A stretch of 64,000 nucleotides of DNA from Candidatus Omnitrophota bacterium. GTDB taxonomy: Bacteria > Omnitrophota > Gorgyraeia > Gygaellales > Profunditerraquicolaceae. The stretch lies in the NCBI GenBank assembly GCA_041650495.1, contig JBAZLB010000004.1, positions 39,281 to 103,280 of the forward strand, given 5' to 3'. Below the pieces are notes generated by a model. It had not been told where the DNA came from and made no database searches. It worked only from the letters and a program-made list of their open reading frames with translations. Below are positions 1 through 64,000 of this stretch, piece after piece. The translations under genes were made by a program, and so were the position numbers. How positions within the stretch are numbered: the stretch's first letter is position 1; each line of letters opens with the position of its first letter.

Positions 1-1194
1 TTGATTATTGATAAGGAATTCATTGCCTTTTCTTTGCAATAACGGCCCCTGCTTCATGGCAAGAGGATTGATTATCACAAAGCCATTTGATTCTTCATCA
101 TATAAATTTCCCCCCTTGTTTAACTTTACCCTGAGTGTATAAAAATCACTTTTAAAAATACCAGGATCCCAAATTCCACTTACGGTTATCTTTTGATTAG
201 GGATAAGCGCAACGAATTTATTTTTTGCATATACTAAGCGGTCATTCTTATCTAGCAGTTCAAATGTCAACTTGCCTGTTTCCCTATTTTTACCTGAATT
301 AATGACTTTAACTGAGAATCTTACTTTCTCTCTCTGGTAATATGCGGCAAATTCCGTATTCACATCGTATAAAACAAGGCCATATGAAAGATAATCTATG
401 ACCCGGCGTATAGTTTTTTGAGCAATATCAGACTGCGGATCCAATGGATGGAGCCTGCCTGAAGCTCCTATAAGACACCATTTATTGGGTATGTCTTTTA
501 TATTATTTATGTATGGATTTAGCCAGCTTTTTACTAGGCATATAGATGGGTTATTCTTTTTATCGGATATATTTCTTAAATAAAAAAAATCGCGCGCCGG
601 AATCCTATAGGGGAATACGTTCCCCTTCGAAGGTATAAGAGGGGATACGCCCATACTCGTCGTAACGGTTAAGCCCACGGTTGCTAAATCAGGGGTTTCG
701 TAATACTTAATCCCTAAAGGGGCTAGAAATTCTTTGTATGAATTTATCGTATCTATTACCTCCCACCGGCCGGAGATCTTAACTACGGGTTTCCAAAACG
801 GCTTGCCAGCCACATTGAATAATCCTCCCCCATTAAAAAGATAGTCCTTTATTGCGCCAGCCGCTTCATAGGGGAAAGTTTCACCATAGGGCAAGATTAA
901 AACATCAAAATTATGCGGATTAAAATATTCTTTATTGTTTAAATCAGATATCGTTAAAAACTTTATAGAAGCACAGGGCGTAAGAAGCTGGGATAGCCAT
1001 TCTGGAGTGAAAGAATCCGGGATGCCACAAGCAGGGAATCCTTCTTCTTTAAATATCCCGATTATATATTTTGATTCACCAAAAAGAGGGCGTCGATCAT
1101 CAGCGTATACCGTATTGCCATCAAACTGAAAGACAGCAATGAAATAACCCGCTAAAAGAATAACCCGGAGAAAATTAAATATCATTTTCTGCAT
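1..1194 (-). CDS. Secreted hypothetical protein, partial (start in window, C-terminus beyond the left edge)
   Basis: My own translation of the minus strand gives an open frame from the ATG at 1194-1192 to position 1 with no stop (MQKMIFNFLRVILLAGYFIAVFQFDGNTVYADD...). The N-terminus is hydrophobic and signal-peptide-like. The ORF is absent from the track because it runs off the edge. It sits tightly packed in front of the GT4 gene. Confidence 0.5.
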   Translation of the reverse strand, partial: MQKMIFNFLRVILLAGYFIAVFQFDGNTVYADDRRPLFGESKYIIGIFKEEGFPACGIPDSFTPEWLSQLLTPCASIKFLTISDLNNKEYFNPHNFDVLILPYGETFPYEAAGAIKDYLFNGGGLFNVAGKPFWKPVVKISGRWEVIDTINSYKEFLAPLGIKYYETPDLATVGLTVTTSMGVSPLIPSKGNVFPYRIPARDFFYLRNISDKKNNPSICLVKSWLNPYINNIKDIPNKWCLIGASGRLHPLDPQSDIAQKTIRRVIDYLSYGLVLYDVNTEFAAYYQREKVRFSVKVINSGKNRETGKLTFELLDKNDRLVYAKNKFVALIPNQKITVSGIWDPGIFKSDFYTLRVKLNKGGNLYDEESNGFVIINPLAMKQGPLLQRKGNEFLINNQ

Positions 1195-1207
1195 ACAGGA
1201 TCAACCG

Positions 1208-2389
1208 TTACCGTTTCTGTTGTATCCTTATTGCTTCGTTATATGCCTTTAATAAATTAGCGGCGGTGACATCCCAGTTATATTCTTCTTCAGCACGTTT
1301 ACGTGCCAACTTGCCTAATTCATTACGTAGTCTTTCGTTATCAAGCAATGTAACAATCCCCGCCGCTAACGAATCTGCATCCCCTGGGATGGTCAATAAA
1401 CCGGCCCCTTTCAACATATGCGCAGCCTCTCCAACGTCACTGGCGACAATAGCCTTACCGGAAGCCATATACTCGGCAATTTTAAGAGGACTCTTACATA
1501 AGACCGCTTCATTCCTTTCAAAACATGCAACACATATATCTGCAGATCCGACATAATGCGGAACTTCCTCATGTGGGACTGGCCCCGTAAAGATTATCCG
1601 GTCTTCTAACTTCAACTGAGAAACAAACTTCTTTAAAACCGGTGCCTGATAGCCGTCGCCTACGATCATAAAAAATACTTCCCGCTTATGCTTATACACA
1701 AGATTATATGCTGCCCGTATAAAAAGGTCTACATATTGGCCTCCGTGGAGCTGGCCTAAATATAAAACCAACGGTTTTCTAATAGAGAACCGTTTTTTTA
1801 TACTATCCCCGTATAAAGCAGGATTGAATTTCTCACCGTCTGCTCCTACCCGTGCCTTAAAAATGCGTTTCTCATCAATGCCTCTTTTTTTACATTCCTG
1901 CTCAAGGCGTACACTTGCTACCGATATAGTATCGACAACCTTTGGGATCATTATCTCTAAAAAATTTATGTACGCGCGTATGAAATTCCTAAATATACCG
2001 CCGGATGTAGAAAGTTCAAATATCTTTGTTTCCCAATCATCCCAATCATAATGCAAAGGTTTACTGGCAAGTCTGGCCGATACTATTGCCGGTACAGCCG
2101 CATGATAAAAGCATTTTTGAATATGGATAATCTCAGCCCATCGCGCTATATCCCATAACTTGATTATATTAAAAATCAAATGGTGGATACCCGCCCTCCT
2201 GCAGAAAGGAATAGCCACCACGCGCGGGCATATTTCCTTAAGAGAAGCCGGCTCTCTTGAAAGGGGAAAATATATTATTTTTACCGTATGGCCTTTTTGC
2301 GCAAACGTCTTCGCAAGGGCAACAACGCGCACAGTCCATGGCTCAAAAGAAGAATATATATCATGGGGATGGACCATCGCAATATTCAT
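1208..2389 (-). CDS. Glycosyltransferase family 4 (GT-B, retaining type)
   Basis: 393 aa. The C-terminal region IAEYMASGKAIVASDVGE...LLTIPGDADSLAAGIVTLL is a typical GT4 nucleotide-sugar-binding block (E-x7-E neighbourhood). Confidence 0.7.
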   Translation of the reverse strand: MNIAMVHPHDIYSSFEPWTVRVVALAKTFAQKGHTVKIIYFPLSREPASLKEICPRVVAIPFCRRAGIHHLIFNIIKLWDIARWAEIIHIQKCFYHAAVPAIVSARLASKPLHYDWDDWETKIFELSTSGGIFRNFIRAYINFLEIMIPKVVDTISVASVRLEQECKKRGIDEKRIFKARVGADGEKFNPALYGDSIKKRFSIRKPLVLYLGQLHGGQYVDLFIRAAYNLVYKHKREVFFMIVGDGYQAPVLKKFVSQLKLEDRIIFTGPVPHEEVPHYVGSADICVACFERNEAVLCKSPLKIAEYMASGKAIVASDVGEAAHMLKGAGLLTIPGDADSLAAGIVTLLDNERLRNELGKLARKRAEEEYNWDVTAANLLKAYNEAIRIQQKR

Positions 2390-2501
2390 TTAGCCCCCGG
2401 GAAATATGACTATCTTTCTAATTTTTTTCATTAAAAAAAGGCATACATCTACGGGAATTACAACCAATACCAAAATGACCGTAAAGAAAATCTTAGAACG
2501 G

Positions 2502-3458
2502 CTATAGAGAGAGCGCATCGATTATCTTCCTGATCTGTTTTGCCATGACTTTATTAAAACGCGGCCCCGGGTGCCCGTCCAGGGTTCTATCATTAAGCGC
2601 ATCGTTATCAAGCAATTCATAGGCGTTAAAATAGTAGACATTCTTCTGGAAACAATACTGCTTTAACCAAAGGGCATATTTTTCAATACGGTAATCAACA
2701 TCGTAAACGATTACAATTATTTTTGTTTTGTCCTGAGAGATACCCGAAAGAAGCTTATCCAAAGGATACTGTATATATTCCCGGAAGCGGGTTTGTGATA
2801 AATCCCGATATATCCGCGCATATACCTGGCTAAGGGCATACTGAATAATTCTGTTTTTGCTAAAAATCCCGGTAAACGGCCACACAACATAACGATAATC
2901 CGCTTCTATTTGCATTTTTATTTTACGTTCAATAATTGCAGAGGCACAAATATCATTTTTTAAAAAAATCTCAAAAATGATTAACCGGGGCTGGTTTATT
3001 TCGGAAGATTTTAGAAAATACCTACTTACGGAATCACAAACATTATTCCCTGGTAATGAGAGATTTATATAACGCCTTTTTAAATCGCCCTGGTTTAAGA
3101 AATAGGAAATTGTTTCGGCATCACCCGCTCCTACACCGAAAAAGAATGAATCCCCCAATAAAACGACTGGATTCTTATCTTTCTTTGATACTTCAAATAT
3201 ATCCCGTGCACCCAAGGCATTAATATGAGCGTAGAAACGACGGCCAGATGTATCTGTATACGGTATTTCTCCCCCCGGAGAAAACCCCGCCACACAAAAG
3301 TCGTCTTTATTTGGAGTGTAATGAATAGGTTCGATTTTTTTTAAATCGGGAAATCTATATTTTATAAGAAGTTGACATATCAACAGAACCTGGAGTAATA
3401 CACATCCCCCTATGCCTACCAATATAAAAAACCCTATTCTTCTTACAAATGCACTCAT
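2502..3458 (-). CDS. SGNH/GDSL-family hydrolase with N-terminal membrane anchor
   Basis: N-terminal TM helix. Block I is VVLLGDSFFFG and C-terminal block V is LDGHPGPRFNKVMAKQI (DxxH). 318 aa. Confidence 0.6.
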   Translation of the reverse strand: MSAFVRRIGFFILVGIGGCVLLQVLLICQLLIKYRFPDLKKIEPIHYTPNKDDFCVAGFSPGGEIPYTDTSGRRFYAHINALGARDIFEVSKKDKNPVVLLGDSFFFGVGAGDAETISYFLNQGDLKRRYINLSLPGNNVCDSVSRYFLKSSEINQPRLIIFEIFLKNDICASAIIERKIKMQIEADYRYVVWPFTGIFSKNRIIQYALSQVYARIYRDLSQTRFREYIQYPLDKLLSGISQDKTKIIVIVYDVDYRIEKYALWLKQYCFQKNVYYFNAYELLDNDALNDRTLDGHPGPRFNKVMAKQIRKIIDALSL

Positions 3459-3533
3459 TGTACTTGCTAACTCGCTTATTGCTAATCAGCTATTCGATCG
3501 CCATATGGCAGATTTATTTTATTGCCAGGCATG

Positions 3534-5261
3534 TTAACGCAAAAATCTGTAAAGCCCGAACCGGTAGAGATTATCAAGATTTGTTATCAATGTTTGATGA
3601 TTATCGCAATGCTCACAATGTTCATCGTATAATTTAACACCGTTTAAAAAAGTATATCCTTTATTTTCTTTAAGAAATTTTGCTTTTATCCTATACCTGC
3701 GATATTCCCGGGAATTCCAGAGTTCTTTAAAAGACTGCTTGTTCAAATCGCCAACAGTCCTTAAATGACAGCACATACTCACGTCATAGAGGGCCGGTAT
3801 AAGACAAAAATACCATCCTATCGTACATCCCTCTTGAAGAAAAATATCCTTCGACCATGCCCCCGTGTCTTTGTCGTAATGCTCAAGTTGAAACATAATA
3901 TTATCAACGAAATCTATGCCATTCTCCATGAATATTTTAGTCGCAATCGGTAAGTCCTTCTTAATAACTTCTATTTCCCGTTCGCTCAGTTTAAGGGATT
4001 GATTATTATCGTCTAGCCTAATAAGATAGAAGCGGGCAGCATCCGCTCCTATTTCCGCATCAACCTTAGCCATTTCAATAAGTTCGTGATAATTAAGGGC
4101 ATGGATAACATGCGTCATTTTCAGGCGGGGCTCTAATTTACCCTGTTCCTTTCTGATCCGCACCAATGTTTTAAGATTTACTATTATAGTATTAAATGTC
4201 GCCTCGGTGCCGATTGTGGTCACCTGGGCATATGTAGCAGACGTGCCGGATGGAAAGCTGCAATAAATTTCCTTTACCCCCAAATCTATTAATTCCCTTG
4301 ATTCTTTTTCATGAATCAATGAACCGTTTGTAAAAAAAAGTACACCAATATCCTTACTCCGAGCGTATCTAAGCATATCAAAGAATTTATCATAAAGAAG
4401 CGGTTCCCCGTCTCCTTGCAAGATAATACCATCGACCTTAAGCTCTGCAGAATCGTCAATAATGCTTTTAAACTTTTCTAGGCTAAATTTTCGCTCCAAG
4501 AATCCTTCTCTGTGCTGTATAGCTGGGTTATGCACAAAACAATGCCTGCATTGTATATTGCAGCGATGATAAGGATCAAAGACTATTGTCTGCGGCCCTA
4601 TAAAGGCATGCTCGGCGATGACCCCTAATAATCTTACCAGGTCTCTATCTGAAACTTTTTCTCTTTGCATGTGAAACTGAATGATCTGTAAGATTTCAAT
4701 TAACTCCTCATCGCATAAAAATAACTCGATGGAGGCGTTTTCTATTGCCTCCTGTATCCCCCGAATATATTCTATGAAATTGTGGATTATTTTATCAACC
4801 GGAAAGACATTAAAAGACTCCTCCAGAGACCGACAATCAACCCCTTTAAGACGCATACACAGTTTTACCATCTCATTGATACAGAAGAAGTTATGGCGAG
4901 TTACGCCTATCTTAAAAACAACATTTTTATCTAGCACCGCCATTGATTCCAATCGTTTTATTGTCTCATCGAAGGTACCGTCTTTTCCAATTATTCTTTC
5001 ATGCAGTTCATCAAAATGACCAAAGATACATTCATTATCCTGTTTCAACCCGGGATCAAAAGGCAAAAGATTCATTAATATTTCTAACTCGGTGCGATTT
5101 GCCATTATTATATTCATGTATTCATTGAGTCTTTTAGGGTCATTCAGGCGGACAACCACATCATCCAGTCTTTTCAAGATAGTCCGCAGGCTAAGCCTCC
5201 TGGTTCTTATGGATTCTTTACCCCGCACTGTAATCTTTCTCTCCCAAACATTCTTCCTCAT
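3534..5261 (-). CDS. Radical SAM protein, family B (SPASM-like C-terminus) with ~230-aa N-terminal extension
   Basis: CxxxCxxC at HRCNIQCRHCF. The GDGEPLL SAM motif is present. The C-terminal Cys-rich block GCTIGWYFCLIPALYDVSMCCHL...EHCEHCDNHQ matches the paralogs at 21179..22636 and 17294..18502. Confidence 0.75.
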   Translation of the reverse strand: MRKNVWERKITVRGKESIRTRRLSLRTILKRLDDVVVRLNDPKRLNEYMNIIMANRTELEILMNLLPFDPGLKQDNECIFGHFDELHERIIGKDGTFDETIKRLESMAVLDKNVVFKIGVTRHNFFCINEMVKLCMRLKGVDCRSLEESFNVFPVDKIIHNFIEYIRGIQEAIENASIELFLCDEELIEILQIIQFHMQREKVSDRDLVRLLGVIAEHAFIGPQTIVFDPYHRCNIQCRHCFVHNPAIQHREGFLERKFSLEKFKSIIDDSAELKVDGIILQGDGEPLLYDKFFDMLRYARSKDIGVLFFTNGSLIHEKESRELIDLGVKEIYCSFPSGTSATYAQVTTIGTEATFNTIIVNLKTLVRIRKEQGKLEPRLKMTHVIHALNYHELIEMAKVDAEIGADAARFYLIRLDDNNQSLKLSEREIEVIKKDLPIATKIFMENGIDFVDNIMFQLEHYDKDTGAWSKDIFLQEGCTIGWYFCLIPALYDVSMCCHLRTVGDLNKQSFKELWNSREYRRYRIKAKFLKENKGYTFLNGVKLYDEHCEHCDNHQTLITNLDNLYRFGLYRFLR

Positions 5262-7806
5262 AACAACAATTAATAATCTGATGGCAATTTTTATTACATT
5301 TTTTCACTTCTTCCCTGATTTTCTCCGCTGTCTCGGAAAACCATATGTCATAAATATCCCTCTCAAGAACATTCCCGATTGAATCCATCTCTTCGCAGAA
5401 CGTAACATTACCTTTCTCATTGATGCTCAGGAATGAATATCCCATATTGCAGGTGATATGCTTACGGATATATTGATTCGGGTCCGCATAGTACTTTTTA
5501 TAATTCACCAGTTGAGAAACGGGATTGCCTAACTTGTGGTATCCGGACATCTTCATTTCAATTAATTTATCAATGATGTCGTGTAACTGCTGCTTGTCCT
5601 GAGGCCATAACGTTTTACTTCCCGGCCTTTTATACCACCCTGCATCTTTTTCATACCCGCGCGGCTGGATCAAGCCTAAGAAATTTATAAGATTAATCTT
5701 TTTATTCCCTTGGACCCATGTTAAGAGCGGAATAACATCATCCAAATTCTCTTGCAGTATTATCATAAGTAAATTTATTTCTGTTTGCGGGGCATAGCGA
5801 TGCAACAATTCTATTGCCTCCATGACTTTAACATAAGACCCGTCTACGCCCCTTATGAAATCATGCCGCTCCTTATTGAGACTATCTAAAGAAAGCGCGA
5901 TTGTCCGTAACCCCGATTCCCCTATAGATTGCGCCTGCTTTTTATCAATTAAATAGCCATTAGAACATACCGCGGTCAAAAACCCGTTATCATTAGCAAA
6001 TCTAATTAAGTCAGTTAAGCCTTCTTTTAAAAACGGTTCTCCGCCGGCAAAATTTATCTGGCAATGGTTATCGGCTACGCGTTTAAAAGCAAGCAAAAAA
6101 TCTTTCCATTGCCCTGATGTAAGTTCTTCATTGCTATCCTGCTTCCAGATTTGACACATCTTACATCTAAAATTACACCTATATACTATTCCTAATGCAC
6201 AAAAACGCGGCCTTATGATTTCCAGGGCTTCTTGGCGGGATAAATGCTTACTATAAGAACCGGAAGACACGCACGCCAGATCGTAACGGCGCTTCTCCCG
6301 CATCGCTTTATCTAGCTCTCTTTTAAGTTCTTCCCGACGGGGGGCCATCTTTAGGGCTTCCTTCAATTCTCTTATAGCTTCATCAAATTGATGCTGTTTT
6401 AAGAATATGCCGCTTAAGCCGATATACGAATCTATTGATCCGGAGGCTATCTGCCTGAAATCTAAATACAGCTGCTTTGCCTCTTCATACCGATTATATT
6501 GTTTATATATACTCGCTAAGCCGTTCAACGCGCTGATATCTCCGGGATCAATATCCGACATTCTCTTATAGGCTGCTTCAGCTCTATCATAGTCTTTTCT
6601 CTCATAACAAAGTTCCGCTAAACAACCTAACGCTGGCTTACTTCTGCTGTCTATCTTAAGAATATCTTCACATAGCTGTTCTGAGGAATCGTATAGTTTG
6701 TTTTCTTTATAGCAGGCCGCAAGCAGTTCCATTGTTTTTATATCTCCGGGAGAGAGGACTAATATTCTTTCATATAAACCTGCGGCTTTGCCGGGTAGCG
6801 TTTGGCTATAATATAAATCAGCGAGCTGCTTAAGCAATGTTATACAAGCAGGCTCTAAACGTAATCCATGATGATAAAGTGCGATTGCTTTATCGTAACC
6901 GCCGTGTCTCTGATAGGCCTGAGCTAATTTCTCCAGCCATACCAATCTCTCCCCGCCCTTGTTAAAGAACGCCTTAATTAATCTTTCGGCTTCTTTAAGC
7001 CGCTGCTGCTGCAATAAATAATTACCTACTGCAGAGATACCCTCGGTAGTGCTCCTGTCAAGCCTCAACCCTTTGCGATAAACCTTGATGCCTTGGCTTG
7101 TCTTGCCCATTTTCACTAAGGCACCGCCGTGTCTCTGATAGGCCTGAGCTAATTTCTCCAGCCATACCAATCTCTCCCCGCCCTTGTTAAAGAACGCCTT
7201 AATTAATCTTTCGGCTTCTTTAAGCCGCTGCTGCTCTAATAAATAATTACCTACTGTAGAGATACCCTCGGTAGTGCTCCTGTCAAGCCTCAACCCTTTG
7301 CGATAAACCTTGATGCCTTGGCTTGTCTTGCCCATTTTCACTAAGGCACCGGCTAACCCTTTATACACAGGACTTCCTGATGGCATGGTCTTTAATGCCT
7401 TGCGAAACATGTTTTTAGCTTCTTTATATTGCCCAGCCATATCGAGTAAAACCCCTAAATTATACTGGGCCCACCCATGATTTTTGTTTATTAGCAATAT
7501 TTCCTGGCTTAAACGTAGAGAATCGGAATATTGTCCTGTTTGTCTGGAAATATCTGCCAAGCCATACAAGGCTGTTTCGTTTTTCGTATCAAGTGCAATG
7601 GCTTCCTTAAAATACTCTGCGGCCTCTGTATATCTGCTTTGTTCTCTTAAAGTTTGCCCCATAAAAATAAAAACATCGGGATCAGAAGATCCTTTGCTAA
7701 GGATTTCTTTAAAACATTTAACGGCCTCAGTATACTCTCCGGCAAAAAAATGCGACCTACCTCTTGTTTTAAGATCGGAATGGGTTGTTTTGGTTTCTAG
7801 TGGCAT
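5218..7806 (-). CDS. TPR-repeat (~520 aa) fused to family-A radical SAM domain
   Basis: 862 aa. The N-terminal half is TPR-like helical repeats with a duplicated 75-aa segment. The C-terminal half carries FCALGIVYRCNFRCKMCQIW (CxxxCxxC), FAGGEPFL and the terminal motif CNKNCHQIINC shared with the five stand-alone family-A paralogs. Confidence 0.8.
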   Translation of the reverse strand: MPLETKTTHSDLKTRGRSHFFAGEYTEAVKCFKEILSKGSSDPDVFIFMGQTLREQSRYTEAAEYFKEAIALDTKNETALYGLADISRQTGQYSDSLRLSQEILLINKNHGWAQYNLGVLLDMAGQYKEAKNMFRKALKTMPSGSPVYKGLAGALVKMGKTSQGIKVYRKGLRLDRSTTEGISTVGNYLLEQQRLKEAERLIKAFFNKGGERLVWLEKLAQAYQRHGGALVKMGKTSQGIKVYRKGLRLDRSTTEGISAVGNYLLQQQRLKEAERLIKAFFNKGGERLVWLEKLAQAYQRHGGYDKAIALYHHGLRLEPACITLLKQLADLYYSQTLPGKAAGLYERILVLSPGDIKTMELLAACYKENKLYDSSEQLCEDILKIDSRSKPALGCLAELCYERKDYDRAEAAYKRMSDIDPGDISALNGLASIYKQYNRYEEAKQLYLDFRQIASGSIDSYIGLSGIFLKQHQFDEAIRELKEALKMAPRREELKRELDKAMREKRRYDLACVSSGSYSKHLSRQEALEIIRPRFCALGIVYRCNFRCKMCQIWKQDSNEELTSGQWKDFLLAFKRVADNHCQINFAGGEPFLKEGLTDLIRFANDNGFLTAVCSNGYLIDKKQAQSIGESGLRTIALSLDSLNKERHDFIRGVDGSYVKVMEAIELLHRYAPQTEINLLMIILQENLDDVIPLLTWVQGNKKINLINFLGLIQPRGYEKDAGWYKRPGSKTLWPQDKQQLHDIIDKLIEMKMSGYHKLGNPVSQLVNYKKYYADPNQYIRKHITCNMGYSFLSINEKGNVTFCEEMDSIGNVLERDIYDIWFSETAEKIREEVKKCNKNCHQIINCCYEEECLGEKDYSAG
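6901..7350. repeat. Direct tandem duplication, 2 x 225 bp, in-frame, inside the TPR region of the TPR-rSAM gene
   Basis: Sequence 6901-7125 is repeated at 7126-7350 with only about 2 mismatches (ctgcaataaa/ctctaataaa; ctgcagag/ctgtagag). In the protein, ...GGALVKMGKTSQGIKVYRKGLRLDRSTTEGIS.VGNYLL.QQRLKEAERLIKAFFNKGGERLVWLEKLAQAYQRHGG appears twice. Confidence 0.85.
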
Positions 7807-7820
7807 ATAAACAGCCTAAA

Positions 7821-8828
7821 TTAATAAATGTACACTTCTGAAGGGTCAAAATTACAATTGACCATGGATTGACAATTCCGTTTGCACTGCGCTATCTTTT
7901 CCCGTATCATTTCCGCTTTTGAGGAATTCCACACGGTGTTAATATCGTCATATTTAATGTTTCCGATCGGTTCCATGTAAAAACATATCCTTATTTCTCC
8001 CGTAGGAGTTATGTTAATGGCCTGGGTGTCAATATGGCACTTTTTCTGCTTAACAAAGTCATTGGGATTATGAAAATATGCTTTAAATACCTGCAGTTGG
8101 GGCAAAGAATTTCCAAGCTTGTTAAACCCGGATTCTTTCATCTTGATAAGCCCGTTCATAATTTTGTCAACTTTTTTAAGGTCTATAGGCCATAAGGAAC
8201 TATACCGGCTGTCAGTATACCAGTGCAAATCTTCTGGTGTACTAAACGGTTGTGTGATAGCCTGAAATCCCATTCCGTCTATCTTGTCATTCTCCTGTAT
8301 CCACCTGACAATATCCACAAGTTCATCAAGGTTTTCATTAGAAATAACGGTGCATATGCCTATCTTTACATCGCTGCTGTATTTATCCAGAAGCTCGATA
8401 GCCCTCATAACCTTCTGATATGCCCCTCTAACACCGCGGAGAGAATCATGGCGGTCTTCCCTGAGACTGTCTAAAGATATATTCACAGTGGTAACGCCTG
8501 AAGCCGCTATGTTCTCTGCCATTGTCTCATCGATAAGGAAGGCGTTAGTAGCAAGTAACGTAACAAAGCCATGTTTATGGGCATAGTTGATTAATTCCAA
8601 TGTTTCCGCACGTGCCAATGGCTCTCCTCCTGCAAAGTTTATTTGGGATTTATCTTTCATAAGAGAACGTAACGAATCAATAAAATACCTCCAGCGCTCT
8701 ATCGTTGGCTCAAGAGGATCCCGGGCCTTGATATCAGATTTCCACTTATAACACATACGACATCGCAAGAAGCAGCTTTCCAATAACGCTATACAGCAAT
8801 AAACAGGAGCTGATATATTTTTTTGCAT
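7821..8828 (-). CDS. Radical SAM protein, family A (MoaA/twitch-like, ~335 aa)
   Basis: N-terminal LLESCFLRCRMCYKW (CxxxCxxC at residues ~17-24), FAGGEPLA, and C-terminal Cys motif CKRNCQSMVNC. Confidence 0.8.
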   Translation of the reverse strand: MQKNISAPVYCCIALLESCFLRCRMCYKWKSDIKARDPLEPTIERWRYFIDSLRSLMKDKSQINFAGGEPLARAETLELINYAHKHGFVTLLATNAFLIDETMAENIAASGVTTVNISLDSLREDRHDSLRGVRGAYQKVMRAIELLDKYSSDVKIGICTVISNENLDELVDIVRWIQENDKIDGMGFQAITQPFSTPEDLHWYTDSRYSSLWPIDLKKVDKIMNGLIKMKESGFNKLGNSLPQLQVFKAYFHNPNDFVKQKKCHIDTQAINITPTGEIRICFYMEPIGNIKYDDINTVWNSSKAEMIREKIAQCKRNCQSMVNCNFDPSEVYIY

Positions 8829-8881
8829 AGGCCCTACGATACCGTCCTTACCATGCAGTGCATTGATAAATACTAACCTAC

Positions 8882-9877
8882 CTACTCAGAGTCTCCATGG
8901 TAATAACAATTGACAAGAAAATGGCAATTTTTATCACACGCCGCAATACGTCTTTTTACCGTATCTGCTTTCTCTGAAAGCCATATATTCTGCATGGTAT
9001 CATCTTTTATGTTTCCTATGTCCCCCATTTCATCGCATAAGGAAACATGGCCATCCCAAGTGATCCTTATGGCATTGTCACCAAGATGGCACCTGCGTGG
9101 TTTTATGAATCCTTGCGGGTTCATTAAGTATAACTTAAATAATTCGAGCTGATATATCGGATTGCCTATTTTGAAGCCATCATGGTGTGACTGTCTTAAC
9201 GCAATCAACTCATCTATAACAAGGTTTGCCGCATTATTATCACTGGGCCATAAACCGGCGTATTCATCCAGAATATGCCACTCCTCAGGCACATGGGCAT
9301 TAAACGGTTTCTGTATTACCTGAAAGATTACGCCGTCTAACTTAGGATGGTTGTAAACCCATTTTGTGAAATATATTATTTCTGAGATGTTAATACCCAT
9401 GATTATCGTAAGGATATTTATGATAGAATCGGGGCAATAACGGTCAATAAGGTCTATTGCCCGCATAGCCCGATCCCAACAGCCTTGCTTGCCTCTCAGA
9501 TAATCATGCGTATACTTATCAAGGCTATCAAGAGAAATACCGATAGTGTTAACCCCTGCCTGCGATATTTCCCTGACCTTATCCTCATCCAATAAATAGG
9601 CATTGGTGGATAGGCAACTTTTAAATCCTAAGTCTTGACAAATCTTAAGGATCCCCAAAAAATTGTGGTTAAGCAGTGGTTCCCCTCCCCCAAAACTAAC
9701 AAAAAACGGGTCTTCTACAAAATCCCGCAGTTCATATAAGAATTTTTTATAGGCCTTAAGATCAAGCCAGTTTGTTTCATGGAATGAACGGGTATCCTGC
9801 CAGATATGGCACATTTTACACCGCAACATACACTGGTGGGATATCGCTATATCGCAATGTCTTGGCTTATATATCAT
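8882..9877 (-). CDS. Radical SAM protein, family A
   Basis: ISHQCMLRCKMCHIW, FGGGEPLL, C-terminal CDKNCHFLVNC. Its start overlaps the upstream gene stop by 4 nt (ATGA coupling). Confidence 0.8.
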   Translation of the reverse strand: MIYKPRHCDIAISHQCMLRCKMCHIWQDTRSFHETNWLDLKAYKKFLYELRDFVEDPFFVSFGGGEPLLNHNFLGILKICQDLGFKSCLSTNAYLLDEDKVREISQAGVNTIGISLDSLDKYTHDYLRGKQGCWDRAMRAIDLIDRYCPDSIINILTIIMGINISEIIYFTKWVYNHPKLDGVIFQVIQKPFNAHVPEEWHILDEYAGLWPSDNNAANLVIDELIALRQSHHDGFKIGNPIYQLELFKLYLMNPQGFIKPRRCHLGDNAIRITWDGHVSLCDEMGDIGNIKDDTMQNIWLSEKADTVKRRIAACDKNCHFLVNCYYHGDSE

Positions 9878-11364
9878 GGATATAGTTGATTAACGTCAGT
9901 GCGTTCAGGAGGAGCATCCTCTTCAAATATTTCAAGATCTAAACATGCATAGACCGGGATACCTAAATCCTCACAGTATTTCACTGCGGTGGTATACCTT
10001 TTCTTCCTGACCTTGTAGGTATTTGTACCATCCAAGGTCATCCAATCAGTATATCCGCGTCCATGAAACATGTACTTGTATTTTAACGGCTCCGCCCTGA
10101 GAGCTGAACCAACAGGTGCCCCGCAAATATTCATACTGCATACCCTATCAATATAGGCAACATTTCTCTTGATATACGCTAACGTTTCCTGGAAATCTTC
10201 CTCTGTTTCTCCCGGATACCCGACAATCAATGCAATATCGTTTCTTATCCCCGCCTCTTTACTGAACCTAAGAAATCTTTCAGCCTCAAAGGCGGTATAT
10301 CCTTTGCCCATAAGTGATAAGACATGGTCAGAAAAACTTTCAAGGCCCAGCGAGAACTCCGTACAGCCCGCTTTTCTTAATTTCAGGAATAACTGCGCAT
10401 CAATTTCTGGCCTTATTTGTGCCTGTCCATACCACTTAACCTGCAATCCCTCATCTACAATACAATCACAAAGCTCTTCAAGAAACTTCAGGTCCGCATT
10501 AAATGCTAAATCATTAAGCCTAAAACAGCTATTATTATACCGACTCTGGTTTAAAACCATTTCTCTTAAAACATGGCCTGCCTTCCGGCAACGATAAGGA
10601 TGTGACAATATTCTATCGCTGCAGAATGTGCAGTTTCGAGTACATCCCTTGCTAAATATGAGCGGGAGCGTAAAATCACAACACAGCATTCCTTCCGTAT
10701 ATAAAGATAAATCAAACCCCTCAAATGTAGGAAATGGGACTGCATCAAGGTCAGTAGGAAGCATGGACTTAATGCAGACTGCCCTGTCCCCCGCGTGGTC
10801 CTTCCACACTCTAAAGATACCCCGATCGGATAACCGCAACTTCCCTTTATCCCTTAGGCCGTTCAATATCTCCAGTAATGCAAATTCTCCGTCTCCTATG
10901 ACAAAATAATCTACGTATCCTTTCACAAAGTCATTTTTTCTTATCTCGTCAAAAAATGTTGCCGGCCCGCCGATGACGATTATTTTATCAGGGGCTTTAT
11001 TCTTTAAAATCCTAAGGATTTGATTTAAAAACGGTATGGAGTCCATTGTAGCCGAAAACCCGATAACCGGCATATCATATGATGCTATTGTATCGCCCAT
11101 GCCTTCAAACAACGGCATATGCCCGTTGCTGGACCGACCCGCCTTCCACCAATGGCTATCATTACCGTTCCACCCCCTTTGCAAAACTCCCGAGTTATAC
11201 AGCTCAATATTTAAATCGCGCACCTCTACCATTATGCCCCTTGATTTTAAAAAGGTAGCCAGATACGCTATACCCAAAGGCGCCACCCGATGATCCCAGG
11301 GGGGCAATTGGATCAACAAGATACCGGGTAATTCTTGCCTCCTTTTCTTAAACAGATTCAGCAT
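9874..11364 (-). CDS. B12-binding domain radical SAM protein (class B)
   Basis: 496 aa. The N-terminal Rossmann-like B12-binding region (VIGFSATMD...IIVIGGPATF) is followed by the rSAM core FSKGCTRNCTFCSD (CxxxCxxC). Confidence 0.75.
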   Translation of the reverse strand: MLNLFKKRRQELPGILLIQLPPWDHRVAPLGIAYLATFLKSRGIMVEVRDLNIELYNSGVLQRGWNGNDSHWWKAGRSSNGHMPLFEGMGDTIASYDMPVIGFSATMDSIPFLNQILRILKNKAPDKIIVIGGPATFFDEIRKNDFVKGYVDYFVIGDGEFALLEILNGLRDKGKLRLSDRGIFRVWKDHAGDRAVCIKSMLPTDLDAVPFPTFEGFDLSLYTEGMLCCDFTLPLIFSKGCTRNCTFCSDRILSHPYRCRKAGHVLREMVLNQSRYNNSCFRLNDLAFNADLKFLEELCDCIVDEGLQVKWYGQAQIRPEIDAQLFLKLRKAGCTEFSLGLESFSDHVLSLMGKGYTAFEAERFLRFSKEAGIRNDIALIVGYPGETEEDFQETLAYIKRNVAYIDRVCSMNICGAPVGSALRAEPLKYKYMFHGRGYTDWMTLDGTNTYKVRKKRYTTAVKYCEDLGIPVYACLDLEIFEEDAPPERTDVNQLYP

Positions 11365-11373
11365 GTCTTATTA

Positions 11374-12381
11374 CTATGTGACAGGTTCACAAATTTTAGG
11401 GAAATCTTTTTGGAATTCATCAAAACAATTTATCAGGTGGTGGCAATTCTTTGTACAGCCGGCGATATCATTTCTTACCTTACCTGCTTTTTCTGAGTAC
11501 CAAACGTCTATAAGGCGGTCGCTCTTAATGTTGCCTATGCGTTCAAAATCATAACATAAATAGATATCCCCGACGGAACTGACCAAAACGCACCTATCAA
11601 GATTACACTGCCTTCTTTTCAAGAACTTCTTGGGATTTCTGTAATATGACTGAAAGGCCAGCAGTTGGCTAACGGGATTCCCGATCTTAAAGCCTTTGTT
11701 TTTTAGACGGATAAGCTCTGCGATGATCTGTATAGTCCTGGCTGGATTCTTAGGCCAGATAAACCCTAAATCACCATCCCACCAATTATCTTCGGGAAAA
11801 GTATTATTTGGCTGCATCGCTGCCATAAAATTTATCGAACCGATCCTTTTATCCTGATGAGCCCATTCAACCAAATCTAAGATCGTGTCTTGATTAATTT
11901 CATAAAATACGCAACACAGGTTTATATAGAGACCCTCGCAATAGGTATGAAGATAGGCAATGGCATCCATGGCCCTGCGATACACGCCAGTAACTCCCCT
12001 TAAATGATCGTGGACCTCTTCTTTTATACTATCCAGCGATATGCTTATCGACTTTAGGCCTGAGCCTGCTATCTTGCGAGCCATCTCTTCATCAATAAGA
12101 TACCCGTTGGAAGCTATCGAGGTATTAAAGCCCTTATCGACACTAAAACGGATAACATCTAATATCCCGTCAAACATTAACGCCTCCCCGCCTCCAAGAT
12201 CCAATTCAAATGGAAAATCAACCATCTGAGCTAGATCAGAAATACATTGCTTCCAATGTACAAGAGAGGGGGCCTGAGAGTAGTTCTTGACATAAATGTC
12301 ATCTTTCCATTTATAGCACATTTTACATCGCAGCATACATTTGTCGGTAATACCAAAACAACAAAACCCCGGTTTAATCAT
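11374..12381 (-). CDS. Radical SAM protein, family A
   Basis: FCCFGITDKCMLRCKMCYKW, LGGGEALM, C-terminal CTKNCHHLINC. Confidence 0.8.
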   Translation of the reverse strand: MIKPGFCCFGITDKCMLRCKMCYKWKDDIYVKNYSQAPSLVHWKQCISDLAQMVDFPFELDLGGGEALMFDGILDVIRFSVDKGFNTSIASNGYLIDEEMARKIAGSGLKSISISLDSIKEEVHDHLRGVTGVYRRAMDAIAYLHTYCEGLYINLCCVFYEINQDTILDLVEWAHQDKRIGSINFMAAMQPNNTFPEDNWWDGDLGFIWPKNPARTIQIIAELIRLKNKGFKIGNPVSQLLAFQSYYRNPKKFLKRRQCNLDRCVLVSSVGDIYLCYDFERIGNIKSDRLIDVWYSEKAGKVRNDIAGCTKNCHHLINCFDEFQKDFPKICEPVT

Positions 12382-12410
12382 ACTGACCCCCTCCTAAACA
12401 CATAGCCATG

Positions 12411-13457
12411 CTATATGGAGAATGGCAGATCCCCTTCAAAGAAACAATTGAGAAGAAAATGGCAATTCTGCCTGCAGTTTCTCACCGCTTCACGCGCCAG
12501 TTTAGCTTTATGAGAATACCACAAATATTCTATGCTATCTTTCGTTATATTGCCTAATTTATCTTGTTGGAAACAGATAAACACATCACCGACAGAGCTA
12601 ACATGGATCGCCCTGGATAAATTACACTCTGAAATTTTTATAAACCGCTCAGGGCATATAAAATACCTCCTGAAAGCCTTAAGCTGCGACAGATGATTAA
12701 CGATTTTCCATCCCTTTCTTTTAAGCTCTATCAAACGGCCTATCAGATCATAAACCTGTTTTATCTCCTGGGGCCAGAGATGACTGAAATCTTTTTGATA
12801 CCACCTGGAATCCATACCGGTATTATTCGGCTGCATCACTGCCATAAAATAAATCCAGTCCAAGCGGTTATCTCTTTGCACGCGCTCAGTTAATTCCAGG
12901 ATATCCCCGGCACTTAGGCTGCTTATCACACAACAGATTCCTTTTTGCAGCTCAGGACAGTATGTATCTAAATAGTCGACCGCCAGCATAACTCTTTTAT
13001 AAACCCCCTCAACGCCCCTTAAGTAATCATGGGTTGTATCTTTAAAGCTGTCTAAAGATAAATTTATGGTTGTAAGCCCCGATTCGGCTATTGCCTTTGC
13101 AAGCGGCTCGTCAATCAAGTAGGCATTTGTAGCAATATTGGTCTTCAACCCTATGTTACCGGCAAATCTTACTAGTTCTAACAACTCTTCCATTAAAAAA
13201 GGCTCACCCCCGCCGAAATTAACCGTAAAACCACTGCCCGCTAATTTACGGATAGAGGCGATTGCATTTCTCCAGTCAGTAACCGTAGGATGGTTATTTC
13301 TCGGGGGCAACGCTGACACATCATCTTTCCATTTAAAGCACATCCGGCACTTTAAAGTGCACCGTTCAGTTACGCTCAGGCAGCAAAAATTTGGCCTTGT
13401 CTGCTGACCGGGGAGATTTTCTAGCCATTTAACCGTATTTATGAATAACTTTCGCAC
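12411..13457 (-). CDS. Radical SAM protein, family A
   Basis: CCLSVTERCTLKCRMCFKW, FGGGEPFLM, C-terminal CRQNCHFLLNCFFEGD. Confidence 0.8.
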   Translation of the reverse strand: MRKLFINTVKWLENLPGQQTRPNFCCLSVTERCTLKCRMCFKWKDDVSALPPRNNHPTVTDWRNAIASIRKLAGSGFTVNFGGGEPFLMEELLELVRFAGNIGLKTNIATNAYLIDEPLAKAIAESGLTTINLSLDSFKDTTHDYLRGVEGVYKRVMLAVDYLDTYCPELQKGICCVISSLSAGDILELTERVQRDNRLDWIYFMAVMQPNNTGMDSRWYQKDFSHLWPQEIKQVYDLIGRLIELKRKGWKIVNHLSQLKAFRRYFICPERFIKISECNLSRAIHVSSVGDVFICFQQDKLGNITKDSIEYLWYSHKAKLAREAVRNCRQNCHFLLNCFFEGDLPFSI

Positions 13458-13460
13458 GGG

Positions 13461-14456
13461 CTATTCCTTTTGAATACCGGACGGCAACAAATTTCGTTTG
13501 AACATCTCTTTCAGAATTACGTTTGCAGCTAATTCATGCCCCTTCACATTAGGATGCAAGCCGTCTCCTATGCTTAATTCACCTACCGTAACTTTGGCAT
13601 TGAGAAAAGTAGGAGTCAAATCCAGAGAAGTTATATGCAAGTCTCTGATGATTTCGCGTATATAAGCATACCTGGTATTATCCTGTTCATTATACGGATC
13701 TTTCATGTAGGGGAATACCGCAACAAAAAATGATACCCCTCTTTCGGCTAAAAGGTCCCGCATTCGAGTTAATGATTCCTTGACTATCCGATAGCACTTT
13801 TCCTTCTCATCGAAATTTTCCCGAAAATATAGGAAGAAAATGATGCGCCGGTAAAGATAAGAATATTTAAACAACAATGGATTGATAAAACCAGCCGCAT
13901 CGTTTCGCGGCCAATAGACTACCGGCCTTCCCTTGTCCTTAATCACCACTGGAGTTACCTGAAAATCGTTTAAGCAAAATTGAAGAAGGACTAAGTCGGG
14001 CTTAAAATTAATACACCTCTGCTGTAAAAACGCTAATTCCTGCGCCGTATTATACCCCGGGACCCCGCAATTCCATATCTCAATATGCCCTGTTTTATCC
14101 TTTAAGGCATCTTCGATAAATTTCACATAAGTCATACCGCCGCCGCCGGTAATAGAATCACCTAATGCTATGATCCTGAATTCAGAGGCCTTTTTTTCTA
14201 TAGTTCGTTCCCTGTCAAATATGCCCAATGAATTTACTTTATATCCCCCGCTGCCTCTGCGGGGAATTAACTCATACCCCATAGCTCTAGACGCCTTTAT
14301 AAGAGTTGGAAGATCGGCGCTGTCATGTTTCCATTCTTCACTTGAAGTATCAAAAAATGGTTGGTAACCAATAGGCTGCAGTATCCGGGCACCCGCCTCT
14401 ATAAGCAGAAGCGAGAGAAAAACTGATACCACCGACAATGCAATATTTTGTTTCAC
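13461..14456 (-). CDS. SGNH/GDSL-family hydrolase (secreted or membrane-anchored)
   Basis: Signal-like N-terminus, block I IIALGDSITGGGG, block V IGDGLHPNVKGHELAANVI. The stop lies 4 nt before the upstream rSAM start. Confidence 0.65.
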   Translation of the reverse strand: MKQNIALSVVSVFLSLLLIEAGARILQPIGYQPFFDTSSEEWKHDSADLPTLIKASRAMGYELIPRRGSGGYKVNSLGIFDRERTIEKKASEFRIIALGDSITGGGGMTYVKFIEDALKDKTGHIEIWNCGVPGYNTAQELAFLQQRCINFKPDLVLLQFCLNDFQVTPVVIKDKGRPVVYWPRNDAAGFINPLLFKYSYLYRRIIFFLYFRENFDEKEKCYRIVKESLTRMRDLLAERGVSFFVAVFPYMKDPYNEQDNTRYAYIREIIRDLHITSLDLTPTFLNAKVTVGELSIGDGLHPNVKGHELAANVILKEMFKRNLLPSGIQKE

Positions 14457-14465
14457 GTCTTATCC

Positions 14466-16199
14466 TTATCGTAATATCTTCAACAAAGAGATAAAAGCCC
14501 GCTGCGCCAAATCACTCTCATACTTCAATTGAACTTCCGGGACAGATTTTATTGCACCCGTATCTGCAAAAAGATACTGTAGATCGCCTTTTAATCTCTG
14601 CCGGGTTATTACAATAAGATAATCGTTTTTAGTTACCGCTTGGAGAAAATCCGGGGATGATCTCCAAAAAGTCTCTACCCGGTATTTTTTCTGCAAGAAA
14701 ACCCTGATTAAATGCCCCATACGCATACTCATATCAGCGACCCACATCCCACGGAACCGCGGCGACTCTCCATCAAAAATAATTATACCCGGGACATAGT
14801 TTAAACCGGAATTATTATCATAATCTATGGTTTCGGCAATATGCCTAGCTGCCTCAATAAAATTTGATTTGACAGGCCGATGTGCGATAATCCCTTCTTC
14901 TAAATTCTCAAGGTAATGACGCCGAGAATAAGAAAAATACGAATAAAACAGTACAGTTATTATGCCCAAGGTCACTATGCTGTATTCCTTCCATTGCTGC
15001 TGTTTTAAAAAACGCTCAAGAAAAAAACCTGAACTTAAGGCAAAAAGAGGCAAAAGCGGCACTATAAAACTTCCCCATTTGATATGAAACAGCGTCAAAA
15101 GTATATAGCTCACACAAAACCATACCCCAAAAGATAACCGGGTTTGAAAGGATAACGCCCTGTCCTTCAATAGCCAAACTAAAGATAAGGCCCCGAGCAG
15201 GAAAAATAACGGGGAGGTGTAGTACATTATTTCCATGATGTAGAACAAAAAAGTATTTATGTTTATCCCCGCGTTAATTGTCTGGGTGCACGGACAAAAG
15301 GCATCTTGTGAGGCAAAAAGAAAAAGCTCTTTCCTCCCGTCAGCGACACTGCCGACCCAATTGCTTGATTTGAATACCAGGCTTTTACATGCCTCTATAA
15401 ATCCGTCCTTAAGATTCAAAAAAACATGCGCATAATTATTATCAAAATAAAGACCGAAAAATATCGCTGCAAGAAATAAAAAAATTACCGCATCCAATAT
15501 ATGCCTTGCCCTTAACTTAGGATCCAACAAAACAATCCCCGCGTGTAAACAGAATAAAGGGATAAAGAATACCAGATAAAGTCCTCCCGATAACACGCCG
15601 CAGATAAAAATAAAAGCTAAGAACACGGAGCGCAATACGGCCGGCATATACTTCCAGCGGAGAAAAATAAGTATAGAAATAAGCACAAAGAACGTAACAA
15701 GCAATGCAGAGTTTGTTTTCCGGGAAAGGCCGACCATGCCGGGGTAAAATGATAAGATAAGGGCTGACCTTATTCCTATTTGCTCACTAAAAATAACCTT
15801 GCCGAATATATATGTTGCAACAAGTACCAGCATAAACTGCAAAAATAAAACAATATTGATTAAAAATAATTTATGGCCGCCCGAAAGAGGCGCCATAATA
15901 GGAAAGGCAACGGCTAAAGATGCCAAATTAAAGTTAATTGCGGAGAAGGCATAGCCAAAATGGCTTACTTTTAGGAAATCCATGGTCTTAAATAATTTTT
16001 CCGCCGCAGACAAACGGTCATTAGCGATCATATCGCTATATTCAAATGCATTCTCTTCATGCCATACCGAATAACAGCCGTGCTGTATATAACCATCTTT
16101 TGAAAACCAGAAGATGTTATTGCAGAAAAGAAATAATATGAAAACAGCTGCGCTGATTCTTCTGTCGTGCAGGATTTGCTTAACGCTATTATGCGGCAT
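14466..16199 (-). CDS. Polytopic integral membrane protein; possible GT-C-type (ArnT/PMT-like) glycosyltransferase or polymerase
   Basis: 577 aa with 10 or more hydrophobic helices throughout and a C-terminal soluble region. No catalytic motif was recognised. The call rests only on architecture and context (glycan genes). Confidence 0.35.
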   Translation of the reverse strand: MPHNSVKQILHDRRISAAVFILFLFCNNIFWFSKDGYIQHGCYSVWHEENAFEYSDMIANDRLSAAEKLFKTMDFLKVSHFGYAFSAINFNLASLAVAFPIMAPLSGGHKLFLINIVLFLQFMLVLVATYIFGKVIFSEQIGIRSALILSFYPGMVGLSRKTNSALLVTFFVLISILIFLRWKYMPAVLRSVFLAFIFICGVLSGGLYLVFFIPLFCLHAGIVLLDPKLRARHILDAVIFLFLAAIFFGLYFDNNYAHVFLNLKDGFIEACKSLVFKSSNWVGSVADGRKELFLFASQDAFCPCTQTINAGININTFLFYIMEIMYYTSPLFFLLGALSLVWLLKDRALSFQTRLSFGVWFCVSYILLTLFHIKWGSFIVPLLPLFALSSGFFLERFLKQQQWKEYSIVTLGIITVLFYSYFSYSRRHYLENLEEGIIAHRPVKSNFIEAARHIAETIDYDNNSGLNYVPGIIIFDGESPRFRGMWVADMSMRMGHLIRVFLQKKYRVETFWRSSPDFLQAVTKNDYLIVITRQRLKGDLQYLFADTGAIKSVPEVQLKYESDLAQRAFISLLKILR

Positions 16200-16231
16200 G
16201 GATCGGCCTACTGCGAAGTATGATTATCGTT

Positions 16232-17278
16232 TCATATAACCTGGAACGGATAATCACCTTCAAAAAAACAATTTAAAAGATGATGGCAGTTTCTTTTGCA
16301 ATTTATTATATTATTTCTAACGGCGCATGCCTTCTTAGAATACCAGGCCATAGCCAGGTCATCATGCATGATATTGCCTATCCTTTCCCACTCATAGCAT
16401 ATGTATATATTGCCAATTGCATCCACATGGACTGCGCGATCCAAATTACAGGCTGTCTTCTTTACGAATCTATCGGGGGAATCAAAATATTGTTTAAACG
16501 CTTCCAGCTGACAAAATTGGTTATTTATCTTAGACCCCTGTTTTTTCATCCCGATTAAACGATCTATAACGGTTGTTATCCGTGCGGTATCGTCAGGCCA
16601 TAAATACTGGAATTCTTCCCGGTACCAGCGAGGATTAGGCCTGGTATTATTCGGCTGCATCGCCGCCATAAAATAAACCCATTTAATCCGCGGATGCTTA
16701 TTCACCCATTCCGCAACCGATACAACTTCATCCATATTAATCTTGTATATGACACAACAGATAATAATTTCAAACTCTCCCGGGCAATACTTATCGAGAT
16801 ACTCAATGGCATCCATGACTTTATGGTATACCCCCGGCACTCCACGTAAATAATCATGCGTAGACGGATTCATGCTATCCAGCGAAATATTAATGCTCGA
16901 CAGCCCGGACCTTCCTATTCTGCGAGCCATAGGTTCATCAATCAAGCAAGCGTTGCTGGCGATGTTAGTACGCAAACCGTTCTCTGCAGCAAAATGCACG
17001 ATATCCAATAGCCCTTCTAATAGAAGCGCTTCCCCCCCGCCAAAGTTTATAAGAAAATCCCTGCCCGCTATTGAGCGCAACGACGATATAGCTCTTTTCC
17101 ATAAGGTTATATCCGGTTTCGGTATGTCCCTGGGGACATTAAGGTCGGGTCTCCACTTTTGACACATTTTGCAGCGTAAAAAACACTCATCGACTACGCC
17201 AAAACAACAGAAACCAGGCCTTAATGTAGCCCGGAAATCCATCTTGACATCCTCGCTGCTATTGATTTGTCCGCTCAT
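16232..17278 (-). CDS. Radical SAM protein, family A
   Basis: FCCFGVVDECFLRCKMCQKW, FGGGEALLL, C-terminal CKRNCHHLLNCFFEGD. This is the closest paralog of 12411..13457. Confidence 0.8.
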   Translation of the reverse strand: MSGQINSSEDVKMDFRATLRPGFCCFGVVDECFLRCKMCQKWRPDLNVPRDIPKPDITLWKRAISSLRSIAGRDFLINFGGGEALLLEGLLDIVHFAAENGLRTNIASNACLIDEPMARRIGRSGLSSINISLDSMNPSTHDYLRGVPGVYHKVMDAIEYLDKYCPGEFEIIICCVIYKINMDEVVSVAEWVNKHPRIKWVYFMAAMQPNNTRPNPRWYREEFQYLWPDDTARITTVIDRLIGMKKQGSKINNQFCQLEAFKQYFDSPDRFVKKTACNLDRAVHVDAIGNIYICYEWERIGNIMHDDLAMAWYSKKACAVRNNIINCKRNCHHLLNCFFEGDYPFQVI

Positions 17279-17293
17279 GGAAGATATATTATC

Positions 17294-18502
17294 CTAAAAC
17301 CACTCCACCGTGGCTAAGGTTTTCAACAGCCTGACTTGTACTGGGCTGAGTTTATTTATCTTTTGATGCATGATCATATTCCTTCCTAAGTCATCGCAAC
17401 TTTTATAACAACCGATTTTCTTACCGGGGTCATTGCCTATAAAAGAAAGTAAATCATGGTCTTTTACTTTCGACTGCATGCATCTGCGGAACATCCGCTG
17501 TTTTGCATTATTCCATATTTTATCAAAATTATCTTTGTATAAATTCCCTATCGGGATCCTATGTGATTTAAGGCAGGAATTGACATTGCCATCAGCCAAA
17601 ACCCGGGCAAAAAGCCACCCAACATAACAGGGGATACTATCAATAAAACCGCGGTCATACTCTGCGGCACCTGCGTATTCGCTCTCTACGCGCCTCATAA
17701 ATTGTTCAAAATTAGAAATAATCAGCCGGCCTTTCTGAGTACAATATTCCTTATTCTCTTTCATAAGCCTGCACATCGCCAAGACATCATCAGCTTGGCC
17801 CTGCTGAAATAATAACGTATCGGTACACCCGGGGATAGTATCAACTACAGTAAATTCAACTTCTTCAGAAGCTGTTTCCAAGCAAAACTCGGCCATTTTA
17901 AGCAATTCTTGGTAATTTAAGTTAGAGATGACATTATAGATCTTTACTTTAGGAAAACACCCCTTGGTTCTATTGAGCAAGGTGAGTAGCTGCCTTATGC
18001 GTATAAAGTCATCCTGCGTTTTATTAGGATGTGTTTTTACATAAGTTTCCGCTGTAGCCGCCCATAAGCTTACAACAAGATAATCGAGTTTTATCCGTTT
18101 GAATGCCGCTAACATATCTTCGTCCACTAAAGTAAAATTTGTATGTAGGTGACACTTAAATCCCCGTTTCTTAGCATAAGAGATTATCTCTATGGCCGCC
18201 GGGTGCATTAAAGGTTCCCCTCCCCCGCTGAAATATAATTCCGCAGTATGCATTTTCTTAAGGGTATCTATCAAGCGTTTAGCCACTCGGTAATCAATAC
18301 TCTGCCGTTTAACGGCTTGGGGGGTCGCTTTATCTTTCAGTAATGGCGAGTTACACCAACAGGCAATGCAATTATTGTTGCAGTCATTCGTTAAATCAAT
18401 CTGGACGCAATCCGGCCCTTTATACGCATATTCGCCATTAAATATGCCCATAATAGTCATGGCGTTTCTTAGTGTCTTGCCGCAAATGAGGCTTTTATTC
18501 AT
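17294..18502 (-). CDS. Radical SAM protein, family B-like (402 aa, SPASM-like C-terminus)
   Basis: DLTNDCNNNCIACW (CxxxCxxC), FSGGGEPLMHP. The C-terminus IPCYVGWLFARVLADGNVNSC...GCYKSCDD is alignable to the C-termini of 3534..5261 and 21179..22636. Confidence 0.7.
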   Translation of the reverse strand: MNKSLICGKTLRNAMTIMGIFNGEYAYKGPDCVQIDLTNDCNNNCIACWCNSPLLKDKATPQAVKRQSIDYRVAKRLIDTLKKMHTAELYFSGGGEPLMHPAAIEIISYAKKRGFKCHLHTNFTLVDEDMLAAFKRIKLDYLVVSLWAATAETYVKTHPNKTQDDFIRIRQLLTLLNRTKGCFPKVKIYNVISNLNYQELLKMAEFCLETASEEVEFTVVDTIPGCTDTLLFQQGQADDVLAMCRLMKENKEYCTQKGRLIISNFEQFMRRVESEYAGAAEYDRGFIDSIPCYVGWLFARVLADGNVNSCLKSHRIPIGNLYKDNFDKIWNNAKQRMFRRCMQSKVKDHDLLSFIGNDPGKKIGCYKSCDDLGRNMIMHQKINKLSPVQVRLLKTLATVEWF

Positions 18503-18518
18503 GCCATCAGGGATACTT

Positions 18519-20981
18519 TTATTGTTGAATATTCAGTAAATACTTTATGCTTTTTATGACGGTACGCACAAAACCTTTTGATTTTATATTATTCCTAAAG
18601 GCAACCCGTAATTCCCGGTCAAACGGTATATTATAGAAAGAGCGCCGCGAGCGCATATAGTATTTCCACTTCTTCAATGCTTCGTCTTTGGCATGTTCTA
18701 AATCTTCCGGAGAAAGAAATTCGGTTCTGATGACGCTTCTTGATGCCCCGTCATAACAAGACCAGTCTTTCGAGATAATATGCCCCTTCTTTTCCAGCGC
18801 CTCATAATATTCTGTCCCCGGGTAAGGAGTCATAATGGAGAACTGCAGGGAATCAGGCTTAAAACTTAACGCGTAGTCTATTGTCCTTTTTATGGTATCC
18901 TGTGTTTCCCCGGGCAGGCCAAAGGCAAAAGTGAGGTGTATCTTTATCCCTAAGGCTTGAGTCGCATATATCATACGTTCCGCATGCCGCAAATCCATGC
19001 CCTTCTTCGCGTTATCAAGCAGCTTCTGTTCTGCGGACTCTAATCCATACTTTACTGCGTATAATCCGGATTGTTTCATCGCAAGAAGCATTTCTTCATC
19101 CATAGTATCCGCGCGGGCCATAATCGCCCAAGGCACAACCAAGTTTCTCTCCCGGATCTCCCCGCAAAACTTTAATACATTTTCTTTGTCAATATTGAAG
19201 GTATCATCGTCAAAATAAATCGACTTAAAATTACGTTCTTTTACCAGGTATTCCATCTCATCGACAACAGCGGCGGGACTGCGGACCCGGTAGCGGTTGC
19301 TATTATACATGAGCTGCGGCCAGGCGCAAAAAATGCATTGGAAAGGACACCCCCGGCTTGCAACCATCTGAACACTAGGAAAAGCGATCTTCCCGGGCGC
19401 ATCTTTATACCGTTCCATACATAATTGTTCTCTTAATGGCCATGGCAAATCATCCAAATCCTCAAGTAAGGCTCGCGCAGGGGTGATCCTGACAGTATTG
19501 TTTTCCCGATAAAGGATTCCTGATACGCCCTGCAGACTTCTGCCGTTCTGTATGGCTTGGAATAATTCAAATGCCGCGTATTCATATTCACCGACAATAA
19601 CAAAATCTATAAAATTGTTCTCGGCCAGGAAAGATGGCTGCCTGATATTAAAGTCTAGCCCGCAAACAGCTATTTTTGTATGTTTTCCTGATATTTGCTT
19701 TAAGATTTCCAGGTCATTCTTCAAAGAGGGGGTAGAGACCTCCGCAACCAACAGTTCCGGCTCAAGCTCATTCACCAGCCTTACAAATTCTCCTTCTTCG
19801 ATCTGCTCAGCTATGGCGTCAATTATTCTTACGCTAACGCCTCTTTCCAAAAAGACAGCTGCGGAATAAGCCAAAAAGAACGGGAAAGGAAGATACGCCT
19901 CTTCGCCAGCGTCTTTTATATGCGGCCATCGAGACCCTGCCCTGACTCCCCATCTATTCCCCTGTTTCCAAGGCAGGTTTATTAACACTACCTTCACAGG
20001 CTTTAGGACATTCGTTAAATATTTCTTATTCATCTTCTCTTCTATGAATGGCAGCCGTTGGCGGTATAATCTCTTCTTGGAATCAAGCATATGTTGATCG
20101 ATTATTTTTTCATCTTGAATTATGTGTATGCTATTTGACAAAATATTCCGGCTCATGCCAGCCGCATAAAAATCCCGCGGACTATGCGGCTTAACCTGAA
20201 TTAATAATGCGCGTAAATTCGCGCTATAATCACTATTCCTGATAATAGGCCTTATGTCTTCCTTTGGGCTATCCGCCTCCAAAATAATCGCTGGTTTATA
20301 CTCATTATTGCAAAACGTGCTCCGCACTCCCAAAGAACGCGAGGAAAGATTCCAAAAATTTATATCCTGCCATCCTTCTTGCGTAGGTTTTATCGGTGGA
20401 AATGTCCCCCCTTCATAAGAACTTATCCAGCCGGTATAATCTGAAGATACCAAAAGAGCCGCTTCCTTTTCTCCGAGAGAAATATTTCTTTTAGGGGTTA
20501 TGTCTATCTTCCAATCGATAAGCCTCTCTCCTTGCACCGTAATCTGCCAAGACTGTTTAAGCGCAAAGAAAGGCCAGGTGAGTATTATTTCCGTATAACA
20601 AGGCAAAACACGTAGTACCTCCCAGCGCGCCTGATTCGAATATAGCCTGCCGCGCATAAAACGCTTATCATTCAGCACAGTTACAAAACCCGGGGCTTGA
20701 GTAAGCTTTATGTCATTCCAAAATAAATCTATACACCTACGCGCAGGATGAATCGATAACTTTAATCTACCGGCAATTAATAATATTGTCCGGGCGTCTT
20801 CTTGGCAACCAAGCTTAGAACTAATAAACCGCGAGAATATATACCGCAGGCCACCATTACCTATGGTATAGACGATAAACGCAAAGGCGCGATAAAAAGC
20901 ATAGAACACCCCCTTATGGCGAAGGTAATATAAGAATCTTCCGGCTATAAAATTGATAAATCCTTGTTTATGTATTTTCAT
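18519..20981 (-). CDS. B12-binding radical SAM protein (class B) with ~330-aa N-terminal domain of unknown function
   Basis: 820 aa. A B12-binding-like region (VLINLPW...IAVCGLDFN) is followed by ASRGCPFQCIFCAWP (CxxxCxxC). The N-terminal third has no recognisable motif. Confidence 0.7.
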   Translation of the reverse strand: MKIHKQGFINFIAGRFLYYLRHKGVFYAFYRAFAFIVYTIGNGGLRYIFSRFISSKLGCQEDARTILLIAGRLKLSIHPARRCIDLFWNDIKLTQAPGFVTVLNDKRFMRGRLYSNQARWEVLRVLPCYTEIILTWPFFALKQSWQITVQGERLIDWKIDITPKRNISLGEKEAALLVSSDYTGWISSYEGGTFPPIKPTQEGWQDINFWNLSSRSLGVRSTFCNNEYKPAIILEADSPKEDIRPIIRNSDYSANLRALLIQVKPHSPRDFYAAGMSRNILSNSIHIIQDEKIIDQHMLDSKKRLYRQRLPFIEEKMNKKYLTNVLKPVKVVLINLPWKQGNRWGVRAGSRWPHIKDAGEEAYLPFPFFLAYSAAVFLERGVSVRIIDAIAEQIEEGEFVRLVNELEPELLVAEVSTPSLKNDLEILKQISGKHTKIAVCGLDFNIRQPSFLAENNFIDFVIVGEYEYAAFELFQAIQNGRSLQGVSGILYRENNTVRITPARALLEDLDDLPWPLREQLCMERYKDAPGKIAFPSVQMVASRGCPFQCIFCAWPQLMYNSNRYRVRSPAAVVDEMEYLVKERNFKSIYFDDDTFNIDKENVLKFCGEIRERNLVVPWAIMARADTMDEEMLLAMKQSGLYAVKYGLESAEQKLLDNAKKGMDLRHAERMIYATQALGIKIHLTFAFGLPGETQDTIKRTIDYALSFKPDSLQFSIMTPYPGTEYYEALEKKGHIISKDWSCYDGASRSVIRTEFLSPEDLEHAKDEALKKWKYYMRSRRSFYNIPFDRELRVAFRNNIKSKGFVRTVIKSIKYLLNIQQ

Positions 20982-21044
20982 TATGATAAAAAGGCGGTGT
21001 CTATGTTTAACTTTTTGCAGATTCTTTGTGCTTTATCTTATCTT

Positions 21045-21107
21045 TCAACCCACAAGAACCCTATCCGCCACATAATATACTTTAAGCCCCGGTAAAAAGA
21101 GTAACAT
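21045..21107 (-). CDS. Candidate 20-aa small ORF (MLLFLPGLKVYYVADRVLVG) in the only sizeable intergenic gap of the rSAM array
   Basis: ATG preceded by GAGGG at -6 to -10. It lies in the 197-bp gap between the family-B rSAM and the class-B rSAM. There is no Cys and no homolog support. It is a speculative precursor-peptide or leader candidate. Confidence 0.15.
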   Translation of the reverse strand: MLLFLPGLKVYYVADRVLVG

Positions 21108-21178
21108 AAGCCGCCCTCTTTATAATGCTTTTTCCATCTCTGCAATAGTGTTTCTCGCATGGTAAGTATATTTATTTA

Positions 21179-22636
21179 TTACAGGAACTTCTCCAGCGAG
21201 TATCTTTTAATAATCTTGAGCATATGAAGATGCTGATTAATGTTCTCGCAGGAATGGCATTTGTCATCAAATAACTCTTCTCCGCGGACAAACCTAGTCC
21301 CTCCTTCCTGTTCTAAACGTTTTGCTGCAATTCGATACGAATTGTACTCATCAGAGAACCATATAGTATCAAAATCAGATCTTTGCAAGCTGCCGACCAT
21401 TTTGTTTCCGCAGCAAAAAAGAACCTCCCCTGCCGCCTGGATGTTACAGAATACCCACCCTGTTAAGCACCCGTTATCTTTAAAAAAATCCTTCGTCCTT
21501 AACCCATCGCGGTTGTTATAGTAATCCAAATAAATAGTGGATAAATGATCTGTCCTGATCCCGTGGTTTTCTAATTTTTTTATTGACGCTGGCAAGTTAG
21601 TCTTGAGATAATCAACCTGCGGTTCGGTTAATTTAAGATAAGCATTGTGTCCTTCAATCTGAATTGGTTTAAATGTCACCGCATCGACCCCAAGGTCAAT
21701 ATCCATATCCACAAAGCTTGACAAATCGTAACAATTAAGACTATGTATGACATGGGTTATCTGAATCTGGGTCGTCCCTTTTGAGGTGTTTTTATATTCT
21801 ACAAGCGACCTTATATTATGCCTGATCTTTTCAAAATCGCTCATTGGGCTCATTGGGCAGATTTGATGGTATCGCAGCCTAGAGGCAGCAGGAAGGCTAA
21901 CCGTAACAATAGCTATTCCGGAATCAACCATCAGTTTTGAAAGCGCATCATTCATAAAAACCCCGTTGGTCACTGTCTCAAACCCCAAGCCATTATCCCG
22001 GCAGATACGGATAGCATCTTTTATATTCGGGTGCATCAGCGGTTCGCCGTTGGCAAGCAGGCTTATCTGTCGTGTACCTATTTTCTTCGCCCTCACTGCA
22101 ATATTTCTAAACATATCGATACCCATCGTCTGCCGGAGATAGGCGATATCTTTCTCCTGGGTACTCGGCGCATGAATCCAACAATGCAAACAATTAGTAT
22201 TGCATCTATGCAACAAGTCAACGACAACTAAAGACGGGCCGATAAACGTATCTTCACAAATAGCGCCTAGCGCCATTAAAACATCCTGCCTGGTATCGTC
22301 ATCAGTCTCTTTTATCTTGCTTAGACCTAAAAGCAGCTGCGCCAATTCCCGGTCATCCAATAGAATTTGGATACAAAATTTGGAAAGCCTGGCATTCATT
22401 GTACTGATATATTCCATCCAACGCATTAGTATATTATCCGTAGGAAAGACTGAGAAAGGATCGACCTCCTCCACTGCGGGCATTCTTTCGCGTAACAAGC
22501 AATCCAGTCTTAAGAAATTGTATTTATTCGCTCGCAATAATCCTGCCGCTGTTTTGTAAAAACCGCCCTTACTATTAAGGGTACAATGAGAACGCTCTGC
22601 AAATTTGAGGTATCGTGCGGATAAACCAGGCAACAT
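21179..22636 (-). CDS. Radical SAM protein, family B (SPASM-like) with N-terminal extension
   Basis: LHRCNTNCLHCW (CxxxCxxC), ANGEPLMHP. The C-terminus is GCLTGWVFCNIQAAGEVLFCCGN...DDKCHSCEN. Its N-terminal region is alignable to the N-terminus of 3534..5261 (AEHAFIGPQT / CEDTFIGPSL). Confidence 0.75.
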   Translation of the reverse strand: MLPGLSARYLKFAERSHCTLNSKGGFYKTAAGLLRANKYNFLRLDCLLRERMPAVEEVDPFSVFPTDNILMRWMEYISTMNARLSKFCIQILLDDRELAQLLLGLSKIKETDDDTRQDVLMALGAICEDTFIGPSLVVVDLLHRCNTNCLHCWIHAPSTQEKDIAYLRQTMGIDMFRNIAVRAKKIGTRQISLLANGEPLMHPNIKDAIRICRDNGLGFETVTNGVFMNDALSKLMVDSGIAIVTVSLPAASRLRYHQICPMSPMSDFEKIRHNIRSLVEYKNTSKGTTQIQITHVIHSLNCYDLSSFVDMDIDLGVDAVTFKPIQIEGHNAYLKLTEPQVDYLKTNLPASIKKLENHGIRTDHLSTIYLDYYNNRDGLRTKDFFKDNGCLTGWVFCNIQAAGEVLFCCGNKMVGSLQRSDFDTIWFSDEYNSYRIAAKRLEQEGGTRFVRGEELFDDKCHSCENINQHLHMLKIIKRYSLEKFL

Positions 22637-25518
22637 TATGAGCAGTCTCCAAGCATTATTTCACCGTGAAAATAGTGATACTTACCTTCTGCCAGTTTTT
22701 GCTTATCCGTGGCGTTGATACTCTCAAATCCCAACTTTCTGCTTTTGAAGATACGATTTGTATTCTCCACGGTTGCAGTGATGCCGCCAGGGCCGCTAAA
22801 GCAGGAAAAGGACAGGCCGGGTAAAATATCCGCTCCTTGCCCCTGCTGTTTGATGCCAGCGCTCAAGCGGTCAATCTCATCCCGGGCATAAAGAATATCC
22901 CACCGCGATACAGCATAACTATCCGGGAATGATCCGGACATATTATCAGCCGCACGCCAATGGTTATAGATACCGGAAAGCATAATATTAGCCTGTTGTT
23001 TTATTATTGTGGTTGATTCAAAAATCTCCATTTCGACATCCCAAATGAAACCATTTGTTTTATTTTTAACCTCCCATACCTGCACCAAAGGGATATATGG
23101 CCACGTCCCTCGCAGTAACAAACTGTCCTTACGGGAAGCGATTATCTCCCAGCTGGCATCCAAAGAAACGTACCACTGGCCCTGGTTGTTATGTCCTTTC
23201 GAGTAAACCGAGGTATAGAGACCAAAGGCGCTGGTAATTTCTTCGTTGCGATGCTTTATTCTCCCGTTCCCCCGGTCAAAAATAAATATATACGGACCAT
23301 TCTCAATGGTTGATCTTTTACGTACGGACGGGGCAAGACACGAAGATAATTCAACGCCTCTTTTCTCTATAATATACCCCTTCAGATCGGGCTCCGTGCC
23401 AATGGTTATTGAGAAATCCCCGGCTAAATATGAACCTTTAAAATAATTTATTGATTCTTTTGAATCTATACTCATAAAATAAAGGTGGTTTGCTAACTCA
23501 GTATTTCCTGAGGCATCTGCGAATACAGTCGCATTCCAGTCTAACTTTCTTTCCAGAGAATTAAATTTAGGGGGCCGGGAAGCGTCATGTATCAATACCG
23601 CCGGTAAAGCTGCGTTATCCTGCCCTGATGATGTCAAACCAAGGATATGCAGCAAATCATTCTTCATGAGCGTACTCTTAAAATCCTGACCGGTTATATC
23701 TTCACCTGTATCACCGGACTCACTACTGGTAAACCATCCCCGGTAATCCGCAGAAAACATTACTCGAAATTCATTGTTTCTAATTACCGTGTCTTCTAAA
23801 ATCACTAAGCGGACCTGGCAAGTAATGGTATTGTTACCTGCGATTTTAAAATCCCATATTTGTTGTATAGGTAACCCCGGCCATCTGATATAAACCGAAA
23901 GGCGGGCTGCAGAGACCCGGTGTATCATCCAGAAGGCATCGGAACTCTGGTATTCCTTACCTTGGTAATAAAAACTGGTTTTAAACCCCTTTCCGGCGGT
24001 TATCTTTGCCCCTCTCCAGTATAAATGGATCATCTTGTCATTATATGCATGTAACAATACAGTATCGTCCTTGCCTTGAATAATCTTAGGCAACATTAAT
24101 TTAGGAAAATTCTGGAGCCTATGAGTAAGTAAACGTTTGTTTCCAACCATAATTTTCAAGTGAAACAACGTACTTTTTCCGGATTCAAGACTCAAAGATT
24201 GCGCATCAGGATTGATAATACGGGATTGCAAAGCCCGGGCCATAAATACCTGGTTGGTATTATGGACTTCTAATAATTTAGTATCGGTATACACCTCGTC
24301 TATGAAAGCGATCGATGGTAATTGGGAACTAGGCCCTCCAGGCGCATTCAAGCCGATGAAATTAACAGCCGGTATTTGTTTGTCCGCGCATTGCCAAAAA
24401 ATCTCCTCTCTCAAATCGCTTGTCTCAAAGCACCCATTTATGAAAGGATTGAACCACTGCCTATATTCATCCCTTAACATGATACAGGCCGTAAATTCGT
24501 CAATTACACACGCCTGGCGAATATTCATTTCTATTACACAGTCGATTACACCCGCATCATTATCAAAGTATATTTCCCATACCTGCGAAAGCGGTAAATG
24601 CCACATTGTCCCTTCCACAACTATCTTGCTATCATCCCGTTTTCTTAACAGCCAATCTGCCTGAAAAGAACAGTGCTGGTTACCTGCGCTTAATATGGAT
24701 ATGTACCCTCCCAATCCGGCAGTTATTGTATCCTGGCCGAAACTAAACGAGAGTTTCCCATTATTAAAAATAACGCCCAATGAGTCCTTTTGGAGCATGG
24801 CGATGCCCCGCTTATCACCTACCGTCTCCAGGTAATATGAACAAACCTCCCTGATCCCTCCGTCTTGAACCACCTTTCCGTCTTTAAGTAAGACCCCCCT
24901 GGAACAAAAACGTTTCGCTATTTCTAAATTATGAGTAACCAGGATTATCGATTTCCCTTTCTCCTTGAGTTTAAGCATCCTGTCTATGCATTTACGCTGC
25001 GCATACAAATCACCCACAGCAAAGATGTCATCGATCAATAGGATGTCCGGCTCAATGTGTATCGCTATAGCAAACGCCAAGCGCATATACATGCCTTGTG
25101 AATAACTCTTCACGGGCGCATTAATAAACCTACCGAGGGCGGCAAACTCTACTATATCATTAAACCGTGATTTTATCGCATGCTTAGCAAGGCCGAACAG
25201 TGATGAAATAAGGTAAATATTCTCTTTGCCCGTTAACTCCGCATGGAATCCTGCCCCGATATTAAGAAGCGGGGCGATCGTCCCATTGATAAAAACACTG
25301 CCTGTATCAGGCTTAAACATACCGGCGATTATCTTAAGAAGAGTGGTTTTGCCAGCGCCGTTATCGCCGATAATACATACACTCTCTCCTCTTGGAATAT
25401 CTAACGTTACTCCCTGCAATGCCCAGAAGTCTTCCGGGAAGATTTTGTTATCTTCTTTAAAGTCTATTCTGTATTTTAAACCCACGCCCCTTAAAGATAC
25501 TGCATTCATCGATCTCAT
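22636..25518 (-). CDS. ABC transporter ATP-binding protein, Wzt/TagH-like, with ~700-aa C-terminal triple-repeat domain
   Basis: The N-terminal ~240 aa carry Walker A GDNGAGKTTLLK, the signature-region LSGGMYMR-like block YSQGMYMRLAFA, and Walker B ILLIDD. The remaining ~700 aa hold three divergent ~200-aa repeats each containing a W..P.(L/I).Q(V/I)W(E/D) core. The gene start overlaps the upstream stop by 1 nt. Confidence 0.75.
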   Translation of the reverse strand: MRSMNAVSLRGVGLKYRIDFKEDNKIFPEDFWALQGVTLDIPRGESVCIIGDNGAGKTTLLKIIAGMFKPDTGSVFINGTIAPLLNIGAGFHAELTGKENIYLISSLFGLAKHAIKSRFNDIVEFAALGRFINAPVKSYSQGMYMRLAFAIAIHIEPDILLIDDIFAVGDLYAQRKCIDRMLKLKEKGKSIILVTHNLEIAKRFCSRGVLLKDGKVVQDGGIREVCSYYLETVGDKRGIAMLQKDSLGVIFNNGKLSFSFGQDTITAGLGGYISILSAGNQHCSFQADWLLRKRDDSKIVVEGTMWHLPLSQVWEIYFDNDAGVIDCVIEMNIRQACVIDEFTACIMLRDEYRQWFNPFINGCFETSDLREEIFWQCADKQIPAVNFIGLNAPGGPSSQLPSIAFIDEVYTDTKLLEVHNTNQVFMARALQSRIINPDAQSLSLESGKSTLFHLKIMVGNKRLLTHRLQNFPKLMLPKIIQGKDDTVLLHAYNDKMIHLYWRGAKITAGKGFKTSFYYQGKEYQSSDAFWMIHRVSAARLSVYIRWPGLPIQQIWDFKIAGNNTITCQVRLVILEDTVIRNNEFRVMFSADYRGWFTSSESGDTGEDITGQDFKSTLMKNDLLHILGLTSSGQDNAALPAVLIHDASRPPKFNSLERKLDWNATVFADASGNTELANHLYFMSIDSKESINYFKGSYLAGDFSITIGTEPDLKGYIIEKRGVELSSCLAPSVRKRSTIENGPYIFIFDRGNGRIKHRNEEITSAFGLYTSVYSKGHNNQGQWYVSLDASWEIIASRKDSLLLRGTWPYIPLVQVWEVKNKTNGFIWDVEMEIFESTTIIKQQANIMLSGIYNHWRAADNMSGSFPDSYAVSRWDILYARDEIDRLSAGIKQQGQGADILPGLSFSCFSGPGGITATVENTNRIFKSRKLGFESINATDKQKLAEGKYHYFHGEIMLGDCS

Positions 25519-25534
25519 CCCGTGTGTACGTGCC

Positions 25535-26317
25535 TCAGATTTGTTTTAAAGCATCCTTCTCTTTTTTCGTGAATATGTAATGGCCCAGCCATATGCTCGC
25601 CAAGCTAAATCCAAACGCAAACAACCACATAACGCTGTCTCCTTTTGAGCCGTTATAAAGTATAGCGCGATAAAGAAGGGTATAACAGGTAGCTGGATTT
25701 GCAATCATAATAACCTGATGCCCCTTTGAGATACTTTCTAAAGGGTAAAATATGGGGGTCAACCAAAATAAAAACATTAAACCAATATTCAATAACTGCG
25801 CTAAATCCTTATAATAGAGATTACCGATGCTTACCATGAGCGATATGCCCAATGTAAAAACAAAGTGGAGCAGCAGGACGAGCGGCAATAATGCTAAGGA
25901 ATTTATGATTCTGGTATTACATAGAATAAAAACGGGCAAGAGACCTATAAAACCAACTAAAAAATTTACAAAGTTTGCTAAAACCACCGAGAGGGGTATT
26001 GCCTCATTCATAATAACGAACTGATTTAATACGGCACTATTATTCTTAATGGAAACTGCCGCTTCTGATAATGAGTTTGCAAAGAAAGACCAGGCCAAGA
26101 GAGCACTCAATATAAAAAGGGGGAAATTACTTATCCGGGTAGGCATTATTTGTGTGAAAACGAAGTTAATGGCACACATAATAAGCAGGGGATTAAGAAC
26201 TGCCCAAAAAATACCTATGGTAGAGCCAATATATTTATCACTTAAATTACGCTGCACCAGGCTCTTAATTACGTTTTTCTGTGCGCTTATCTTAACAAGT
26301 TTATCTCGTAGAGTCAT
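25535..26317 (-). CDS. ABC-2 type transporter permease (Wzm/TagG-like)
   Basis: 260 aa with 6 predicted TM helices in the ABC-2 arrangement. It lies directly upstream of the Wzt-like ATPase. Confidence 0.7.
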   Translation of the reverse strand: MTLRDKLVKISAQKNVIKSLVQRNLSDKYIGSTIGIFWAVLNPLLIMCAINFVFTQIMPTRISNFPLFILSALLAWSFFANSLSEAAVSIKNNSAVLNQFVIMNEAIPLSVVLANFVNFLVGFIGLLPVFILCNTRIINSLALLPLVLLLHFVFTLGISLMVSIGNLYYKDLAQLLNIGLMFLFWLTPIFYPLESISKGHQVIMIANPATCYTLLYRAILYNGSKGDSVMWLFAFGFSLASIWLGHYIFTKKEKDALKQI

Positions 26318-27015
26318 TGGTAAATATGAAAATACTCCTTTAAAATAGCGGATGCAATATTCTCCGCTAAAAGCCGATTTCCTTTTTTAGTACAATGCCC
26401 GAAGTTTCCTGCGAACATATCAACAAAATACTCTCTGTAGCTTTCTCTTTTTATTGCCTTCTGAAAGATCCCCTCATTATCTACAAAGATGATACCGTCT
26501 TGCTGTCCAGCAAAGATCCCCTTTAATGATGCCAAACTCCGAAGCGGATACTGGACACAAACCAATTGTATTTTATTTTTACTTAATATTCCCCTGATCT
26601 TATGGTAATTGCTATATGTCTTTGTCGTAATATTATGCCTAAAAAGTTTATCAACTTTTTTGGCATATTTACTCGCTACAGTATCCATCCCCATTTCATT
26701 GTATACTACAGCCAGCCCCCCATACGCATAATCTTGCAACGGATCTACCTTGGCCGCCTGGTTAAATGTCTCTATAGCCAAAGTAAACTTCCTTTCGGAA
26801 ACATAGTTTTCGCCTAATACAACATACGCCCAATAGTCTCTCGGATCCAGCTCTATGGCTTGTTTTAGCGACACCTCGGATGCCGGATATTTCCCCTGGT
26901 ATCTATAACACTGCCCCAACAAAAAATACGCTTTGCCGTTTTCCGGATTTAAGGCAACGGCTTTCTTCAATGCCTCTTCGGCGTCTGGATAATTATAATT
27001 ATAGATAAACGCCAT
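26314..27015 (-). CDS. C-terminal part of a split SGNH-TPR protein (TPR repeats plus SGNH block V)
   Basis: TPR-like repeats (AEEALKKAVALNPENGKAYFLLGQCY...). The C-terminus carries FVDMFAGNFGHCTKKGNRLLAENIA, which resembles SGNH block V (DxxH). The frame stays open for ~19 codons upstream of its ATG into the preceding ORF region. Confidence 0.5.
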   Translation of the reverse strand: MAFIYNYNYPDAEEALKKAVALNPENGKAYFLLGQCYRYQGKYPASEVSLKQAIELDPRDYWAYVVLGENYVSERKFTLAIETFNQAAKVDPLQDYAYGGLAVVYNEMGMDTVASKYAKKVDKLFRHNITTKTYSNYHKIRGILSKNKIQLVCVQYPLRSLASLKGIFAGQQDGIIFVDNEGIFQKAIKRESYREYFVDMFAGNFGHCTKKGNRLLAENIASAILKEYFHIYQ

Positions 27016-27068
27016 CGCTAAACCTATATAGGCCTCATCATTCTGAGGGTTTATCTCTATTTTCTTCT

Positions 27069-28121
27069 TTAATAGGCTTCTATTTCAGTAATCTTGCCTC
27101 TGTCCCTATAAATCCGTACCAGCTCAAGATATGGCCGAGGATCTTCCGGGCCACTCTCTATAGCTTTCTGCAGTGGCTCCTCCGCAGGAAAATATCTGCC
27201 TTGGTCGATATAGCATCTCCCCAATAGAAAATATGCCATATCATTTTTCGGATTCAACACAAGAGCCCTTTTAAGGGCATCCTCCGCTTCACGGTATCGA
27301 CCCTGGGAATGATAAAGTTGAGCTAACTCAATATATATTACATCGTAACCCGGCCTCAGTATTAGAGCTTTTTGCAGCAGCCTTTCATATTGGATATAGT
27401 CTCCTAGGTCGCGATATCCCCGCCCTAAACCAATATATTCTTCTGCCTGCTCTTTGTTGACATCTTGTGCGCCGCGCATAGAATCTCCATAACTAAAATA
27501 ATTGCCGCGCTTAATATAACTCTTACGTGGATCACTGAGGCCGGAAATGGGCGGAAACCCGTTTATCTCTTGCACGCTGGGGATCCGACAAGCCAGTTTT
27601 TTCGCCATAACATGCTCCCTCAACAGTATCAATAATTTATAGACCTTCAAAGACTGCAGATAAGAAATTATTTTATCTTCCGATGTTCGTTGGTTCACAA
27701 TATGCCTGGACCTATCGTTGATACCAAGCATCGCCACCACTATATCTGGTTTATACTTCGCAATGTTTTCTTCTAAATGCAAAGCTACATATGAAGTATC
27801 AATATCAGGAATGCCTTTATTAATTACACTAAATCTTAATCCTTTATTATTTTGATTTAATACAACTTCGAGTTGACTGGGGTAGCAACTTTCGCCGCCT
27901 ATCGCATACGCAGTCGTCGATTCCCCAACGCACATAATGCGATATGAGCTTTTCTGCTGCAGAGAAATCCTGTTTCTTCCTTCCTGTAAAGATGAAAATA
28001 TAAAACCTGCTAAACGCATCCCGGCCTCCAGAAAGACAACGCCAAGGCATATCCCTGCGATAATAAGTGCTGTCTTCTGGCAGAGAGATATAGCGGACGT
28101 ATGAGTATTATTACAGCGCAT
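27069..28121 (-). CDS. N-terminal part of a split SGNH-TPR protein (TM anchor, SGNH blocks I-III, TPR repeats)
   Basis: TM helix. Block I is IMCVGESTTAY, block III is VAMLGINDRS, followed by TPR repeats (YIGLGRGYRDLGDYIQYERLLQKALILRP...). It stops at 27069-27071, whereas the downstream TPR/SGNH-block-V ORF is open in another frame from about 27072. This suggests a frameshift (true pseudogene, sequencing error or recoding). Confidence 0.5.
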   Translation of the reverse strand: MRCNNTHTSAISLCQKTALIIAGICLGVVFLEAGMRLAGFIFSSLQEGRNRISLQQKSSYRIMCVGESTTAYAIGGESCYPSQLEVVLNQNNKGLRFSVINKGIPDIDTSYVALHLEENIAKYKPDIVVAMLGINDRSRHIVNQRTSEDKIISYLQSLKVYKLLILLREHVMAKKLACRIPSVQEINGFPPISGLSDPRKSYIKRGNYFSYGDSMRGAQDVNKEQAEEYIGLGRGYRDLGDYIQYERLLQKALILRPGYDVIYIELAQLYHSQGRYREAEDALKRALVLNPKNDMAYFLLGRCYIDQGRYFPAEEPLQKAIESGPEDPRPYLELVRIYRDRGKITEIEAY

Positions 28122-28277
28122 TGATCGCTCGATATGACAGGTCAGCCATTTGTACCACTAACAAGGCGAGAGAGATTTTCTCTTTTGTAAAGCCGATCTT
28201 ATACAGCCGAGGTCGAATAAAATTTTTGGGATTGTTGCTGTTCGGAAGAATAATGTGTAACCCCATGAAAATATATC

Positions 28278-29100
28278 CTAGCAGGCAATAAAAGGTAAGT
28301 GGAGCAATATGCTGAATAATGATTCGTTCTTAATAATCGTTCGATAGCGGTTTTTTATTAAATCAGCGTACAATTCATTGCTAAGATATCTGCGTGCATA
28401 CGTTTTATTGATGCCCGACGCCGTCCGGACGCTGGCACCACGCATATGGTACGCCACAGCATCAGGTATATAATAAGCCTTCCAGCCCATATTGTAAGCC
28501 CGCCAAGCGATATCTAAATCCTAATAAAAGAATCGAAAGTCACTATCAAAATATTCAACCCCCATTTTGAGGTCTTCCAGCATCGCTCTACGATAAAAAG
28601 CAACTGCTCCGCTTACTCCGAATATATACCCTGCGCGATTGTAAAGTTGCCCTTTTTTAGTGCCGTAGCCCCTTTCCCGGACTGAACGATACAGATTCAA
28701 CGATAATCCGGTACTATCTAACGTTATCCCGTCAAAACGAAAGACTTTGCCATCCACCATGCCAATCTTTGAGCTAACAGTAAAACCAATAATTGCTTTT
28801 TCAATAAATTTTTCATCTAAAATGACATCGTCATTAAGACAAAGAATAAAGTCCCCGTTACTCTGGCTGATTCCACAATTTAACCCTACGCAGTAGGATT
28901 TTTTCTCGGCATCCGTATACACAGTAACTTCCGGATAATGACGGTGTATGCTTTGGCTGACCTCGGGGTTACATGCATTATCAACAACGATGATTTCGTG
29001 AAAAGAGTGTGTCTGGACACATAATGAGTCTCAACATGATTCCCAGCAACGAAATGCTCCGGAGGTAACAACAATACTTACTTTCCTGTTTGAGCCTTCC
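28278..29100 (-). pseudogene. Disrupted GT2-family glycosyltransferase (three or more frame fragments)
   Basis: Three consecutive minus-strand ORF fragments in different frames. The 5-prime piece starts MTQEGSNRKVSIVVTS..., the middle piece has LNCGISQSNGDFILCLNDDVILD (DxD region), and the 3-prime piece has GWKAYYIPDAVAYHMRGAS (GT2 C-terminal motif). Confidence 0.6.
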
Positions 29101-29666
29101 TGTGTCATAGACTATAAATCTTACGATTATGTTTATTGTAGAAATGTACGCAGGCTGATCTCACTTGAAGAATCGCCTCTTCCATAAGCCCTCTGCGGCT
29201 ACCCCCGGTTTAACATATGGATATCGCTATTATCAGTAATATGCAAAAACCATGCGCTGAGAAACGTTTATGCGTTTCCGCCCCCTTCAGGATATAATCT
29301 GCCGGGAGTTGATGCTTCAGAACAAGATAAAATAAGCAGCAATATTTCAACGGGCTTACGATTATTTTACCACCAAAAACTGCATTATTAAATTAAAAAC
29401 TTTACTGAAAAGACGAGGGCACGGGAAAAATCAGAGGATTTTTACCGGAAGGGCTCAAACCGGTCCGAACTGATGAGAGGGATTATAACTACTTGCAATT
29501 ACACAAGATACATCGCTTTAAAATGAGATTGACAATAAAGAGAAAATTTTGCAGCGATCACGAAACAGGATTGTCCGTCTTGTCAGTATTTTTCTTTCTA
29601 AAATCACGTAGCTCTTTAATATGTAAACAGTAACACATTGTCTACCGCAAAAAACGGACATTTAAC

Positions 29667-30938
29667 TCATTTACTCCAAATCAACCAAACAAACAAAGAA
29701 GCAGTTATAACGGCAACAAGGGTAAACGGCAAGCCTATCTTAAGAAACTGGTTGAATTTAACAATATGCCCTTCTTTTTTTAAAATACCGCATGCGACTA
29801 TATTGGCTGAAGCGCCAATCGGCGTTATATTTCCCCCTACGCTTGCGCCGATAAGAAGACCAAATAATAAAAGCGAAGGATTAATCGCCAACCGGCTAGA
29901 CATGGAAAGAGCTACCGGGAGCATCGCGGCGAGAAAGGGGACATTGTCTATAAAGGCAGAAAAAAGAACAGCAAAAAAAACAAACATGACATAGCCGAGT
30001 AATAGGTTTATCCCCACTAAACCAGACAAAAACTTTGAAAAATAACTAACCCAGCCATTAACAGTAAGCGCCCCCACAATAACAAATACTCCCACCAAAA
30101 ACAAACTCGTATCCCAATCTAATGATCTGATACTTTTTAATATAAATCCCCGTTTGAAAAACTTCTCGTAGGATAACGATGCTATCCCAAATAGCATACA
30201 AATCAATCCCCCCATATAACTGAATCCGGTATCAAAAAAAGATGAAATTGCCAAAGAAAAAATCATAAGAAGTAAAATAAACGTAGGGACCCATGATTTC
30301 ACCTGCTCTGTTTTAAGCAGCTGCGTTCTTTCCTTGTGGCGCCTAAATATAAAATACAACACAACAAAAGATGCTATCGCGCCTAATTCAACGGCAAAAA
30401 AGATACTTGGTCTTCCCCTATAGACAAAAAAATCCATAAAATTCATTTTGGCAAAACCACCCAGAAGCATACTTGGGGGGTCCCCGATCAACGTAGCCGC
30501 ACCCTGAAGATTGCTCGAAATAGCAACCCCGATCATTATATTCATAGGATTGATCTTTAGCTTATGAGATAAAGTAAGCGCAATAGGAGCAACGATTAAA
30601 ACTGTCGCCACATTTTCTACAAAAGCAGAAATAAAACTAGTGAGCACGCATATAGCTACCATAGCCCAGGCGGTATTTCTTGCACGGTTAACAATTATTT
30701 CTGCAATATACGCCGGTACTCTGCTTTCCATAAAAGTATCCGCAACAACCAATGTGCCAATAAATATCCCCATGACGTTCCAATTAATCGCCCCCAAGGC
30801 TTCTTGGAAAGTAACGGCCGTGGTTACCACAAGTAGGATACTTGCCCCAAAAGCAACAAAAGACCTTCGGGCAGGGAATACCACAAATAAAATGTAAGCT
30901 GTCAGGAAGACTGCTAATGTAAGGATACTTTTATCCAT
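29667..30938 (-). CDS. ArsB/NhaD-superfamily anion permease (CitMHS/ArsB-like transporter)
   Basis: 423 aa with about 11-12 TM helices. Internal motifs ISSNLQGAATLIGDPPSMLLGG and GASVGGNITPIGASANIV are typical of the ArsB/NhaD permease fold. Confidence 0.6.
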   Translation of the reverse strand: MDKSILTLAVFLTAYILFVVFPARRSFVAFGASILLVVTTAVTFQEALGAINWNVMGIFIGTLVVADTFMESRVPAYIAEIIVNRARNTAWAMVAICVLTSFISAFVENVATVLIVAPIALTLSHKLKINPMNIMIGVAISSNLQGAATLIGDPPSMLLGGFAKMNFMDFFVYRGRPSIFFAVELGAIASFVVLYFIFRRHKERTQLLKTEQVKSWVPTFILLLMIFSLAISSFFDTGFSYMGGLICMLFGIASLSYEKFFKRGFILKSIRSLDWDTSLFLVGVFVIVGALTVNGWVSYFSKFLSGLVGINLLLGYVMFVFFAVLFSAFIDNVPFLAAMLPVALSMSSRLAINPSLLLFGLLIGASVGGNITPIGASANIVACGILKKEGHIVKFNQFLKIGLPFTLVAVITASLFVWLIWSK

Positions 30939-30949
30939 AATACTGTCAA

Positions 30950-31096
30950 TTACTGGTTTGTTTCGGAAGGTTTATTTTGCTCTTTCTTATTCTTCTTATC
31001 CTGCATATTACCTTTTACAATTACATACCCAAAAAAGAATACTATAACACCTAAAAACACATACACCGGCCAATCCTGCCATAAGTTTCCAGTCAT
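30950..31096 (-). CDS. Small membrane protein, 48 aa (MTGNLWQDWPVYVFLGVIVFFFGYVIVKGNMQDKKNKKEQNKPSETNQ)
   Basis: Not in the ORF track (<60 aa). Strong RBS (GAGGAGG 8 nt upstream of ATG). One TM helix plus a Lys-rich tail. It sits between rnfA and the permease and ends 12 nt before the permease start. Confidence 0.4.
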   Translation of the reverse strand: MTGNLWQDWPVYVFLGVIVFFFGYVIVKGNMQDKKNKKEQNKPSETNQ

Positions 31097-31131
31097 ACTT
31101 AAAACCTCCTCATTAGTCTAGTCCGCTTGAA

Positions 31132-31740
31132 CTAAAATTTGAAACCATTAAACCCCATAAATGCAAGGCTCATTATAGAAGCAATGATAAATGCCAAAGG
31201 TAAAATCTTGAATGCCTTGGGCGGATTACAAAGCTCAAGCCGCTCCCTAATACCTGACATCAAAAGCATGGCCAGGGTATAGCCTATCCCAACGCATAAT
31301 CCCTGGAATACCGAAAATATGAAGCCCCCGGATACTGTCTTACTGTTTACAAAGAACATATCGACATTGAGAACCGCTACGCCTAATACGGCGCAGTTCG
31401 TAGTAATCAAAACAAGATAAATACCGAAGGCGCGATAAAGAGCGGGGCTCGTCTTTCTTATTATCATTTCCACCAGTTGCACAAAAGCAGCAATGATTAG
31501 GATAAAGACTAAGGTACGCAAATATGTCAATTGAAACGGGATCAAAAGAAACTTGTAGACTAACCACGTTATAGCAGAAGATATTGTGGTTACAAACGTA
31601 ACTGCCATACTCATCGCAAACGCCTGCCTTGTGTCTTTAGATATGGCGACAAAAGGACACAGTCCCAAGAAACGCGACAGAATAACATTGTTAATAAAAA
31701 CTGCTGAAATAAAAATAGTTAAAAGCTGCGCAGAATTCAT
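31132..31740 (-). CDS. rnfA: Rnf/Nqr family membrane subunit, RnfA/RsxA-like
   Basis: 202 aa. FLGLCPFVAISKDT...TNCAVLGVAVLN...SLAFMGFNG closely follows the RnfA/NqrE consensus (FLGLCPF, TNCAVLG, LAFMGF). No other rnf genes are in the window. Confidence 0.8.
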   Translation of the reverse strand: MNSAQLLTIFISAVFINNVILSRFLGLCPFVAISKDTRQAFAMSMAVTFVTTISSAITWLVYKFLLIPFQLTYLRTLVFILIIAAFVQLVEMIIRKTSPALYRAFGIYLVLITTNCAVLGVAVLNVDMFFVNSKTVSGGFIFSVFQGLCVGIGYTLAMLLMSGIRERLELCNPPKAFKILPLAFIIASIMSLAFMGFNGFKF

Positions 31741-31744
31741 TTTC

Positions 31745-31873
31745 TTACTTTTTCATGCCATTTAATCTTGCTTTTTCATTTCTTGCCTTTATATTGTTCC
31801 TAGTAGTAAACAGCAGTGAGAATAAAATCGCAAGAACAATAACCCCTAACTGTTCTAATATGCTCGTTGACAC
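31745..31873 (-). CDS. Small membrane protein, 42 aa, GTG start (VSTSILEQLGVIVLAILFSLLFTTRNNIKARNEKARLNGMKK)
   Basis: AGGAGGGG RBS 5 nt upstream of GTG. One TM helix. The stop lies 4 nt before the rnfA ATG. It is missed by the ATG-only ORF track. The overlapping plus-strand ORF 31755..32048 is rejected. Confidence 0.35.
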   Translation of the reverse strand: MSTSILEQLGVIVLAILFSLLFTTRNNIKARNEKARLNGMKK

Positions 31874-32147
31874 AGGCCCCTCCTATTTTCTAAGTCGATT
31901 TAATGTCTTGGAATCTTTCCCGCCCAGGCCTTTTCTAAATATCCTGCTGAAACAAAATATCAGCATACTCAAAATAAATGTCCACGAGATTATCATGAAT
32001 ATCCATCCGCTTAATTTCAATCCACACCCCCTTCATCGGATATTATGAGTAATCGCAAAAGCCACACACAATATCCCAGTTGAAATACAGACTTCCATTA
32101 TAATAAATATAACCGCCTTCCTTTATCCATGCCTCTCCTTTATTAAT

Positions 32148-32228
32148 AAAAAACCGCCACCTGACTTTAAAAGCCAGATGGCGGCCCGACCATCCAAGTC
32201 CTCCGGAAATATACCCTTCCGGACCCTT
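32148..32228 (-). terminator. Conserved two-hairpin element, copy A; distal hairpin plus U6 is an intrinsic terminator for treT
   Basis: Minus-strand RNA: hairpin UCCGGAA-GGGUAUA-UUCCGGA, then conserved core GAUGGUCGGGCCGCCAUCU, then hairpin CCGCCAUCUG/CAGGUGGCGG (10 bp with 1 G-U) followed by UUUUUUAUU. Confidence 0.7.
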
Positions 32229-32313
32229 GCATTAACAAGAAAACCGCTATGTGATAACTTTTAAACGATTTTCAGCGGTTGGAATTCCAGTTTTTGAAAT
32301 TCCATGCTATGAA

Positions 32314-33528
32314 TTAACAGAGATGAACGATATCTTCAGGATGATATAACGAAAGAAACAATAACATATAATCTCTTAAATGACGCGTAATCAGAAAATT
32401 ATTTTTTATATGCTCCCGACCGTTCTCTCCCAGTTTCTTGGCGTATTCGGGACTACTTAACAGCTGTTTTATGGCAAAACTGGCCCCCTCAACAGAATGG
32501 CACAATAATCCTGAATATTTATGTTTTATTTGCAAAGGGATGCCTCCCACATTTGAAGCAATAACTGGTTTTGCTTTCCATAAGGCCTCTGCTACGGTTA
32601 AACCAAAGCCCTCCCGAAGAGACTTTTGGATAATTACATCCGAAGACCTTTGCAACGCATTAACCTCTATATCATTATGAGGTAATAGTAAAATATGGAT
32701 ACCGGGGTCGTTCTTAGCTTTTTCTCTGACTTCACCGAGGACCTTGAATCCTTCCGGGTCATCCCCTGCGGTGCCGCCAGCCAACACCAGCTGGCAATCA
32801 GTATATTTTTTTACCTGCAGGTATGCTTCAATTACGCCTATCGGATCCTTTAGACGGTCAAAGCGGGATACTTGGGTGATGATCGGCTTATCTTTTTTGA
32901 TATTATATTTTTTCAAGACCGCATCTATTGTTTCCTGAGGCAATTCTTTGTTTTTATCGCTTAAGGGGTCAATGGAAGGAGAAATTAGAAATTGCCTAAT
33001 GGGTAATTTCCGGGAAAAGGCAGGGGCAGAAAACACTGCGGAATCGTATTGAGTGATAAAATCCATAAGAAATCCCCAGACCCTTTCATCAGGATTAGAT
33101 ACGTCAATATGGCAGCGCCAAAGCCATTTGTTAGCGGCTTTCTTTTTTATCAGGGCTATTGGCTGCGGGTCATGGACAAAAACTATATCTCCATAGGTAT
33201 CAACATTATCGATATTCTCCCGGCTTGTCTGCATAAATATCTCAAAATCTCTTTGAGTTATTTCTTCGGCCTTGCCGTGTAAGGCGTTATGAAACTTCTT
33301 TGTCACATCAAAGAACTGCTCTCCGCCTTTTATGACGTCCCATTTCGTATCTACGCCTAATTCCACGAGCAGCGGGACCATACGGTTCAATATCTCGGCA
33401 ACTCCACCACCTACAGGAGTAGAATTTATATGCTGGATAACCTTGCCTTTTAACCGCTCGCCAAGCAATCTTAAATCGTCAATAATAGACTGCCCTACCA
33501 AAGGAATATATTTTTCTATCTCTGTCAT
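32314..33528 (-). CDS. treT: Trehalose synthase (nucleotide-sugar:glucose trehalose glycosyltransferring synthase, GT4)
   Basis: 404 aa. HINSTPVGGGVAEILNRMVPLLVELGVDTKWDVIKGGEQFFDVTKKFHNALHG matches the conserved TreT N-terminal block. The C-terminus has the GT4 E-x7-E region. Confidence 0.7.
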   Translation of the reverse strand: MTEIEKYIPLVGQSIIDDLRLLGERLKGKVIQHINSTPVGGGVAEILNRMVPLLVELGVDTKWDVIKGGEQFFDVTKKFHNALHGKAEEITQRDFEIFMQTSRENIDNVDTYGDIVFVHDPQPIALIKKKAANKWLWRCHIDVSNPDERVWGFLMDFITQYDSAVFSAPAFSRKLPIRQFLISPSIDPLSDKNKELPQETIDAVLKKYNIKKDKPIITQVSRFDRLKDPIGVIEAYLQVKKYTDCQLVLAGGTAGDDPEGFKVLGEVREKAKNDPGIHILLLPHNDIEVNALQRSSDVIIQKSLREGFGLTVAEALWKAKPVIASNVGGIPLQIKHKYSGLLCHSVEGASFAIKQLLSSPEYAKKLGENGREHIKNNFLITRHLRDYMLLFLSLYHPEDIVHLC

Positions 33529-33529
33529 T

Positions 33530-34201
33530 TTATTGCGAAATTCTTCTTTCGATTATTTGGATAATCGTTTTCCTTAAATCCTCTAAAGTGCGCGTATAGG
33601 GGTCAAAGCCGGCAATAGCATCTCCCAATTCTTTATCGCCTAAAGAATTCTCTATCCAAAACGAGAAGTCATTGGTTGGTTTCTCAAGCCTAAGCCGCGC
33701 CTCAAAAATATGAAAATAAATCGAATCTATGGTGATTTTCTTCAGGATATCCGCAAATTCCTTTAAATCATAGGCAGTATAATTTTTCGGCAGAATAAAA
33801 CTGACTGATTTGATAAAATGGAATTCTTCTCCGGGACGCGCGAATTTTAATTTGGCAAATGAGCTGCCGCTTAAATATTCCTCAATAGTTTGCGCGATCT
33901 TGTCCCGCAGGCTGCGTATAGTTGAATATTGCATAGTGTCAATGCTGGCTAATTTTTCTCCGAGCTCATCTTCTCCCAGGATATCCGTTACCCAATATGC
34001 AAAGTCATTCGGGGGTTCGGGAGAAAGATATTGGTGTTGTTGCAAGAATCTATGGGTGTGGTGATAGATGCATGAACCAGGCACTTCCTTAATAAGAGCC
34101 AACAATTGGCCCAAGGTGGCGGCTCGTAATCCAGTCAGCTCTGACAAGTGCAATCTCGTGCAAAACCTAAATGGCTCTTTGGTTCTTATTAATTCTGTCA
34201 T
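33530..34201 (-). CDS. Hypothetical protein with internal duplication, co-clustered with trehalose genes
   Basis: 223 aa. Two ~90-aa repeats: NDFAYWVTDILGEDELGEKLASIDTMQYSTIRSLRDKIAQTIEE and NDFSFWIENSLGDKELGDAIAGFDPYTRTLEDLRKTIIQIIE. Its stop lies 2 nt from the treT start. Confidence 0.5.
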   Translation of the reverse strand: MTELIRTKEPFRFCTRLHLSELTGLRAATLGQLLALIKEVPGSCIYHHTHRFLQQHQYLSPEPPNDFAYWVTDILGEDELGEKLASIDTMQYSTIRSLRDKIAQTIEEYLSGSSFAKLKFARPGEEFHFIKSVSFILPKNYTAYDLKEFADILKKITIDSIYFHIFEARLRLEKPTNDFSFWIENSLGDKELGDAIAGFDPYTRTLEDLRKTIIQIIERRISQ

Positions 34202-34203
34202 AA

Positions 34204-35073
34204 TTAGTTATGTTTTAAGTCCAATATTAAACGTAAAAACCGAGTTACCTCTTCCGGGCCCTTCAGGTAATAGCCCGCCTTGGAGCTACCCGGCTCTCCC
34301 ACAAATACCGTCAGCCCTTTTCTTTTTAATACCTTAAAAGCGTCTTCATCGGTTACATCGTCTCCTATATACACAGGAAAAACCATTTTTTTCCCCAAGG
34401 CGGATTGCTGCCTTGTCAAAAGCCATAAGACAACCTTACCCTTATCCCATTCAACAGGGGGTTTTATCTCATAAACCTTTTTACCGGGATTAACCTTTAT
34501 CTTATCGCGCACTATATAAGGGGTAGTGACTTCGGCAATGATCTTCTCAAACGCAGGCAGATCTTTTTTGGCGACTAAACGATAGTGGATACTTAAGGTT
34601 AATCCTTTGTCCTCAACCAACGCGCCTTTGATGCCTGAAATCTGCTTTTGTATTTCCGCGGCAATATTCCGCATAATTGATTTTAACCGCGGGGAAACCT
34701 GGCTTTCAAATTTCATCTTTGGACCTTCGATTTCCAGGCCGTGGTTACCCGCATAAATAACGCCTTCTATCCCCATAACATTCTTTATGTCCTCCAAAGA
34801 CCTGCCGCTGATAATGCCTAACTTGCAATAATCACTTCTGGACAGCTTCTGCAATAATTCTTTGGTTTCTTTAGAGATAACTGCCTTCTTAGGGTCTTCT
34901 ACAATCGGGGTTAATGTCCCGTCGTAATCCAACAAAAGTAAAATAAAATTACTACATAATTGTTCATTTATTTTACTAAATTTAGTAAACAAATACTCCA
35001 CGCTTAAACCCCGCTCCTGCCTAACTAAACCTTCTTCAATGCTGTTAATTCCGTGATTATGTTGCCCGCCCAA
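34204..35073 (-). CDS. otsB: Trehalose-6-phosphate phosphatase (HAD family)
   Basis: LLLDYDGTLTPIV (HAD motif I DxDGT), K...GDDVTDEDAF (motif III). 289 aa. Confidence 0.8.
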   Translation of the reverse strand: MGGQHNHGINSIEEGLVRQERGLSVEYLFTKFSKINEQLCSNFILLLLDYDGTLTPIVEDPKKAVISKETKELLQKLSRSDYCKLGIISGRSLEDIKNVMGIEGVIYAGNHGLEIEGPKMKFESQVSPRLKSIMRNIAAEIQKQISGIKGALVEDKGLTLSIHYRLVAKKDLPAFEKIIAEVTTPYIVRDKIKVNPGKKVYEIKPPVEWDKGKVVLWLLTRQQSALGKKMVFPVYIGDDVTDEDAFKVLKRKGLTVFVGEPGSSKAGYYLKGPEEVTRFLRLILDLKHN

Positions 35074-37262
35074 CGATAAATATTATTTTCGGCAATGGTC
35101 TTCCTCATATTCTCCATACGTTTTTTCTTTTCATCCGGGGGCATTTCAACGGATACATTTATAGCATCGGCAAATTCTTCGATTGCATAAGGATTGAACT
35201 GGACCGCATCAGTCAATTCCCGGGCGGCGCCTGTAAACTGGCTTAAAATAAGCACGCCGGATAGATCTTTTTTTGTAGCCACGTATTCTTTAGCAACAAG
35301 ATTCATCCCGTCATCCAGAGAGCTAACCAGACAAAAATCAGCCATTTTGTAAAAAGGGATAATCTCATCGGCAGAAAAATGCTTCTTAAGATAAATGATC
35401 GGTTTCCAGCTCCCGTCCATATGTTTCCAGTTTTTCTTTTCAATCAGCTCATCGATCTCTGCCATAAGGTCGTGGTAACGCTTAATATGGACACGGCTGG
35501 GCGCGGCCATCTGGATAAAAACTACTTTTTTCTTATAGTGGGGGTATTTTTCAAAAAATCTGTCAATGGCAAGCACCCGTTCAATAATGCCTTTTGTATA
35601 ATCAATCCTATCCACCCCAACGCCGATAATCTTGTCTTCTAATTCAAATTCGGTTTTAATCTTCGCTATCTGCTTGTCCAAATCCGGCATCCCAGCTTCC
35701 TTATTCATATATCCGTTAACGCTGATAGGGAATGCCCTGATAAAAGTTTCCTTATTTAACCTGACAACGCTGAATTTTTCCGTGTCTACCCTTGACTCAA
35801 GGAGCCTGTTTGCCGTATCCAAGAAGTTATTGCAGTGGTTCTGCACATGAAATCCCACCAAGTCACAACCAAGCATTCCGTCTAAGATTTCTTTGCGGTA
35901 AGGGCATATGGAAAATGACTCTGGGGTCGGCCAGGGGATATGCCAGAATAAAGCGATAGTGGCATCAGGTCTTTTTTCTTTAATTATCCTGGCTAAGAGC
36001 GTAAAGTGGTAATCCTGAATAAACACAAAAGGGTCCTTAACAGGCAATTCCTCTAACAGGCTATCAGCAAACTTTTGGTTTACTTTTTTGTAGACATTCC
36101 AATCCGCTTCTCTAAAAATAGGACGCGTATGCGTATTGTGACAAAGCGGCCACAGCCCTTCATTGGAAAAACCGTAATAGTAACCATCCTCCTCTTCCTT
36201 ATTCAGCCATACTCTCTTTAAAATATAGCGGTTATCTTCTGGCGGGACACCAAGCTTATTTTTTGAATTTACAAATTTTCTGTCTGCATTACCGGCGCCA
36301 TGGGCTATCCATGTCCCTCCGCAGGCGCATAGAATCGGATGTATAGCAGTGACAACACCGCTTGCCGGTCTTATACACTTAGTTATCCCCGTGACCTCGT
36401 CTATAACATGCATATACGGTTCCCGGTTCGAAACTACAAATAATGCGTTCTCGCCCAACTTTGCATTAACGAGGTCTCTTAATTTTACTTCTGTCCATGT
36501 CTCTTCTTTTTGCAGCCGCGCAGACGCTTCATCAGAAATTGTCCTGCGGGCGACCCTAAGGCTCAATGCCACCTGTTCTACTTCGCTAGCAAGTTTACCA
36601 AGTTCTCCCCTTTCTTTGATCGGATGGAAATCATCGGTTTCTCCTCTTTGAAAATGTTCAAACCAGGCTGTCAAACGCTGCAGGGGAATAGCAAATATCT
36701 GCTGATGCAGAAAAATTGCTATAATAAAGATTATTATCACCAGGACTATGAGCGTTGCACTGATTCTCTTCCATAGCTCTGTCAATCGGGTAAATACGTA
36801 AGAAGTATCATATACAACTTCGACTAATCCCAAAACCTGCCCTTCGTCGTCTGTTATGGGGAGGATATAGCTATAAACGGTATAACCTTTAAATTTCTCC
36901 AGTTCACCTCTGGGGGTCTTGTTTAACAACAAATCTTTCAGATAAGGCTTCTCTTTTTCTTTCCAGTCATTGAAACGTTTAGTAATGGCCATGATGTTTC
37001 CGTCTTTATCGTATAAAACACATCCCTGCAGCCTTTCCCGTGTCTCGAATTTTTCGGCAAGGTAATTGGCATTTCTCATGTCTTTTGCAAAGAAGATACC
37101 CTTCGCCGATAACTCCATGCTTTCTGCGATGTGTTTGGATTTACGCTTCAAATCATCGATGAGCCTCTCTTCTTCAAAGCGGACTTGGAAGTAGCCAAAA
37201 AGGGTAAAGGCCGCGGCAACAACGATGAGGATAGGTAAAATAAATAACAAAATGCGCCTCAT
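35025..37262 (-). CDS. otsA: Membrane sensor-HAMP domain fused to trehalose-6-phosphate synthase (GT20)
   Basis: 745 aa. TM1 (res 5-25), ~140-aa extracytoplasmic region, TM2 (LIVLVIIIFIIAIFL), HAMP-like segment (IPLQRLTAWFEHFQRGETDDF...LASEVEQVALSL), then the OtsA core (NEGLWPLCHNTHTRP, ...ILSQFTGAA...). Confidence 0.75.
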   Translation of the reverse strand: MRRILLFILPILIVVAAAFTLFGYFQVRFEEERLIDDLKRKSKHIAESMELSAKGIFFAKDMRNANYLAEKFETRERLQGCVLYDKDGNIMAITKRFNDWKEKEKPYLKDLLLNKTPRGELEKFKGYTVYSYILPITDDEGQVLGLVEVVYDTSYVFTRLTELWKRISATLIVLVIIIFIIAIFLHQQIFAIPLQRLTAWFEHFQRGETDDFHPIKERGELGKLASEVEQVALSLRVARRTISDEASARLQKEETWTEVKLRDLVNAKLGENALFVVSNREPYMHVIDEVTGITKCIRPASGVVTAIHPILCACGGTWIAHGAGNADRKFVNSKNKLGVPPEDNRYILKRVWLNKEEEDGYYYGFSNEGLWPLCHNTHTRPIFREADWNVYKKVNQKFADSLLEELPVKDPFVFIQDYHFTLLARIIKEKRPDATIALFWHIPWPTPESFSICPYRKEILDGMLGCDLVGFHVQNHCNNFLDTANRLLESRVDTEKFSVVRLNKETFIRAFPISVNGYMNKEAGMPDLDKQIAKIKTEFELEDKIIGVGVDRIDYTKGIIERVLAIDRFFEKYPHYKKKVVFIQMAAPSRVHIKRYHDLMAEIDELIEKKNWKHMDGSWKPIIYLKKHFSADEIIPFYKMADFCLVSSLDDGMNLVAKEYVATKKDLSGVLILSQFTGAARELTDAVQFNPYAIEEFADAINVSVEMPPDEKKKRMENMRKTIAENNIYRWAGNIITELTALKKV

Positions 37263-38317
37263 TTTTCACCTCTTTCCTGGCTGTAATTCATAGCCCTGAT
37301 AGGATAGGGGATAACAATCCCTTCCTTTTTATAGCGCTCCTGAAGCCTCTTGATAAATTCATGCTTAACCAGGTACTGATCCACAAATTCTTTAGCCCTC
37401 AATATTACGGTAAGATTGATACCAGAATCTCCGAAACTGCCATACCTAATAAAAGGCTCGCATTCTGGCACTCCCCCCGGCACATTGTCCATTACTTCTT
37501 TCGCGACTTCGCAGGTAACTTTTTCCACGCGCTTCAGATCGCTCTTATAATGGACGCTTAAATTAACCAGCACTGCCATTGCCTTATCCGGCAAGTAGTA
37601 GTTAGTAACGGTTGCCTTGGTTAACTTCTCATTAGGCACCAAGATAACATTATTAGGCAGCATCTTTATCTTGGTAGTGCGCCAAGTGATATCCGTAATG
37701 TATCCTTCCTCTCCTGAGTCTAGTCTTACATAATCGCCGATTCTAACTTGTTTGGATATAATAATATGAAATCCCGAGAAAAGATTGGAAAGCGTGTTTT
37801 GTAAAGCTAAGGCAACCGCAATGCCGCCTACTCCTAAAGTAGCCAGTATCGGTGTAATAGAAATTCCTAGGCTGTGCAGGATAATTAAGATCCCGATAAT
37901 GAATACAAGTATCCGGCTAATGTTTTGCGTAAGGGAAGTAACTGGTAAAGCAGCCTCGATTTTACTGGAATATACACTAACTAATTTAGCCGAGATATTA
38001 GCCAAGACAAAGGTAATAGAAAGAACGCCCAGGACAAGCAAGAGTTTATCTATTACATGTACTAGATTTTCCGGCAACCTTGAAAACTCGAGAGCAAAAT
38101 AAATACCCAGCATTAAAAACCAGACTATGAACGGCCCTTTTATTGAATCTATAATAACATCGTCAACTTTGGTCTTGGTATGTTTTGACCAGCGGCTAAG
38201 GCGGGCAAAAACAATCTTTCTTACAATAAACCCGCAGAGCAAGGTTATAAGACATACCCCCAGCGGCACTAAGGTTTTAAATAAATTCTCGATAGAAAGG
38301 ATTGAAATAATATTCAC
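37259..38317 (-). CDS. Small-conductance mechanosensitive channel (MscS family)
   Basis: 352 aa. Three N-terminal TM helices plus the conserved MscS pore/beta region (GIAVALALQNTLSNLFSGFHIIISKQVRIGDYV). Confidence 0.75.
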   Translation of the reverse strand: MNIISILSIENLFKTLVPLGVCLITLLCGFIVRKIVFARLSRWSKHTKTKVDDVIIDSIKGPFIVWFLMLGIYFALEFSRLPENLVHVIDKLLLVLGVLSITFVLANISAKLVSVYSSKIEAALPVTSLTQNISRILVFIIGILIILHSLGISITPILATLGVGGIAVALALQNTLSNLFSGFHIIISKQVRIGDYVRLDSGEEGYITDITWRTTKIKMLPNNVILVPNEKLTKATVTNYYLPDKAMAVLVNLSVHYKSDLKRVEKVTCEVAKEVMDNVPGGVPECEPFIRYGSFGDSGINLTVILRAKEFVDQYLVKHEFIKRLQERYKKEGIVIPYPIRAMNYSQERGEK

Positions 38318-38338
38318 TTTATTGTCCCTTCAGAAATC

Positions 38339-38419
38339 AAAAACCACCACCTGCATTCATATGCAAGATGGCGGCCCGACCATCTTAAAAATAACCTCTG
38401 GAGGCAGCTATCTCCAGAC
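38339..38419 (-). terminator. Conserved two-hairpin element, copy B; terminator downstream of the tRNA-Val/tRNA-Asp unit
   Basis: Same architecture as copy A, with an identical 19-nt core (gatggcggcccgaccatc on the plus strand). The flanking hairpins are conserved in structure with compensatory changes (UCUGGAG/CUCCAGA; CCGCCAUCUUGC/GCAGGUGGUGG), followed by UUUUUGAUUU on the minus strand. Confidence 0.65.
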
Positions 38420-38702
38420 CACTTATTATCTTAATCGTTGCAGATATCATTATACATCAAACAGGCACTTTTACAATCTCCTTGTTATCTTAGATTACAA
38501 GGCGTTTGTTTGTTCCTCATCAACCCTGTTATTCTTTGATATCAAAGGGGGTAAGAACTTATTTTCCGATTATTTTCTATAAAATCTTACGGCCAAATTG
38601 TGGCCGGCCGGGGACCAAAAATATGCTAAGATGCCGCCTATCCCCATGATTATCTACAAACAGGAAATCCCCGAAATTGCTTACGGGGATTAGTGTTATA
38701 TA

Positions 38703-38778
38703 CGGGCCCGACGAGATTTGAACTCGCGGTCTTCAGATCGACAATCTGACGTGCTAAACCAGACTGCACCACGGGCCC
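38703..38778 (-). tRNA. tRNA-Asp (anticodon GTC)
   Basis: Manual cloverleaf: GGGCCCG acceptor stem, D-arm GCAGTCTGGTTTAGC, anticodon stem-loop TCAGA-TTGTCGA-TCTGA (GUC), T-arm GCGAGTTCAAATCTCGT, discriminator G. The 3-prime CCA is not encoded. Confidence 0.85.
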
Positions 38779-38862
38779 GAACAGCAGGATATAGATTTTA
38801 AGCTAAAGTCCTGTTTTTTGCAACAGTTATTTACCCCTAGCTTAAACACTCAAAAATTTCTA

Positions 38863-38937
38863 TGGGCGGTACAGGACTTGAACCTGTAAACCTCCTGAAT
38901 GTAAGTCAGGCGCGCTAACCAATTGCGCCAACCGCCC
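38863..38937 (-). tRNA. tRNA-Val (anticodon TAC)
   Basis: Manual cloverleaf: GGGCGGT acceptor, D-arm GCGCAATTGGTTAGCGC, anticodon stem-loop CCTGA-CTTACAT-TCAGG (UAC), T-arm CAGGTTCAAGTCCTG, discriminator A. CCA is not encoded. Confidence 0.85.
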
Positions 38938-38950
38938 GGAAATATTCTAT

Positions 38951-38979
38951 ATTATATACTCAGCCGGTTCGTAAGTCAA
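38951..38979 (-). promoter_or_regulatory. Sigma70-type promoter for the tRNA-Val/tRNA-Asp operon
   Basis: Minus strand: TTGACT (38979-38974), 17-bp spacer, TATAAT (38956-38951). The predicted TSS is about 7 nt downstream, immediately before tRNA-Val. It lies just after the atpD stop codon. Confidence 0.7.
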
Positions 38980-38980
38980 T

Positions 38981-39601
38981 CTAATGGCTGCGGACAATCT
39001 CCTTGACCCGCATCAGGCGCACAAGATTGCCGCGTTCAAATTCATTCAGTTTCTGGGTAATATAGCGGATGGTATCCTGTATGGAGGGAATAAGTATATA
39101 CTCCAGGGCATTCACCCGGCGGCGGGTGCGTTCAATTTCATAAGAGAGAATATCCAGGGTCTTTACAAGCTGCGCCAGTTTTAAGAGTGATTGTATATAA
39201 TCCCTGGCCTGAGCTACTGCCATATCCAGCTGGGCTGAGGCCTTGAAGAAATCATAGCCCTTTTCTATTTTTATCTTCTGTATGTCAAATACAGGGACCT
39301 TGACATTCATAACCCTTCTGGTATCTACTTTAATGTCGATATCGGAATTGATTTTTGCCAAAGAACCCACAAAATCTACGGATGAACTGCTAACACGAAA
39401 ATAAAGCAGGTCCCGGAAAATCCCCCTGGTGCGTGACATAAAATCCTCTTTGGAATAATGGATATCTTTAACCAGAGACAGGAACCGGCGCATCATCTCT
39501 TCAAGTTTATCCTGCAGGAGTTTATGCCCCCTTTGCGCAAGCAGAAGCCTGCGCCTGAGCCGGAGCAATTCCATCCTGTTGGGATTGACACGCAGTATCA
39601 T
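38981..39601 (-). CDS. atpD: A/V-type ATP synthase subunit D
   Basis: 206 aa, coiled-coil rich, [29 protein letters not shown] is typical of V-type D. It is the last gene of the operon and overlaps atpB by 4 nt. Confidence 0.8.
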
Positions 39602-40974
39602 CGTTTTCCTTCATAATATTTATCCAGGTATTCTTCCCTGATACGCTTCAATTCCTGCCGGGGAATTAAACGTAAAAGCCCCCATCCCGTATCCAGGGTC
39701 TGAATGATAGAGCGCTCCTCGGATTCTTCCTGCCGGACGAATTTATCCTCAAAACCGTCGGCGAATTTTAAATAAAGTTTATCCAAATCCGAGAGGGCTG
39801 CCTCACCCAGGATCACCGCCAGTTCCCTGGATTCTTTGCCTTTAGCATAGCAGGCAAAGAGCTGGTTTAAAACATCGGAGTGGTCCTGGCGGGTCTTGTC
39901 TTTACCAATGCCTTTGTCTTTGAGCCGGGAGAGGCTGGGCAAAACATCTACCGGCGGATATACCCCCTTGCGGTGCAATTCGCGGGAGAGCATAATCTGG
40001 CCTTCGGTAATGTATCCGGTCAAATCCGGTATGGGGTGGGTTTTATCATCCTCAGGCATTGTTAATACCGGCAGGAGGGTAATAGAGCCGCTCTTACCTT
40101 TAATGCGGCCCGCCCTTTCATAAAGGGTAGATAAGTCCGTATAAAGATACCCTGGATAACCCCTGCGGCCGGGAATTTCCTTGCGGGCAGCGGAAACCTC
40201 GCGCAAGGATTCACAATAAAATGCCATATCAATAAGTATGACCAAGACATGCATATCCAAATCAAAAGCCAGGTATTCGGCACAGGTAAGCGCAAGGCGG
40301 GGGGTAGAGATTCTCTCTATCGCAGGGTCATTGGCTAAATTTATGAATAAAACGCTTCTCTCAATGGCGCCGGTATTGCGGAAATCACGCATAAAGAAAT
40401 CCGCCTCTTCAAAGGTAATCCCCATAGCCCCGAAGACAACCGCGAAGCCTTCATCTTTACCCAAAACCTTAGCTTGACGGGCAATCTGGGCGGTGAGTTG
40501 CGCATGCGGCAGGCCCGAGGCAGAAAATATAGGAAGTTTCTGCCCGCGGACCAAAGGGTTCATCCCGTCAATGGTAGAGATGCCGGTTTGAATAAACTCC
40601 GAAGGATATGCCCGGGCGCTGGGATTAATGGGGCTGCCGTTGATATCTATCCGTTTATCGGCGATAACCTGCGCCCCGCCGTCGCGGGGACGGCCTGCGC
40701 CGTTAAAGATACGCCCGATTAAATCCCGTGATACGGATAATTCCTGCGTGCGGCCTAAGAAACGCACCTTGGAATCTGCTATATCCATACCGATAGTCCC
40801 CTCAAACATCTGCACCAGGGCCTTATCTTCATAAACCTCAAGGACCTTCCCCCGGCGGGAATGGCCGTCTGAGAATTCAACTTCCACAAGCTCCGCGTAT
40901 TTAATATTCTCGGTTTTCTCCACTATCACCAGGGGCCCGGAAACCGAAGTAACAGTATGGTATTCTCTAATCAT
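39598..40974 (-). CDS. atpB: A/V-type ATP synthase subunit B (regulatory)
   Basis: 458 aa. The P-loop-like region is degenerate, as in B subunits. The [10 protein letters not shown]...[22 protein letters not shown] block is conserved. Confidence 0.9.
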
Positions 40975-42709
40975 ATGCGCTCCTTAACTCTTCTTCTAAC
41001 CTATCGAATTCTCCTGAGGCTTCCTCAGGGATATATTTGACCCGGCTTATCCTTTCCCGCAACGGCATCTTTACGATATCGTCAAACTCCAAGCCCTCTT
41101 TAAGCCTTATTTTAGCGAAGGAATGAAACCCCATGATTATCTTTAACATACGGTATTGCTTGGCCAGAGAGGTATAGGTATCCACTTCATGAAAGGCATT
41201 CTGATGCAGGAAATCCTCACGGATAGATTTGGCAGTCTCTAAAACCAGGCGGTCGTCAAACGAAAGAGACTCCACCCCCACCAGGCGGGCAATTTCCAAT
41301 AACGAAGACTCCTCCTCAAGCAGACGCATTGCCTCCTGCTTTAAAGAAATGAATTCTTCGGCAATATTCTTATTTAAGAACTCTTCCAGGCTGGTGTGGT
41401 AAAGGGAATAGCTCAACAACCAGTTGATGGCCGGGAAATGCCGGGCATTGGCTAATTTATCATCCAGCCCCCAAAAGACCTTGGCTACGCGCAACGTCGC
41501 CTGCACTACCGGATCAGATAAGTCCCCTCCCGGAGGAGAAACCGCCCCCATAATGCTTAATGCGCCCTGACGGTTGTCGCTGCCTAAACAGGTAACTTTT
41601 CCGGAGCGTTCGTAAAATTCCGCCAACCGTGAAGATAAATAGGCAGGGTAGCCTTCCTCCCCCGGCATCTCTTCGAGCCTGCCGGAAATCTCACGCAATG
41701 CCTCTGCCCAACGGGAGGTGGAATCCGCCATCAAGGCAACGGAATAGCCCATATCGCGGAAATACTCAGCAATAGTAATGCCCGTATAGATGGATGCCTC
41801 CCGGGCTGCCACCGGCATATTGGAAGTATTGGCAATGATAACCGTGCGCTCAAGCAGGGGACGGCCGGTGCGCGGGTCCTTCAATTGCGGAAAACTTAAA
41901 AGCAGGTCAGCGCATTCATTGCCTCTTTCTCCGCACGCCACATAAACAATGACCTGCGCGTCAGACCACTTAGCCACCTCATGCATAGTAACCGTCTTGC
42001 CTGCGCCAAAAGGCCCGGGGATACAGGCTGTGCCCCCCTTGGCAATAGGAAAGAAGGTATCAATGACCCTCTGCCCCGTGGTCAACGGCTCATCAGGGGC
42101 GAATTTTTCCTGGATAGGCCTGGCCTTTCTTACTGACCAGCGCTGCGACATAAGAATATCCTTGAATCCCTGGCTTGTCTTGACCCTGGCCACTGCCTCC
42201 CGTATAGTAAAATCACCTGCGCGTATATCCACTACCTCGCCGGTTATCCCGGGGGGGACCATAACCTTGTGTTCAATCAAAGCTGTCTCCTCAACCACTC
42301 CCAGTATATCTCCTGAGACAACTTGCTGACCCATAGAGGCCTTGGGCTTAAAATGCCACTTCTTCAGGGCGTCTAATCCCGCAATATCAATCCCGCGCGG
42401 GATAAAATCACCGCAAGACTGCATAATAACATTCAGGGGGCGTTGTATGCCGTCATAAATAGAATTAATCAAGCCGGGGCCCAATTCCACGCTTAAAGGT
42501 TCGTTAGTCAAATAAACCGGCTCCCCTGGGCCTATGCCAGAGGTCTCTTCATATACCTGTATGTAAGCCAGGTCGTTTTTAAGTTCCACGATTTCACCGA
42601 TTAATTTCTTGGCGGAAACCCGCACCATATCATACATCTTAGCGCCCTTACAGCCGCAGGCGACTACCAAAGGCCCGGATACCTTGATGATCTTAGCTTG
42701 TTTTGTCAT
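40967..42709 (-). CDS. atpA: A/V-type ATP synthase subunit A (catalytic)
   Basis: 580 aa. Walker [31 protein letters not shown], and the non-homologous insert region typical of A subunits. Confidence 0.9.
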
Positions 42710-43038
42710 TATAATGCTCCTGTGGCTCTTATTTGAATGCCCTTAACCATCTTATCCAAAAAATCCGTCCCTCCGTCTTTAGAAAAAGGAATAAAAATCG
42801 GAAGGGGCATTTTTTTATAACTGTTTATCCTCTCTTCCTGCGCCTGGTATATATTATCCTGCACCAGGCATACCCCGGTCTGGTTATTGACTATATCTTC
42901 CAGCGCCTTCTCAAACTGTGGTATTTCCTTGGCGGTATAGACCTTAAAACCCAGGGCAGAAAAACCCAAGACTATATCCTCATCCCCGATAATCGCCAAG
43001 GCATTGCCTACAACAAATCCTTCAGGCATAGACGGCAT
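42709..43038 (-). CDS. atpF: A/V-type ATP synthase subunit F
   Basis: ~109 aa. The start is set at the ATG preceded by AAGGAG (7-nt spacer), internal to the longer track ORF 42709..43065. It lies between atpC and atpA. Confidence 0.7.
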   Translation of the reverse strand: MPSMPEGFVVGNALAIIGDEDIVLGFSALGFKVYTAKEIPQFEKALEDIVNNQTGVCLVQDNIYQAQEERINSYKKMPLPIFIPFSKDGGTDFLDKMVKGIQIRATGAL

Positions 43039-43822
43039 TGATCCGCTCCTTAAGCAGTCCCACATCCAGGTTATTAAGTTTGGCCAATATAGTCATGCGG
43101 ATTAAATTTATCTCATTGGCCCTGGCAAAATAATAAGCCAGCACCGGCTCCGGGCCAAAAGTAAAATACTTAGCGGGCTTAAGGGCCCCTATCAATAAAC
43201 TGCTCATTGCTTTCTCTAAGGCAATGAAGGATTTTTTCTCTACCGCCTGGTTTATACCCCCCCTTAAAACCGAGGCGTAATCCAGGGTCTCATTGCGTTT
43301 ATGCACATATTCCAGCCTATGCATAAAAACCGCTAAGTCCTGGCTGTAAAGCCTAATAAAATCCCCTTTGGGGATGAACCCTGCGCATTGGATAACTTTA
43401 TAAAGTTCATCCAATGGTTCTTTTAAAACATAAAGGCGCAGGAAACTCTTAATATTATGCATGTCTATTACCTGGCTTAAATAGTCTTCCAGAAAGTCAC
43501 TGCGGTAATGCTCTAAGGCGCGTTTTAAACAGGGCAGGTCATTTAATTCCAAAAGCCCCAATAGCCGCTTATCCAAAAGCAGGCTGCCGATGAGGTCCTT
43601 TAAACCGGCTGATTCCTGAGTTAATATCTCTTCCAGGCGGCGGCTGTCCCGGACATGTAAAAGCTCATCGCTATAAAGGCCTGACTCGGCAAAAAGCCTT
43701 AATGCCTCATCCAAAGCGGATTCCACTGCCTCAATAAACACCTCCTGCTTAATCAAAAACCTCTCCAGCGCCCTGATCTTTGCCACGGCAAAGGTATAAT
43801 TTAAAGGCGATATCCCGCTCAT
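43022..43822 (-). CDS. atpC: A/V-type ATP synthase subunit C (d-type central stalk)
   Basis: 266 aa, all-helical, placed between E and F as in the canonical atpHIKECFABD order. Confidence 0.7.
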   Translation of the reverse strand: MSGISPLNYTFAVAKIRALERFLIKQEVFIEAVESALDEALRLFAESGLYSDELLHVRDSRRLEEILTQESAGLKDLIGSLLLDKRLLGLLELNDLPCLKRALEHYRSDFLEDYLSQVIDMHNIKSFLRLYVLKEPLDELYKVIQCAGFIPKGDFIRLYSQDLAVFMHRLEYVHKRNETLDYASVLRGGINQAVEKKSFIALEKAMSSLLIGALKPAKYFTFGPEPVLAYYFARANEINLIRMTILAKLNNLDVGLLKERINAVYA

Positions 43823-44229
43823 TTAAAGAGTATCCCGGCTATTTCGTTTTCGTATTGAAGCCTCAAGCCCGCAAGGTAAAAATCAACCCCCTCAGAAGCC
43901 TCCTGGACTTTGTCCAATGACACTATCTCTTTCTTAATCTTGTTTCTGGCCAGCTGTGGCTTTGCCTTGTCAAAAATAGAGCCGATTATTCCCTGTTTTG
44001 CCTCTAGTATTTTTTTCTTCTGTTTAAGGCGCGCATTGACGACCAACCTCTTCCTTTGGCGTTCTAGCAAGGAATTTTCTTTCTTTAGACTGTCACGGTA
44101 ATAACCTTCTGCCTCAATCCCGGCCTGCTGGATTATCTCCTGGGCCTTAAGCCTCGCCTCTTTTAGTATGCCTTCTTTCCGGGCATCCGCTTCATTCAGG
44201 ATATGCGCTAAAATAGATTCTAGTGACAT
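43819..44229 (-). CDS. atpE: A/V-type ATP synthase subunit E (peripheral stalk)
   Basis: 136 aa, charged coiled-coil N-terminus (EADARKEGILKEARLKAQEII). It is short for subunit E but positionally consistent. Confidence 0.6.
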   Translation of the reverse strand: MSLESILAHILNEADARKEGILKEARLKAQEIIQQAGIEAEGYYRDSLKKENSLLERQRKRLVVNARLKQKKKILEAKQGIIGSIFDKAKPQLARNKIKKEIVSLDKVQEASEGVDFYLAGLRLQYENEIAGILFK

Positions 44230-44233
44230 ATGA

Positions 44234-44707
44234 TTATATCTTTACGCTTAAGAGCAGAAGAAACGCGGCTGCCAGGCCTAATATCGCGTATATCTCCACA
44301 AAAATAGGTAAAACCAGGGCCTTGCCTGCTTCTTCCGGTCTTTTGGCCACGATGTATATAGAGGATACGGAAACCTTGCCCTGCCAAACCGCGGATATGG
44401 ACTCAACCAGGCTGACTACCAGGCATATGGAGAATATCTGCAGGCCCTGATACAGGCTGGGAGACTTGATATCCACCCCTAAAAGGTTCAGTTTATTTAA
44501 CACTAAAAACCCGATGAGAAACCCGTAAAACCCCTGTGTGCCGGACATACCGATAAGCGGTATCATTTTGCCAAACTTCTCCGGATCCTCTGACATTACC
44601 CCGCCGGCAGCCTGGCCTGCCAAGGCTACACCTATAGCCGAACCCACGCCCGATATGGCCATCACTATCGCTGCCCCTGCAACCGCAAAAGCTAAACCCG
44701 CCTCCAT
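44234..44707 (-). CDS. atpK: A/V-type ATP synthase proteolipid subunit K (c-subunit)
   Basis: The start is set at the internal Met (MEAGLAFAVAGAAIVMAISGVG...) preceded by AAGGAGGG, giving ~157 aa with two helical hairpins. This avoids the 89-nt overlap with atpI implied by the longer track ORF. Confidence 0.75.
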   Translation of the reverse strand: MEAGLAFAVAGAAIVMAISGVGSAIGVALAGQAAGGVMSEDPEKFGKMIPLIGMSGTQGFYGFLIGFLVLNKLNLLGVDIKSPSLYQGLQIFSICLVVSLVESISAVWQGKVSVSSIYIVAKRPEEAGKALVLPIFVEIYAILGLAAAFLLLLSVKI

Positions 44708-44720
44708 ATCACCCTCCTTC

Positions 44721-46742
44721 TTATTCCAGATTAATATATTTGGTTTCCACTTTAAAAGGCCTAAAAGGCCTGCCTCCGCTCTTAAAAAACTTGGAGAAAA
44801 ACTCCACAAACTGCAGCCTCACGGGGTGAACAAAGGCACCCAGGAGATTCATAAAAAAAGCAACCGTATGCCCCAGGATAAAAACAGACAAGATGATCGC
44901 AGCCCCCAGCACAACCCGTACTGAATTTATGCGCCCAAGGAAGGCAAAGGTAGAAAAGAATATCGCGCTAAACTGCACGCTGATAAGGTTAATAGTATTG
45001 GCCATAACCCCTGTGACCAGTCCCAGCGCCCAGAGACGGCTGTAAGAGAGGACGTCGCTGAGATAACCGGACAGGCCGCTGTAAAGACTATAGGCGCCGA
45101 AGAAAAGTTTCGCCCCTAAGCCATTTTCCGAGCGGCCCTGGGTTAAAACCAAGGAGACTGAACCGGCCAACGCCAAATATTTAAATAAGGCGGCGTTGCG
45201 CGCATCCCCTAATTTCAAGAATATCAACCCCAGACCGGTCAGGCCGGATAAAAAGACAAGTGTGACAATCTGGTCTAAAACTATGGCCAGGTAACGTTTA
45301 TTCTTAAAGTTTCCTATCGCCGCCACGATATTGCCGAACCATACCTGAAATATGCCCAAACAAAGCGCAACCCCCAGGAGCCTGGTCGGCTGCTTTAAGG
45401 GGTCCAGTATAACCAGGGAATCCTTAAGGCGTTTAATAGAAAACATAAACTTATTGTTTTGGCTGGCCATATCCAGCAGGTTACCGAACCAGCTTCCGGT
45501 AAGGGCGCCTGCTATTACCGTAGATATGCCGCAGAACAAAAACAGCCTGAAAAACCTCACCCCCTGCGGCCCGAGATGGATTTTTTTCAGCACAAAGAAA
45601 CACATAAGGATAATAAGCAGGCCGTAGCCGGCATCCGATACGCAGAAGCCGAAATACACAAAAAAGAAGGGGGCGAGAAAAGGGGTAGGGTCCAATTCAT
45701 TATATTTAGGCAACCCGTATATCTTGGTGATAAACTCAAACGGTTGTATTAAAAAATTATTCTCCAGGGCAACCGGTATCTCATCCGGCCCTTCTACAGG
45801 TTCAGTGATAAATAAAACGATGCCCTCAAAACCGCTGACTGCTTTCTCTAAAATCGCGATGTCCCTGGCTTTGATCCATCCAGCCAGGCTAAAAGTAAAC
45901 TGCTGTTTGGCCAAATGCCCGTCTGCCTGGCGTATCCCCCGGATATTGGCCAGATAATCATAAATAAGGGCGAGTTTAAACTGTTCCTGTGCCAAACCCT
46001 TTATTTTATATTTTATATTCTCCGCTTCATCATCGGCAATAAGGACTGCGAAATTTATCTCCAGGAGCCTGTCTCTTACAGCCTGATTGTGACGGGGCAG
46101 GGTAACAAAATTAAAATGATGACCTTTAAACACAGCCTCCAGTTGCTCAAAATCCTGCTTAAGGTATATGACTGAAAGAAAGATACTGGCCTGATCTTGA
46201 TGGACGATGTCTGAAAAAAAAGCGATTTCCTTTTGCCGGCATTCCTCCTCTAATGCCGTGTAACCTCCTGTATTCAATACCCCTAGAAAAACACCGCAAT
46301 TATGCGTGGCCTTAACCTGATCCAGGGAAAGAGATAACTTACGCCAGGGCGAAAGCAGCTGCCTTTCCTGGATTAATTTCTCCTTATGCTGATGGAGTTC
46401 CCTCAAATGGCTGCGTAATTCAGAAATCCCCTGTAATAATTTTACATAATCAAAATTGTCCAGGACGCCCTTCAGCTGCTCGTTGTACACCAGGGGCTTG
46501 AATTTAACCATACCCTCCCAGAACCCGGACTTTTCTTTGAAGCTGTTTAAATAGGAAATAGCCTCTTCAATTTCCAGGAGATTTATTTCCTTCTCATCCG
46601 GCGCCTGTATCTGGATCCCCGGGCCTTGGGCAGAGGAAGAAATAAGCTCTACCATTTCTAATTTCTGCAGGCAGGCTAAGAGCCTCTCCTTATCTTGCTT
46701 TAAACCCAAAATCTCTACCTTATTTATCCTGGCAACGCCCAT
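44721..46742 (-). CDS. atpI: A/V-type ATP synthase subunit I (a-subunit, membrane stator)
   Basis: 673 aa. A hydrophilic N-terminal half is followed by a multi-TM C-terminal half with conserved Arg-containing helices. Confidence 0.85.
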   Translation of the reverse strand: MGVARINKVEILGLKQDKERLLACLQKLEMVELISSSAQGPGIQIQAPDEKEINLLEIEEAISYLNSFKEKSGFWEGMVKFKPLVYNEQLKGVLDNFDYVKLLQGISELRSHLRELHQHKEKLIQERQLLSPWRKLSLSLDQVKATHNCGVFLGVLNTGGYTALEEECRQKEIAFFSDIVHQDQASIFLSVIYLKQDFEQLEAVFKGHHFNFVTLPRHNQAVRDRLLEINFAVLIADDEAENIKYKIKGLAQEQFKLALIYDYLANIRGIRQADGHLAKQQFTFSLAGWIKARDIAILEKAVSGFEGIVLFITEPVEGPDEIPVALENNFLIQPFEFITKIYGLPKYNELDPTPFLAPFFFVYFGFCVSDAGYGLLIILMCFFVLKKIHLGPQGVRFFRLFLFCGISTVIAGALTGSWFGNLLDMASQNNKFMFSIKRLKDSLVILDPLKQPTRLLGVALCLGIFQVWFGNIVAAIGNFKNKRYLAIVLDQIVTLVFLSGLTGLGLIFLKLGDARNAALFKYLALAGSVSLVLTQGRSENGLGAKLFFGAYSLYSGLSGYLSDVLSYSRLWALGLVTGVMANTINLISVQFSAIFFSTFAFLGRINSVRVVLGAAIILSVFILGHTVAFFMNLLGAFVHPVRLQFVEFFSKFFKSGGRPFRPFKVETKYINLE

Positions 46743-46751
46743 AGCACCCCA

Positions 46752-47069
46752 TTAATCCTGGCCGATTTTACCCCTGATAAATTCTAGCGCCTCTTCCATC
46801 TTAAGGAGCGATTTCTCCTCTAACGCCGCTATATCTTTTTGGCCCTGCCCTTCAATCAAAGACACCTCTTGATTGGTTTCATTGTCTATACGAGCTTTCA
46901 TTTTCTGCGCTTCTGTCCTTGCTTCTTCAGCGCGCTTTTTGATAATGCGTTCCTTCTCTGCCGTAGCCTGAGCTATGATACCCTGCGCCTGCCTTTGGGC
47001 CTCCTCTACTATTTGCTTTGCCCTGGCTTCTGCCGACTGAATTTCACCTAATGCCGCCTTCGCGTCCAT
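46752..47069 (-). CDS. atpH: A/V-type ATP synthase subunit H/G-like (small coiled-coil stalk protein)
   Basis: 105 aa, entirely charged coiled coil (AEARAKQIVEEAQRQAQGIIAQATAEKERIIKKRAEEARTEAQ). It is the first gene of the ATPase operon and starts 5 nt after the pyrF stop. Confidence 0.6.
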   Translation of the reverse strand: MDAKAALGEIQSAEARAKQIVEEAQRQAQGIIAQATAEKERIIKKRAEEARTEAQKMKARIDNETNQEVSLIEGQGQKDIAALEEKSLLKMEEALEFIRGKIGQD

Positions 47070-47073
47070 AGTC

Positions 47074-47742
47074 TTACCTAAAACCCCTTAATGCATCAAG
47101 CGGATGAGCGGCTTCTAATATGGGCCTGCCCACCACCAGAAAATCGCTTCCTGCCTTTACGGCATCCCTGGCCGTGGCATGCCTCTTCTGATCATCCTTA
47201 GCGCAAACACGCGGCCTGATACCCGGAGTAACAATAAGAAATCTTTTATTCTTTATGCGCTTTCTTAAAAACGCCGCTTCCTTTACTGAACATACTATTC
47301 CGTCTAAGCCGCACCCCAGGCCTTTTTTTGCCAGCGCTAAAACCTCTTCCCGTTTCGCCTCTTTGCTGGTTAAGACCGTAACCCCGATCAATAACGGCCT
47401 TTGAGTATGGGCCTTTGCCGCCTCCTCTTTCCCTGCCTCAACCGCAGCCTTAAGCATCTCTTGCCCTCCCAAGATATGGAGCGTAAGCATCTTTACCCTC
47501 TGCCTTAATGCCATACGCACAGCCTGGGCTGTAGTGTTAGGTATATCAAAGAATTTCAAATCCAAGAACACCTCAGCGCCTTTCTGGCGCACCATTTCAA
47601 TAGCCTTGGGGCCACAGGCGGTAAAAAGTTGAGGGCCGATCTTGAAGACCTTTACCCGGGGATAAAGCTTATCCAGGAAATACCTGGCCTTCTTGAGGTT
47701 ATCCACATCTAAGGCAAGGATTATTTCTGTTTTGCGTTTCAT
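47074..47742 (-). CDS. pyrF: Orotidine 5-prime-phosphate decarboxylase
   Basis: 222 aa. IILALDVDN...KVFKIGPQLF (catalytic D-x-K-x-x-D region) and C-terminal PGIRP...VVGRPI. Confidence 0.85.
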   Translation of the reverse strand: MKRKTEIILALDVDNLKKARYFLDKLYPRVKVFKIGPQLFTACGPKAIEMVRQKGAEVFLDLKFFDIPNTTAQAVRMALRQRVKMLTLHILGGQEMLKAAVEAGKEEAAKAHTQRPLLIGVTVLTSKEAKREEVLALAKKGLGCGLDGIVCSVKEAAFLRKRIKNKRFLIVTPGIRPRVCAKDDQKRHATARDAVKAGSDFLVVGRPILEAAHPLDALRGFR

Positions 47743-48695
47743 ATCTTCAGGCTGCCTGTAATCCTTTTGATATCGTTTATCTTATTCTTCATTAAATACC
47801 TCCTGATGCCATGAATGATCTCCCTGGTAACCGCAGGGTTAATAAAATTAGCCGTGCCGACACTTACAGCAGAGGCTCCTGCGATAATGAATTCCATGGC
47901 GCTGGAAGTATCCATTATACCACCCATGCCGATAATGGGAATCGTAATATTACGGTATACCTCCCAGACCGCCCTGATTGCCAGGGGCCTGATCGCAGGT
48001 CCGCTTAAGCCGGCGGTTACCGCGGCCACCCGCGGCCTCCTTTTTTCTACATCTATACTCATACCGATAAACGTATTCACCAGTGACACCGCATCGCTCC
48101 CGCCTGCCTCAGCTGCCAGGGCGATCTCGGAAATAGAGGTAACATTCGGGGAGAGTTTGGTAATAATAGTTTTACCGGTTTCCCTGCGCACTGCCTTAAC
48201 CAAATTATAGGTTGCCTCAATATCCTGGGATATCAAGCCGCAGCCTCCCCTGTCTATCACCGAAAATCCGTCTGCCGAATTACGCCTCCTGATATTGGGG
48301 CAGGATATATTCAATTCTATTGCCATTACTTCCTTTATTGTATCCAGCCTCCTGGCCAAGGCCATAAATTCAGCCGGGTCATCTTCTGAAGCAATACTGA
48401 CAATAATAGGGATACCTAACCCGCACAAGAAGGGAATTTTCTGAGAGATAAAGTTATCAATCCCGGGGTTTTCTAAACCAATGGAGTTAAGCAGGCCTGC
48501 CGGGGTCTCGCAGGTCCGGGGCGCAGGATTGCCTTTCCTGGGGTTTAAGGTTATGGTTTTAGTCACTATGGCCCCCAGCTCTTTAAGATTCATAAAATCC
48601 CGGTATTCATCGCCATAGCCGAAAGTGCCGGAGGCAACCATGACCGGATTTTTCAGGATGAGTTTTCCTATCTTTACGCTGAGCCTAAGCGCCAT
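47739..48695 (-). CDS. pyrD: Dihydroorotate dehydrogenase catalytic subunit (class 1B)
   Basis: 318 aa. KNPVMVASGTFGYG, GAIVTKTITL, ELNISCPN (catalytic Cys), GGI...DA.EFIIAGASAV. It is paired with pyrK in the window. Confidence 0.85.
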   Translation of the reverse strand: MALRLSVKIGKLILKNPVMVASGTFGYGDEYRDFMNLKELGAIVTKTITLNPRKGNPAPRTCETPAGLLNSIGLENPGIDNFISQKIPFLCGLGIPIIVSIASEDDPAEFMALARRLDTIKEVMAIELNISCPNIRRRNSADGFSVIDRGGCGLISQDIEATYNLVKAVRRETGKTIITKLSPNVTSISEIALAAEAGGSDAVSLVNTFIGMSIDVEKRRPRVAAVTAGLSGPAIRPLAIRAVWEVYRNITIPIIGMGGIMDTSSAMEFIIAGASAVSVGTANFINPAVTREIIHGIRRYLMKNKINDIKRITGSLKI

Positions 48696-48708
48696 ATGAC
48701 CCTTCTGT

Positions 48709-49074
48709 TTATTTTGCCAGTATCATCTGCATGGAAACAACGAGTAAAAAAACCCCGAACAGCTTTTTTAGGATAGGCCCGGGGACATTCTGCACGAGGT
48801 GCGCGCCAACTAAGCCACCTGCGATAAATCCGAGGCAGATAAAACCGGCTGCCCCCAGTTTCACATTCCCGCTATAATAATAACGCAGCGCCGCCAATAA
48901 GCCTATGGGAGGCACCATTGCTGCCAGGGTTGTCCCCTGGGCCTGGTGCTGAGTGAGGCCGCATAAATATACCAGCGCCGGTACTAAAATAGCGCCGCCT
49001 CCGATGCCAAACATCCCGCCAAGAATACCGGCGGATAAACCTATAATAACATATAACCATGGGCCCATCTTCAC
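48709..49074 (-). CDS. TauE/SafE-family (DUF81) membrane protein, short form
   Basis: 121 aa with 4 TM helices. GMFGIGGGAILVPALVY is the TauE/SafE signature. It is about half the usual length, possibly one half of a split duplication. Confidence 0.5.
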   Translation of the reverse strand: MKMGPWLYVIIGLSAGILGGMFGIGGGAILVPALVYLCGLTQHQAQGTTLAAMVPPIGLLAALRYYYSGNVKLGAAGFICLGFIAGGLVGAHLVQNVPGPILKKLFGVFLLVVSMQMILAK

Positions 49075-49115
49075 CCCCTCCTAAAAATAATAAAAGCTTA
49101 AGCCGTAAAAACAAG

Positions 49116-50267
49116 TTAAAAACTAGGCTCAATACAAAGTATCTTGTATTTGGAAAATTCTTTCAATCCGCCCTTGATAAAACTGAGGTTAGTCAGGTAT
49201 TTCATCTTAAACCAAACCCAGAATTTGTCTTTAGGCTCCATGCCGAAATTCCATCTCACATATTGATACGCAAAATAAGAAAACGCCCCCAGGGACAAGA
49301 GGTTAAAAATCATTATTCCTGTGCCGGAAACAAAAAAATTCACCGCAACACCCGCAAGAAAAAGCAGGGCAAAAAAATGCATCAGATGAAAGTTGCCTAT
49401 ATAGACAAAGCCCCTGATAGGAAAAGGCAGAATAAAAGAAGGCGTTGCTTTTAAAAACTGCAATATTACCTCTAGCCCCCTTTTCCGCACATACTTATCA
49501 ATCAAGGGCAGATGGGCCTGCCCATAGCTCACCCAGACCTTAAGCAGGGCCTTTAAGTCTGCCCGGTGCATATGGTCCACCTTGGCCCGGGGGGCAAAAT
49601 AAAACTTAAAGCCGCGGCTACGGTGTTGATAACTTAAATCCATATCCTCCCCCGTCGGCCGTTCCCAGAACCTTGCGCCTATATCCTGCATAGCGCTCCT
49701 GCGGTAAGCGACATTACAGGTGCCGAAGAAATATGCCTTGTGCCCGCCTATATCTGAGGGGCGCGGGTCTTTCGGAAAATCCGGATAATAGCCTTCCCGG
49801 ATAAACCCATAGCGGGGAGAAACCATATTAAAACGGAAGTGTTCACACCAGGCCTCCACTAAATTATCCGGGTCAACCTTTAAGGTAAAAACTTCCCCCC
49901 CTACCGCAGCTATCCTGGGCTCATCCTGGAAGTGCCTGAGCATCTCTGTTATCCATCCCCTGCAGGGCGCGCAATCAGCGTCAGTGAAAAAAAGATACTC
50001 CCCTTCAACCGCCTCCAGCGCTTTATTACGGGCATAACCCGGAGAAGGACAATCAGGTATCTCTACTAGTTTAATAAAACGGTATTTTTTCTGCCAGTTT
50101 CTTATAATCTCAACAGTCCTGTCGTTGGAGCCTCCGTCAGCAATTACCCATTCCCAGGAGTCATGCGGATAGTCTACCTGCAATAAATATTCAAATGTCT
50201 TTTCGATAGTGCGCTCAAAATTTTTCACCGGGATAATCACGGATACTAAAGGCATACTGCCCATCAT
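49116..50267 (-). CDS. Glycosyltransferase family 2 with C-terminal TM helices
   Basis: VSVIIPVKNFERTIEK..., ADGGSNDRT, FFTDADC (DxD). The C-terminal ~100 aa are hydrophobic. Confidence 0.7.
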   Translation of the reverse strand: MMGSMPLVSVIIPVKNFERTIEKTFEYLLQVDYPHDSWEWVIADGGSNDRTVEIIRNWQKKYRFIKLVEIPDCPSPGYARNKALEAVEGEYLFFTDADCAPCRGWITEMLRHFQDEPRIAAVGGEVFTLKVDPDNLVEAWCEHFRFNMVSPRYGFIREGYYPDFPKDPRPSDIGGHKAYFFGTCNVAYRRSAMQDIGARFWERPTGEDMDLSYQHRSRGFKFYFAPRAKVDHMHRADLKALLKVWVSYGQAHLPLIDKYVRKRGLEVILQFLKATPSFILPFPIRGFVYIGNFHLMHFFALLFLAGVAVNFFVSGTGIMIFNLLSLGAFSYFAYQYVRWNFGMEPKDKFWVWFKMKYLTNLSFIKGGLKEFSKYKILCIEPSF

Positions 50268-50292
50268 TACCTCCTGTAAATAATCATCCTCA

Positions 50293-51105
50293 TCAATCCC
50301 AGATTATCTCTCCTGCCTTGAATACCGGGCCCTCTTTACAGGCCCTCTTTAAACCCTGGGTTGTTGCTACCGCGCACCCCATACAGGCGCCTATCCCGCA
50401 GGCCATATGCCTTTCCAAGGATATCTGAGCCGGTATGCGGTAAACCCGGCAAAGCCCGCTGACCGCCTCCAGCATAGGGCGCGGGCCGCAACTGTAAACC
50501 GCAAGCGGCATAAACCTGCCCTTGCCCCTGATTGATTTTCCACGGGATAAAATACGCTTTAATAAATCCGTGGCCCTACCTTTAAATCCTTTTGAGCCGT
50601 TATCCGTGGCTATATTGACCTTACAACCTAATGCCCGAAATTCCTTTTCGCAAAGGACTTGTTTTTTGTTCCTGGCCCCTATTAATACCAACGGCCTCTC
50701 TGATACCCCCGGACAGTTAACCAGCCTTTCTGCGAGGAATAATAAAGGAGCGGCCCCCATGCCGCCTGCCACCAAAACAGAGACACAAGGCCCAGACCCC
50801 TGGGGGCTGAAATCAAAGCCTTTGCCTAAGGGGCCGATAATATCTAAATATTCACCGCATCGTCTGCGGGATAAAATTTCAGTACCCCTGCCTACTACTT
50901 CATAGAGAACTTTTATTACTGAGCCATTTATTTGATGTATACTAAAAGGCCTTCTTAAAAACGGGGTGTTATCTGGGCCTATTTTTATTTCCAGAAATTG
51001 ACCGGGAGAGGCGCTTCTGGCAATAGGAGAAGATCTCACTTCCAGGCAATAGCATTTGTCTGTAACCTGCTTATTATCAATTATTTTTGTTTCTGTCTGA
51101 ATCAT
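50293..51105 (-). CDS. pyrK: Dihydroorotate dehydrogenase electron-transfer subunit (FAD plus 2Fe-2S)
   Basis: FNR-like fold (RPFSI...), C-terminal cluster ligands MACGIGACMGCAV. The start is set at the internal Met (MIQTETK...) to avoid a 77-nt overlap with the upstream gene. The track ORF extends to 51153. Confidence 0.75.
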   Translation of the reverse strand: MIQTETKIIDNKQVTDKCYCLEVRSSPIARSASPGQFLEIKIGPDNTPFLRRPFSIHQINGSVIKVLYEVVGRGTEILSRRRCGEYLDIIGPLGKGFDFSPQGSGPCVSVLVAGGMGAAPLLFLAERLVNCPGVSERPLVLIGARNKKQVLCEKEFRALGCKVNIATDNGSKGFKGRATDLLKRILSRGKSIRGKGRFMPLAVYSCGPRPMLEAVSGLCRVYRIPAQISLERHMACGIGACMGCAVATTQGLKRACKEGPVFKAGEIIWD

Positions 51106-51790
51106 TTTTATATAAATACTTTGTCCGTCTGATGAGATAAATAACCAGGACAATAAATAATAACAGTACGCCGATTATTGCCGCCGCTTCATGCAGATAA
51201 ACCCTAAGGCCTGTATTAAGGCTGCTTGAGGACCTTAAAAAGAAAACAATAAAAAGCACGGCAAATATTGAGCCGATTTCCTTTTTGATCCAAGGCAGCT
51301 GAATAGGCAGGTATTCCCCGATATTTTTAGACAATAGCACCTGCCAAGAAGGCAGCATCCGATGCACCCTGGACTCATATTGACGGTATTCCTGCGGGAA
51401 TATTTTCCTCAATTTCTTTTCCTCTTCAAAAGTAAGCGGGAGGTAGCGCAAAACGAAAATAATCATCAATACGGCTGCGACCCATAATTTAAAAAGTACC
51501 AAGGTGATCCCTGAACCGATCAAAAATATACCTAAATACATGGGGTTACGCACCAGGAGATAAGGCCCTCCCACAATCAGGAGGCTGCCTTCGCGGGAGT
51601 GTTGAGCCTTGTAACCGCGCGCAGAGACCCGCAGTACCTGGCCTAAAAGGATCAGGGAAATACCGAATATTTTCAGTATTTCTGCCGGCCAACCCCAAGA
51701 ATTAACGCGTATAAACACGCGGGGGAAGAAGACAACCAACAAAACAGTTACACTGATCAGGATCCCGTTTATCTTCAGGCGCACTTTCAT
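51077..51790 (-). CDS. Isoprenylcysteine carboxyl methyltransferase (ICMT)/phospholipid methyltransferase-family membrane protein
   Basis: 237 aa, multi-TM. VRNPMYLGIFLIGSGITLV matches the ICMT/PEMT family core motif. Confidence 0.55.
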   Translation of the reverse strand: MKVRLKINGILISVTVLLVVFFPRVFIRVNSWGWPAEILKIFGISLILLGQVLRVSARGYKAQHSREGSLLIVGGPYLLVRNPMYLGIFLIGSGITLVLFKLWVAAVLMIIFVLRYLPLTFEEEKKLRKIFPQEYRQYESRVHRMLPSWQVLLSKNIGEYLPIQLPWIKKEIGSIFAVLFIVFFLRSSSSLNTGLRVYLHEAAAIIGVLLLFIVLVIYLIRRTKYLYKNDSDRNKNN

Positions 51791-51797
51791 TATATTC

Positions 51798-52598
51798 CTA
51801 TTTCTGGCAAAGGGGGCAAAAATAAGTGCCCCGGCCGGCCAGAGAGGACCGTTGTATTATAGAGCCGCAGGCAAAGCAAGGTTTACCCTCTCTGCCATAA
51901 ACCTTATGATACCGCAGGTAATCTCCTGGCCCGCCGCTTAAGCGCACATACTGGTCAATCGATGAGCCTTTATGCGCTATGGCTTCCTTCAAGGTAGCCT
52001 TGATGTTGCGAAAGAGGCTTGTTTTTTCTTTATCGCTTAAACTCGAGCCCGCCCGCCAGGGGTTGATCCTTGCCCGGAATAAAATCTCTGCGGCATAAAG
52101 ATTCCCTATGCCAGAGATAAATGACTGGTCCATTAACAGAGACTTTATTTTACTCTTTTTACCGGCCAACATACCTTTAAACTCATTTAAGGTCAAATCA
52201 AAAGGCTCAGGACCCAGCCTCTGGATGAACCTTAAATTGCGCCAGTCATCTAAGAGCCTTAGTTCCGCAAAAAGGCGCTGGTCATTAAAATCCAGGACCC
52301 TGCCGCCGGATAGAAGAAAACTTACCCTGCTCTTTCTACCGTCCCCGGGATAAACCAGCTGCCCGGTCATCTTCAGATGAATCACCAGGGATTTGCCGTT
52401 AGATAGCTCCAGTATTAACACCTTGGCCTTGCGCAGTATGCGCTGAAAAGTTGCGCCCTCCAGGCCTTTCCTAAACTTATCAGGGGTGATCCCCCGCACC
52501 ACCGCAGGATGATGGATAGAGACCTTGATTATTTTCCTGCCCGGCAGTGTTTTTTCTAATTCCCTTTTTATCGTCTCGACTTCCGGTAGTTCAGGCAT
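51798..52598 (-). CDS. mutM: Formamidopyrimidine-DNA glycosylase
   Basis: N-terminal MPELPEVETIKRELEK (catalytic Pro2/Glu3), C-terminal zinc finger CFACGSIIQRSSLAGRGTYFCPLCQ. 266 aa. Confidence 0.9.
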   Translation of the reverse strand: MPELPEVETIKRELEKTLPGRKIIKVSIHHPAVVRGITPDKFRKGLEGATFQRILRKAKVLILELSNGKSLVIHLKMTGQLVYPGDGRKSRVSFLLSGGRVLDFNDQRLFAELRLLDDWRNLRFIQRLGPEPFDLTLNEFKGMLAGKKSKIKSLLMDQSFISGIGNLYAAEILFRARINPWRAGSSLSDKEKTSLFRNIKATLKEAIAHKGSSIDQYVRLSGGPGDYLRYHKVYGREGKPCFACGSIIQRSSLAGRGTYFCPLCQK

Positions 52599-52615
52599 AT
52601 CTTATTTAAAAACGG

Positions 52616-55600
52616 CTATTTACGGTTAGGTTTATCTTTTCGGCCTTGCTTTTTGTGCCTTGATCTTAACCTTGGCCGAAGGGCCCCTCTCGCCCGCTGC
52701 GTAGTTTTATGGTATTCTTGCAGAGACTTGACCCCCAAATCTTCCTTAATCAAAACCTCAATGCCGTTTACAGTGGCCTGCGCTCCGGCGATAGTAGTAG
52801 TGTAAGGTATGTTGTACAATATGACCTGGGAGCGGATTTTTATCTCATCCTGACGCGGTATCCTGCCGGTAGGGGTATTGATTACCAGCTGGATCTTGCC
52901 GTCTTTCATCAAGTCTATTATATTGGGCCTGCCTTCGGCGATCTTCGGCAAGACCTTTACCTGAATCCTGCTCTTCTGTAGGCTAGCGGCGGTACCTGAG
53001 GTGGCATAAACATGAAACCCTAGGTCCTTTAGTTTTTTGGCGATAAAGACTACTGCGGCCTTATCCCGGTCGCGCACAGAAATAAAAACATTTCCTTTAC
53101 GGGGCAGGTTTTGACCGGCAGCAATCTGGCTTTTTATGTAGGCCCGGGCAAAGTCCTTATCAATACCCATAACCTCTCCGGTAGATTTCATTTCCGGGCC
53201 CAGGATTATATCCACCCCCGGAAAGCGGTTAAAGGGAAAGACTGACTCCTTGACCGCAACGTGTTTGGGTATAATCTCCTGGGTAAAACCTAAGTCCTTT
53301 AGTTTCTCACCCAGCATAATTTTAGTAGCCAGTTTCGCCAGTTGCACGCCTATTACCTTTGAAACAAAAGGCACTGTGCGGGAGGCCCTGGGGTTTACCT
53401 CCAGCACATAGACCTTGCCGTCTTTTACCGCATACTGCACATTCATTAAGCCTGCCACGTTTAACTCGCGGGCCATTTTGTAAGTCGCCCCCCGTATTTC
53501 ATTGAGAATATCCGCGGACAGGGTGTAGGTAGGCAAGGCCATGGCTGAGTCTCCGGAATGAATGCCCGCCTCTTCAATATGCTCCATGATACCTCCGATT
53601 ACAAAGGATTCCCCGTCACCTATTAAGTCCACATCCACCTCAATAGCATCCTCCAGGAACTTATCTATAAGTATGGGGTGATCCCCTGAAACACTGGCTG
53701 CCTCGGTAATGAACTTTTCAAGCGTAGTTTCATCATAGACAATCTCCATCGCCCTGCCACCCAAGACATAGGACGGCCTGACCAGGACGGGGTACCCTAT
53801 TTTTTTTGCCACCTGTTCTGCCTCTTGAAAATTAAAGGCCGTGCCGTTTTCCGGCTGAAACAGGCTTAGTTTATCCAGCATCTGTTTGAAACGCTTCCTG
53901 TCTTCGGCTATATCGATATTATCGGCGCTTGTGCCTAATATAGATACCCCGGCTTTCAACAGAGGCAACGCCAGATTAAGCGGGGTCTGCCCGCCGAATT
54001 GGACAATGACACCTATGGGCTTTTCCACCTCAATTATATTCATGATGTCTTCCATGGTCAGCGGCTCAAAATAAAGCCTATCCGAAGTATCGTAATCAGT
54101 CGAAACTGTCTCTGGATTACAATTCACCATAATGCTGTCTATGCCTTCTTCCTTCAAGGCATAGGCGGCGTGGCAACAGCAATAGTCGAACTCAATCCCC
54201 TGGCCGATACGGTTGGGCCCGCCCCCCAAAATAATCACTTTTTTGTTATTGCTTGGCCTGGCCTCCTGGGCGCTTTCATATGTGGAATAGAAATAAGGCT
54301 GTCTGGCATTAAACTCTCCGGCGCAGGTATCCACCAGTTTATACACCGGTTTTAACCCTTTTTTCTTACGTAAGTTACGCACAGCTTCCTCCTTAACACC
54401 CAGCAGATAAGAAAGCTGCCGGTCAGAAAAACCAGCTTCTTTAGCCTCAATGAGCAAATCTGCCGGGATCTTTATTTCTTCTTCTATGTTATGCTCAAAT
54501 TTCTTTATCCGTTCTTCCAATTCAACCAGCTGTTTCATATTGTCGATAAACCAATGGTCTATATGAGAAAGGCCGTATATCTCATCTATAGATAACCCCG
54601 CCTTAAGCCCGTAGCGGATATAAAATATCCTCTCGTCATTAGGAAGGCGTATCTTATCCTTGATTGCCTTCATCAGGCCGTTACTTGGGGCTTTAAGCAT
54701 CTCGTCGGTAATCTTATCTTTGCCGTCTGCGCCAAAACCAAAACGCGCGGTCTCAATAGAACGCAGGCCCTTTTGCAGCGCCTCTTTAAAATTCCTGCCT
54801 ATGGCCATGGCCTCCCCTACGGCTTTCATAGAAGTATTAAGGATGCGCTCGGCCCGGGGAAATTTTTCAAAAGTGAAACGGCAGATTTTAAAAACGCAGT
54901 AATCCACCGTGGGCTCAAAGAAAGAGGTAGTCTTTCCGGTAATCTGATTCATCACCTCAGGTAAGGTCAAGCCCACTGCCAACTTTGTGGCTACCCGGGC
55001 AATGGGAAAACCCGTGGCCTTAGATGCCAGGGCAGAGGAGCGGGAAAGCCGGGGATTTACTTCAATAATGACTATGCCCCCGTCGCGGGGGTTCTGGGCA
55101 AACTGTATATTCGCTCCTCCCCCGGAAATGCCTATCCTGCGGATTATCCTTTTAGATAAATTCACAAAGTTAGTATATTCCTCGCAGGTCAAGGTCTGGG
55201 CAGGGGCTACCACCATACTGTCTCCGGTGTGTACGCCCATGGGGTCAACGTTTTCCATAGAAGTAATCATAATCACATTATCCGCACAATCGCGCATCAC
55301 CTCAAATTCAATCTCCTTCCAGCCCAATACGGACTGCTCAACCAAGATCTGATGCACGGGGCTGGTTTCCAGGCCTTTAGCCAGAGATTTTTCCAATTCT
55401 TCCTTATTATAGACAATCGCCCCTCCGCTTCCGCCCAGGCAATAGGCAGGCCGTAGAATAAGAGGAAAACCTATATCCATGCCAATCTTCATCCCCTGCT
55501 TAAGGCTGTTGGCTATACCGCTTTTAGGCACGCCTACGCCTATTTCCTGCATTGCCTTTTTAAAAAGCTCCCTGTCCTCGGCACAAGATATAGCCTCTAC

Positions 55601-55957
55601 GGAAGCACCGATGGATTCCACAGAATATTTCTTCAAAATACCCTGTTTCATCAGGAAAAAAACCAAATTTAAACCGGTCTGTCCCCCTAAAGTAGGCAGG
55701 ATAGCATCAGGGCGTTCTTTAGCGATAATTTTAGTAATCATCTCAACAGATAAAGGCTCTATATAAGTAACATCCGCGAGATTAGGGTCAGTCATAATGG
55801 TGGCCGGATTGGAATTAACCAGTATGGTAAAATAACCTTCTTCTTTCAGGGCCTTACAGGCCTGTGATCCGGAATAGTCAAATTCGCAGGCCTGCCCGAT
55901 AATAATGGGCCCTGAGCCGACCATCAGCACCCGCGTGATATCTTTTCTTTTAGGCAT
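52616..55957 (-). CDS. carB: Carbamoyl-phosphate synthase large subunit
   Basis: 1113 aa. Duplicated ATP-grasp halves ([13 protein letters not shown] / [13 protein letters not shown]), an oligomerisation domain and a C-terminal MGS-like domain. Confidence 0.95.
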
Positions 55958-55980
55958 TGTGTATCCTCCTAAAAATTCCG

Positions 55981-57051
55981 TTATAGTAGTTTGCTGAACC
56001 TTGTAAAAACGCTATGGACCTCGTTGAACCCGGGGCTTACAGGATAATACTGCACCCCGATAAACCTGCGCCGCCTGCTTTCTATCTCCTCAACGCTGTG
56101 GTCATTCAAATTATAGGCGGTAATCCGCACATCTTTTATTTTATTGAGGGATTCGATATCTACTACATAGGAATGATTCTGCACGGTGATCTCCCCCTTA
56201 TAAGAAACAGGGCTATGGATAGGATAGTTTACGCCGTGGTGGCCTACCTTCATTTTAGACACCTTCGCACCCAACGCCAAAGACAACACCTGACAGCCCG
56301 TAGAAATCGCAAGTATAGGCAGCTCACCCAGTAAGGGCTTGATATTATCCGCTACCTCTTTTAAGGCGGGATCCTGCTCTGGGCCATTGGATATGACCAG
56401 GGCATCCGGTTTAATCTTGCGGATTTTATCCGCAGGCGTATTATAAGGAAATAAAACCATGGAAAAACCTAAAGATTTAATCTGCCTTATTATGCTTCTG
56501 GTTATACCTAAATCCAATACCGCCAACTTCCTGCCCCGGGCCTTGCCTAAAGACACGGGCTTAGATACGCACACCCTGGGTAGCTGACTTTCAGCAGGCT
56601 TATTGCGTAAGGCGGCTATCTTATCCCGTAACTGTTTAACATCAAAACAGCGTGTTGAGATAACCCCTAACATCCGGCCTTTCTGCCGCAAATGCACCGC
56701 GAGAGTGCGCGTGTCCAACGCGCTGATAACCGGCAGGGAAGATGCCTTGGCGAAATCCCCAAAGCCTTCCTTGGCCTGCCAGTTGGAAAATATACGGGAC
56801 TTCTCCTTAATAACCATACCCGCAAGCCAAACCCTTGATGACTCATTAAATTTCTGGGCACAACCATAGTTTCCGATCAAAGGATAAGTCAAGATAAGGA
56901 TCTTGCCTATATTGGCAGGGTCAGTCATCATCTCTTGATATCCGACCACCGCGGTATTGGGCATCAATTCGCCTATCGCTTCTCCTTGAGCACCCGAAGA
57001 TTCACCTTCAAAAATACGCCCGTCTTCCAATACCAGAATTGCCTTCATCAA
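55981..57051 (-). CDS. carA: Carbamoyl-phosphate synthase small subunit (glutaminase)
   Basis: 356 aa. A class-I glutamine amidotransferase C-terminal domain with the GxCxG nucleophile elbow (STGCQVL-type) and the HxxE region. Confidence 0.9.
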
Positions 57052-57088
57052 ATGCTCCTTTTTAAAATAGCGCCTGCGTTTATCTGCA

Positions 57089-57547
57089 TCAAGGTGCCGA
57101 CAAAAATGCCTTTACTTTTTTTACCGCCCCCTCAACTGTCTTGACCTTAATTACCCCCTCTATATCCCAGGACCCCAGGCTAATCACCGGTATGCCAAAC
57201 TGCAGGCAATAAGCAATCTCAGAAAGCGTGCCGGATTCACCAGGCAAGGCTACTACTATATCCGCACTTTTTACCACCAATACATTCCTGGCCAGGCCTA
57301 AGCCTGTGGGTATAACAATATCCACAAAAGGATTGGCGTCTTCTTTATGATATCCAGGAATAATCCCGATGGTCAAGCCTCCTGCAGAATGAAAACCCTG
57401 GCATACCGCCTTCATTGTCCCACTCAACCCTCCAGAAACTAATATATTCACCACTTTAGCCAGTTTTTTGCCTAATTTTTGGGCTAATTGCTCCACTCTA
57501 CCTGAACAATCATGCCCGCCAATCACACTTACTATCTTCTTACGCAT
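57089..57547 (-). CDS. TIGR00725/LOG-family Rossmann-fold nucleotide-binding protein
   Basis: 152 aa. VSVIGGHDCSG...VSGGLSGTMKAVCQGF...ALPGESGTLSEI matches the LOG/TIGR00725 PGGxGTxxE motif family. Confidence 0.6.
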   Translation of the reverse strand: MRKKIVSVIGGHDCSGRVEQLAQKLGKKLAKVVNILVSGGLSGTMKAVCQGFHSAGGLTIGIIPGYHKEDANPFVDIVIPTGLGLARNVLVVKSADIVVALPGESGTLSEIAYCLQFGIPVISLGSWDIEGVIKVKTVEGAVKKVKAFLSAP

Positions 57548-57584
57548 ATGGTAACTTTTTATCTGGTTAATTTATGCGCCTGGG

Positions 57585-57656
57585 CCGAATCGAACGGCCA
57601 CACATGGCTCCGGAGGCCATTGCGCTATCCGTTGCGCTACAGGCGCATCAATATCC
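57585..57656 (-). tRNA. tRNA-Arg (anticodon CCG)
   Basis: Manual cloverleaf: GCGCCTG acceptor, D-arm GCGCAACGGATAGCGC, anticodon stem-loop ATGGC-CTCCGGA-GCCAT (CCG), T-arm GGCCGTTCGATTCGGCC, discriminator A. CCA is not encoded. 72 nt. Confidence 0.8.
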
Positions 57657-57926
57657 GGCTTCAAACAGAATCTCATATCGAAATATAGTATGCACTATCT
57701 TATAGTCTATATTTTCCAACACCGTATCAAAGGCGCGGGTGGACCTGGCTTCAAAATCATGTATCCGGATAAAACCGCTGCCCAAACACTGGGAACGGTC
57801 AAAAACCACGATTTTAAAAATCGTACACCGGTAACTCTTACCGGTAGGATTTGTTATTTCTCCCATCGCTGTTACTGAGCCTTGGGGCCCTTTTTTAAAA
57901 GTAACGTTGTAAACGGGGAATGTCAT
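57648..57926 (-). CDS. Hypothetical protein (92 aa)
   Basis: An ORF with no recognisable motif. Its 3-prime end overlaps the 5-prime end of tRNA-Arg by 9 nt, which lowers confidence. Confidence 0.25.
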   Translation of the reverse strand: MTFPVYNVTFKKGPQGSVTAMGEITNPTGKSYRCTIFKIVVFDRSQCLGSGFIRIHDFEARSTRAFDTVLENIDYKIVHTIFRYEILFEAGY

Positions 57927-57983
57927 TTAATATGTAACCAGTATTCATCATCCAGCTTAAACGTCTAAAGGTGCCTACGGGGG

Positions 57984-59222
57984 TCAAAAAAGGCTAAGCT
58001 GTTTTTCTTCCTTGTCCTTTGAGTTCTCATCCCCAAAGATAGAAATTTTGCCGTATTCACCGTCAAAACCGGGATCAATATGAACCCTGCCCTGGCGCAC
58101 CCTGATTATTGCCTCCGCCAGCTTGTGCGGAAGGTGTTTGCATAAATCTTCCTGGGAAAGCCGCATCAAAATATCAAACTCATTACCCATGTTAGCCAGA
58201 TAACCGCGGTAATCCCTTTCCACGGTCACAGAAACCTTATTAACCCCTTTTACTTCGGCGATAATCTCTTCCAAAGGGATAAGGCTGCGGTAAGGTATGG
58301 CGCCTGAAGGTTTATACCCTTCGGGCCTATCCGCTATTGCCTCCACCCGATTAAGCACCCCCACTGTTACCGGCTTTGCGCATTTAGGGCACCTGCCCTG
58401 ATATTTCCTGGTCTCCTGAGGGGAAAGCCTAACATCACAAAGGCGGTGCCCGTCAAAATGGTATTTTCCTTCCTCGGGGAAGAATTCTATCGTATACAAA
58501 AACCTCTTTCTATCCTTAGTCTTTAACACCTCCCGGATAGAACGATAATCCAGTTCACAATCAAAGACATTCGCCTCCCGCCCTATTTTGGAAGGAGAAT
58601 GAGAGTCAGAATTAGAGATAAGGCTGAAATTATCCAGGGCGCTCAAACGCCAATTCATCGCCGGGTCACTGGAAAGCCCTGTCTCCAGGGCAAATATTTT
58701 CGGGGTCTGCTCTTCAAAACAGTCGCTAATCCGGTCGAACCCGGACATAGAACCGAATAAAGAAAACCAGGGTGTCCATATATGCCCGGGCACTACCATG
58801 CAGTTTTCATCTATATCAAAGATAATCCGCGCCAACTCTTTGGCATCCAGGCCTAAGATGGGGCGGCCATCGCTGGCCAGATTACCGCAACGGCTGAGCG
58901 TCTCATTGATTTTATCCGTGGTCTTAAAAGACGGGCTAAAGACCATATTATGGATGCGGTACGTCCTGCCTTTTTTGGAGTAAATACTGCTGATCTCGCT
59001 GGTAAGAATGAAATATACCTCCTGGTATTTAAACAAACCGTTCCCCAGGTCCTGGAGGTTATGTTTTAATTCCTCCAGCCACAGGTGGTGGGTAAAATCT
59101 CCCGTGCCCATTAAGGTTACGCCTTTCAATTTTGCCCACTCGGCAATATGGCGTATGTCCATATCCTTACTGGTAGCCCGGCTGTATTTGGAATGTATAT
59201 GAAAATCGGCTATAAATTCCAT
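57984..59222 (-). CDS. PHP-domain protein, endonuclease Q-like (COG1379) with C-terminal zinc finger
   Basis: 412 aa. N-terminal PHP metal motif ADFHIHSKYS, GTGDFTHH. The zinc-finger-like CPKCAKP follows the PHP core. Confidence 0.6.
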   Translation of the reverse strand: MEFIADFHIHSKYSRATSKDMDIRHIAEWAKLKGVTLMGTGDFTHHLWLEELKHNLQDLGNGLFKYQEVYFILTSEISSIYSKKGRTYRIHNMVFSPSFKTTDKINETLSRCGNLASDGRPILGLDAKELARIIFDIDENCMVVPGHIWTPWFSLFGSMSGFDRISDCFEEQTPKIFALETGLSSDPAMNWRLSALDNFSLISNSDSHSPSKIGREANVFDCELDYRSIREVLKTKDRKRFLYTIEFFPEEGKYHFDGHRLCDVRLSPQETRKYQGRCPKCAKPVTVGVLNRVEAIADRPEGYKPSGAIPYRSLIPLEEIIAEVKGVNKVSVTVERDYRGYLANMGNEFDILMRLSQEDLCKHLPHKLAEAIIRVRQGRVHIDPGFDGEYGKISIFGDENSKDKEEKQLSLF

Positions 59223-59233
59223 CTCGCTCCTCT

Positions 59234-60508
59234 TTATGCCTTATAGGCGATCTTACCACCCAAGAAGGTATATTCTACTTTTCCTTTTAATTTCCGGCCC
59301 AGGAAAGGACAATTGCGGGATTTAGAGATTAGGCCTTCCCTCTCCACCAGCCACTCTTTCTCTTTGTCTATAATCACCAGGTCAGCATCTTTACCGGGTG
59401 AAAGTGTACCTTTGTCTATGCCCAGGATCCGCGCCGGGTTAAGCGCCAGTTTTTCTACTAAAGACGGCCAGTCCAAAAATCCGGGTTCCACCAGCTCTGT
59501 AATACCCACTGCCAGTATCGTCTCCAGCCCTATCACCCCGAACTCGGCGCGTTCAAACTCAATTTCTTTTTCGTTTTCCGTATGCGGGGCATGGTCTGAG
59601 GCGATAACGTCTATAATGCCCTCCTTCAGGCCCTTTTTAAGCGCCTGGACATCTTCTTTGCTCCTCAAGGGCGGATTCATTTTAAAATTCGTGTCGTAAC
59701 CTAAGACCGCTTCTTCGTTTAAAGACAGGTGATGGGGTGTTGCCTCGGCAGTAATCCGCACGCCTTTTTTCTTGGCCAGAGAAATAATCTTAACCGACTC
59801 CTGAGAGCTGATATGGGCTAGGTGCAGCGGGCAGCTGTATTCTTTAGCCAGTTCTACATCGCGCGCTACCCTTTTGTATTCCGCCTCATCCGCCATACCC
59901 CGCAACCCCATACGGGTAGAAATAATGCCCAGGTTGACCATGCCGCCAGAGGACAGTGCCTTGTCTTCGCTGTGGCATATCACCAACACCTTATTCAGCC
60001 CGGCTTTTTTCAAGGCCTCTGCCATAACCTCTTTATCATCCACCGATGAGCCGTCGTCAGAAACAGCCACTACGCCTTCCTGTTGTAATCCGGATATATC
60101 GCTAACCTCTTTCCCCTGGCGGCCCTTGGTAATAGCGGCGCATATAAATACATTGGCCTGTGCATCTTTTTTCAGGATCCCTTTCAGTAATTTAATATTA
60201 ACCGCCGAGTCCATGGGAGGCTGGGTATTGGGCATGGCCAGGAGGCTGGTAACGCCCCCTTTTAAAGCAGCCTTTGTGCCGCTATAAATGGTCTCCTTAT
60301 CTTCCCTGCCCGGCTGCCTTAAATGCACATGCATATCCACCAGCCCGGGCATAACTATCCTGCCGCTGGCATCTATGGTAACATCTGCCGCAGACCGGAT
60401 ATTTTCAGATACCTTCGATATCACCTTGCCGTCTATCAATATATCCCTGATGCCGCAAATACCATTAGCCGGGTCTATGACATAGCCGTTTTTAATGAGC
60501 GTCTTCAT
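59234..60508 (-). CDS. pyrC: Dihydroorotase
   Basis: 424 aa. PGLVDMHVHLRQPG (HxH metal site), ...ASDHAPH.... It overlaps pyrB by 17 nt. Confidence 0.9.
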   Translation of the reverse strand: MKTLIKNGYVIDPANGICGIRDILIDGKVISKVSENIRSAADVTIDASGRIVMPGLVDMHVHLRQPGREDKETIYSGTKAALKGGVTSLLAMPNTQPPMDSAVNIKLLKGILKKDAQANVFICAAITKGRQGKEVSDISGLQQEGVVAVSDDGSSVDDKEVMAEALKKAGLNKVLVICHSEDKALSSGGMVNLGIISTRMGLRGMADEAEYKRVARDVELAKEYSCPLHLAHISSQESVKIISLAKKKGVRITAEATPHHLSLNEEAVLGYDTNFKMNPPLRSKEDVQALKKGLKEGIIDVIASDHAPHTENEKEIEFERAEFGVIGLETILAVGITELVEPGFLDWPSLVEKLALNPARILGIDKGTLSPGKDADLVIIDKEKEWLVEREGLISKSRNCPFLGRKLKGKVEYTFLGGKIAYKA

Positions 60509-61442
60509 TATTCTTTATCCTGTCGTTGGCCTGGGCTACTAAAAATAGGACCGCCATCCTTACGGCAATACCGTTAGTTACCTGTTCTAAAATCACGGAG
60601 CTCATCCCATCGGCGACTTCGCTGGACATCTCAATGCCGCGGTTAATAGGCCCGGGGTGCATTACAATAATATCTTTTTTGGCCTTCTTGAGCCTTTCCT
60701 GCGTTATGCCGAAATTGCTAAAATAATCCAGCTGCCGGGGAAAGGCGTTTTCTCCGTCGCGCTCAAACTGCATCCGTAAGACATTGACCGCATCAGCCCC
60801 TGATAATGCCAGGTCTATATCCTCAGTCACTCCAACCCCCATTTCTTCAATAGCAGCGGGTATGAGCATTTTAGGCGCACAAACAGTAACCTGAGCGCCC
60901 AATTTAACCAACCCCCATATATTGGAACGGGCCACCCGCGAATGCGCTATATCACCGACTATACTTACCTTCAAGCCCTGGATACGGCCAAGTTTTTCTC
61001 TTAATGTGAACATATCCAGGAGGGCCTGGGTGGGATGTTCATGCCAGCCATCCCCGGCATTGACTACGCTTGCCTTGAGGTGCCGTGCCAGCATCTGTGC
61101 TGCCCCGGAGTAATTATGCCTTATCACTATAATATCTACTTTCAGGGCCTCGATATTCCTGCCGGTATCTACCAGGGTCTCCCCCTTGCGCACGCTAGAG
61201 GTCTCTGAGGCGATATTGATGACATCCGCCGAAAGCCTCTTGGCCGCTATCTCAAAAGATACACGGGTGCGGGTAGAGGGCTCGTAAAAAAGATTGACCA
61301 CGGTCTTGCCGCGTAAGGCAGGGACTTTTTTTATTTCCCGGCTGGAGACCTCTTTAAAAGAAGAGGCGGTATCCAGGATAAACTCAATCTCTTCCCTGCT
61401 TAACCCCTCCAGCCCCAACAAATCTTTACTTGACCAAACCAT
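60492..61442 (-). CDS. pyrB: Aspartate carbamoyltransferase catalytic subunit
   Basis: 316 aa. STRTRVSFE (carbamoyl-phosphate site), HPTQAL, ...MHPGP... (HxLP-type). Confidence 0.9.
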   Translation of the reverse strand: MVWSSKDLLGLEGLSREEIEFILDTASSFKEVSSREIKKVPALRGKTVVNLFYEPSTRTRVSFEIAAKRLSADVINIASETSSVRKGETLVDTGRNIEALKVDIIVIRHNYSGAAQMLARHLKASVVNAGDGWHEHPTQALLDMFTLREKLGRIQGLKVSIVGDIAHSRVARSNIWGLVKLGAQVTVCAPKMLIPAAIEEMGVGVTEDIDLALSGADAVNVLRMQFERDGENAFPRQLDYFSNFGITQERLKKAKKDIIVMHPGPINRGIEMSSEVADGMSSVILEQVTNGIAVRMAVLFLVAQANDRIKNNEDAH

Positions 61443-61467
61443 TTTATCTTTATCTATCCCCTATATA

Positions 61468-62004
<537 letters not shown>

Positions 62005-62030
62005 CTAAAAACAGCCCCAAATGCGCATAA

Positions 62031-62072
62031 ACAAAAAACCCGACCGCTTTCTTTGCTTAAAGCAGCCGGGTT
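62031..62072 (-). terminator. Intrinsic terminator in the pyrR leader (attenuator)
   Basis: Minus RNA: CCCGGCUGCUUU-AAGCAAAG-AAAGCGGUCGGG (12-bp stem including 2 G-U) followed by UUUUUUGUUU, ending about 27 nt upstream of the pyrR ATG. Confidence 0.7.
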
Positions 62073-62151
62073 CGTTTTCTGGTCAATAATTAAGTGCATG
62101 TTTTATCCTTACTAGTTTCTCGCGAACTAGTTTAAAGGTTATATTCAATAT

Positions 62152-62180
62152 AATATACCATCGCTATCGCGCCTTGTCAA
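62152..62180 (-). promoter_or_regulatory. Sigma70-type promoter for the pyr operon
   Basis: Minus strand: TTGACA (62180-62175), 17-bp spacer, TATATT (62157-62152), about 110 nt upstream of the leader terminator. An ACUAGU...ACUAGU inverted repeat (possible antiterminator or PyrR-binding hairpin) lies between the promoter and the terminator. Confidence 0.6.
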
Positions 62181-62187
62181 GATTAAA

Positions 62188-62586
62188 TTAGGCAGGGGGA
62201 TGAGCCTTGGATGTTCCTTCAAGCAGTTCGATAATATTATTGACCCTATTGACCAGAGGATGGATGATATCGTTCTTCCTGATAACCAGGCGCTGGGAAT
62301 AATCGCCTGCGATAACCTTATCCAGCACGCCTTCTATGCGCGGCATGAGACCGAGGCTACGGTTTAAAATAACCATCAGGCTGGCTAAAAAAGCAAATAT
62401 GATGCCTACAAAACACATCTGGACTATGATCAGATTCACCCGCCAAAGCAGTGAATATTGCGTTTCCGTAACTACCTTCACAAGGGCATAGAAGTTGATC
62501 AGGGCAAAAAGTGTAGATATTACCAAGGTTATATTAAGAAAACGAAAGGTAACATTTACCTTCCATATCTTTCTTCTCTGTTTCAT
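62188..62586 (-). CDS. Small membrane protein with stand-alone HAMP domain
   Basis: 132 aa. Two TM helices, then the HAMP-like segment LGLMPRIEGVLDKVIAGDYSQRLVIRKNDIIHPLVNRVNNIIELL. No output domain. Confidence 0.5.
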   Translation of the reverse strand: MKQRRKIWKVNVTFRFLNITLVISTLFALINFYALVKVVTETQYSLLWRVNLIIVQMCFVGIIFAFLASLMVILNRSLGLMPRIEGVLDKVIAGDYSQRLVIRKNDIIHPLVNRVNNIIELLEGTSKAHPPA

Positions 62587-62687
62587 AACCCCTCCTTTTT
62601 GGGCCCCTTTAAGCCTAAAACCGCAGGTGTCTACTCTAGGTTAACATACATCCTTTTATGCCGCAAGCCTTATTTAACCACCTGCCT

Positions 62688-63350
62688 TTATATCACTACC
62701 ACAAATTCCCCCCTTGGCCTTTGCTGAATAAACCCTGCGATCAGCCTGCTGACCTTGTCCCGTTTGACCTCTTCAAACTTCTTGGTTAATTCCCGGCACA
62801 GGGCGATGTCAATATCCCCAAAAACCTCTTGAATATCCGCCAGGGTAGCGGCAATCCGGTGGGGAGACTCGTAAAAAACAAGGGTGGTTGCAAGTTTTCT
62901 TAATTCCTGAAGACGGCGCCTGCGGCTTAACGGCTTTGCGGGAAGGAATCCGCAAAATACAAATTTATGCGCCGGCTTTCCGGAAGAAACCAGACCCAAG
63001 ACAAAGGCAGCCGGCCCGGGGATTACAGTAAGAGGGATATTTTCTTTGATGGCTGAATTAATAATATGGTAGCCCGGGTCGAGTATCCCGGGCGTGCCTG
63101 CATCGGAAACCAGGGCAACGGACTTGCCTTCTTTTAAGAGGCGCAAAAGGTATTGGCCCTTAACGGCTTTATTGTGCTGGAAATAACTGGTAGTGGGAGT
63201 AGTTATTCCGTAATGCAGAAGCAATATCCTGGTATGCCGCGTGTCTTCGCAGGCAATCATATCTACCGATTTCAGGACTTCGATAGCCCGCAAGGTAATA
63301 TCCTTAAGGTTCCCTATGGGGGTAGCTACGATATAAAGCATCCTACTCAT
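62688..63350 (-). CDS. rsmI: 16S rRNA (cytidine1402-2-prime-O)-methyltransferase
   Basis: LYIVATPIGNLKDITLRAIEVLK...IACEDTRHT...VSDAGTPGI are the RsmI/tetrapyrrole-methylase-fold signature motifs. 220 aa. Confidence 0.8.
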   Translation of the reverse strand: MSRMLYIVATPIGNLKDITLRAIEVLKSVDMIACEDTRHTRILLLHYGITTPTTSYFQHNKAVKGQYLLRLLKEGKSVALVSDAGTPGILDPGYHIINSAIKENIPLTVIPGPAAFVLGLVSSGKPAHKFVFCGFLPAKPLSRRRRLQELRKLATTLVFYESPHRIAATLADIQEVFGDIDIALCRELTKKFEEVKRDKVSRLIAGFIQQRPRGEFVVVI

Positions 63351-63600
63351 CCTTTACCCGGCATATCTTCACTTCAGGGTGGTGCGGCCATGGCCATGTC
63401 CCCCAGGGACTCGCATAGGCGGTCAAATTAAAAATCCGGGGCTTAAAAATACCGGCGTCTAAATAATGCCGGCTTTGCAGAATGCTGGATTGCTCGCCAG
63501 GATGCAGGCTGCCGCAAGGCAGGCCAAAACCTAACCCCGGGCCCCCGAATGAAAATGCCGTCAAGAAAATCAATATAAATATTAGCCGCAACCCGGACAC
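63343..63600 (-). CDS. Hypothetical small protein (85 aa), signal-like N-terminus
   Basis: ORF only. Hydrophobic N-terminus. Overlaps the rsmI start by 8 nt. Confidence 0.3.
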   Translation of the reverse strand: MSGLRLIFILIFLTAFSFGGPGLGFGLPCGSLHPGEQSSILQSRHYLDAGIFKPRIFNLTAYASPWGTWPWPHHPEVKICRVKDE

Positions 63601-63617
63601 TGATATGACGGGGAGGG

Positions 63618-63998
63618 TTAAAAACTGGTTATATTACCGTCTTGATCAATAAAAAAACCGGTGTTTTTAGTCCGACGGGTTGCCCGCACGCGAAGCGTCA
63701 AGGCGGTTGCTTCTTCCACCTCATACCCATACCAATTATCCTTATTGGGGTCGTCTATGGACAAAGCCGTTAAATCGTTGGTATATCTGTTTTTCCAGGT
63801 AAAGTAGTTCGTCTCTGCCTGCAGTATGACTTTTAAGGCACTCTGGGCATTACGGGCATATTCCTTTTCTACTTGCGCCTGCCAGCCCATGCCGGCGATG
63901 CCGGCCATAATGCCGATAATAATAATGACCAGGAGCAGTTCAAAAAGAGTAACGCCTTTATTTTTCAATACCTTACATCCCGCTTGAAAAGTGCACAT
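63618..63998 (-). CDS. Prepilin-type N-terminal cleavage/methylation domain protein (type IV pilin/pseudopilin-like)
   Basis: KGVTLFELLLVIIIIGIMAGIA is the class III signal peptide/N-methylation motif (G-F/V-T-L-x-E plus hydrophobic helix). 126 aa. Confidence 0.7.
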   Translation of the reverse strand: MCTFQAGCKVLKNKGVTLFELLLVIIIIGIMAGIAGMGWQAQVEKEYARNAQSALKVILQAETNYFTWKNRYTNDLTALSIDDPNKDNWYGYEVEEATALTLRVRATRRTKNTGFFIDQDGNITSF

Positions 63999-64000
63999 GG

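Follow-up and report, generated by a model that had tools for sequence, protein, structure and literature searches.

A conserved array of radical SAM enzymes beside a Wzm/Wzt-type exporter in Candidatus Omnitrophota suggests a surface-glycan pathway

In a 64,000-nucleotide stretch of DNA from a Candidatus Omnitrophota bacterium (hereafter the window) we found eleven radical SAM (rSAM) genes between positions 3534 and 22636, each with a PF04055 match and a CxxxCxxC motif and all on the minus strand, co-located on that strand with a Wzm/Wzt exporter, SGNH hydrolases and glycosyltransferases. The interpretation we favor, with reasonable though far from complete confidence, is that the region belongs to a conserved, widely distributed and apparently undescribed ABC-transporter-dependent surface-glycan pathway whose product an ordered set of rSAM enzymes remodels before it leaves the cytoplasm. 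Since exporter and rSAM genes are combined in this way in several dozen uncultured bacteria and archaea, the product is probably a heavily radical-modified cell-surface sugar polymer. A literature search returned no description of an rSAM-array/Wzm–Wzt system, which, together with unmet NCBIfam cutoffs and generic GenBank names, fits the statement of an initial annotation that this is not a described system.

The initial annotation had described a wholly minus-strand array of 11 CxxxCxxC rSAM genes separated by mostly short gaps and overlaps, and both the gene map and the PF04055 matches to 11 proteins bear this out (Table 1). From position 28121 down to 1 every real ORF lies on the minus strand, but so does each real gene in the rest of the window, and unidirectionality is therefore no special trait of the array. 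Read from the low-coordinate end, the intergenic gaps measure 112, 75, -44, 14, 53, -4, 9, 29, 3, 9, 32, 15, 16, 197, -1, 16, -4 and 53 nt, so that at least 10 of the 18 are overlaps or no longer than 30 nt. The 197-nt gap at 20982–21178, previously singled out as the exception, is indeed the largest but is not empty, as it contains a conserved 40-codon ORF. The cluster extends ~7.2 kb beyond the window start with the remainder of a glycoside hydrolase (GH)-like secreted protein, a second GT4, a 519-aa protein without a family match, a third B12-type rSAM (the twelfth rSAM of the full cluster) and a CE4 polysaccharide deacetylase; the second GT4, the GH-like protein and the deacetylase add to the glycan context. 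Within the window itself we recognized no initiating phosphoglycosyltransferase, sugar-nucleotide pathway gene or chain terminator.

Table 1. Features of the array and its flanks, in order of decreasing coordinate
Feature	Position	Strand	Supporting match or remark
GT2 pseudogene, upstream of array	28278..29074	-	fragments in different frames
G1, N-terminal membrane helix + N-terminal half SGNH + TPR	27069..28121	-	Lipase_GDSL_2 32.7 bits (cutoff 32.9) + TPR families
G2, TPR + C-terminal half of G1's SGNH domain	26314..27015	-	
Wzm-type ABC-2 permease	25535..26317	-	PF01061; best PDB match A. aeolicus Wzm, E 1.5e-19, next TarG
Wzt-type ABC ATPase + 3 tandem domain X	22636..25518	-	ATPase = residues 1-235
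G5, rSAM-SPASM 'B' type	21179..22636	-	
Unannotated 40-codon ORF, basic aromatic-rich micro-protein MRETLLQRWKKHYKEGGLCYSFYRGLKYIMWRIGFLWVER	21041..21160	-	
G6, domain X + B12-binding-like domain + rSAM domain	18519..20981	-	Pfam
G7, rSAM-SPASM 'B7' type, conserved core member	17294..18502	-	
G8, family-A rSAM-SPASM/twitch	16232..17278	-	
G9, polytopic membrane protein, possibly GT-C-fold glycosyltransferase	14466..16199	-	
G10, membrane-anchored SGNH/GDSL hydrolase	13461..14456	-	PF13472 60.2 bits
G11, family-A rSAM	12411..13457	-	
G12, family-A rSAM	11374..12381	-	
G13, B12-binding rSAM (class B)	9874..11364	-	PF02310 40.3 bits (cutoff 32.1) + PF04055
G14, family-A rSAM	8882..9877	-	
G15, family-A rSAM	7821..8828	-	
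G16, TPR repeats + family-A rSAM fusion	5218..7806	-	
G17, rSAM-SPASM 'B' type, G5 paralog	3534..5261	-	
G18, membrane-anchored SGNH-like protein, weak	2502..3458	-	PF13472 24.7 bits, sub-cutoff
G19, GT4 glycosyltransferase	1208..2389	-	PF13692 + PF00534
Secreted glycoside-hydrolase-like protein, 712 aa, runs off window	1..1194 (start only)	-	

The exporter had been assigned to the O-antigen/teichoic-acid type of ABC-2 pair, and PDB matches agree: the Wzt ATPase domain has Aquifex aeolicus Wzt as its top match (E 5e-61) and the permease has A. aeolicus Wzm. The Wzt-type/Wzm-type assignment holds by sequence and by fold, with the ATPase domain dominating every Wzt fold search. C-terminal to the ATPase, Wzt carries three copies of a domain that we call domain X (residues about 240–480, 480–735 and 735–960), at the usual site of Wzt carbohydrate-binding domains. 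Domain X spans ~200–235 aa, is confidently all-beta and has no sequence match in Pfam or the PDB, nor could any relation in sequence to the carbohydrate-binding domains of known Wzt proteins be detected. Aromatic and polar residues make up most of its near-invariant positions (W60, W85, Y122, W125, F134, N189 and R197). The same domain occurs in G6 (BLASTP E 2e-13, Wzt against G6) and, among relatives, in 27 Wzt, 25 G6-type and 20 G5/G17-type proteins, and this sharing ties the enzymes to the exporter. The family-A enzymes lack it. The locus thus resembles the Wzm/Wzt O-antigen pathway (A. aeolicus, E. coli O9a) and TarGH/TagGH teichoic-acid export in the sequence and fold of the exporter pair, in the placement of the Wzt C-terminal extension and in its glycosyltransferases, with a WecA-type initiator and an O-antigen ligase encoded in sister loci. 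In contrast to the O-antigen Wzt proteins, the extension here consists of the larger domain X, of which this Wzt has three copies and its relatives have one to eight, and which is also fused to rSAM enzymes. We know of no O-antigen or teichoic-acid locus with 5–17 rSAM genes, and found none in the literature.

Scanning 185,579 species genomes with the six family-A paralogs as seeds yielded 69 loci, mainly from Candidatus Omnitrophota but also from DPANN archaea and Patescibacteria. A common core order recurs in which Wzm and Wzt are followed by an rSAM-SPASM, a B12-type rSAM, a second rSAM-SPASM and then 3–15 family-A paralogs. Amongst the 68 loci that we tallied, Wzt lies within 10 kb in 34, many of the remainder being truncated contigs or very long arrays, and G6-type, G5/G17-type and G7-type genes were found in 41, 37 and 22, respectively; Wzt and the core rSAM genes are on the same strand almost throughout. 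Family-A genes number four per locus in the median and 15 at most, and all rSAM genes together reach 17. Their subfamilies follow the order A-A-(A)-D-C-H-E-L-K-J, wholly or largely, in eight loci and A-B-A-F-G in seven. This retention of order across genomes indicates distinct, ordered roles, and the neighborhood conservation that the initial annotation had proposed to check is seen in both the shared core and the paralog order. In the reverse direction, we picked three Wzt proteins purely by their similarity to that of the window. Two of these (L073 and L075) are directly followed by rSAM genes; the third (L074) has a PF00953 phosphotransferase ahead of it, and the gene that comes next is cut by the contig end and has no Pfam record. 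The association of exporter and rSAM genes was thus found in both search directions.

Among the core enzymes, G5 is a paralog of G17 (31.5% identity over 428 aa) and G7 is more distant, and G5 orthologues in other loci carry one to three copies of domain X at their N-termini. In G6, domain X spans residues about 60–320 and the B12-binding domain scores 30.4 bits in Pfam, just under the 32.1 cutoff; with that proviso, the earlier count of three large SPASM-like (G5, G7 and G17) and two B12-binding enzymes (G6 and G13) stands. Profile searches placed none of the rSAM enzymes at or above any NCBIfam cutoff, so that no curated family gives a name to any of them; in GenBank they bear just the generic label 'radical SAM protein'. 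Of the chemistries that the initial annotation suggested, C–C bond formation, epimerisation and oxidation are conjectural, and nothing points to class-B methylation in the case of G6: its nearest named relatives, HpnJ (263 bits against a cutoff of 578; E 5e-78) and the best PDB match AprD4 (E 1.2e-25), are non-methylating enzymes that act on sugars. The third B12-type rSAM also scores best against HpnJ (153 bits). The kinship of G6 with HpnJ is the only hint as to the chemistry of the system; the proposed HpnJ reaction is contraction of a glucosamine ring to give a cyclitol, and the target of the enzyme is the sugar head group rather than the lipid (PMC9204698).

This kinship, together with the match of the family-A profile to the GDGT-MAS/Tes structure 7TOL (1.7e-16, second in the PDB) and reported Mss and Hbs homologues in Omnitrophota (bioRxiv 10.1101/2023.10.20.563219), could be taken to mean that the enzymes, like those of the Tes/Mss, Grs, Hbs and HpnJ types, have membrane lipids or the polyprenyl carrier as their substrates and that the ABC-2 pair flips the lipid. 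We regard this as very improbable. The NCBIfam Tes model scores just 32–68 bits against a cutoff of 450, HpnJ falls short as noted and itself targets a sugar head group, the exporter is of the polysaccharide class with long C-terminal beta domains, and lipid-synthesis genes are absent from the 25 commonest families amongst 114 accessory ORFs; the gene neighborhoods lend no support to the membrane-lipid alternative that the initial annotation had entertained. The hopanoid side-chain pathway likewise uses glycosyltransferases, a deacetylase and a lipid-attached sugar, with HpnI, HpnK and HpnJ carrying out glycosylation, deacetylation and rSAM ring contraction to the cyclitol ether. Here, however, there are no hopanoid genes, export is by Wzm/Wzt and the deacetylase is of the CE4 type, while HpnK is a YdjC-type enzyme. 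The multi-rSAM lipid suites (Tes/Mss, GrsA/B, Hbs, Hgm and Cds) also combine several rSAM-SPASM and B12-type rSAM enzymes, each modifying a defined position on one large amphiphilic substrate, which may be a parallel to the present system, and Cds, like HpnJ, rearranges sugar head groups. Their genes, in contrast, mostly lie scattered or in small groups, whereas here a single family supplies up to 15 paralogs in fixed order beside a glycan exporter, and no enzyme here exceeds the cutoff of a curated model for those suites.

The six family-A paralogs, one of them fused to TPR repeats, share 37–43% identity, in agreement with their initial description. (The TPR part of G16 contains a 225-bp tandem duplication at 6898–7351, and the protein is 787 aa long in the ENA copy, another assembly of the same contig, versus 862 here.) They are compact proteins that start right at the rSAM core, and their Cys-rich C-terminal region aligns weakly with the twitch domain of BtrN. 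BtrN, AprD4 and GenK act, like the enzymes proposed here, on sugars, but on small-molecule antibiotic intermediates, in single copy per pathway and without Wzm/Wzt export. Further PDB matches of the family-A profile include the sugar and nucleoside enzymes BlsE, DesII and MoaA. These matches, and the lack of domain X, would suit a pathway in which the substrates of family-A enzymes are soluble nucleotide-sugars, as with DesII and BlsE, and are converted to one or a few exotic monosaccharides that are then polymerised and exported, with only the domain X enzymes touching the polymer. The glycan context serves this model equally well, but we consider it unlikely: up to 15 distinct, ordered paralogs far exceed the needs of any known nucleotide-sugar pathway, nucleotide-sugar genes are scarce in the cassettes (an epimerase in 2 of 114 ORFs), and the natural occurrence of single polypeptides that join two or three family-A domains suggests processive action on one large substrate.

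Contrary to the initial annotation, in which no precursor peptide was visible, the ORF in the 197-nt gap is homologous to a 47–51-aa gene in 11 related loci (hmmsearch E 1.1e-18; small-ORF clustering), where it lies immediately upstream of the first family-A gene, the very place in which a RiPP precursor would be expected. In GenBank it is unannotated, its neighbors having consecutive accessions. Its dN/dS of about 0.09 among relatives, at saturated dS, indicates purifying selection, and the product has ~10 aromatic residues and two conserved Cys. Such a gene could encode the substrate of a RiPP system, in which the rSAM-SPASM paralogs would crosslink or otherwise modify a ribosomal peptide and the ABC-2 pair would provide export or immunity. 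Within the PDB, the family-A profile matches best the sactipeptide maturase SkfB, a peptide-modifying enzyme, and the best NCBIfam match of G13 is a RiPP C-methyltransferase family (113 bits, cutoff 282). Pairing of rSAM-SPASM enzymes with an ABC-2-type exporter is typical of sactipeptide clusters as well, and sactipeptide/ranthipeptide clusters such as skf and sbo-alb share with our loci the SPASM/twitch enzymes, the adjoining ABC exporter and, in some loci, a small ORF. The comparative tests nevertheless weakened this reading, which we now hold to be quite improbable. The small gene is missing from most of the 68 loci, and in seven of the same family-A order the ORFs abut and leave it no room. 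Neither the window nor the 25 commonest accessory families yielded an RRE/PqqD domain, a leader peptidase or a C39 transporter, YcaO and Lan families are likewise missing from those 25, and the family-A proteins have no space for an N-terminal recognition domain. The transporter is specifically of the Wzm/Wzt polysaccharide class, and the neighbors are glycan-assembly genes. Finally, the micro-protein motif also occurs within the G6-type enzyme of locus L001, between two copies of domain X (E 7e-6), a placing more suggestive of a structural or adaptor role than of a substrate.

To return to the exported surface glycan, we observe directly which genes are present, their conservation and synteny, the domain that enzymes and exporter share, and the class of the transporter; for substrate, order of steps and chemistry we infer the following scheme. 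On the cytoplasmic side, GT4 and GT2 enzymes would assemble a polyprenyl-phosphate-linked glycan, started by a WecA-type transferase that several sister loci, but not the window, encode. The G5/G17-, G6- and G7-type core enzymes, and then the collinear, non-redundant family-A paralogs, would alter the glycan or its sugars ahead of export, because rSAM enzymes are oxygen-sensitive, SAM-dependent and confined to the cytoplasm. Domain X on the core enzymes and on Wzt may bind the same polymer epitope or dock the enzymes onto the transporter. The finished polymer would leave through Wzm/Wzt and might then be acted upon outside the cytoplasm by the membrane-anchored SGNH proteins, the CE4 deacetylase and the GT-C-like and GH-like proteins.

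Accessory genes, which belong overwhelmingly to glycan-assembly families, are in keeping with this proposal, and along with the two-way exporter–rSAM association, the transporter class and domain X they strongly favor the exported glycan of the initial annotation. Pfam searches of the 114 other ORFs inside the cassettes of the 68 loci gave, within the 25 most frequent families, GT2 (12), FAD oxidoreductase (10), GT4 (9), SGNH (9), WecA-type PF00953 (7), PMT_2 (GT-C; 6), O-antigen ligase (3) and NDP-sugar epimerase (2). In the window, the predicted GT4 was upheld by its two Pfam matches, and GT2 is present solely as out-of-frame fragments, as expected of the pseudogene reported earlier. The GT-C-like membrane protein G9, which has homologues in L002, L033 and L040, has no match in Pfam or NCBIfam and finds backing in a weak collinear similarity to the PMT_2 protein of L040 (E 6e-5). 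As for the three or four SGNH proteins previously counted, three genes stand, with G10 clear and G18 weak, but not four: G1 and G2 are a single SGNH gene with a TPR insertion, split here by a 1-nt indel and called as one 568-aa gene in the ENA copy.

Each of the 11 radical-SAM (rSAM) genes counted in the initial annotation proved to be genuine: their products all match PF04055 with 42–89 bits (cutoff 29.5 bits) and carry a CxxxCxxC motif, membership being defined by this motif within a PF04055 domain above the gathering cutoff. The description of the array as unidirectional also holds, in that the minus strand is used throughout from 28121 down to 1, but this is not specific to the array since all real ORFs of the 64-kb window are on that strand. 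The source genome is a Candidatus Omnitrophota MAG in which GenBank names the products MFA5090192–MFA5090202 only as 'radical SAM protein', 'ABC transporter ATP-binding protein' or 'hypothetical protein'. A second assembly of the same contig reveals that the cluster extends about 7.2 kb past the window start, where a 712-aa GH-like protein, a second GT4, a 519-aa unknown protein, a third B12-type rSAM and a CE4 polysaccharide deacetylase are encoded; the genes that follow are unrelated to the cluster. The third B12-type enzyme therefore brings the full cluster to 12 rSAM genes.

Genes of the array in the window, from high to low coordinate (family A, six rSAM paralogs)
Feature	Position	Strand	Product or length
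G1 / G2	27069-28121 / 26314-27015	minus	one SGNH hydrolase with TPR insertion
G3	25535-26317	minus	ABC-2 permease (Wzm)
G4	22636-25518	minus	960-aa ABC ATPase (Wzt)
G5	21179-22636	minus	rSAM-SPASM
gap between G5 and G6	20982-21178		197 nt
G6	18519-20981	minus	820-aa B12-type rSAM
G7	17294-18502	minus	rSAM-SPASM
G8	16232-17278	minus	family-A rSAM
G9	14466-16199	minus	polytopic membrane protein
G10	13461-14456	minus	SGNH hydrolase
G11	12411-13457	minus	family-A rSAM
G12	11374-12381	minus	family-A rSAM
G13	9874-11364	minus	B12-binding rSAM
G14	8882-9877	minus	family-A rSAM
G15	7821-8828	minus	family-A rSAM
G16	5218-7806	minus	TPR fused to family-A rSAM
G17	3534-5261	minus	rSAM-SPASM
G18	2502-3458	minus	weak SGNH-like protein
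G19	1208-2389	minus	GT4 glycosyltransferase
secreted GH-like protein, start only	1-1194	minus	712 aa in full

Assemblies of this contig differ in some of these genes. G1 and G2 are one gene, split in the window by a 1-nt indel relative to the ENA assembly, which encodes a single protein, called at 568 aa, with about seven TPR repeats interrupting its SGNH domain (window 26314–28121); the discrepancy reflects a frameshift or, alternatively, an error of sequencing in one of the assemblies. G15 is called as a shorter gene in the other assembly. The TPR part of G16 contains a 225-bp tandem duplication in the window (6898–7351; 2.0 copies, 98% identical) and is single-copy for this repeat in the other assembly (787 versus 862 aa), and the duplication is therefore a strain or assembly variant. 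Immediately upstream of the array, at 28278–29074, lie remnants of a GT2 glycosyltransferase gene with fragments in different frames.

A SPASM domain (PF13186) was found at or above the 21.5-bit cutoff in eight of the nine non-B12 rSAMs, the ninth (G8) scoring 21.2 bits; a full SPASM domain was taken to comprise seven cysteines arranged CX9-15GX4C ... CX2CX5CX3C ... C. The six family-A proteins are 37–43% identical in pairwise comparison and share five conserved C-terminal cysteines (C264, G277x4C282, C315x3C319x5C325), and from these residues their C-terminus could be either twitch-like or a reduced SPASM. In G13 a B12-binding domain (PF02310, 40.3 bits, cutoff 32.1) precedes the rSAM core, a domain order that places it in class B; G6 scored just under the same cutoff (30.4 bits) and gave a 420-residue alignment with the HpnJ and BchE models. 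Natural fusions with two or three family-A rSAM-SPASM domains per polypeptide also occur, one at L075:15815-19669 in a related locus (1,284 aa) and others among the numbered proteins P0121 (1,034 aa) to P0129.

A search of NCBIfam that took in nine of the 11 window rSAMs (G12 and G16 left out) assigned none of the nine to a curated family. Scores for PqqE, MoaA, NirJ/Ahb, Tes, anSME, the sactipeptide/ranthipeptide maturases, GeoRSP and SCM all fell below their cutoffs: the best family-A scores were 70–96 bits against cutoffs of 265–650, and family A resembles NirJ/Ahb, GeoRSP, MoaA, PqqE, viperin, Tes and the sactipeptide maturases about equally (50–96 bits, cutoffs 180–650). Placement of the paralogs in a known cofactor pathway, one of the outcomes that the initial annotation had named as refuting its reading, was not seen for the nine enzymes scanned. 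We rejected a known cofactor pathway (MoaA, PqqE, NifB, NirJ/Ahb or mycofactocin) because the matches were far under cutoff and the partner genes absent.

The strongest match to a characterised family was that of G6 to HpnJ (TIGR03471; 263 bits, E 5e-78, 420 residues), followed by BchE at 175 bits; the third B12-type rSAM, past the window, scored 153 bits against HpnJ. HpnJ has been proposed to contract the glucosamine ring of glycosylated hopanoids to a cyclitol (PMC9204698), and the closest solved relative of G6 is the aminoglycoside diol-dehydratase AprD4. The nearest characterised relatives of G6 therefore rearrange sugars and are not methyltransferases, and the methylation earlier suggested for the class-B enzymes is not indicated for G6. 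We do not regard G6 as an HpnJ orthologue, since its score is well below the equivalog cutoff of 577.6 bits, and no hopanoid genes were found in the window or in the accessory families that recur at related loci.

The exporter was assigned from both of its subunits. The ATPase domain of G4 scored 209 bits against A. aeolicus Wzt, followed by TarH, TagH and mycobacterial Wzt, with the next ABC class at about 109 bits, and is a Wzt/TagH-type nucleotide-binding domain. The adjoining gene, 16 nt away, encodes the Wzm/TagG-type permease G3 (PF01061, 41.7 bits; best PDB match Wzm, E 1.5e-19). Transporters of the Wzm/Wzt class carry polyprenyl-diphosphate-linked polymers finished in the cytoplasm, and Fe-S/SAM enzymes can function in the cytoplasm only. 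No initiating polyprenyl-phosphate transferase was found in the window or the next 10 kb, and GT4 glycosyltransferase genes are present in the cluster; a WecA-type PF00953 gene adjoins the cassette in seven sister loci and in L074, a further related locus.

The alignment of G4 to full-length A. aeolicus Wzt ends at the ATPase domain, and G4 residues 240–960 gave no Pfam match. G4 differs in this from the capped-chain Wzt exporters, whose C-terminal carbohydrate-binding domain has no homologue on G4 that these sequence comparisons detect. The 720 residues that follow the ATPase domain are three repeats of one domain, here called domain X, which is equivalent to the carbohydrate-binding domain in position only. 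G6 carries the same domain at residues ~60–320 (BLASTP E 2e-13, 2e-5 and 1e-3 against the three G4 repeats). A search with an HMM of the four window copies located domain X in related loci on 27 Wzt proteins (one to eight copies), on 25 G6-type proteins (N- or C-terminal) and on 20 G5/G17-type proteins (one to three N-terminal copies). Across 43 members there was no Pfam match even at E<=1, the profile had no sequence match in the PDB, and word-indexed homologue searches with either a single sequence or the 43-member alignment found nothing, the divergence of domain X being too great for seeding with 5-mers.

An AF2 model of G4 from a 95-sequence alignment (pLDDT 89, pTM 0.80) predicts each copy of domain X to be all-beta with about 17 strands; modelling with only the four window copies gave an unusable result (pLDDT 33), and the matches in all three fold searches were dominated by the ATPase domain. 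The near-invariant positions of domain X (W60, W85, Y122, W125, F134, N189 and R197) are mostly aromatic or polar, a composition common in sugar-binding sites and suggestive of such a site here. Domain X may be either a polymer-binding module or a docking module by which the rSAMs are brought together on the transporter, and its presence on both exporter and core rSAMs is a sequence-level link between these enzymes and the exporter. In the archaeal loci L039, L045, L059, L060 and L066 the Wzt proteins are long (461–746 aa) with C-terminal extensions that the domain X model misses, and these are either a very divergent domain X or a different module.

The gene neighbourhood of the family-A expansion, which the initial annotation had proposed to check, is conserved across genomes. 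Scanning one genome per species (185,579 species) with family A as seed yielded 69 loci, mostly in Omnitrophota MAGs, some of which are labelled Planctomycetia in third-party assemblies. Other loci carry the labels Woesearchaeota, Aenigmatarchaeota, Nanoarchaeota, unclassified archaea and 'Methanosarcinales' (third-party assemblies), Patescibacteria, Margulisiibacteriota and, in a few cases, Deltaproteobacteria. BLASTP of the window proteins against the locus ORFs revealed a recurring same-strand order of Wzm, Wzt, G5/G17-type rSAM, G6-type B12 rSAM, G7-type rSAM and a run of family-A genes, often with G13-type B12 rSAMs and SGNH genes beside this core. Among 68 loci, Wzt was found in 34, the G6-type enzyme in 41, the G5/G17-type in 37 and the G7-type in 22, with a median of four family-A genes per locus (maximum 15) and up to 17 rSAM genes in total, all these counts being lower bounds as many loci are on truncated contigs. 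In public metagenomes (1.84 billion representatives) the family-A profile matched 1,141 distinct 50%-identity clusters at E<=1e-30.

The association was also observed from the side of the exporter. With three Wzt homologues chosen solely by their likeness to G4, rSAM genes directly follow Wzm-Wzt in loci L073 and L075; in L074, Wzm-Wzt comes after genes for a WecA-type phosphotransferase and an FAD oxidoreductase, and the gene beyond it is cut short by the end of the contig.

When 311 family-A domains were clustered by pairwise identity, the resulting subfamilies were found in the same succession from genome to genome. One order, A-A-(A)-D-C-H-E-L-K-J, occurs wholly or largely in eight loci and another, A-B-A-F-G, in seven, and the window order, A-A-A-d-B-Q, is comparable to A-A-B-Q in L001 and A-A-d-B-A-F in L002. 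The family-A paralogs are ancient, and being conserved, collinear and non-redundant they argue for a step or site of its own for each enzyme. The closest relative genome has two arrays about 45 kb apart on CAZYCL010000005.1 (L001 and L016), one window-like and the other with a PGT, an FAD oxidoreductase and a copy of the conserved micro-ORF described below.

The genes that accompany the cassettes are consistent with a glycan substrate. A Pfam tally of 114 further ORFs inside or beside cassettes gave GT2 (12), FAD oxidoreductase (10), GT4 (9), SGNH (9), PF00953 of the WecA/MraY phosphoglycosyltransferase type (7), the GT-C family PMT_2 (6), O-antigen ligase (3) and NDP-sugar epimerase/dehydratase (2). 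For the FAD oxidoreductase the nearest named family is UDP-galactopyranose mutase, with a score far under cutoff. Modification at the level of the nucleotide sugar, rather than of the lipid-linked product, is an alternative that we consider improbable, nucleotide-sugar genes being few in this tally (two epimerase/dehydratase ORFs). A second alternative, that the rSAMs tailor a lipid, could appeal to the likeness of G6 to HpnJ and is more improbable still; lipid-synthesis families were absent from the 25 most frequent among the 114 ORFs, as were PqqD/RRE, peptidase, YcaO and lanthipeptide families, and ladderane and GDGT lipid clusters were rejected on the same evidence.

The three or four SGNH hydrolases first reported reduce to one clear member and two marginal ones when PF13472 or PF00657 is required above cutoff together with a GDS(x) block I and a DxxH block V. 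G10 has 60.2 bits with GDS and DGLH motifs; G1+G2 has 32.7 bits against a cutoff of 32.9 and its block I reads GES, and G18 is under cutoff (24.7 bits). GT-C glycosyltransferases (PMT_2/ArnT-like) are recognised by a match to a GT-C family model together with a conserved acidic motif within periplasmic loop 1; G9, a candidate member, gave no Pfam, NCBIfam or PDB match and aligned to a PMT_2 protein in two weak collinear BLASTP segments only. In L075 (1-1966) five genes separate the cassette from a same-strand gene for a 45,887-aa protein, and in L073 (1-8470) a single gene lies between it and a same-strand gene whose product, at least 3,008 aa long, bears Peptidase_S74, the intramolecular-chaperone domain of tailspikes and endosialidases.

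The initial annotation saw no precursor peptide and named a precursor consistently adjacent to related arrays as evidence against glycan or lipid tailoring. This statement must be revised, as a 40-codon minus-strand ORF (21041–21160) lies inside the 197-nt gap and has homologues of 47–51 aa in eleven related loci, invariably flanked there by the G7-type gene and the first gene of the family-A run (consensus MAETNWQKFVKHCKNGGLFYALYRGFKYLAWRNQCARKKIDWRQFSR). Among the homologues dS is saturated, dN is 0.04–0.4 and dN/dS, where computable, is about 0.09, and the micro-ORF is therefore a real gene. This gene is an obvious candidate for the precursor of a RiPP system in which the rSAM-SPASM proteins are maturases. 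We nevertheless consider such a system improbable: the micro-ORF is absent from most loci, in seven loci that share the family-A order the ORFs abut and leave no room for it, its motif recurs in L001 within the G6-type protein, with a copy of domain X on either side (E 7e-6), and neither the window nor the 25 most frequent accessory families include an RRE/PqqD, leader peptidase or peptidase-domain transporter. We treat the micro-protein as an optional adaptor or membrane-associating element. A double-glycine leader was rejected since the sequence does not fit the leader consensus and there is no C39 transporter, and a likeness to the N-terminus of G6 itself was seen by eye only, the HMM search being silent at E<=0.01. 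It is also a caution for genome mining that, in these phyla, a dense array of rSAM-SPASM genes is probably no RiPP cluster.

Taken together, these data support a conserved Wzm/Wzt-dependent surface-glycoconjugate pathway whose product is remodelled by rSAMs, and as a whole we hold this explanation with reasonable, if not high, confidence. The three core rSAM types and the variable, ordered family-A series would remodel the lipid-linked product before export, and the periplasmic SGNH, CE4, GT-C-like and GH-like proteins would act after it. A full-text literature search on Omnitrophota, radical SAM, exporter and RiPP topics found no description of such a system, in agreement with the initial annotation. 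The nearest reports concern giant Omnitrophota proteins, GDGT-modifying rSAMs and Elusimicrobia nitrogenase-paralog rSAM loci, all different systems; the last was rejected as a counterpart because there are no nif-like genes here. We rate ABC-transporter-dependent glycan biosynthesis as of a known kind, the rSAM tailoring module as unprecedented and the shared domain as new; to our knowledge radical-SAM chemistry on polysaccharides is almost unknown.

The dominant content of this surface-glycan export cassette is rSAM enzymes, and its range takes in an entire phylum of bacteria that are uncultured and often ultra-small or host-associated, as well as DPANN archaea and some Patescibacteria. If our explanation is correct it would bring new enzyme families and a new domain through which tailoring is coupled to export, and the cell surface would be chemically unusual, with a possible bearing on host attachment and on resistance to enzymes and phages. 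The chance that the product is a new polymer class is substantial. A bolder proposal, on balance somewhat doubtful, is an unrecognised class of exported surface polymer in Omnitrophota, several DPANN archaea and some Patescibacteria, in which up to about 15 ordered rSAMs rewrite the sugar backbone (ring contraction giving carbocycles, C-C or ether crosslinks or C-methylation being examples), domain X, as a new substrate-binding or docking domain common to the enzymes and Wzt, couples modification to export and the coat is hydrolase-resistant; if true, this would open a new branch of glycobiology and radical-SAM enzymology.

GC content is 0.38–0.44 over 1–40 kb of the window (array included) versus 0.46–0.51 over 40–64 kb, and genes for tRNA-Asp and tRNA-Val at 38702–38937 coincide with the step. 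This step and the spread of the cassette across phyla and domains hint that the array is on horizontally acquired DNA. The window also contains two matches to the nhaA-I RNA (Rfam RF03057), a motif regarded as a Na+ riboswitch, at 32176–32226 (minus; 46.7 bits) and 38366–38421 (minus; 43.8 bits), both above the gathering score. Downstream of one are an Rnf/Nqr-like gene and a gene for an ion symporter, and downstream of the other are an MscS channel gene and a trehalose synthesis operon (OtsA-like, OtsB, TreT-like); the two gene sets look like a salt-responsive osmoprotection regulon.

Follow-up and report, generated by a model that had tools for sequence, protein, structure and literature searches.

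The stretch of DNA analysed here (the window, 64,000 nt) comes from an uncultured Omnitrophota bacterium and carries a co-directional cluster of 23 genes that spans about 34 kb and continues for about 6 kb beyond the window start (Table 1). Co-operonic placement of the SGNH and radical-SAM genes had already been proposed from the letters alone and fits this co-directional array, the real cluster being larger and passing the window start. Gaps between its genes are 197 nt or less, and no intergenic terminator-like site was found on the coding strand within 12-30 kb. The cluster contains a Wzm/Wzt exporter, twelve radical-SAM enzymes (nine SPASM and three B12-dependent), two GT4 glycosyltransferases, a CE4 deacetylase and a secreted GH-like protein. 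Three SGNH paralogues and a GT-C protein are genuine members of this surface-sugar export cluster, in which the presence of twelve radical-SAM enzymes is unusual.

Table 1. Cluster features, with positions counted from the first letter of the window.
Feature	Position	Strand	Basis
p712, N-terminal 398 aa, runs off window	1..1194	-	Domain searches
GT4, 393 aa	1208..2389	-	Pfam; NCBIfam TIGR04063, 106 bits
SGNH1, 318 aa	2502..3458	-	Pfam Lipase_GDSL_2, 24.7 bits (under gathering cut-off), and hhalign; one N-terminal TM
Seven radical-SAM genes between SGNH1 and SGNH2	3534..13457	-	Pfam Radical_SAM, SPASM, B12-binding, TPR
SGNH2, 331 aa	13461..14456	-	Pfam Lipase_GDSL_2, 60 bits
MP577, 577 aa, GT-C (ArnT/PMT_2-like)	14466..16199	-	AF2 and Foldseek
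Two rSAM/SPASM genes, 348 and 402 aa, upstream of the GT-C gene	16232..18502	-	Domain search
HpnJ-like B12-binding radical-SAM, 820 aa	18519..20981	-	TIGR03471, 263 bits (below its cut-off of 577.6 bits)
Conserved 40-aa ORF (MRETLLQRWKKHYKEGGLCYSFYRGLKYIMWRIGFLWVER)	21038..21160	-	Related clusters
rSAM/SPASM, 485 aa, directly after Wzt	21179..22636	-	Domain search
Wzt/TagH-like ABC ATPase, 960 aa	22636..25518	-	NCBIfam TagH/Wzt matches
Wzm-like ABC-2 permease	25535..26317	-	Pfam ABC2_membrane
SGNH3, frameshifted	26314..28121 (ORFs 27069-28121, 26314-27015)	-	Pfam, hhalign, intact copy in L019
GT2 gene, fragmented (133-aa and 70-aa pieces), head of cluster	28278..28922	-	Domain search, two assemblies
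p519, second GT-C, GT39	Beyond window start	-	Profile match

All three SGNH/GDSL genes proposed from the sequence are confirmed. SGNH2 has a canonical domain, with GDS (99-101), the block II G, the block III ND (163-164) and D298-x-x-H301 (block V, DGLH), and its AF2 model reaches a pLDDT of 86.6. In the family alignment, G99, D100, S101 and H301 are invariant (SGNH2 numbering) and the catalytic residues follow the standard Ser-then-His order. The protein begins with a signal-anchor helix (aa ~2-26) bearing the family E20...R24 motif. SGNH1 aligned to the SGNH2-family profile over 230 columns with 96.3% probability (hhalign, E 1.7e-9). This divergent, signal-anchored paralogue lacks the E...R motif and carries GDS, the block II G, KND and D-G-H, in which Asp lies at -2 from His, a variant that occurs in other family members too. 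For the N-terminal half of SGNH3, Pfam gave 32.7 bits and hhalign 97.6% against the family profile. This gene had been read as split; two ORFs are indeed present here, the split being a single-base indel near 27070, and in L019, an ENA assembly from this population, the gene is intact and encodes 602 aa, the alignment of 2101 bases containing a 1-nt gap. The intact order is a TM segment with an FLEAGMR motif, SGNH blocks I-III, an inserted array of about eight TPRs and the SGNH C-terminal half (GNFGH). Glu replaces the block I Asp (GES) and the catalytic Asp is missing, with none at -3. Such a TPR-inserted architecture was found three times in L034, which holds four SGNH genes. Canonical GDS and DxxH motifs, previously ascribed to all three proteins, hold for SGNH2 only, SGNH1 having GDS with DGH and SGNH3 GES with GNFGH.

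Exactly one N-terminal hydrophobic segment was found in each of the three proteins by Kyte-Doolittle hydropathy, which agrees with the TM or signal segments expected from the sequence. Charge across the SGNH family amounts to +58 before the anchor versus +18 after it, and the charges on either side of the SGNH1 anchor are about equal. Hydropathy and charge counts thus favour a predicted extracytoplasmic position of the SGNH domain. On its outer side, the anchor helix ends in a nearly invariant Glu...Arg pair, which may serve to place the enzyme against the lipid-linked head group. Generic SGNH/GDSL esterases (TesA, lysophospholipase L1, CE2/CE3 acetyl-xylan esterases) resemble SGNH2 in the four-block signature in standard order, and are its best sequence-profile matches (E 4e-15 for the SGNH2-family profile) and among its best structural matches. 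The cluster proteins differ from them in the N-terminal signal anchor with its Glu...Arg pair, in beta-hairpins ahead of the core and in a long insertion between blocks III and V, which in SGNH3 is the whole TPR array. The nearest relatives comprise carbohydrate esterases besides generic esterases and thioesterases, and so are neither specific to glycans nor unrelated to them, a mixed outcome as regards membership in lipase or thioesterase subfamilies foreign to glycan modification.

The gene of the GT-C protein MP577 ends 9 nt ahead of the SGNH2 start. MP577 has about 12-13 TM helices and a C-terminal alpha/beta domain of ~130 aa, and MP577 itself has no Pfam or PDB sequence match. The GT-C fold is assigned because the 31 best PDB matches of its AF2 model (pLDDT 76, pTM 0.81) in Foldseek are all GT-C enzymes, including ALG12, AglB, ArnT (TM-scores 0.51-0.52), STT3 and PglB; Pfam PMT_2 is furthermore matched weakly by 10 of the 16 family members. 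Like ArnT and PMT_2 enzymes (GT83/GT39), MP577 combines ~13 TM helices with a small C-terminal domain and has an invariant acidic residue in the first external loop (W46-x-E48). SFYPG..G.SR (150-160) is also invariant, and the family differs from these enzymes in its own invariant CPC (302-304) and KWG (374-376) motifs. It was detected only in Omnitrophota-type metagenome sequences, and L015/L020 and L017, the collinear clusters nearest to this one, do not have the gene, which marks it as an accessory rather than a core part. The sequence-only reading, whose end coordinate of 14456 leaves out this gene that it discusses, was right about the GT-C architecture; the SGNH paralogues and their anchors are likewise real, and the motifs, the split gene and the cluster size needed correction.

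The radical-SAM genes between SGNH1 and SGNH2 encode an rSAM/SPASM protein of 575 aa, a TPR-rSAM/SPASM protein of 862 aa, rSAM/SPASM proteins of 335, 331, 335 and 348 aa and a B12-rSAM of 496 aa. No convincing hydrophobic or TM segment was found in the radical-SAM proteins by Kyte-Doolittle hydropathy. The Wzt C-terminus consists of three copies of an undescribed domain of ~210-250 aa with no Pfam or PDB sequence match, and this domain is common to Wzt and radical-SAM enzymes. The N-terminal ~340 aa of the HpnJ-like enzyme are one copy, with an aromatic/basic motif ahead (BLASTP against the three Wzt repeats, E 6e-14, 6e-6 and 7e-3), and the protein P0096 unites exporter ATPase and radical-SAM in one chain (ABC_tran, five domain copies, rSAM, SPASM). 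Because the two enzyme types share this domain and are fused in P0096, the radical chemistry appears tied to the exported substrate.

In addition, the neighbouring genes point to glycan machinery. The 393-aa GT4 is closest to PEP-CTERM/XrtA-type EPS GT4s, and p712 has a signal peptide and combines a GH2 sandwich with a TIM barrel of GH5/GH2-like type that contains WDLWNEP. Past the window start, p712 is followed by a GT4 (351 aa), p519, a B12-rSAM (477 aa) and the CE4 deacetylase, which carries DUF3473. The GT2 gene is broken in both assemblies and is therefore likely a pseudogene. Together with Wzm/Wzt, these genes lend support to the cell-envelope glycan or glycolipid context proposed earlier. 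As in the O-antigen and teichoic-acid pathways of the Wzm/Wzt and TagGH types, an ABC-2 permease is paired with an ATPase bearing a C-terminal extension, cytoplasmic GT4 enzymes lie in the same array and tailoring enzymes would act after export. The cluster differs from these pathways in its twelve embedded radical-SAM enzymes, in a Wzt extension made of three undescribed domain copies that also occur on radical-SAM enzymes, and in that no initiating phosphoglycosyltransferase or ligase was recognised in it; nor does it contain a polyprenyl-phosphate sugar synthase for the GT-C donors or an O-acyltransferase to create esters for removal.

Versions of this gene combination recur in other environmental genomes. 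In L015/L020 and L017, orthologues of SGNH2 (45-55% identity) are found at the equivalent position, downstream of Wzm/Wzt and flanked by matching radical-SAM orthologues. Of 22 related loci at least 6 kb long, 11 have SGNH relatives adjoining radical-SAM genes. SGNH2 belongs to the conserved core of the radical-SAM cluster, and the functional link between SGNH and radical-SAM genes proposed earlier is supported.

Building on the observed folds, motifs and conserved gene order, we favour, with modest confidence, a reading in which the SGNH trio and the GT-C proteins are outward-facing tailoring enzymes of one ABC-transporter-dependent glycoconjugate pathway, an envelope glycan or glycolipid being the best reading of the target. 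The GT4 enzymes would assemble a lipid-linked glycan or glycolipid on the cytoplasmic face, which the CE4 enzyme would N-deacetylate and the twelve soluble radical-SAM enzymes would heavily modify, at least the HpnJ-like one being tied to the exporter through the domain in common with Wzt. Wzm/Wzt would export the modified product, the two ArnT/PMT-like GT-C enzymes would add sugars outside the cytoplasm from polyprenyl-phosphate donors, and the signal-anchored SGNH serine hydrolases would target ester bonds in that product at the membrane surface. Since none of the 23 genes encodes an acyl-donor channel of the MBOAT or AT3 type, the SGNH proteins are most likely esterases (deacylases) or transacylases that draw the acyl group from membrane phospholipid. 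In hopanoid side-chain synthesis, HpnK and HpnJ, a deacetylase and a B12-rSAM, carry out amino-sugar chemistry; by analogy, the HpnJ-like enzyme and the deacetylase of the cluster would parallel this pair.

Some observations count against the glycoconjugate reading, namely the association of SPASM enzymes with peptides, the CgnD match described below, the accessory nature of the GT-C gene, the missing Asp of SGNH3, the near-equal charges of SGNH1 and the lack, in the cluster, of an initiating phosphoglycosyltransferase, a sugar-donor synthase and an ester-forming O-acyltransferase.

Radical-SAM enzymes of the SPASM type are known mainly for maturing peptides or proteins, and the nine present here could, together with the B12 enzymes, modify a ribosomal peptide or protein (RiPP-like or protein maturation) that CgnD-like SGNH peptidases or esterases release or trim, PMT/STT3-like GT-C enzymes glycosylate and the ABC-2 transporter exports. 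We regard this as rather improbable. It would suit the 496-aa B12-rSAM, whose best NCBIfam model is the RiPP C-methyltransferase TIGR03975 (113 bits, below cut-off), the TPRs fused to one radical-SAM enzyme and to SGNH3, and the protein-glycosylating relatives of GT39/PMT and STT3. The 40-aa ORF, with its conserved N-terminal part and variable tail, also recalls a precursor; however, in related clusters radical-SAM enzymes themselves carry its aromatic/basic motif at either their N- or their C-terminus, so that a docking or membrane-binding tag fits better than a substrate, and no convincing precursor gene was found in the cluster. The exporter is moreover of the Wzm/Wzt/TagGH type, and GT4, CE4 and GH-like genes share the operon-like array. 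Among solved structures, SGNH2 is closest to that of the RiPP peptidase CgnD (14% sequence identity), the SGNH-fold leader peptidase of the crocagin pathway, but CgnD has been described as an intracellular enzyme (PMC10885120), whereas the cluster proteins are membrane-anchored, and the crocagin pathway has neither a radical-SAM battery nor a Wzm/Wzt exporter.

A pathway that remodels not a polymer but a small glycolipid or membrane lipid of hopanoid-like, polyprenyl or ether type, with the SGNH proteins as lipases, lysophospholipases or lipid acyltransferases and Wzm/Wzt moving the lipid outward, also has a low probability in our estimate. It is suggested by the HpnJ-like enzyme, by other matches to lipid-modifying radical-SAM models (Tes, the ladderane B12 model), by lysophospholipase L1/TesA-type enzymes as best matches of the SGNH2-family profile, and by the conserved Glu/Arg of the anchor helix at the membrane interface. 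Every lipid-model match nevertheless falls far below its family cut-off, the cluster lacks genes for lipid synthesis (squalene-hopene cyclase, polyprenyl or fatty-acid enzymes), and the secreted GH-like protein, two GT4, two GT-C and multi-repeat Wzt suit a glycan chain better.

AlgX/AlgJ, PatB and OatA, invoked in the sequence-only reading by analogy to peptidoglycan and alginate O-acetylation, are enzymes of SGNH-like fold that work on exported glycans, at the membrane or outside it; they are distant relatives of the cluster proteins in sequence and structure, and the catalytic residue order of AlgX/AlgJ differs from the standard one. That the membrane-anchored SGNH proteins of this glycan cluster acetylate an exported polymer as such O-acetyltransferases is quite unlikely: Pfam ALGX is matched by 4 of 23 family members and DltD by one, but ALGX by none of the window's own SGNH proteins, the required MBOAT (AlgI/PatA/DltB) or AT3 partner is absent from the 23 genes, the sole unassigned polytopic protein of the cluster, p519, being GT39, the residues here run Ser-then-His, and the family profile matches AlgJ, PatB and AlgX only partially (E 2e-5 to 1e-3), far behind generic esterases.

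The combination also appears in more diverged form. L026 and L029 have two SGNH-like matches each, with Wzm/Wzt in L026. Among the other related loci, L039 joins four PMT_2 GT-C genes to an SGNH and a B12-rSAM gene. Furthermore, P0037, a distant member of the SGNH family, is encoded in a locus for sugar modification that also contains a GT87 GT-C.

Between the window start and about position 28,900, all sizeable ORFs are on the minus strand and are separated by at most 197 nt, and in fetched flanking DNA the array extends about 6 kb beyond the window start. The genes upstream of 28,900 have no relation to the array; they encode a CitMHS transporter, a V/A-type ATPase and proteins of trehalose and pyrimidine synthesis. 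At the opposite end a likewise unrelated Rrf2 regulator comes after a CE4 deacetylase that carries DUF3473, an XrtA/PEP-CTERM-type architecture. Given unrelated genes at both flanks, the unit was therefore set at ~34 kb and 23 genes, 12 of which encode radical-SAM (rSAM) enzymes; a scan for promoters and terminators gave no usable operon boundaries. The window DNA was also found in an ENA assembly of the same population, on a 172 kb contig, and in a Logan assembly. At the cluster head, the GT2 gene is broken in both assemblies, leaving fragments of 133 and 70 aa, and is therefore likely a pseudogene. Upstream of it, a 744-nt stretch (28923-29666) is without a credible ORF. GC content is 0.38-0.44 over the cluster and trehalose region (1-40000) and climbs to 0.46-0.51 where the V/A-ATPase and pyrimidine genes lie (40000-64000); the cluster may be part of a variable or acquired segment.

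Genes of the cluster in transcription order; coordinates are those of the window unless a flanking record is named
Order	Feature	Length	Coordinates	Strand	Domains or remarks
1	GT2, fragmented		28278-28922	-	
2	SGNH3		26314-28121	-	
3	Wzm-like ABC-2 permease			-	Pfam ABC2_membrane
4	Wzt/TagH-like ATPase	960 aa		-	Pfam ABC_tran
5	rSAM/SPASM	485 aa		-	
6	40-aa ORF	40 aa	21038-21160	-	
7	HpnJ-like B12-rSAM	820 aa		-	
8	rSAM/SPASM	402 aa		-	
9	rSAM/SPASM	348 aa		-	
10	MP577, membrane protein	577 aa	14466-16199	-	
11	SGNH2		13461-14456	-	
12	rSAM/SPASM	348 aa		-	
13	rSAM/SPASM	335 aa		-	
14	B12-rSAM	496 aa		-	
15	rSAM/SPASM	331 aa		-	
16	rSAM/SPASM	335 aa		-	
17	TPR-rSAM/SPASM	862 aa	5218-7806	-	
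18	rSAM/SPASM	575 aa		-	
19	SGNH1		2502-3458	-	
20	GT4	393 aa		-	
	p712	712 aa	1-1194, continuing past the window start in L003 (flanking record)	-	signal peptide, GH2 sandwich, GH5/GH2-like barrel, WDLWNEP motif
	Second GT4; p519 (GT39 GT-C); third B12-rSAM; CE4 deacetylase		past the window start; with p712 in L003 11196-18418		

The exporter genes match the Pfam families listed, their best NCBIfam models (TagH/Wzt) scored under the cut-offs, and GT4 enzymes are encoded in the same array; no initiating phosphoglycosyltransferase of the WecA/WbaP type is present in the cluster. The 700 residues past the Wzt ATPase domain consist of three copies of a ~210-250-aa domain (window 22636-24801), and a fourth copy makes up the first 340 residues of the HpnJ-like B12-rSAM (window 20007-20801), matching the three Wzt repeats by BLASTP with E values of 6e-14, 6e-6 and 7e-3. 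Neither Pfam nor the PDB sequences gave a match to this domain. Applied to related loci, an HMM built from the four copies located it in Wzt proteins, at either end of radical-SAM enzymes and in stand-alone multi-copy proteins, and a library of 1.84 billion representatives contains it in 563 proteins with 1-8 copies each. Ten matches were sampled for diverse lengths; three have no Pfam domain at all, and six of the seven that do are radical-SAM enzymes (rSAM, rSAM/SPASM or B12-rSAM/SPASM). In one protein of 1856 aa (P0096), a single chain combines ABC_tran, five copies of the domain, rSAM and SPASM, which argues that the radical-SAM chemistry happens on the exporter's substrate. This fusion is the strongest indirect evidence, and it argues that the whole array, SGNH and GT-C proteins included, serves one exported product.

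Comparison with related loci places the SGNH proteins within this array. Close SGNH2 homologues (45-55% identity) occur in collinear clusters (L015/L020 and L017) with the order Wzm, Wzt, B12-rSAM, rSAM, rSAM, SGNH, rSAM, rSAM, B12-rSAM, rSAM, TPR-rSAM and gene-by-gene identities of 43-79%. The SGNH2 slot is kept in these versions and the GT-C gene is missing; SGNH2 is therefore regarded as core and the GT-C as an accessory inserted beside it in the present genome. That the SGNH proteins are chance housekeeping lipases was rejected on the grounds that SGNH2 orthologues hold the same slot in the collinear clusters. A metagenome scan returned 42 loci with SGNH2 relatives, 22 of them 6 kb or longer; in 11 of these 22 the SGNH gene, frequently present in more than one copy, has radical-SAM homologues beside it. 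One locus (L034) has four SGNH genes, three of them TPR-inserted, adjoining a TPR-rSAM and triple radical-SAM fusions; another (L039) combines an SGNH and a B12-rSAM with four PMT_2 GT-C genes and a carbamoyltransferase. Seven contexts of MP577 relatives were examined, and in four of them the relative is surrounded by radical-SAM genes. A distant SGNH member from Binatia (P0037) belongs to a sugar-modification locus with GT2, a GT87 GT-C, DegT, WbqC and a formyltransferase. The combination of anchored SGNH, PMT_2-type GT-C and radical-SAM proteins, often with Wzm/Wzt, is thus a recurring neighbourhood and not a chance one. The 862-aa protein joins a ~500-aa N-terminal TPR region to an rSAM/SPASM enzyme, and similar fusions occur in L020, L026, L029 and L034, the last of which also encodes a chain of 1167 aa that matches Radical_SAM three times, along with matches to SPASM, B12-binding and TPR.

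A flavodoxin-like alpha/beta/alpha fold that matches solved SGNH enzymes supports the SGNH assignment, and each of the three proteins has exactly one N-terminal hydrophobic segment, in agreement with the membrane or signal segment assigned to them by the sequence-only reading. The same reading had given all three canonical GDS and DxxH motifs, which holds for SGNH2 and fails for the other two. SGNH2 matches Lipase_GDSL_2 with 60 bits and has GDS, the block II Gly, the block III ND and DGLH. SGNH1 reaches 24.7 bits against Pfam, under the cut-off, and has no meaningful match among PDB sequences; aligned to a profile of 22 SGNH2 relatives, it scores 96.3% probability (E 1.7e-9, 230 columns) and keeps GDS, Gly, ND and His, with Asp at -2 from His (DGH), as in several family members. 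In SGNH3, block I reads GES, which retains the nucleophile Ser, and block V GNFGH, with the canonical Asp missing. Across the family alignment both GDS and the block V His are invariant. The block II Gly and block III Asn of the oxyanion hole, by which SGNH/GDSL membership is judged, are present in SGNH2 (NCGVPGYN, LND), SGNH1 (LSLPGNN, KND) and SGNH3 (NKGIPD, GIND).

SGNH3 is indeed a split gene in this contig, through a frame change near 27070. The ENA assembly has one extra base there (1 in 2101 differs) and encodes an intact 602-aa protein, and the frameshift is therefore an assembly or strain-level indel and not an ancient pseudogene. The intact gene was reached via the neighbouring Wzm, an exact-protein lookup of the N-terminal ORF having returned no match. 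About eight TPRs are inserted into its SGNH fold, after block III and ahead of the C-terminal half, an architecture found again in the three L034 paralogues (8236-9786, 10840-12393 and 12413-13969).

By the positive-inside rule, the charge distribution around the anchor favours an orientation with the N-terminus in and the catalytic domain out: over 24 family sequences, net charge is +58 before the anchor vs +18 in the 15 residues after it. In SGNH1 alone, charges are about equal on either side. At the end of the anchor helix, the family alignment contains a near-invariant Glu and Arg, four residues apart, present in SGNH2 and SGNH3 and absent from SGNH1; at the membrane interface, this pair may bind the head group of a lipid-linked substrate. 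The radical-SAM proteins have no convincing hydrophobic segment and need reduced iron-sulfur clusters and SAM, and for these reasons must act in the cytoplasm.

MP577 is 100% identical to a protein entry at NCBI. Single-sequence and profile searches with it gave no Pfam, NCBIfam or PDB sequence match. Among 5.8 billion proteins it has only 19 relatives, all Omnitrophota-type metagenome sequences, one of which has a precomputed PMT_2 match. An AlphaFold2 model built from 16 sequences (pLDDT 76, pTM 0.81) predicts ~12-13 membrane helices followed by a C-terminal alpha/beta domain. The 31 best Foldseek matches of this model in the PDB are all GT-C enzymes (E 2e-6 to 5e-2), including ArnT (TMq 0.51-0.52), ALG12, AglB, STT3, PglB, ALG9, DPY19, Pmt4 and AftB, and 10 of the 16 family members match PMT_2 weakly (best 5e-6); the modelled fold thus supports the GT-C architecture suggested earlier for this protein. 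GT-C active sites are extracytoplasmic, and the catalytic acid of these enzymes lies in the first external loop. In MP577, W46-x-E48 is invariant in the 16 family sequences and falls in that loop, with E48 ~12 residues past TM1 and, by position, a candidate counterpart of the catalytic acid, which is an Asp in ArnT and PglB. The motif SFYPG..G.SR is also invariant across the family. A further invariant motif, C302-P-C304-T-Q-T, lies within a long low-confidence loop of the model (residues 278-310); it could form a metal or substrate site and is without an obvious counterpart in characterised GT-C enzymes. The second GT-C, p519, is named glycosyltransferase family 39 by NCBI, and its relatives from a homologue search match PMT and PMT_2. 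Its hhalign comparison with the MP577 family was not significant (1.9%), and its BLASTP match to a PMT_2 protein of another related locus (L012) was marginal. Within the cluster there is neither a GtrB/ArnC-type GT2 nor a flippase for polyprenyl-phosphate sugar donors. A 383-aa GT2 about 20 kb away (49116-50267, minus strand), situated among pyrimidine-synthesis genes, has a C-terminal hydrophobic region (aa ~287-329) and could be a polyprenyl-phosphate glycosyltransferase feeding GT-C donors.

Folds, motifs, gene order and conservation are established, and we infer topology, substrate and reaction direction. On balance, we lean towards reading the cluster as an ABC-transporter-dependent glycoconjugate pathway. 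In this pathway, the GT4 enzymes would assemble a lipid-linked glycan or glycolipid, the CE4 enzyme would N-deacetylate it, the radical-SAM battery would modify it at the inner face of the membrane, and Wzm/Wzt would export the modified product; outside, the GT-C enzymes and anchored SGNH hydrolases would tailor it and the secreted GH-like protein (p712) would probably trim it. A fuller version is put forward tentatively, as possible rather than probable. It takes the SGNH and GT-C proteins as the periplasmic finishing stage of an undescribed class of envelope glycoconjugate pathway, in which the Wzt exporter and the radical-SAM battery share a dedicated ~210-aa domain, radical C-H chemistry (C-methylation, epimerisation, ring contraction or cross-linking) takes place at the transporter before export, and glycosylation and de- or trans-acylation follow outside through the Glu...Arg-anchored enzymes. 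The point least certain in these readings is what the product is.

A product that is a peptide or protein appears unlikely, though several features speak for it. SPASM enzymes, to which many proteins of the cluster belong, are classically known for maturing peptides; one of the B12-rSAMs is similar to RiPP C-methyltransferases; the TPR domains point to protein binding; relatives of PMT and STT3 attach sugars to proteins; and the best structural match is CgnD, an SGNH-fold RiPP leader peptidase of crocagin biosynthesis. However, no precursor gene was found among the small ORFs, where a conservation search recovered only the ORF with the 40-aa motif. This ORF is conserved and rich in aromatic and basic residues (W..HY..GG..Y..YRG.KY), and L020 and L026 have it as a free ORF as well. 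Elsewhere the motif forms part of enzymes, N-terminally in B12-rSAMs (the 820-aa protein of the window, L009 and L020) and C-terminally in SPASM enzymes (L026 and L029). Because it is fused to the enzymes themselves, it was judged unlikely to be a RiPP precursor, and it may serve as a tag for docking or membrane binding.

Similarly improbable is a pathway directed at a lipid, as the HpnJ-like match of the 820-aa B12-rSAM and the lysophospholipase-like best matches of the SGNH proteins would suggest, given that lipid-synthesis genes are absent and many glycan enzymes are present. Against the PDB, the profile of the SGNH family finds generic SGNH esterases best, led by a lysophospholipase L1-like enzyme (4e-15), with TesA at about 1e-8 and acetyl-xylan esterases at about 1e-7. 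All 23 family members scanned match Lipase_GDSL_2, with ALGX matched in four and DltD in one. Matches to AlgJ, PatB and AlgX are partial, confined to the C-terminal part (2e-5 to 1e-3), and neither in sequence nor in structure are transferases of the AlgX/AlgJ/PatB/OatA type the closest relatives. The earlier proposal that the SGNH proteins are O-acetyltransferases is thus very unlikely, as there is also no MBOAT or AT3 protein among the 23 cluster genes, all of which are assigned and whose only polytopic products are Wzm, MP577 and p519. The SGNH proteins are therefore without the acyl-donor route of AlgX, PatB and OatA. Some SGNH acyltransferases take acyl groups directly from membrane phospholipid, and the present ones most likely hydrolyse ester bonds or move acyl groups in this way, as esterases or phospholipid-dependent acyl transferases.

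The SGNH and GT-C proteins are new members of known superfamilies. In the literature searched, no description was found of a cluster type that combines Wzm/Wzt, a radical-SAM load, anchored SGNH and GT-C proteins and a shared unannotated domain, nor of radical-SAM tailoring of exported surface glycans at this scale; Xanthomonas papers that mention Wzt together with radical-SAM turned out to be unrelated. If the glycoconjugate reading is true, it would mean new cell-surface polymer chemistry in Omnitrophota and in uncultured bacteria related to them, a group about whose surface biology and interactions with hosts little is known. The SGNH and GT-C proteins offer two tractable experimental entry points, through ester hydrolysis and glycosyl transfer, and the domain that Wzt has in common with the radical-SAM enzymes gives a testable model for coupling cytoplasmic tailoring enzymes to an exporter. 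Should the product instead be a peptide, the cluster would represent an unusual glycosylated RiPP-like system with a Wzm/Wzt exporter and membrane-anchored SGNH peptidases.

Two further observations concern neighbouring genes. In another Omnitrophota MAG (L014, 4605-11808), the start of a called 8270-residue gene lies beside the MP577 homologue, which fits the giant proteins reported for the phylum (bioRxiv 10.64898/2026.06.07.730766). In the trehalose region of the window (35025-37262 and 33530-34201, both on the minus strand), a GT20 trehalose-6-phosphate synthase with a weak N-terminal Cache-like match adjoins a trehalose phosphatase, a DUF5752 protein and a TreT-type synthase, placing two trehalose routes side by side.

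Follow-up and report, generated by a model that had tools for sequence, protein, structure and literature searches.

SPASM-type radical-SAM (rSAM) enzymes classically modify peptides or proteins, and the canonical seven-Cys SPASM motif binds two auxiliary clusters. BlsE is a cytosylglucuronate decarboxylase of the blasticidin S pathway, and WbdD and WbbB are O-antigen chain terminators with coiled-coil rulers. In Wzt proteins, the C-terminal extension is the site of a glycan-recognising domain (PMC9445017). Here we analysed a 64,000-nt stretch of DNA from an uncultivated Candidatus Omnitrophota bacterium (the window), in which a gene labelled by NCBI just 'tetratricopeptide repeat protein' encodes a tetratricopeptide repeat (TPR) array fused to an rSAM domain (TPR-rSAM). 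Its operon looks like part of a Wzm/Wzt-type locus for the assembly and export of a glycoconjugate, a cell-surface sugar polymer (Table 1).

Results

The TPR-rSAM gene has 862 open codons from ATG to stop and encodes a single intact protein, in which, as the initial annotation proposed and as Pfam and an AlphaFold model bear out, about 520 residues of TPR-like sequence precede a complete rSAM core. Several TPR families matched aa ~15–510 above their thresholds (TPR_2, 146.5 bits; TPR_19, 131.7 bits; and others). On HMM search, the N-terminal half is TPR-like, with a series of 34-residue helix-turn-helix repeats. The AlphaFold model (mean pLDDT 88) folds aa 9–512 into about 28 helices and predicts the rSAM/SPASM part behind them with confidence, and its pTM of 0.62 makes the placement of the TPR arm relative to the active site unreliable. 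On the conservation profile, the ends of the array are conserved (patches at aa 76–125 and 426–500), and its middle is variable in sequence and length. Stand-alone orthologs start right after the linker, at a conserved KPRFCA motif.

The rSAM half belongs to the radical SAM superfamily (PF04055): it exceeds the Pfam gathering score, has a partial TIM-barrel fold, and carries a CX3CX2C motif (C544/C548/C551) and a GGE motif (aa 588–590). Both motifs are invariant among orthologs, and CX3CX2C is at least 90% conserved across the wider group, here called family A. The C-terminal region exceeds the gathering score of Pfam SPASM (PF13186; 29.3 bits vs a cutoff of 21.5, aa 786–842), with cysteines arranged as C786-X12-G-X4-C804 and C837-X3-C841-X5-C847(-C848). 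Five of these cysteines are conserved across family A; C848 is present in close orthologs only, and the final Cys of the canonical motif has no conserved counterpart. Of the canonical motif CX9-15GX4C ... CX2CX5CX3C ... C, only the first half is found, and the cysteine pattern would fit one auxiliary cluster (twitch-like) or a variant SPASM. We infer that the gene encodes a predicted catalytically competent rSAM enzyme with an added N-terminal TPR superhelix of about 500 aa, and that its family, which is BlsE-like and has a partial SPASM domain, has not been described before.

Assembly error and frameshift can be rejected as causes of the fusion, because a second, independent ENA assembly (L001), 100% identical over 17.5 kb, contains the same fused ORF, at 787 aa, and because homologs on other contigs, at 36–67% identity, are fused as well (P0002, P0003, P0004, P0121, P0122, P0151, P0152, and locus L004). 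The single-gene reading therefore holds, and the length given for the array needs one correction: about 75 of its ~520 residues are owed to a 225-bp in-frame tandem duplication that is absent from L001. The duplication junction sits on a CGGT microhomology, and the duplication is probably real. Recent in-frame tandem duplications also occur in P0002 and P0004, suggesting that the middle of the array expands and contracts by this route.

Table 1. Features of the TPR-rSAM gene and its surrounding operon (positions in the window)
Feature	Position	Strand	Details
GT4 glycosyltransferase	1208..2389	-
Family-B rSAM/SPASM	3534..5261	-	~225-aa N-terminal extension, no assigned fold
TPR-rSAM gene	5218..7806	-	862 aa; NCBI MFA5090190.1
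Partial SPASM/twitch-like auxiliary Fe-S domain	5263..5451	-	aa 786-848
Radical SAM core	5716..6186	-	aa 541-697; Pfam Radical_SAM 75.4 bits vs cutoff 29.5
CX3CX2C motif	6154..6177	-
Linker	6214..6270	-	aa 513-531; lower model confidence
TPR superhelix	6271..7782	-	aa 9-512, about 14 helix pairs; Pfam and AlphaFold model
In-frame tandem duplication (probable)	6898..7351	-	225 bp, 2.0 copies, 98% identical; 75 aa, aa ~153-302
Two stand-alone family-A rSAM/SPASM paralogs	7821..9877	-	335 and 331 aa; ORFs 7821-8828 and 8882-9877
B12-binding rSAM	9874..11364	-	496 aa
Two stand-alone family-A paralogs	11374..13457	-	335 and 348 aa; ORFs 11374-12381 and 12411-13457
SGNH/GDSL hydrolase and polytopic membrane protein	13461..16199	-	331 aa (membrane-anchored) and 577 aa
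Family-A paralog and family-B rSAM/SPASM	16232..18502	-	348 aa (ORF 16232-17278) and 402 aa
B12-rSAM	18519..20981	-	820 aa; N-terminal domain X copy, aa ~60-316
Family-B rSAM/SPASM	21179..22636	-	485 aa
Wzt/TagH-like ABC ATPase and Wzm ABC-2 permease	22636..26317	-	960 and 260 aa
Stand-alone TPR protein and SGNH+TPR protein	26314..28121	-	233 and 350 aa

Among known rSAM families, family A stands apart. TPR-rSAM reached none of the curated NCBIfam rSAM cutoffs (GeoRSP, PTO1314, AhbD, NirJ, PqqE, MoaA, WgkB, viperin, and others); its best match was GeoRSP_rSAM (98.4 bits vs a cutoff of 400), with the others further below, and the stand-alone paralogs likewise stayed below the cutoffs. By sequence profile, the closest solved structures to family A include SkfB, anSME, SuiB, CteB, and PqqE, and the family is about equidistant from peptide-, lipid-, and nucleotide/sugar-modifying rSAMs. 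The best structural match of the rSAM part is BlsE (PDB 7VOB) at 16% identity, a lead that is structural only; no BlsE model was among the best NCBIfam matches of TPR-rSAM. As in BlsE, the family-A core is about 330 aa long and has no N-terminal peptide-recognition domain.

The operon encodes about eleven rSAM enzymes, including six family-A paralogs, one of them TPR-fused. The contrast drawn earlier between the fused form and five stand-alone paralogs is borne out: the latter are 33–38% identical to aa 520–862 of TPR-rSAM (E-values 1e-73 to 1e-87) and have no recognition domain. A family-B gene lies immediately downstream of TPR-rSAM in four of the six loci with a readable region (the window, L002, the P0002 contig, and L018), its start overlapping the TPR-rSAM stop by 11–44 nt. 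The GT4 gene is paired with family B in L002, L006, L009, and L011, at 48–57% identity. With a Wzm-type permease, a Wzt/TagH-type ATPase, GT4, and GT2 in one operon, the locus has the gene make-up of an ABC-transporter-dependent glycan assembly locus; the window context further comprises two membrane-anchored SGNH hydrolases and a polytopic membrane protein. The ATPase (ABC_tran) matches TagH and Wzt models best, below their equivalog cutoffs, and the permease matches ABC2_membrane. A crude hydropathy scan of the 577-aa membrane protein gave 7 hydrophobic segments (an estimated 9 or so TM helices); the protein has no Pfam match and resembles a PMT-family GT-C protein only weakly. The 233-aa TPR and 350-aa SGNH+TPR proteins are both conserved in L004, and related loci contain genes for PMT/PMT_2 GT-C, GT1, GT2, GT4, sulfatase-like proteins, PAPS reductase, and a nucleotide-sugar epimerase. 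A ~200-aa domain, here called domain X, occurs three times at the C-terminus of the 960-aa ATPase and once in the 820-aa B12-rSAM, and in P0159 it separates two family-A domains; it has no detectable relationship to known carbohydrate-binding modules, and its structural model (pLDDT 35) is unusable.

The initial annotation described the fusion as not a common rSAM architecture. It is indeed rare in absolute terms, with 4 full-length matches to the fused protein among 5.8 billion clustered proteins and TPR fusions in 13 of 178 family-A proteins, yet it recurs in multi-paralog rSAM arrays. N-terminal TPR fusions form one family-A subclade and C-terminal fusions a separate one; TPRs were joined to family A independently at the two ends. 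A distant family in the Elusimicrobia locus L012 has eight consecutive TPR-rSAM fusions, and arrays are also present in archaeal MAGs. Two orthologs at 57% identity (P0124 and P0125) have neither a TPR domain nor a TPR gene found nearby, which argues that the array is an accessory, dispensable for the core reaction. TPR-fused orthologs range from 421 to ~1000 aa, although the short variants P0121 and P0122 may be truncated gene calls. In other genomes, two or three family-A domains are fused to each other, or one is fused to a B12-rSAM, and in one group (e.g., P0194) GT2 is fused directly to rSAM domains, with coiled coils of very different lengths separating the GT and rSAM modules.

Discussion

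The reading that we favour, at a probability of about 0.45, is that TPR-rSAM is an active rSAM enzyme of a glycan pathway with a TPR arm that attaches it to partner enzymes or to the substrate. The rSAM enzymes would use radical chemistry, likely decarboxylation, dehydrogenation, epimerisation, or C-methylation, to tailor a sugar or a lipid-linked glycan at the cytoplasmic face, ahead of its export. The TPR arm would have no catalytic part and would, as a docking platform, hold this paralog to other proteins of the pathway, the likeliest partners being the translationally coupled family-B enzyme, other rSAM paralogs, or a GT, and such tethering could allow multi-step modification within one assembly. 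The conserved ends of the array would act as anchor points, while the middle could expand and contract by tandem duplication. We observed the domain architecture and how far it is conserved, the set of paralogs, the neighbouring genes, the repeated fusions, and the nearest structures; that the substrate is a glycan, that it is modified in the cytoplasm, and which proteins the TPR arm binds are inferred.

Activity is supported by the TPR, Radical_SAM, and SPASM matches in a single ORF, the invariant CX3CX2C and GGE motifs, and the confident model. For a glycan pathway speak the BlsE-like core with no peptide-recognition domain, the GT, SGNH, membrane-protein, and ABC genes of the window, the GT, sulfatase-like, PAPS reductase, and epimerase genes of related loci, the GT2–family A fusions, and domain X, which Wzt shares with the B12-rSAM and P0159. 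Nothing that we found conflicts with the earlier proposal of an array that attaches the enzyme to a partner or substrate or brings the other rSAMs together, and this proposal gains indirect support because TPRs were fused to family A independently at either end, because Elusimicrobia has eight tandem fusions, because separate paralogs are fused elsewhere to each other, to a B12-rSAM, or to GT2 (Rosetta-stone fusions), and because OGT and SPINDLY are the closest structural analogues of the TPR half. The separate TPR genes conserved in the operon, the family-B overlap, and the conserved TPR patches point the same way. Against this reading stand the TPR-less orthologs, the near-equal distance of family A from peptide-, lipid-, and sugar-modifying rSAMs with BlsE at such low identity, the lack of resemblance between domain X and known carbohydrate-binding modules, and the peptide substrates classical for SPASM-type enzymes.

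Because proteins are the substrates of PMT-type GT-C enzymes and of transferases that carry TPRs, OGT among them, the substrate may instead be a protein. In the manner of OGT or a RiPP maturase, the concave TPR face would bind an unfolded protein or peptide and feed it to the rSAM/SPASM site for post-translational modification, for example thioether formation, epimerisation, or C–C cross-linking. We consider this unlikely, though it has some backing: peptide and protein maturases are among the closest solved structures, the TPR arms of the top Foldseek matches (OGT and SPINDLY) bind protein substrates, PMT/PMT_2 genes (protein O-mannosyltransferase family) recur in the neighbourhood, and NCBIfam's top model for the B12-rSAM at 9874–11364, though scoring below cutoff, is 'RiPP maturation radical SAM C-methyltransferase'. 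However, no plausible precursor ORF was found in any intergenic gap of the 31-kb cluster, nor any RRE-type Pfam match, peptidase, or peptide-type exporter, the sole transporter being of Wzm/Wzt type. Apart from TPR-rSAM itself, none of the six paralogs carries a recognition domain, the top structural match (BlsE) acts on a sugar, and other genomes have fusions of GT2 with family A.

Docking in a glycan pathway could also be extended to a fuller scheme, which we regard as quite unlikely in all its parts together. In it, the loci would encode a kind of radical glycan tailoring line not recognised before: 6–13 paralogous BlsE-like rSAMs, plus B12-rSAMs, would modify a lipid-linked surface polymer by one radical reaction after another. 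TPR arms whose repeat number changes by duplication would keep the enzymes together or space them along the polymer, and domain X, in both the tailoring enzymes and the Wzt exporter, would recognise the finished polymer. If this were true, TPR length (as in the 75-aa duplication) would be a fast-evolving ruler that diversifies the surface glycan.

By analogy with the coiled-coil rulers of WbdD and WbbB, TPR length might alternatively set the distance from an anchor (membrane, GT, or transporter complex) to the catalytic domain and thereby determine where the radical modification falls on the growing polymer. The wide range of TPR lengths among orthologs, the recent duplications here and in P0002 and P0004, the variable middle between conserved ends, and the differing coiled coils of the GT2 fusions would fit such a spacer, and the long Wzt extension implies recognition of a modified chain terminus (PMC9445017). 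This proposal, purely an analogy, is very unlikely in our estimate, given that TPR-less orthologs exist and that truncated gene calls could explain some short variants.

Tailoring of a hopanoid-, polyprenoid-, or tetraether-like membrane lipid instead of a glycan is highly improbable: the 820-aa B12-rSAM scores best against HpnJ (263 bits), the solved structures closest to family A include GDGT-MAS/Tes, and arrays occur in archaeal MAGs, but the HpnJ score is far below its cutoff of 577.6 bits, the window and related loci contain no lipid-backbone biosynthesis genes, and the partners that recur are glycosyltransferases and a Wzm/Wzt exporter. Anti-phage defence by a viperin-like rSAM with a TPR sensor is effectively refuted, its probability being close to nil, and the protein falls outside the prokaryotic viperins: PADLOC pVip models match TPR-rSAM (E-value 1.7e-23), but over the generic rSAM core only (profile positions 6–162 of 257, missing the viperin-specific C-terminal region) and equally strongly for all paralogs, NCBIfam viperin_w_prok gives 77 bits vs a cutoff of 180, and the context is a large biosynthetic operon, not a defence island.

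Compared with known systems, the closest whole-model analogues, OGT and SPINDLY, resemble TPR-rSAM in the TPR arm only; they carry a GT-B catalytic domain (GT41) C-terminal to the TPRs, whereas TPR-rSAM has an rSAM/SPASM domain in this place, so membership of GT41 is rejected and the likeness is an analogy of design, not enzyme homology. BlsE has no TPR arm and acts on a free nucleoside-sugar in an antibiotic pathway, whereas TPR-rSAM lies in a Wzm/Wzt glycan locus. With the SPASM/twitch maturases (SkfB, anSME, SuiB, CteB, and PqqE), family A shares an rSAM core and a C-terminal Cys-rich auxiliary-cluster domain, but it has five cysteines (CX12GX4C ... CX3CX5C) in place of the seven-Cys motif and lacks an RRE, a peptide-binding N-domain, and a precursor peptide gene. 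To our knowledge, no described Wzm/Wzt or TagGH-type pathway includes about eleven rSAM enzymes. The locus has in common with these pathways an ABC-2 permease, an ATPase with a long C-terminal extension, glycosyltransferases, and tailoring enzymes, and it differs in the extension itself, which consists of three copies of domain X in place of the known Wzt carbohydrate-binding domain.

RESULTS

The initial annotation described the 862-aa ORF studied here (hereafter TPR-rSAM) as a TPR array joined to a full radical SAM (rSAM) core, and this was borne out by the open reading frame, Pfam and AlphaFold. The frame is uninterrupted from ATG to stop, and more than 12 TPR-clan families scored over threshold in Pfam across aa ~15–510, confirming that the N-terminal half is TPR-like; the Radical_SAM and SPASM families were matched downstream (Table). 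An AlphaFold model built from a 38-sequence alignment was confident (mean pLDDT 88). In it, aa 9–512 form ~28 helices, equivalent to roughly 14 TPR-like pairs; next come a linker of lower confidence (aa ~513–531) and an rSAM barrel, followed by a C-terminal beta-hairpin and a Cys-rich domain. The Fe-S cluster-binding motif CNFRCKMC, with its cysteines C544/C548/C551, is invariant across TPR-rSAM orthologs, as is the GGE motif (aa 588–590). Since every activity motif is present, TPR-rSAM is predicted to be catalytically active and not a dead scaffold. Five cysteines are conserved in the C-terminal domain (C786-X12-G-X4-C804 and C837-X3-C841-X5-C847), a pattern that, in TPR-rSAM and in its catalytic family, does not match the canonical seven-Cys SPASM; the domain is therefore a partial SPASM or twitch-like. 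In NCBI the protein (MFA5090190.1) carries the public name 'tetratricopeptide repeat protein', from which the rSAM half is absent, and name-based mining of rSAM enzymes by architecture would thus overlook it.

An origin of the fusion in misassembly or a frameshift, with two genes read as one, was considered and rejected, because a second assembly and independent homologs carry the fusion. ENA contig k141_822032 (L001), which evidently derives from the same population as the window, is 100% identical to it over 17.5 kb and contains the same fused ORF. On unrelated contigs, fused homologs with 36–67% identity were found in P0002, P0003 (from an Omnitrophota MAG), P0004, P0121, P0122, P0151 and P0152, and two further ones are P0162, which is more distant, and an ORF of ~1000 aa in L004, a related locus.

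A 225-bp in-frame tandem duplication inside the TPR array adds 75 aa relative to the L001 copy, from which it is missing; over the remaining 17.5 kb the two assemblies are identical. The junction sits on a CGGT microhomology (junction sequence GACACGGCGGTGCCTTAG), and three sites distinguish one copy from the other (T184A, E191Q and a silent change in L190). A novel junction can be assembled only from reads that contain it, and three differences within 225 bp versus none elsewhere argue against a strain-mixture artefact. We infer that the duplication is probably genuine and was collapsed by the k141 assembly. The duplicated stretch is the lowest-confidence part of the model (pLDDT 66–80). Recent internal TPR duplications also occur in P0002 and P0004, and TPR arrays of this family are evidently dynamic.

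Features of the TPR-rSAM protein, its gene cluster and related loci
Feature	Location	Description
TPR-rSAM	window 5218..7806(-)	862 aa
Radical_SAM domain	TPR-rSAM aa 541-697	Pfam, 75.4 bits (cutoff 29.5)
SPASM domain	TPR-rSAM aa 786-842	Pfam, 29.3 bits (cutoff 21.5)
Tandem duplication	window 6898..7351	inside TPR array
Five stand-alone family-A paralogs	window 7821-8828, 8882-9877, 11374-12381, 12411-13457, 16232-17278	33-38% identity to TPR-rSAM aa 520-862
Gene order 1 (minus strand)		SGNH+TPR protein, TPR protein
Gene order 2		Wzm permease, 960-aa Wzt/TagH-like ATPase
Gene order 3		family-B rSAM, 820-aa B12-rSAM
Gene order 4		family-B rSAM, family-A rSAM
Gene order 5		577-aa polytopic membrane protein, SGNH hydrolase
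Gene order 6		two family-A rSAMs, B12-rSAM, two further family-A rSAMs
Gene order 7		TPR-rSAM, family-B 575-aa protein
Gene order 8		weak SGNH match, GT4
577-aa membrane protein	window 14466-16199	polytopic, with soluble C-terminal part
GT2	window 28122-28922	apparently split into at least two ORFs (28278-28490, 28521-28922)
Domain X, three copies	window 22636-25518, aa ~244-960	C-terminal extension of Wzt-like ATPase
Domain X, one copy	window 18519-20981, aa ~60-316	N-terminus of 820-aa B12-rSAM
Domain X, two copies	L004	ortholog of 820-aa B12-rSAM
Domain X	L009:18282-20603	C-terminus of protein adjoining GT4
Domain X	P0159	between two family-A domains
TPR + Radical_SAM (+SPASM) array	L012 1726-20407	eight consecutive genes, N-terminal TPR, Elusimicrobia MAG
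Family-A ORF and TPR-rSAM ORF	L018 4859-8459	overlapping in different frames

The catalytic domain of TPR-rSAM belongs, with the five stand-alone paralogs that the initial annotation had correctly counted, to a BlsE-like rSAM family with a partial SPASM (family A; BlsE is cytosylglucuronate decarboxylase). No curated NCBIfam model reached its cutoff for TPR-rSAM or its paralogs, the best rSAM match of TPR-rSAM being GeoRSP (98 bits, cutoff 400). When 1.84 billion representatives were scanned exhaustively with HMMER, 456 matched at E<=1e-30, so the family is sizeable, though undescribed. In sequence profiles, family A is about equidistant from SkfB, GDGT-MAS, CteB, BlsE, MoaA, SuiB, PqqE and viperin. 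TPR-rSAM is thus a member of an undescribed rSAM family.

We then collected 178 family-A proteins for an architecture census. Most (129) are single-domain; an N-terminal TPR array is present in 8, a C-terminal one in 5, two or three tandem family-A domains in 10, and other N-terminal extensions in 23. Each class was verified with Pfam on representatives. Pfam also revealed GT2, rSAM/SPASM and family-A domains in P0194, and a B12-binding rSAM (B12-rSAM) and a family-A domain in P0222. The GT2 fusions (P0194, P0212, P0217, P0246 and P0257) are large proteins made up of GT2, a coiled coil whose length varies greatly, a hydrophobic stretch, another rSAM/SPASM domain and a family-A domain; P0176, P0180, P0197, P0206, P0258, P0260 and P0273 are N-truncated members of this group.

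A neighbour-joining tree places the N-terminal TPR fusions in a single 13-leaf subclade, which also holds P0124 and P0125, both complete stand-alone proteins, and the C-terminal fusions in a separate 10-leaf subclade, indicating that TPRs were joined to the family-A domain at least twice independently. The TPR arm is accessory. That the stand-alone orthologs might be 'split' forms with a neighbouring TPR gene was unsupported, as no TPR gene adjoins P0124. In L018, the family-A ORF that precedes the TPR-rSAM gene extends ~280 aa beyond its rSAM domain and overlaps the TPR-rSAM ORF in a different frame, which could reflect either a sequencing error or a family A-TPR-family A fusion broken by a frameshift. 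The eight L012 proteins (511–960 aa) are only 21–25% identical to TPR-rSAM and represent a more distant family. The initial view that the architecture is not a common one therefore holds for absolute numbers, in which it is rare, yet it is a recurring design in such rSAM arrays.

Window genes from 1.2 to 28.1 kb all run in one direction and are close-packed, and the same order is kept in L003 and L004 at 50–76% identity. Directly downstream of TPR-rSAM in the window, L002, the P0002 contig and L018 is a 575-aa gene of family B, a second rSAM/SPASM group, which overlaps the TPR-rSAM stop codon; the N-terminal extension of family B had no Pfam or PDB sequence match, permissive thresholds included. 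Consecutive family-A genes number 7 in L008, 8 in L006 and L010, 12 in L009 and 13 in L011, L010 and L011 being archaeal-labelled MAGs (L011: Methanosarcinales). Relatives, which carry up to 13 tandem paralogs, occur in MAGs labelled Omnitrophota, Planctomycetales/Planctomycetia and archaeal. A family B and GT4 pair borders the array in L006, L009 and L011, and neighbours in other loci include PMT/PMT_2 GT-C proteins, GT1, GT2, sulfatase-like proteins, PAPS reductase and a nucleotide-sugar epimerase.

Exact-sequence look-ups place the window on a 191.7-kb contig of a Candidatus Omnitrophota MAG, whose genome is absent from the scanned GTDB species representatives. The cluster has a G+C content of about 0.40, compared with about 0.47 for the remaining window, whose genes serve chromosomal housekeeping (V/A-type ATPase, CarB, dihydroorotase, trehalose synthesis). 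The rise occurs near 40 kb, at the boundary between the glycan/rSAM region with its adjoining genes and the housekeeping genes; all substantial ORFs of the 64-kb window are minus-strand, and its GC skew is negative over the full length. The split GT2 at the operon's upstream edge is likely a pseudogene or a frameshift. For the 577-aa membrane protein, a crude hydropathy scan gave 7 hydrophobic segments (an estimated ~9 TM helices), and the protein had no match in Pfam, NCBIfam or PDB sequences (Pfam and PDB at permissive thresholds). It is weakly similar (E 6e-6) to a PMT-family GT-C protein of L002 and, judged by this similarity, may be a divergent GT-C glycosyltransferase.

A module of ~200 aa, domain X, is shared by the Wzt-like ATPase and the 820-aa B12-rSAM, and is present in L003 too. 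It matched no Pfam family or PDB sequence, permissive thresholds included, and an AlphaFold model from its four window copies was unusable (pLDDT 35). The Wzt C-terminal domain of characterised Wzm/Wzt systems is described in PMC9445017 as recognising the modified terminus of the polymer for export. The sharing of domain X suggests that exporter and tailoring enzymes may recognise the same molecule.

DISCUSSION

On balance, the context favours a role for TPR-rSAM in radical tailoring of a sugar or a lipid-linked glycan, which would take place ahead of export. This context comprises the Wzm/Wzt pair (an ABC-2 permease and ATPase of a glycan-export type), the glycosyltransferase genes (GT4, GT2 and GT-C-like), membrane-anchored SGNH enzymes, the GT2-rSAM fusions of relatives and the BlsE-like fold; a search of the cluster for a precursor peptide, an RRE or a peptidase was negative. 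The TPR arm would most plausibly dock the enzyme to partners. A multi-enzyme assembly fits several observations: paralogs that are separate in the window form covalent fusions in other genomes, the operon has conserved TPR proteins of its own, conservation of the array is seen at both ends but not in the variable middle, and the family-B 575-aa gene appears, from the overlap, to be translationally coupled to TPR-rSAM.

The arm might instead recruit a protein substrate. Its best structural analogues, the TPR-carrying glycosyltransferases OGT and SPINDLY, both do so by this design, and for this reason we retain the alternative, as an unlikely one. That the variable-length array acts as a ruler is, by analogy, an attractive but unsupported extension, lipid tailoring by the cluster has little support, and a defence role of the viperin kind is effectively rejected.

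Radical SAM chemistry is well known from cofactors, RiPPs, antibiotics and lipids; to our knowledge, hardly any cases involve bulk cell-surface glycans. Of wider interest than the single protein is the multi-paralog rSAM array within a glycan-export locus in several uncultivated phyla, and the ~11 rSAM enzymes in a conserved Wzm/Wzt export operon point to a large unexplored anaerobic glycan chemistry there. We found no description in the searchable literature of the TPR and radical SAM/SPASM architecture or of such a cluster, Omnitrophota rSAMs included. TPR-rSAM is the most tractable entry point to the function of the cluster, as its arm should reveal partners or substrate, and the TPR-less, short-, long- and C-terminal-TPR forms offer a natural experiment on the role of the arm. 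Set against known systems, TPR-rSAM is an rSAM/SPASM-type enzyme with an OGT-style TPR arm.
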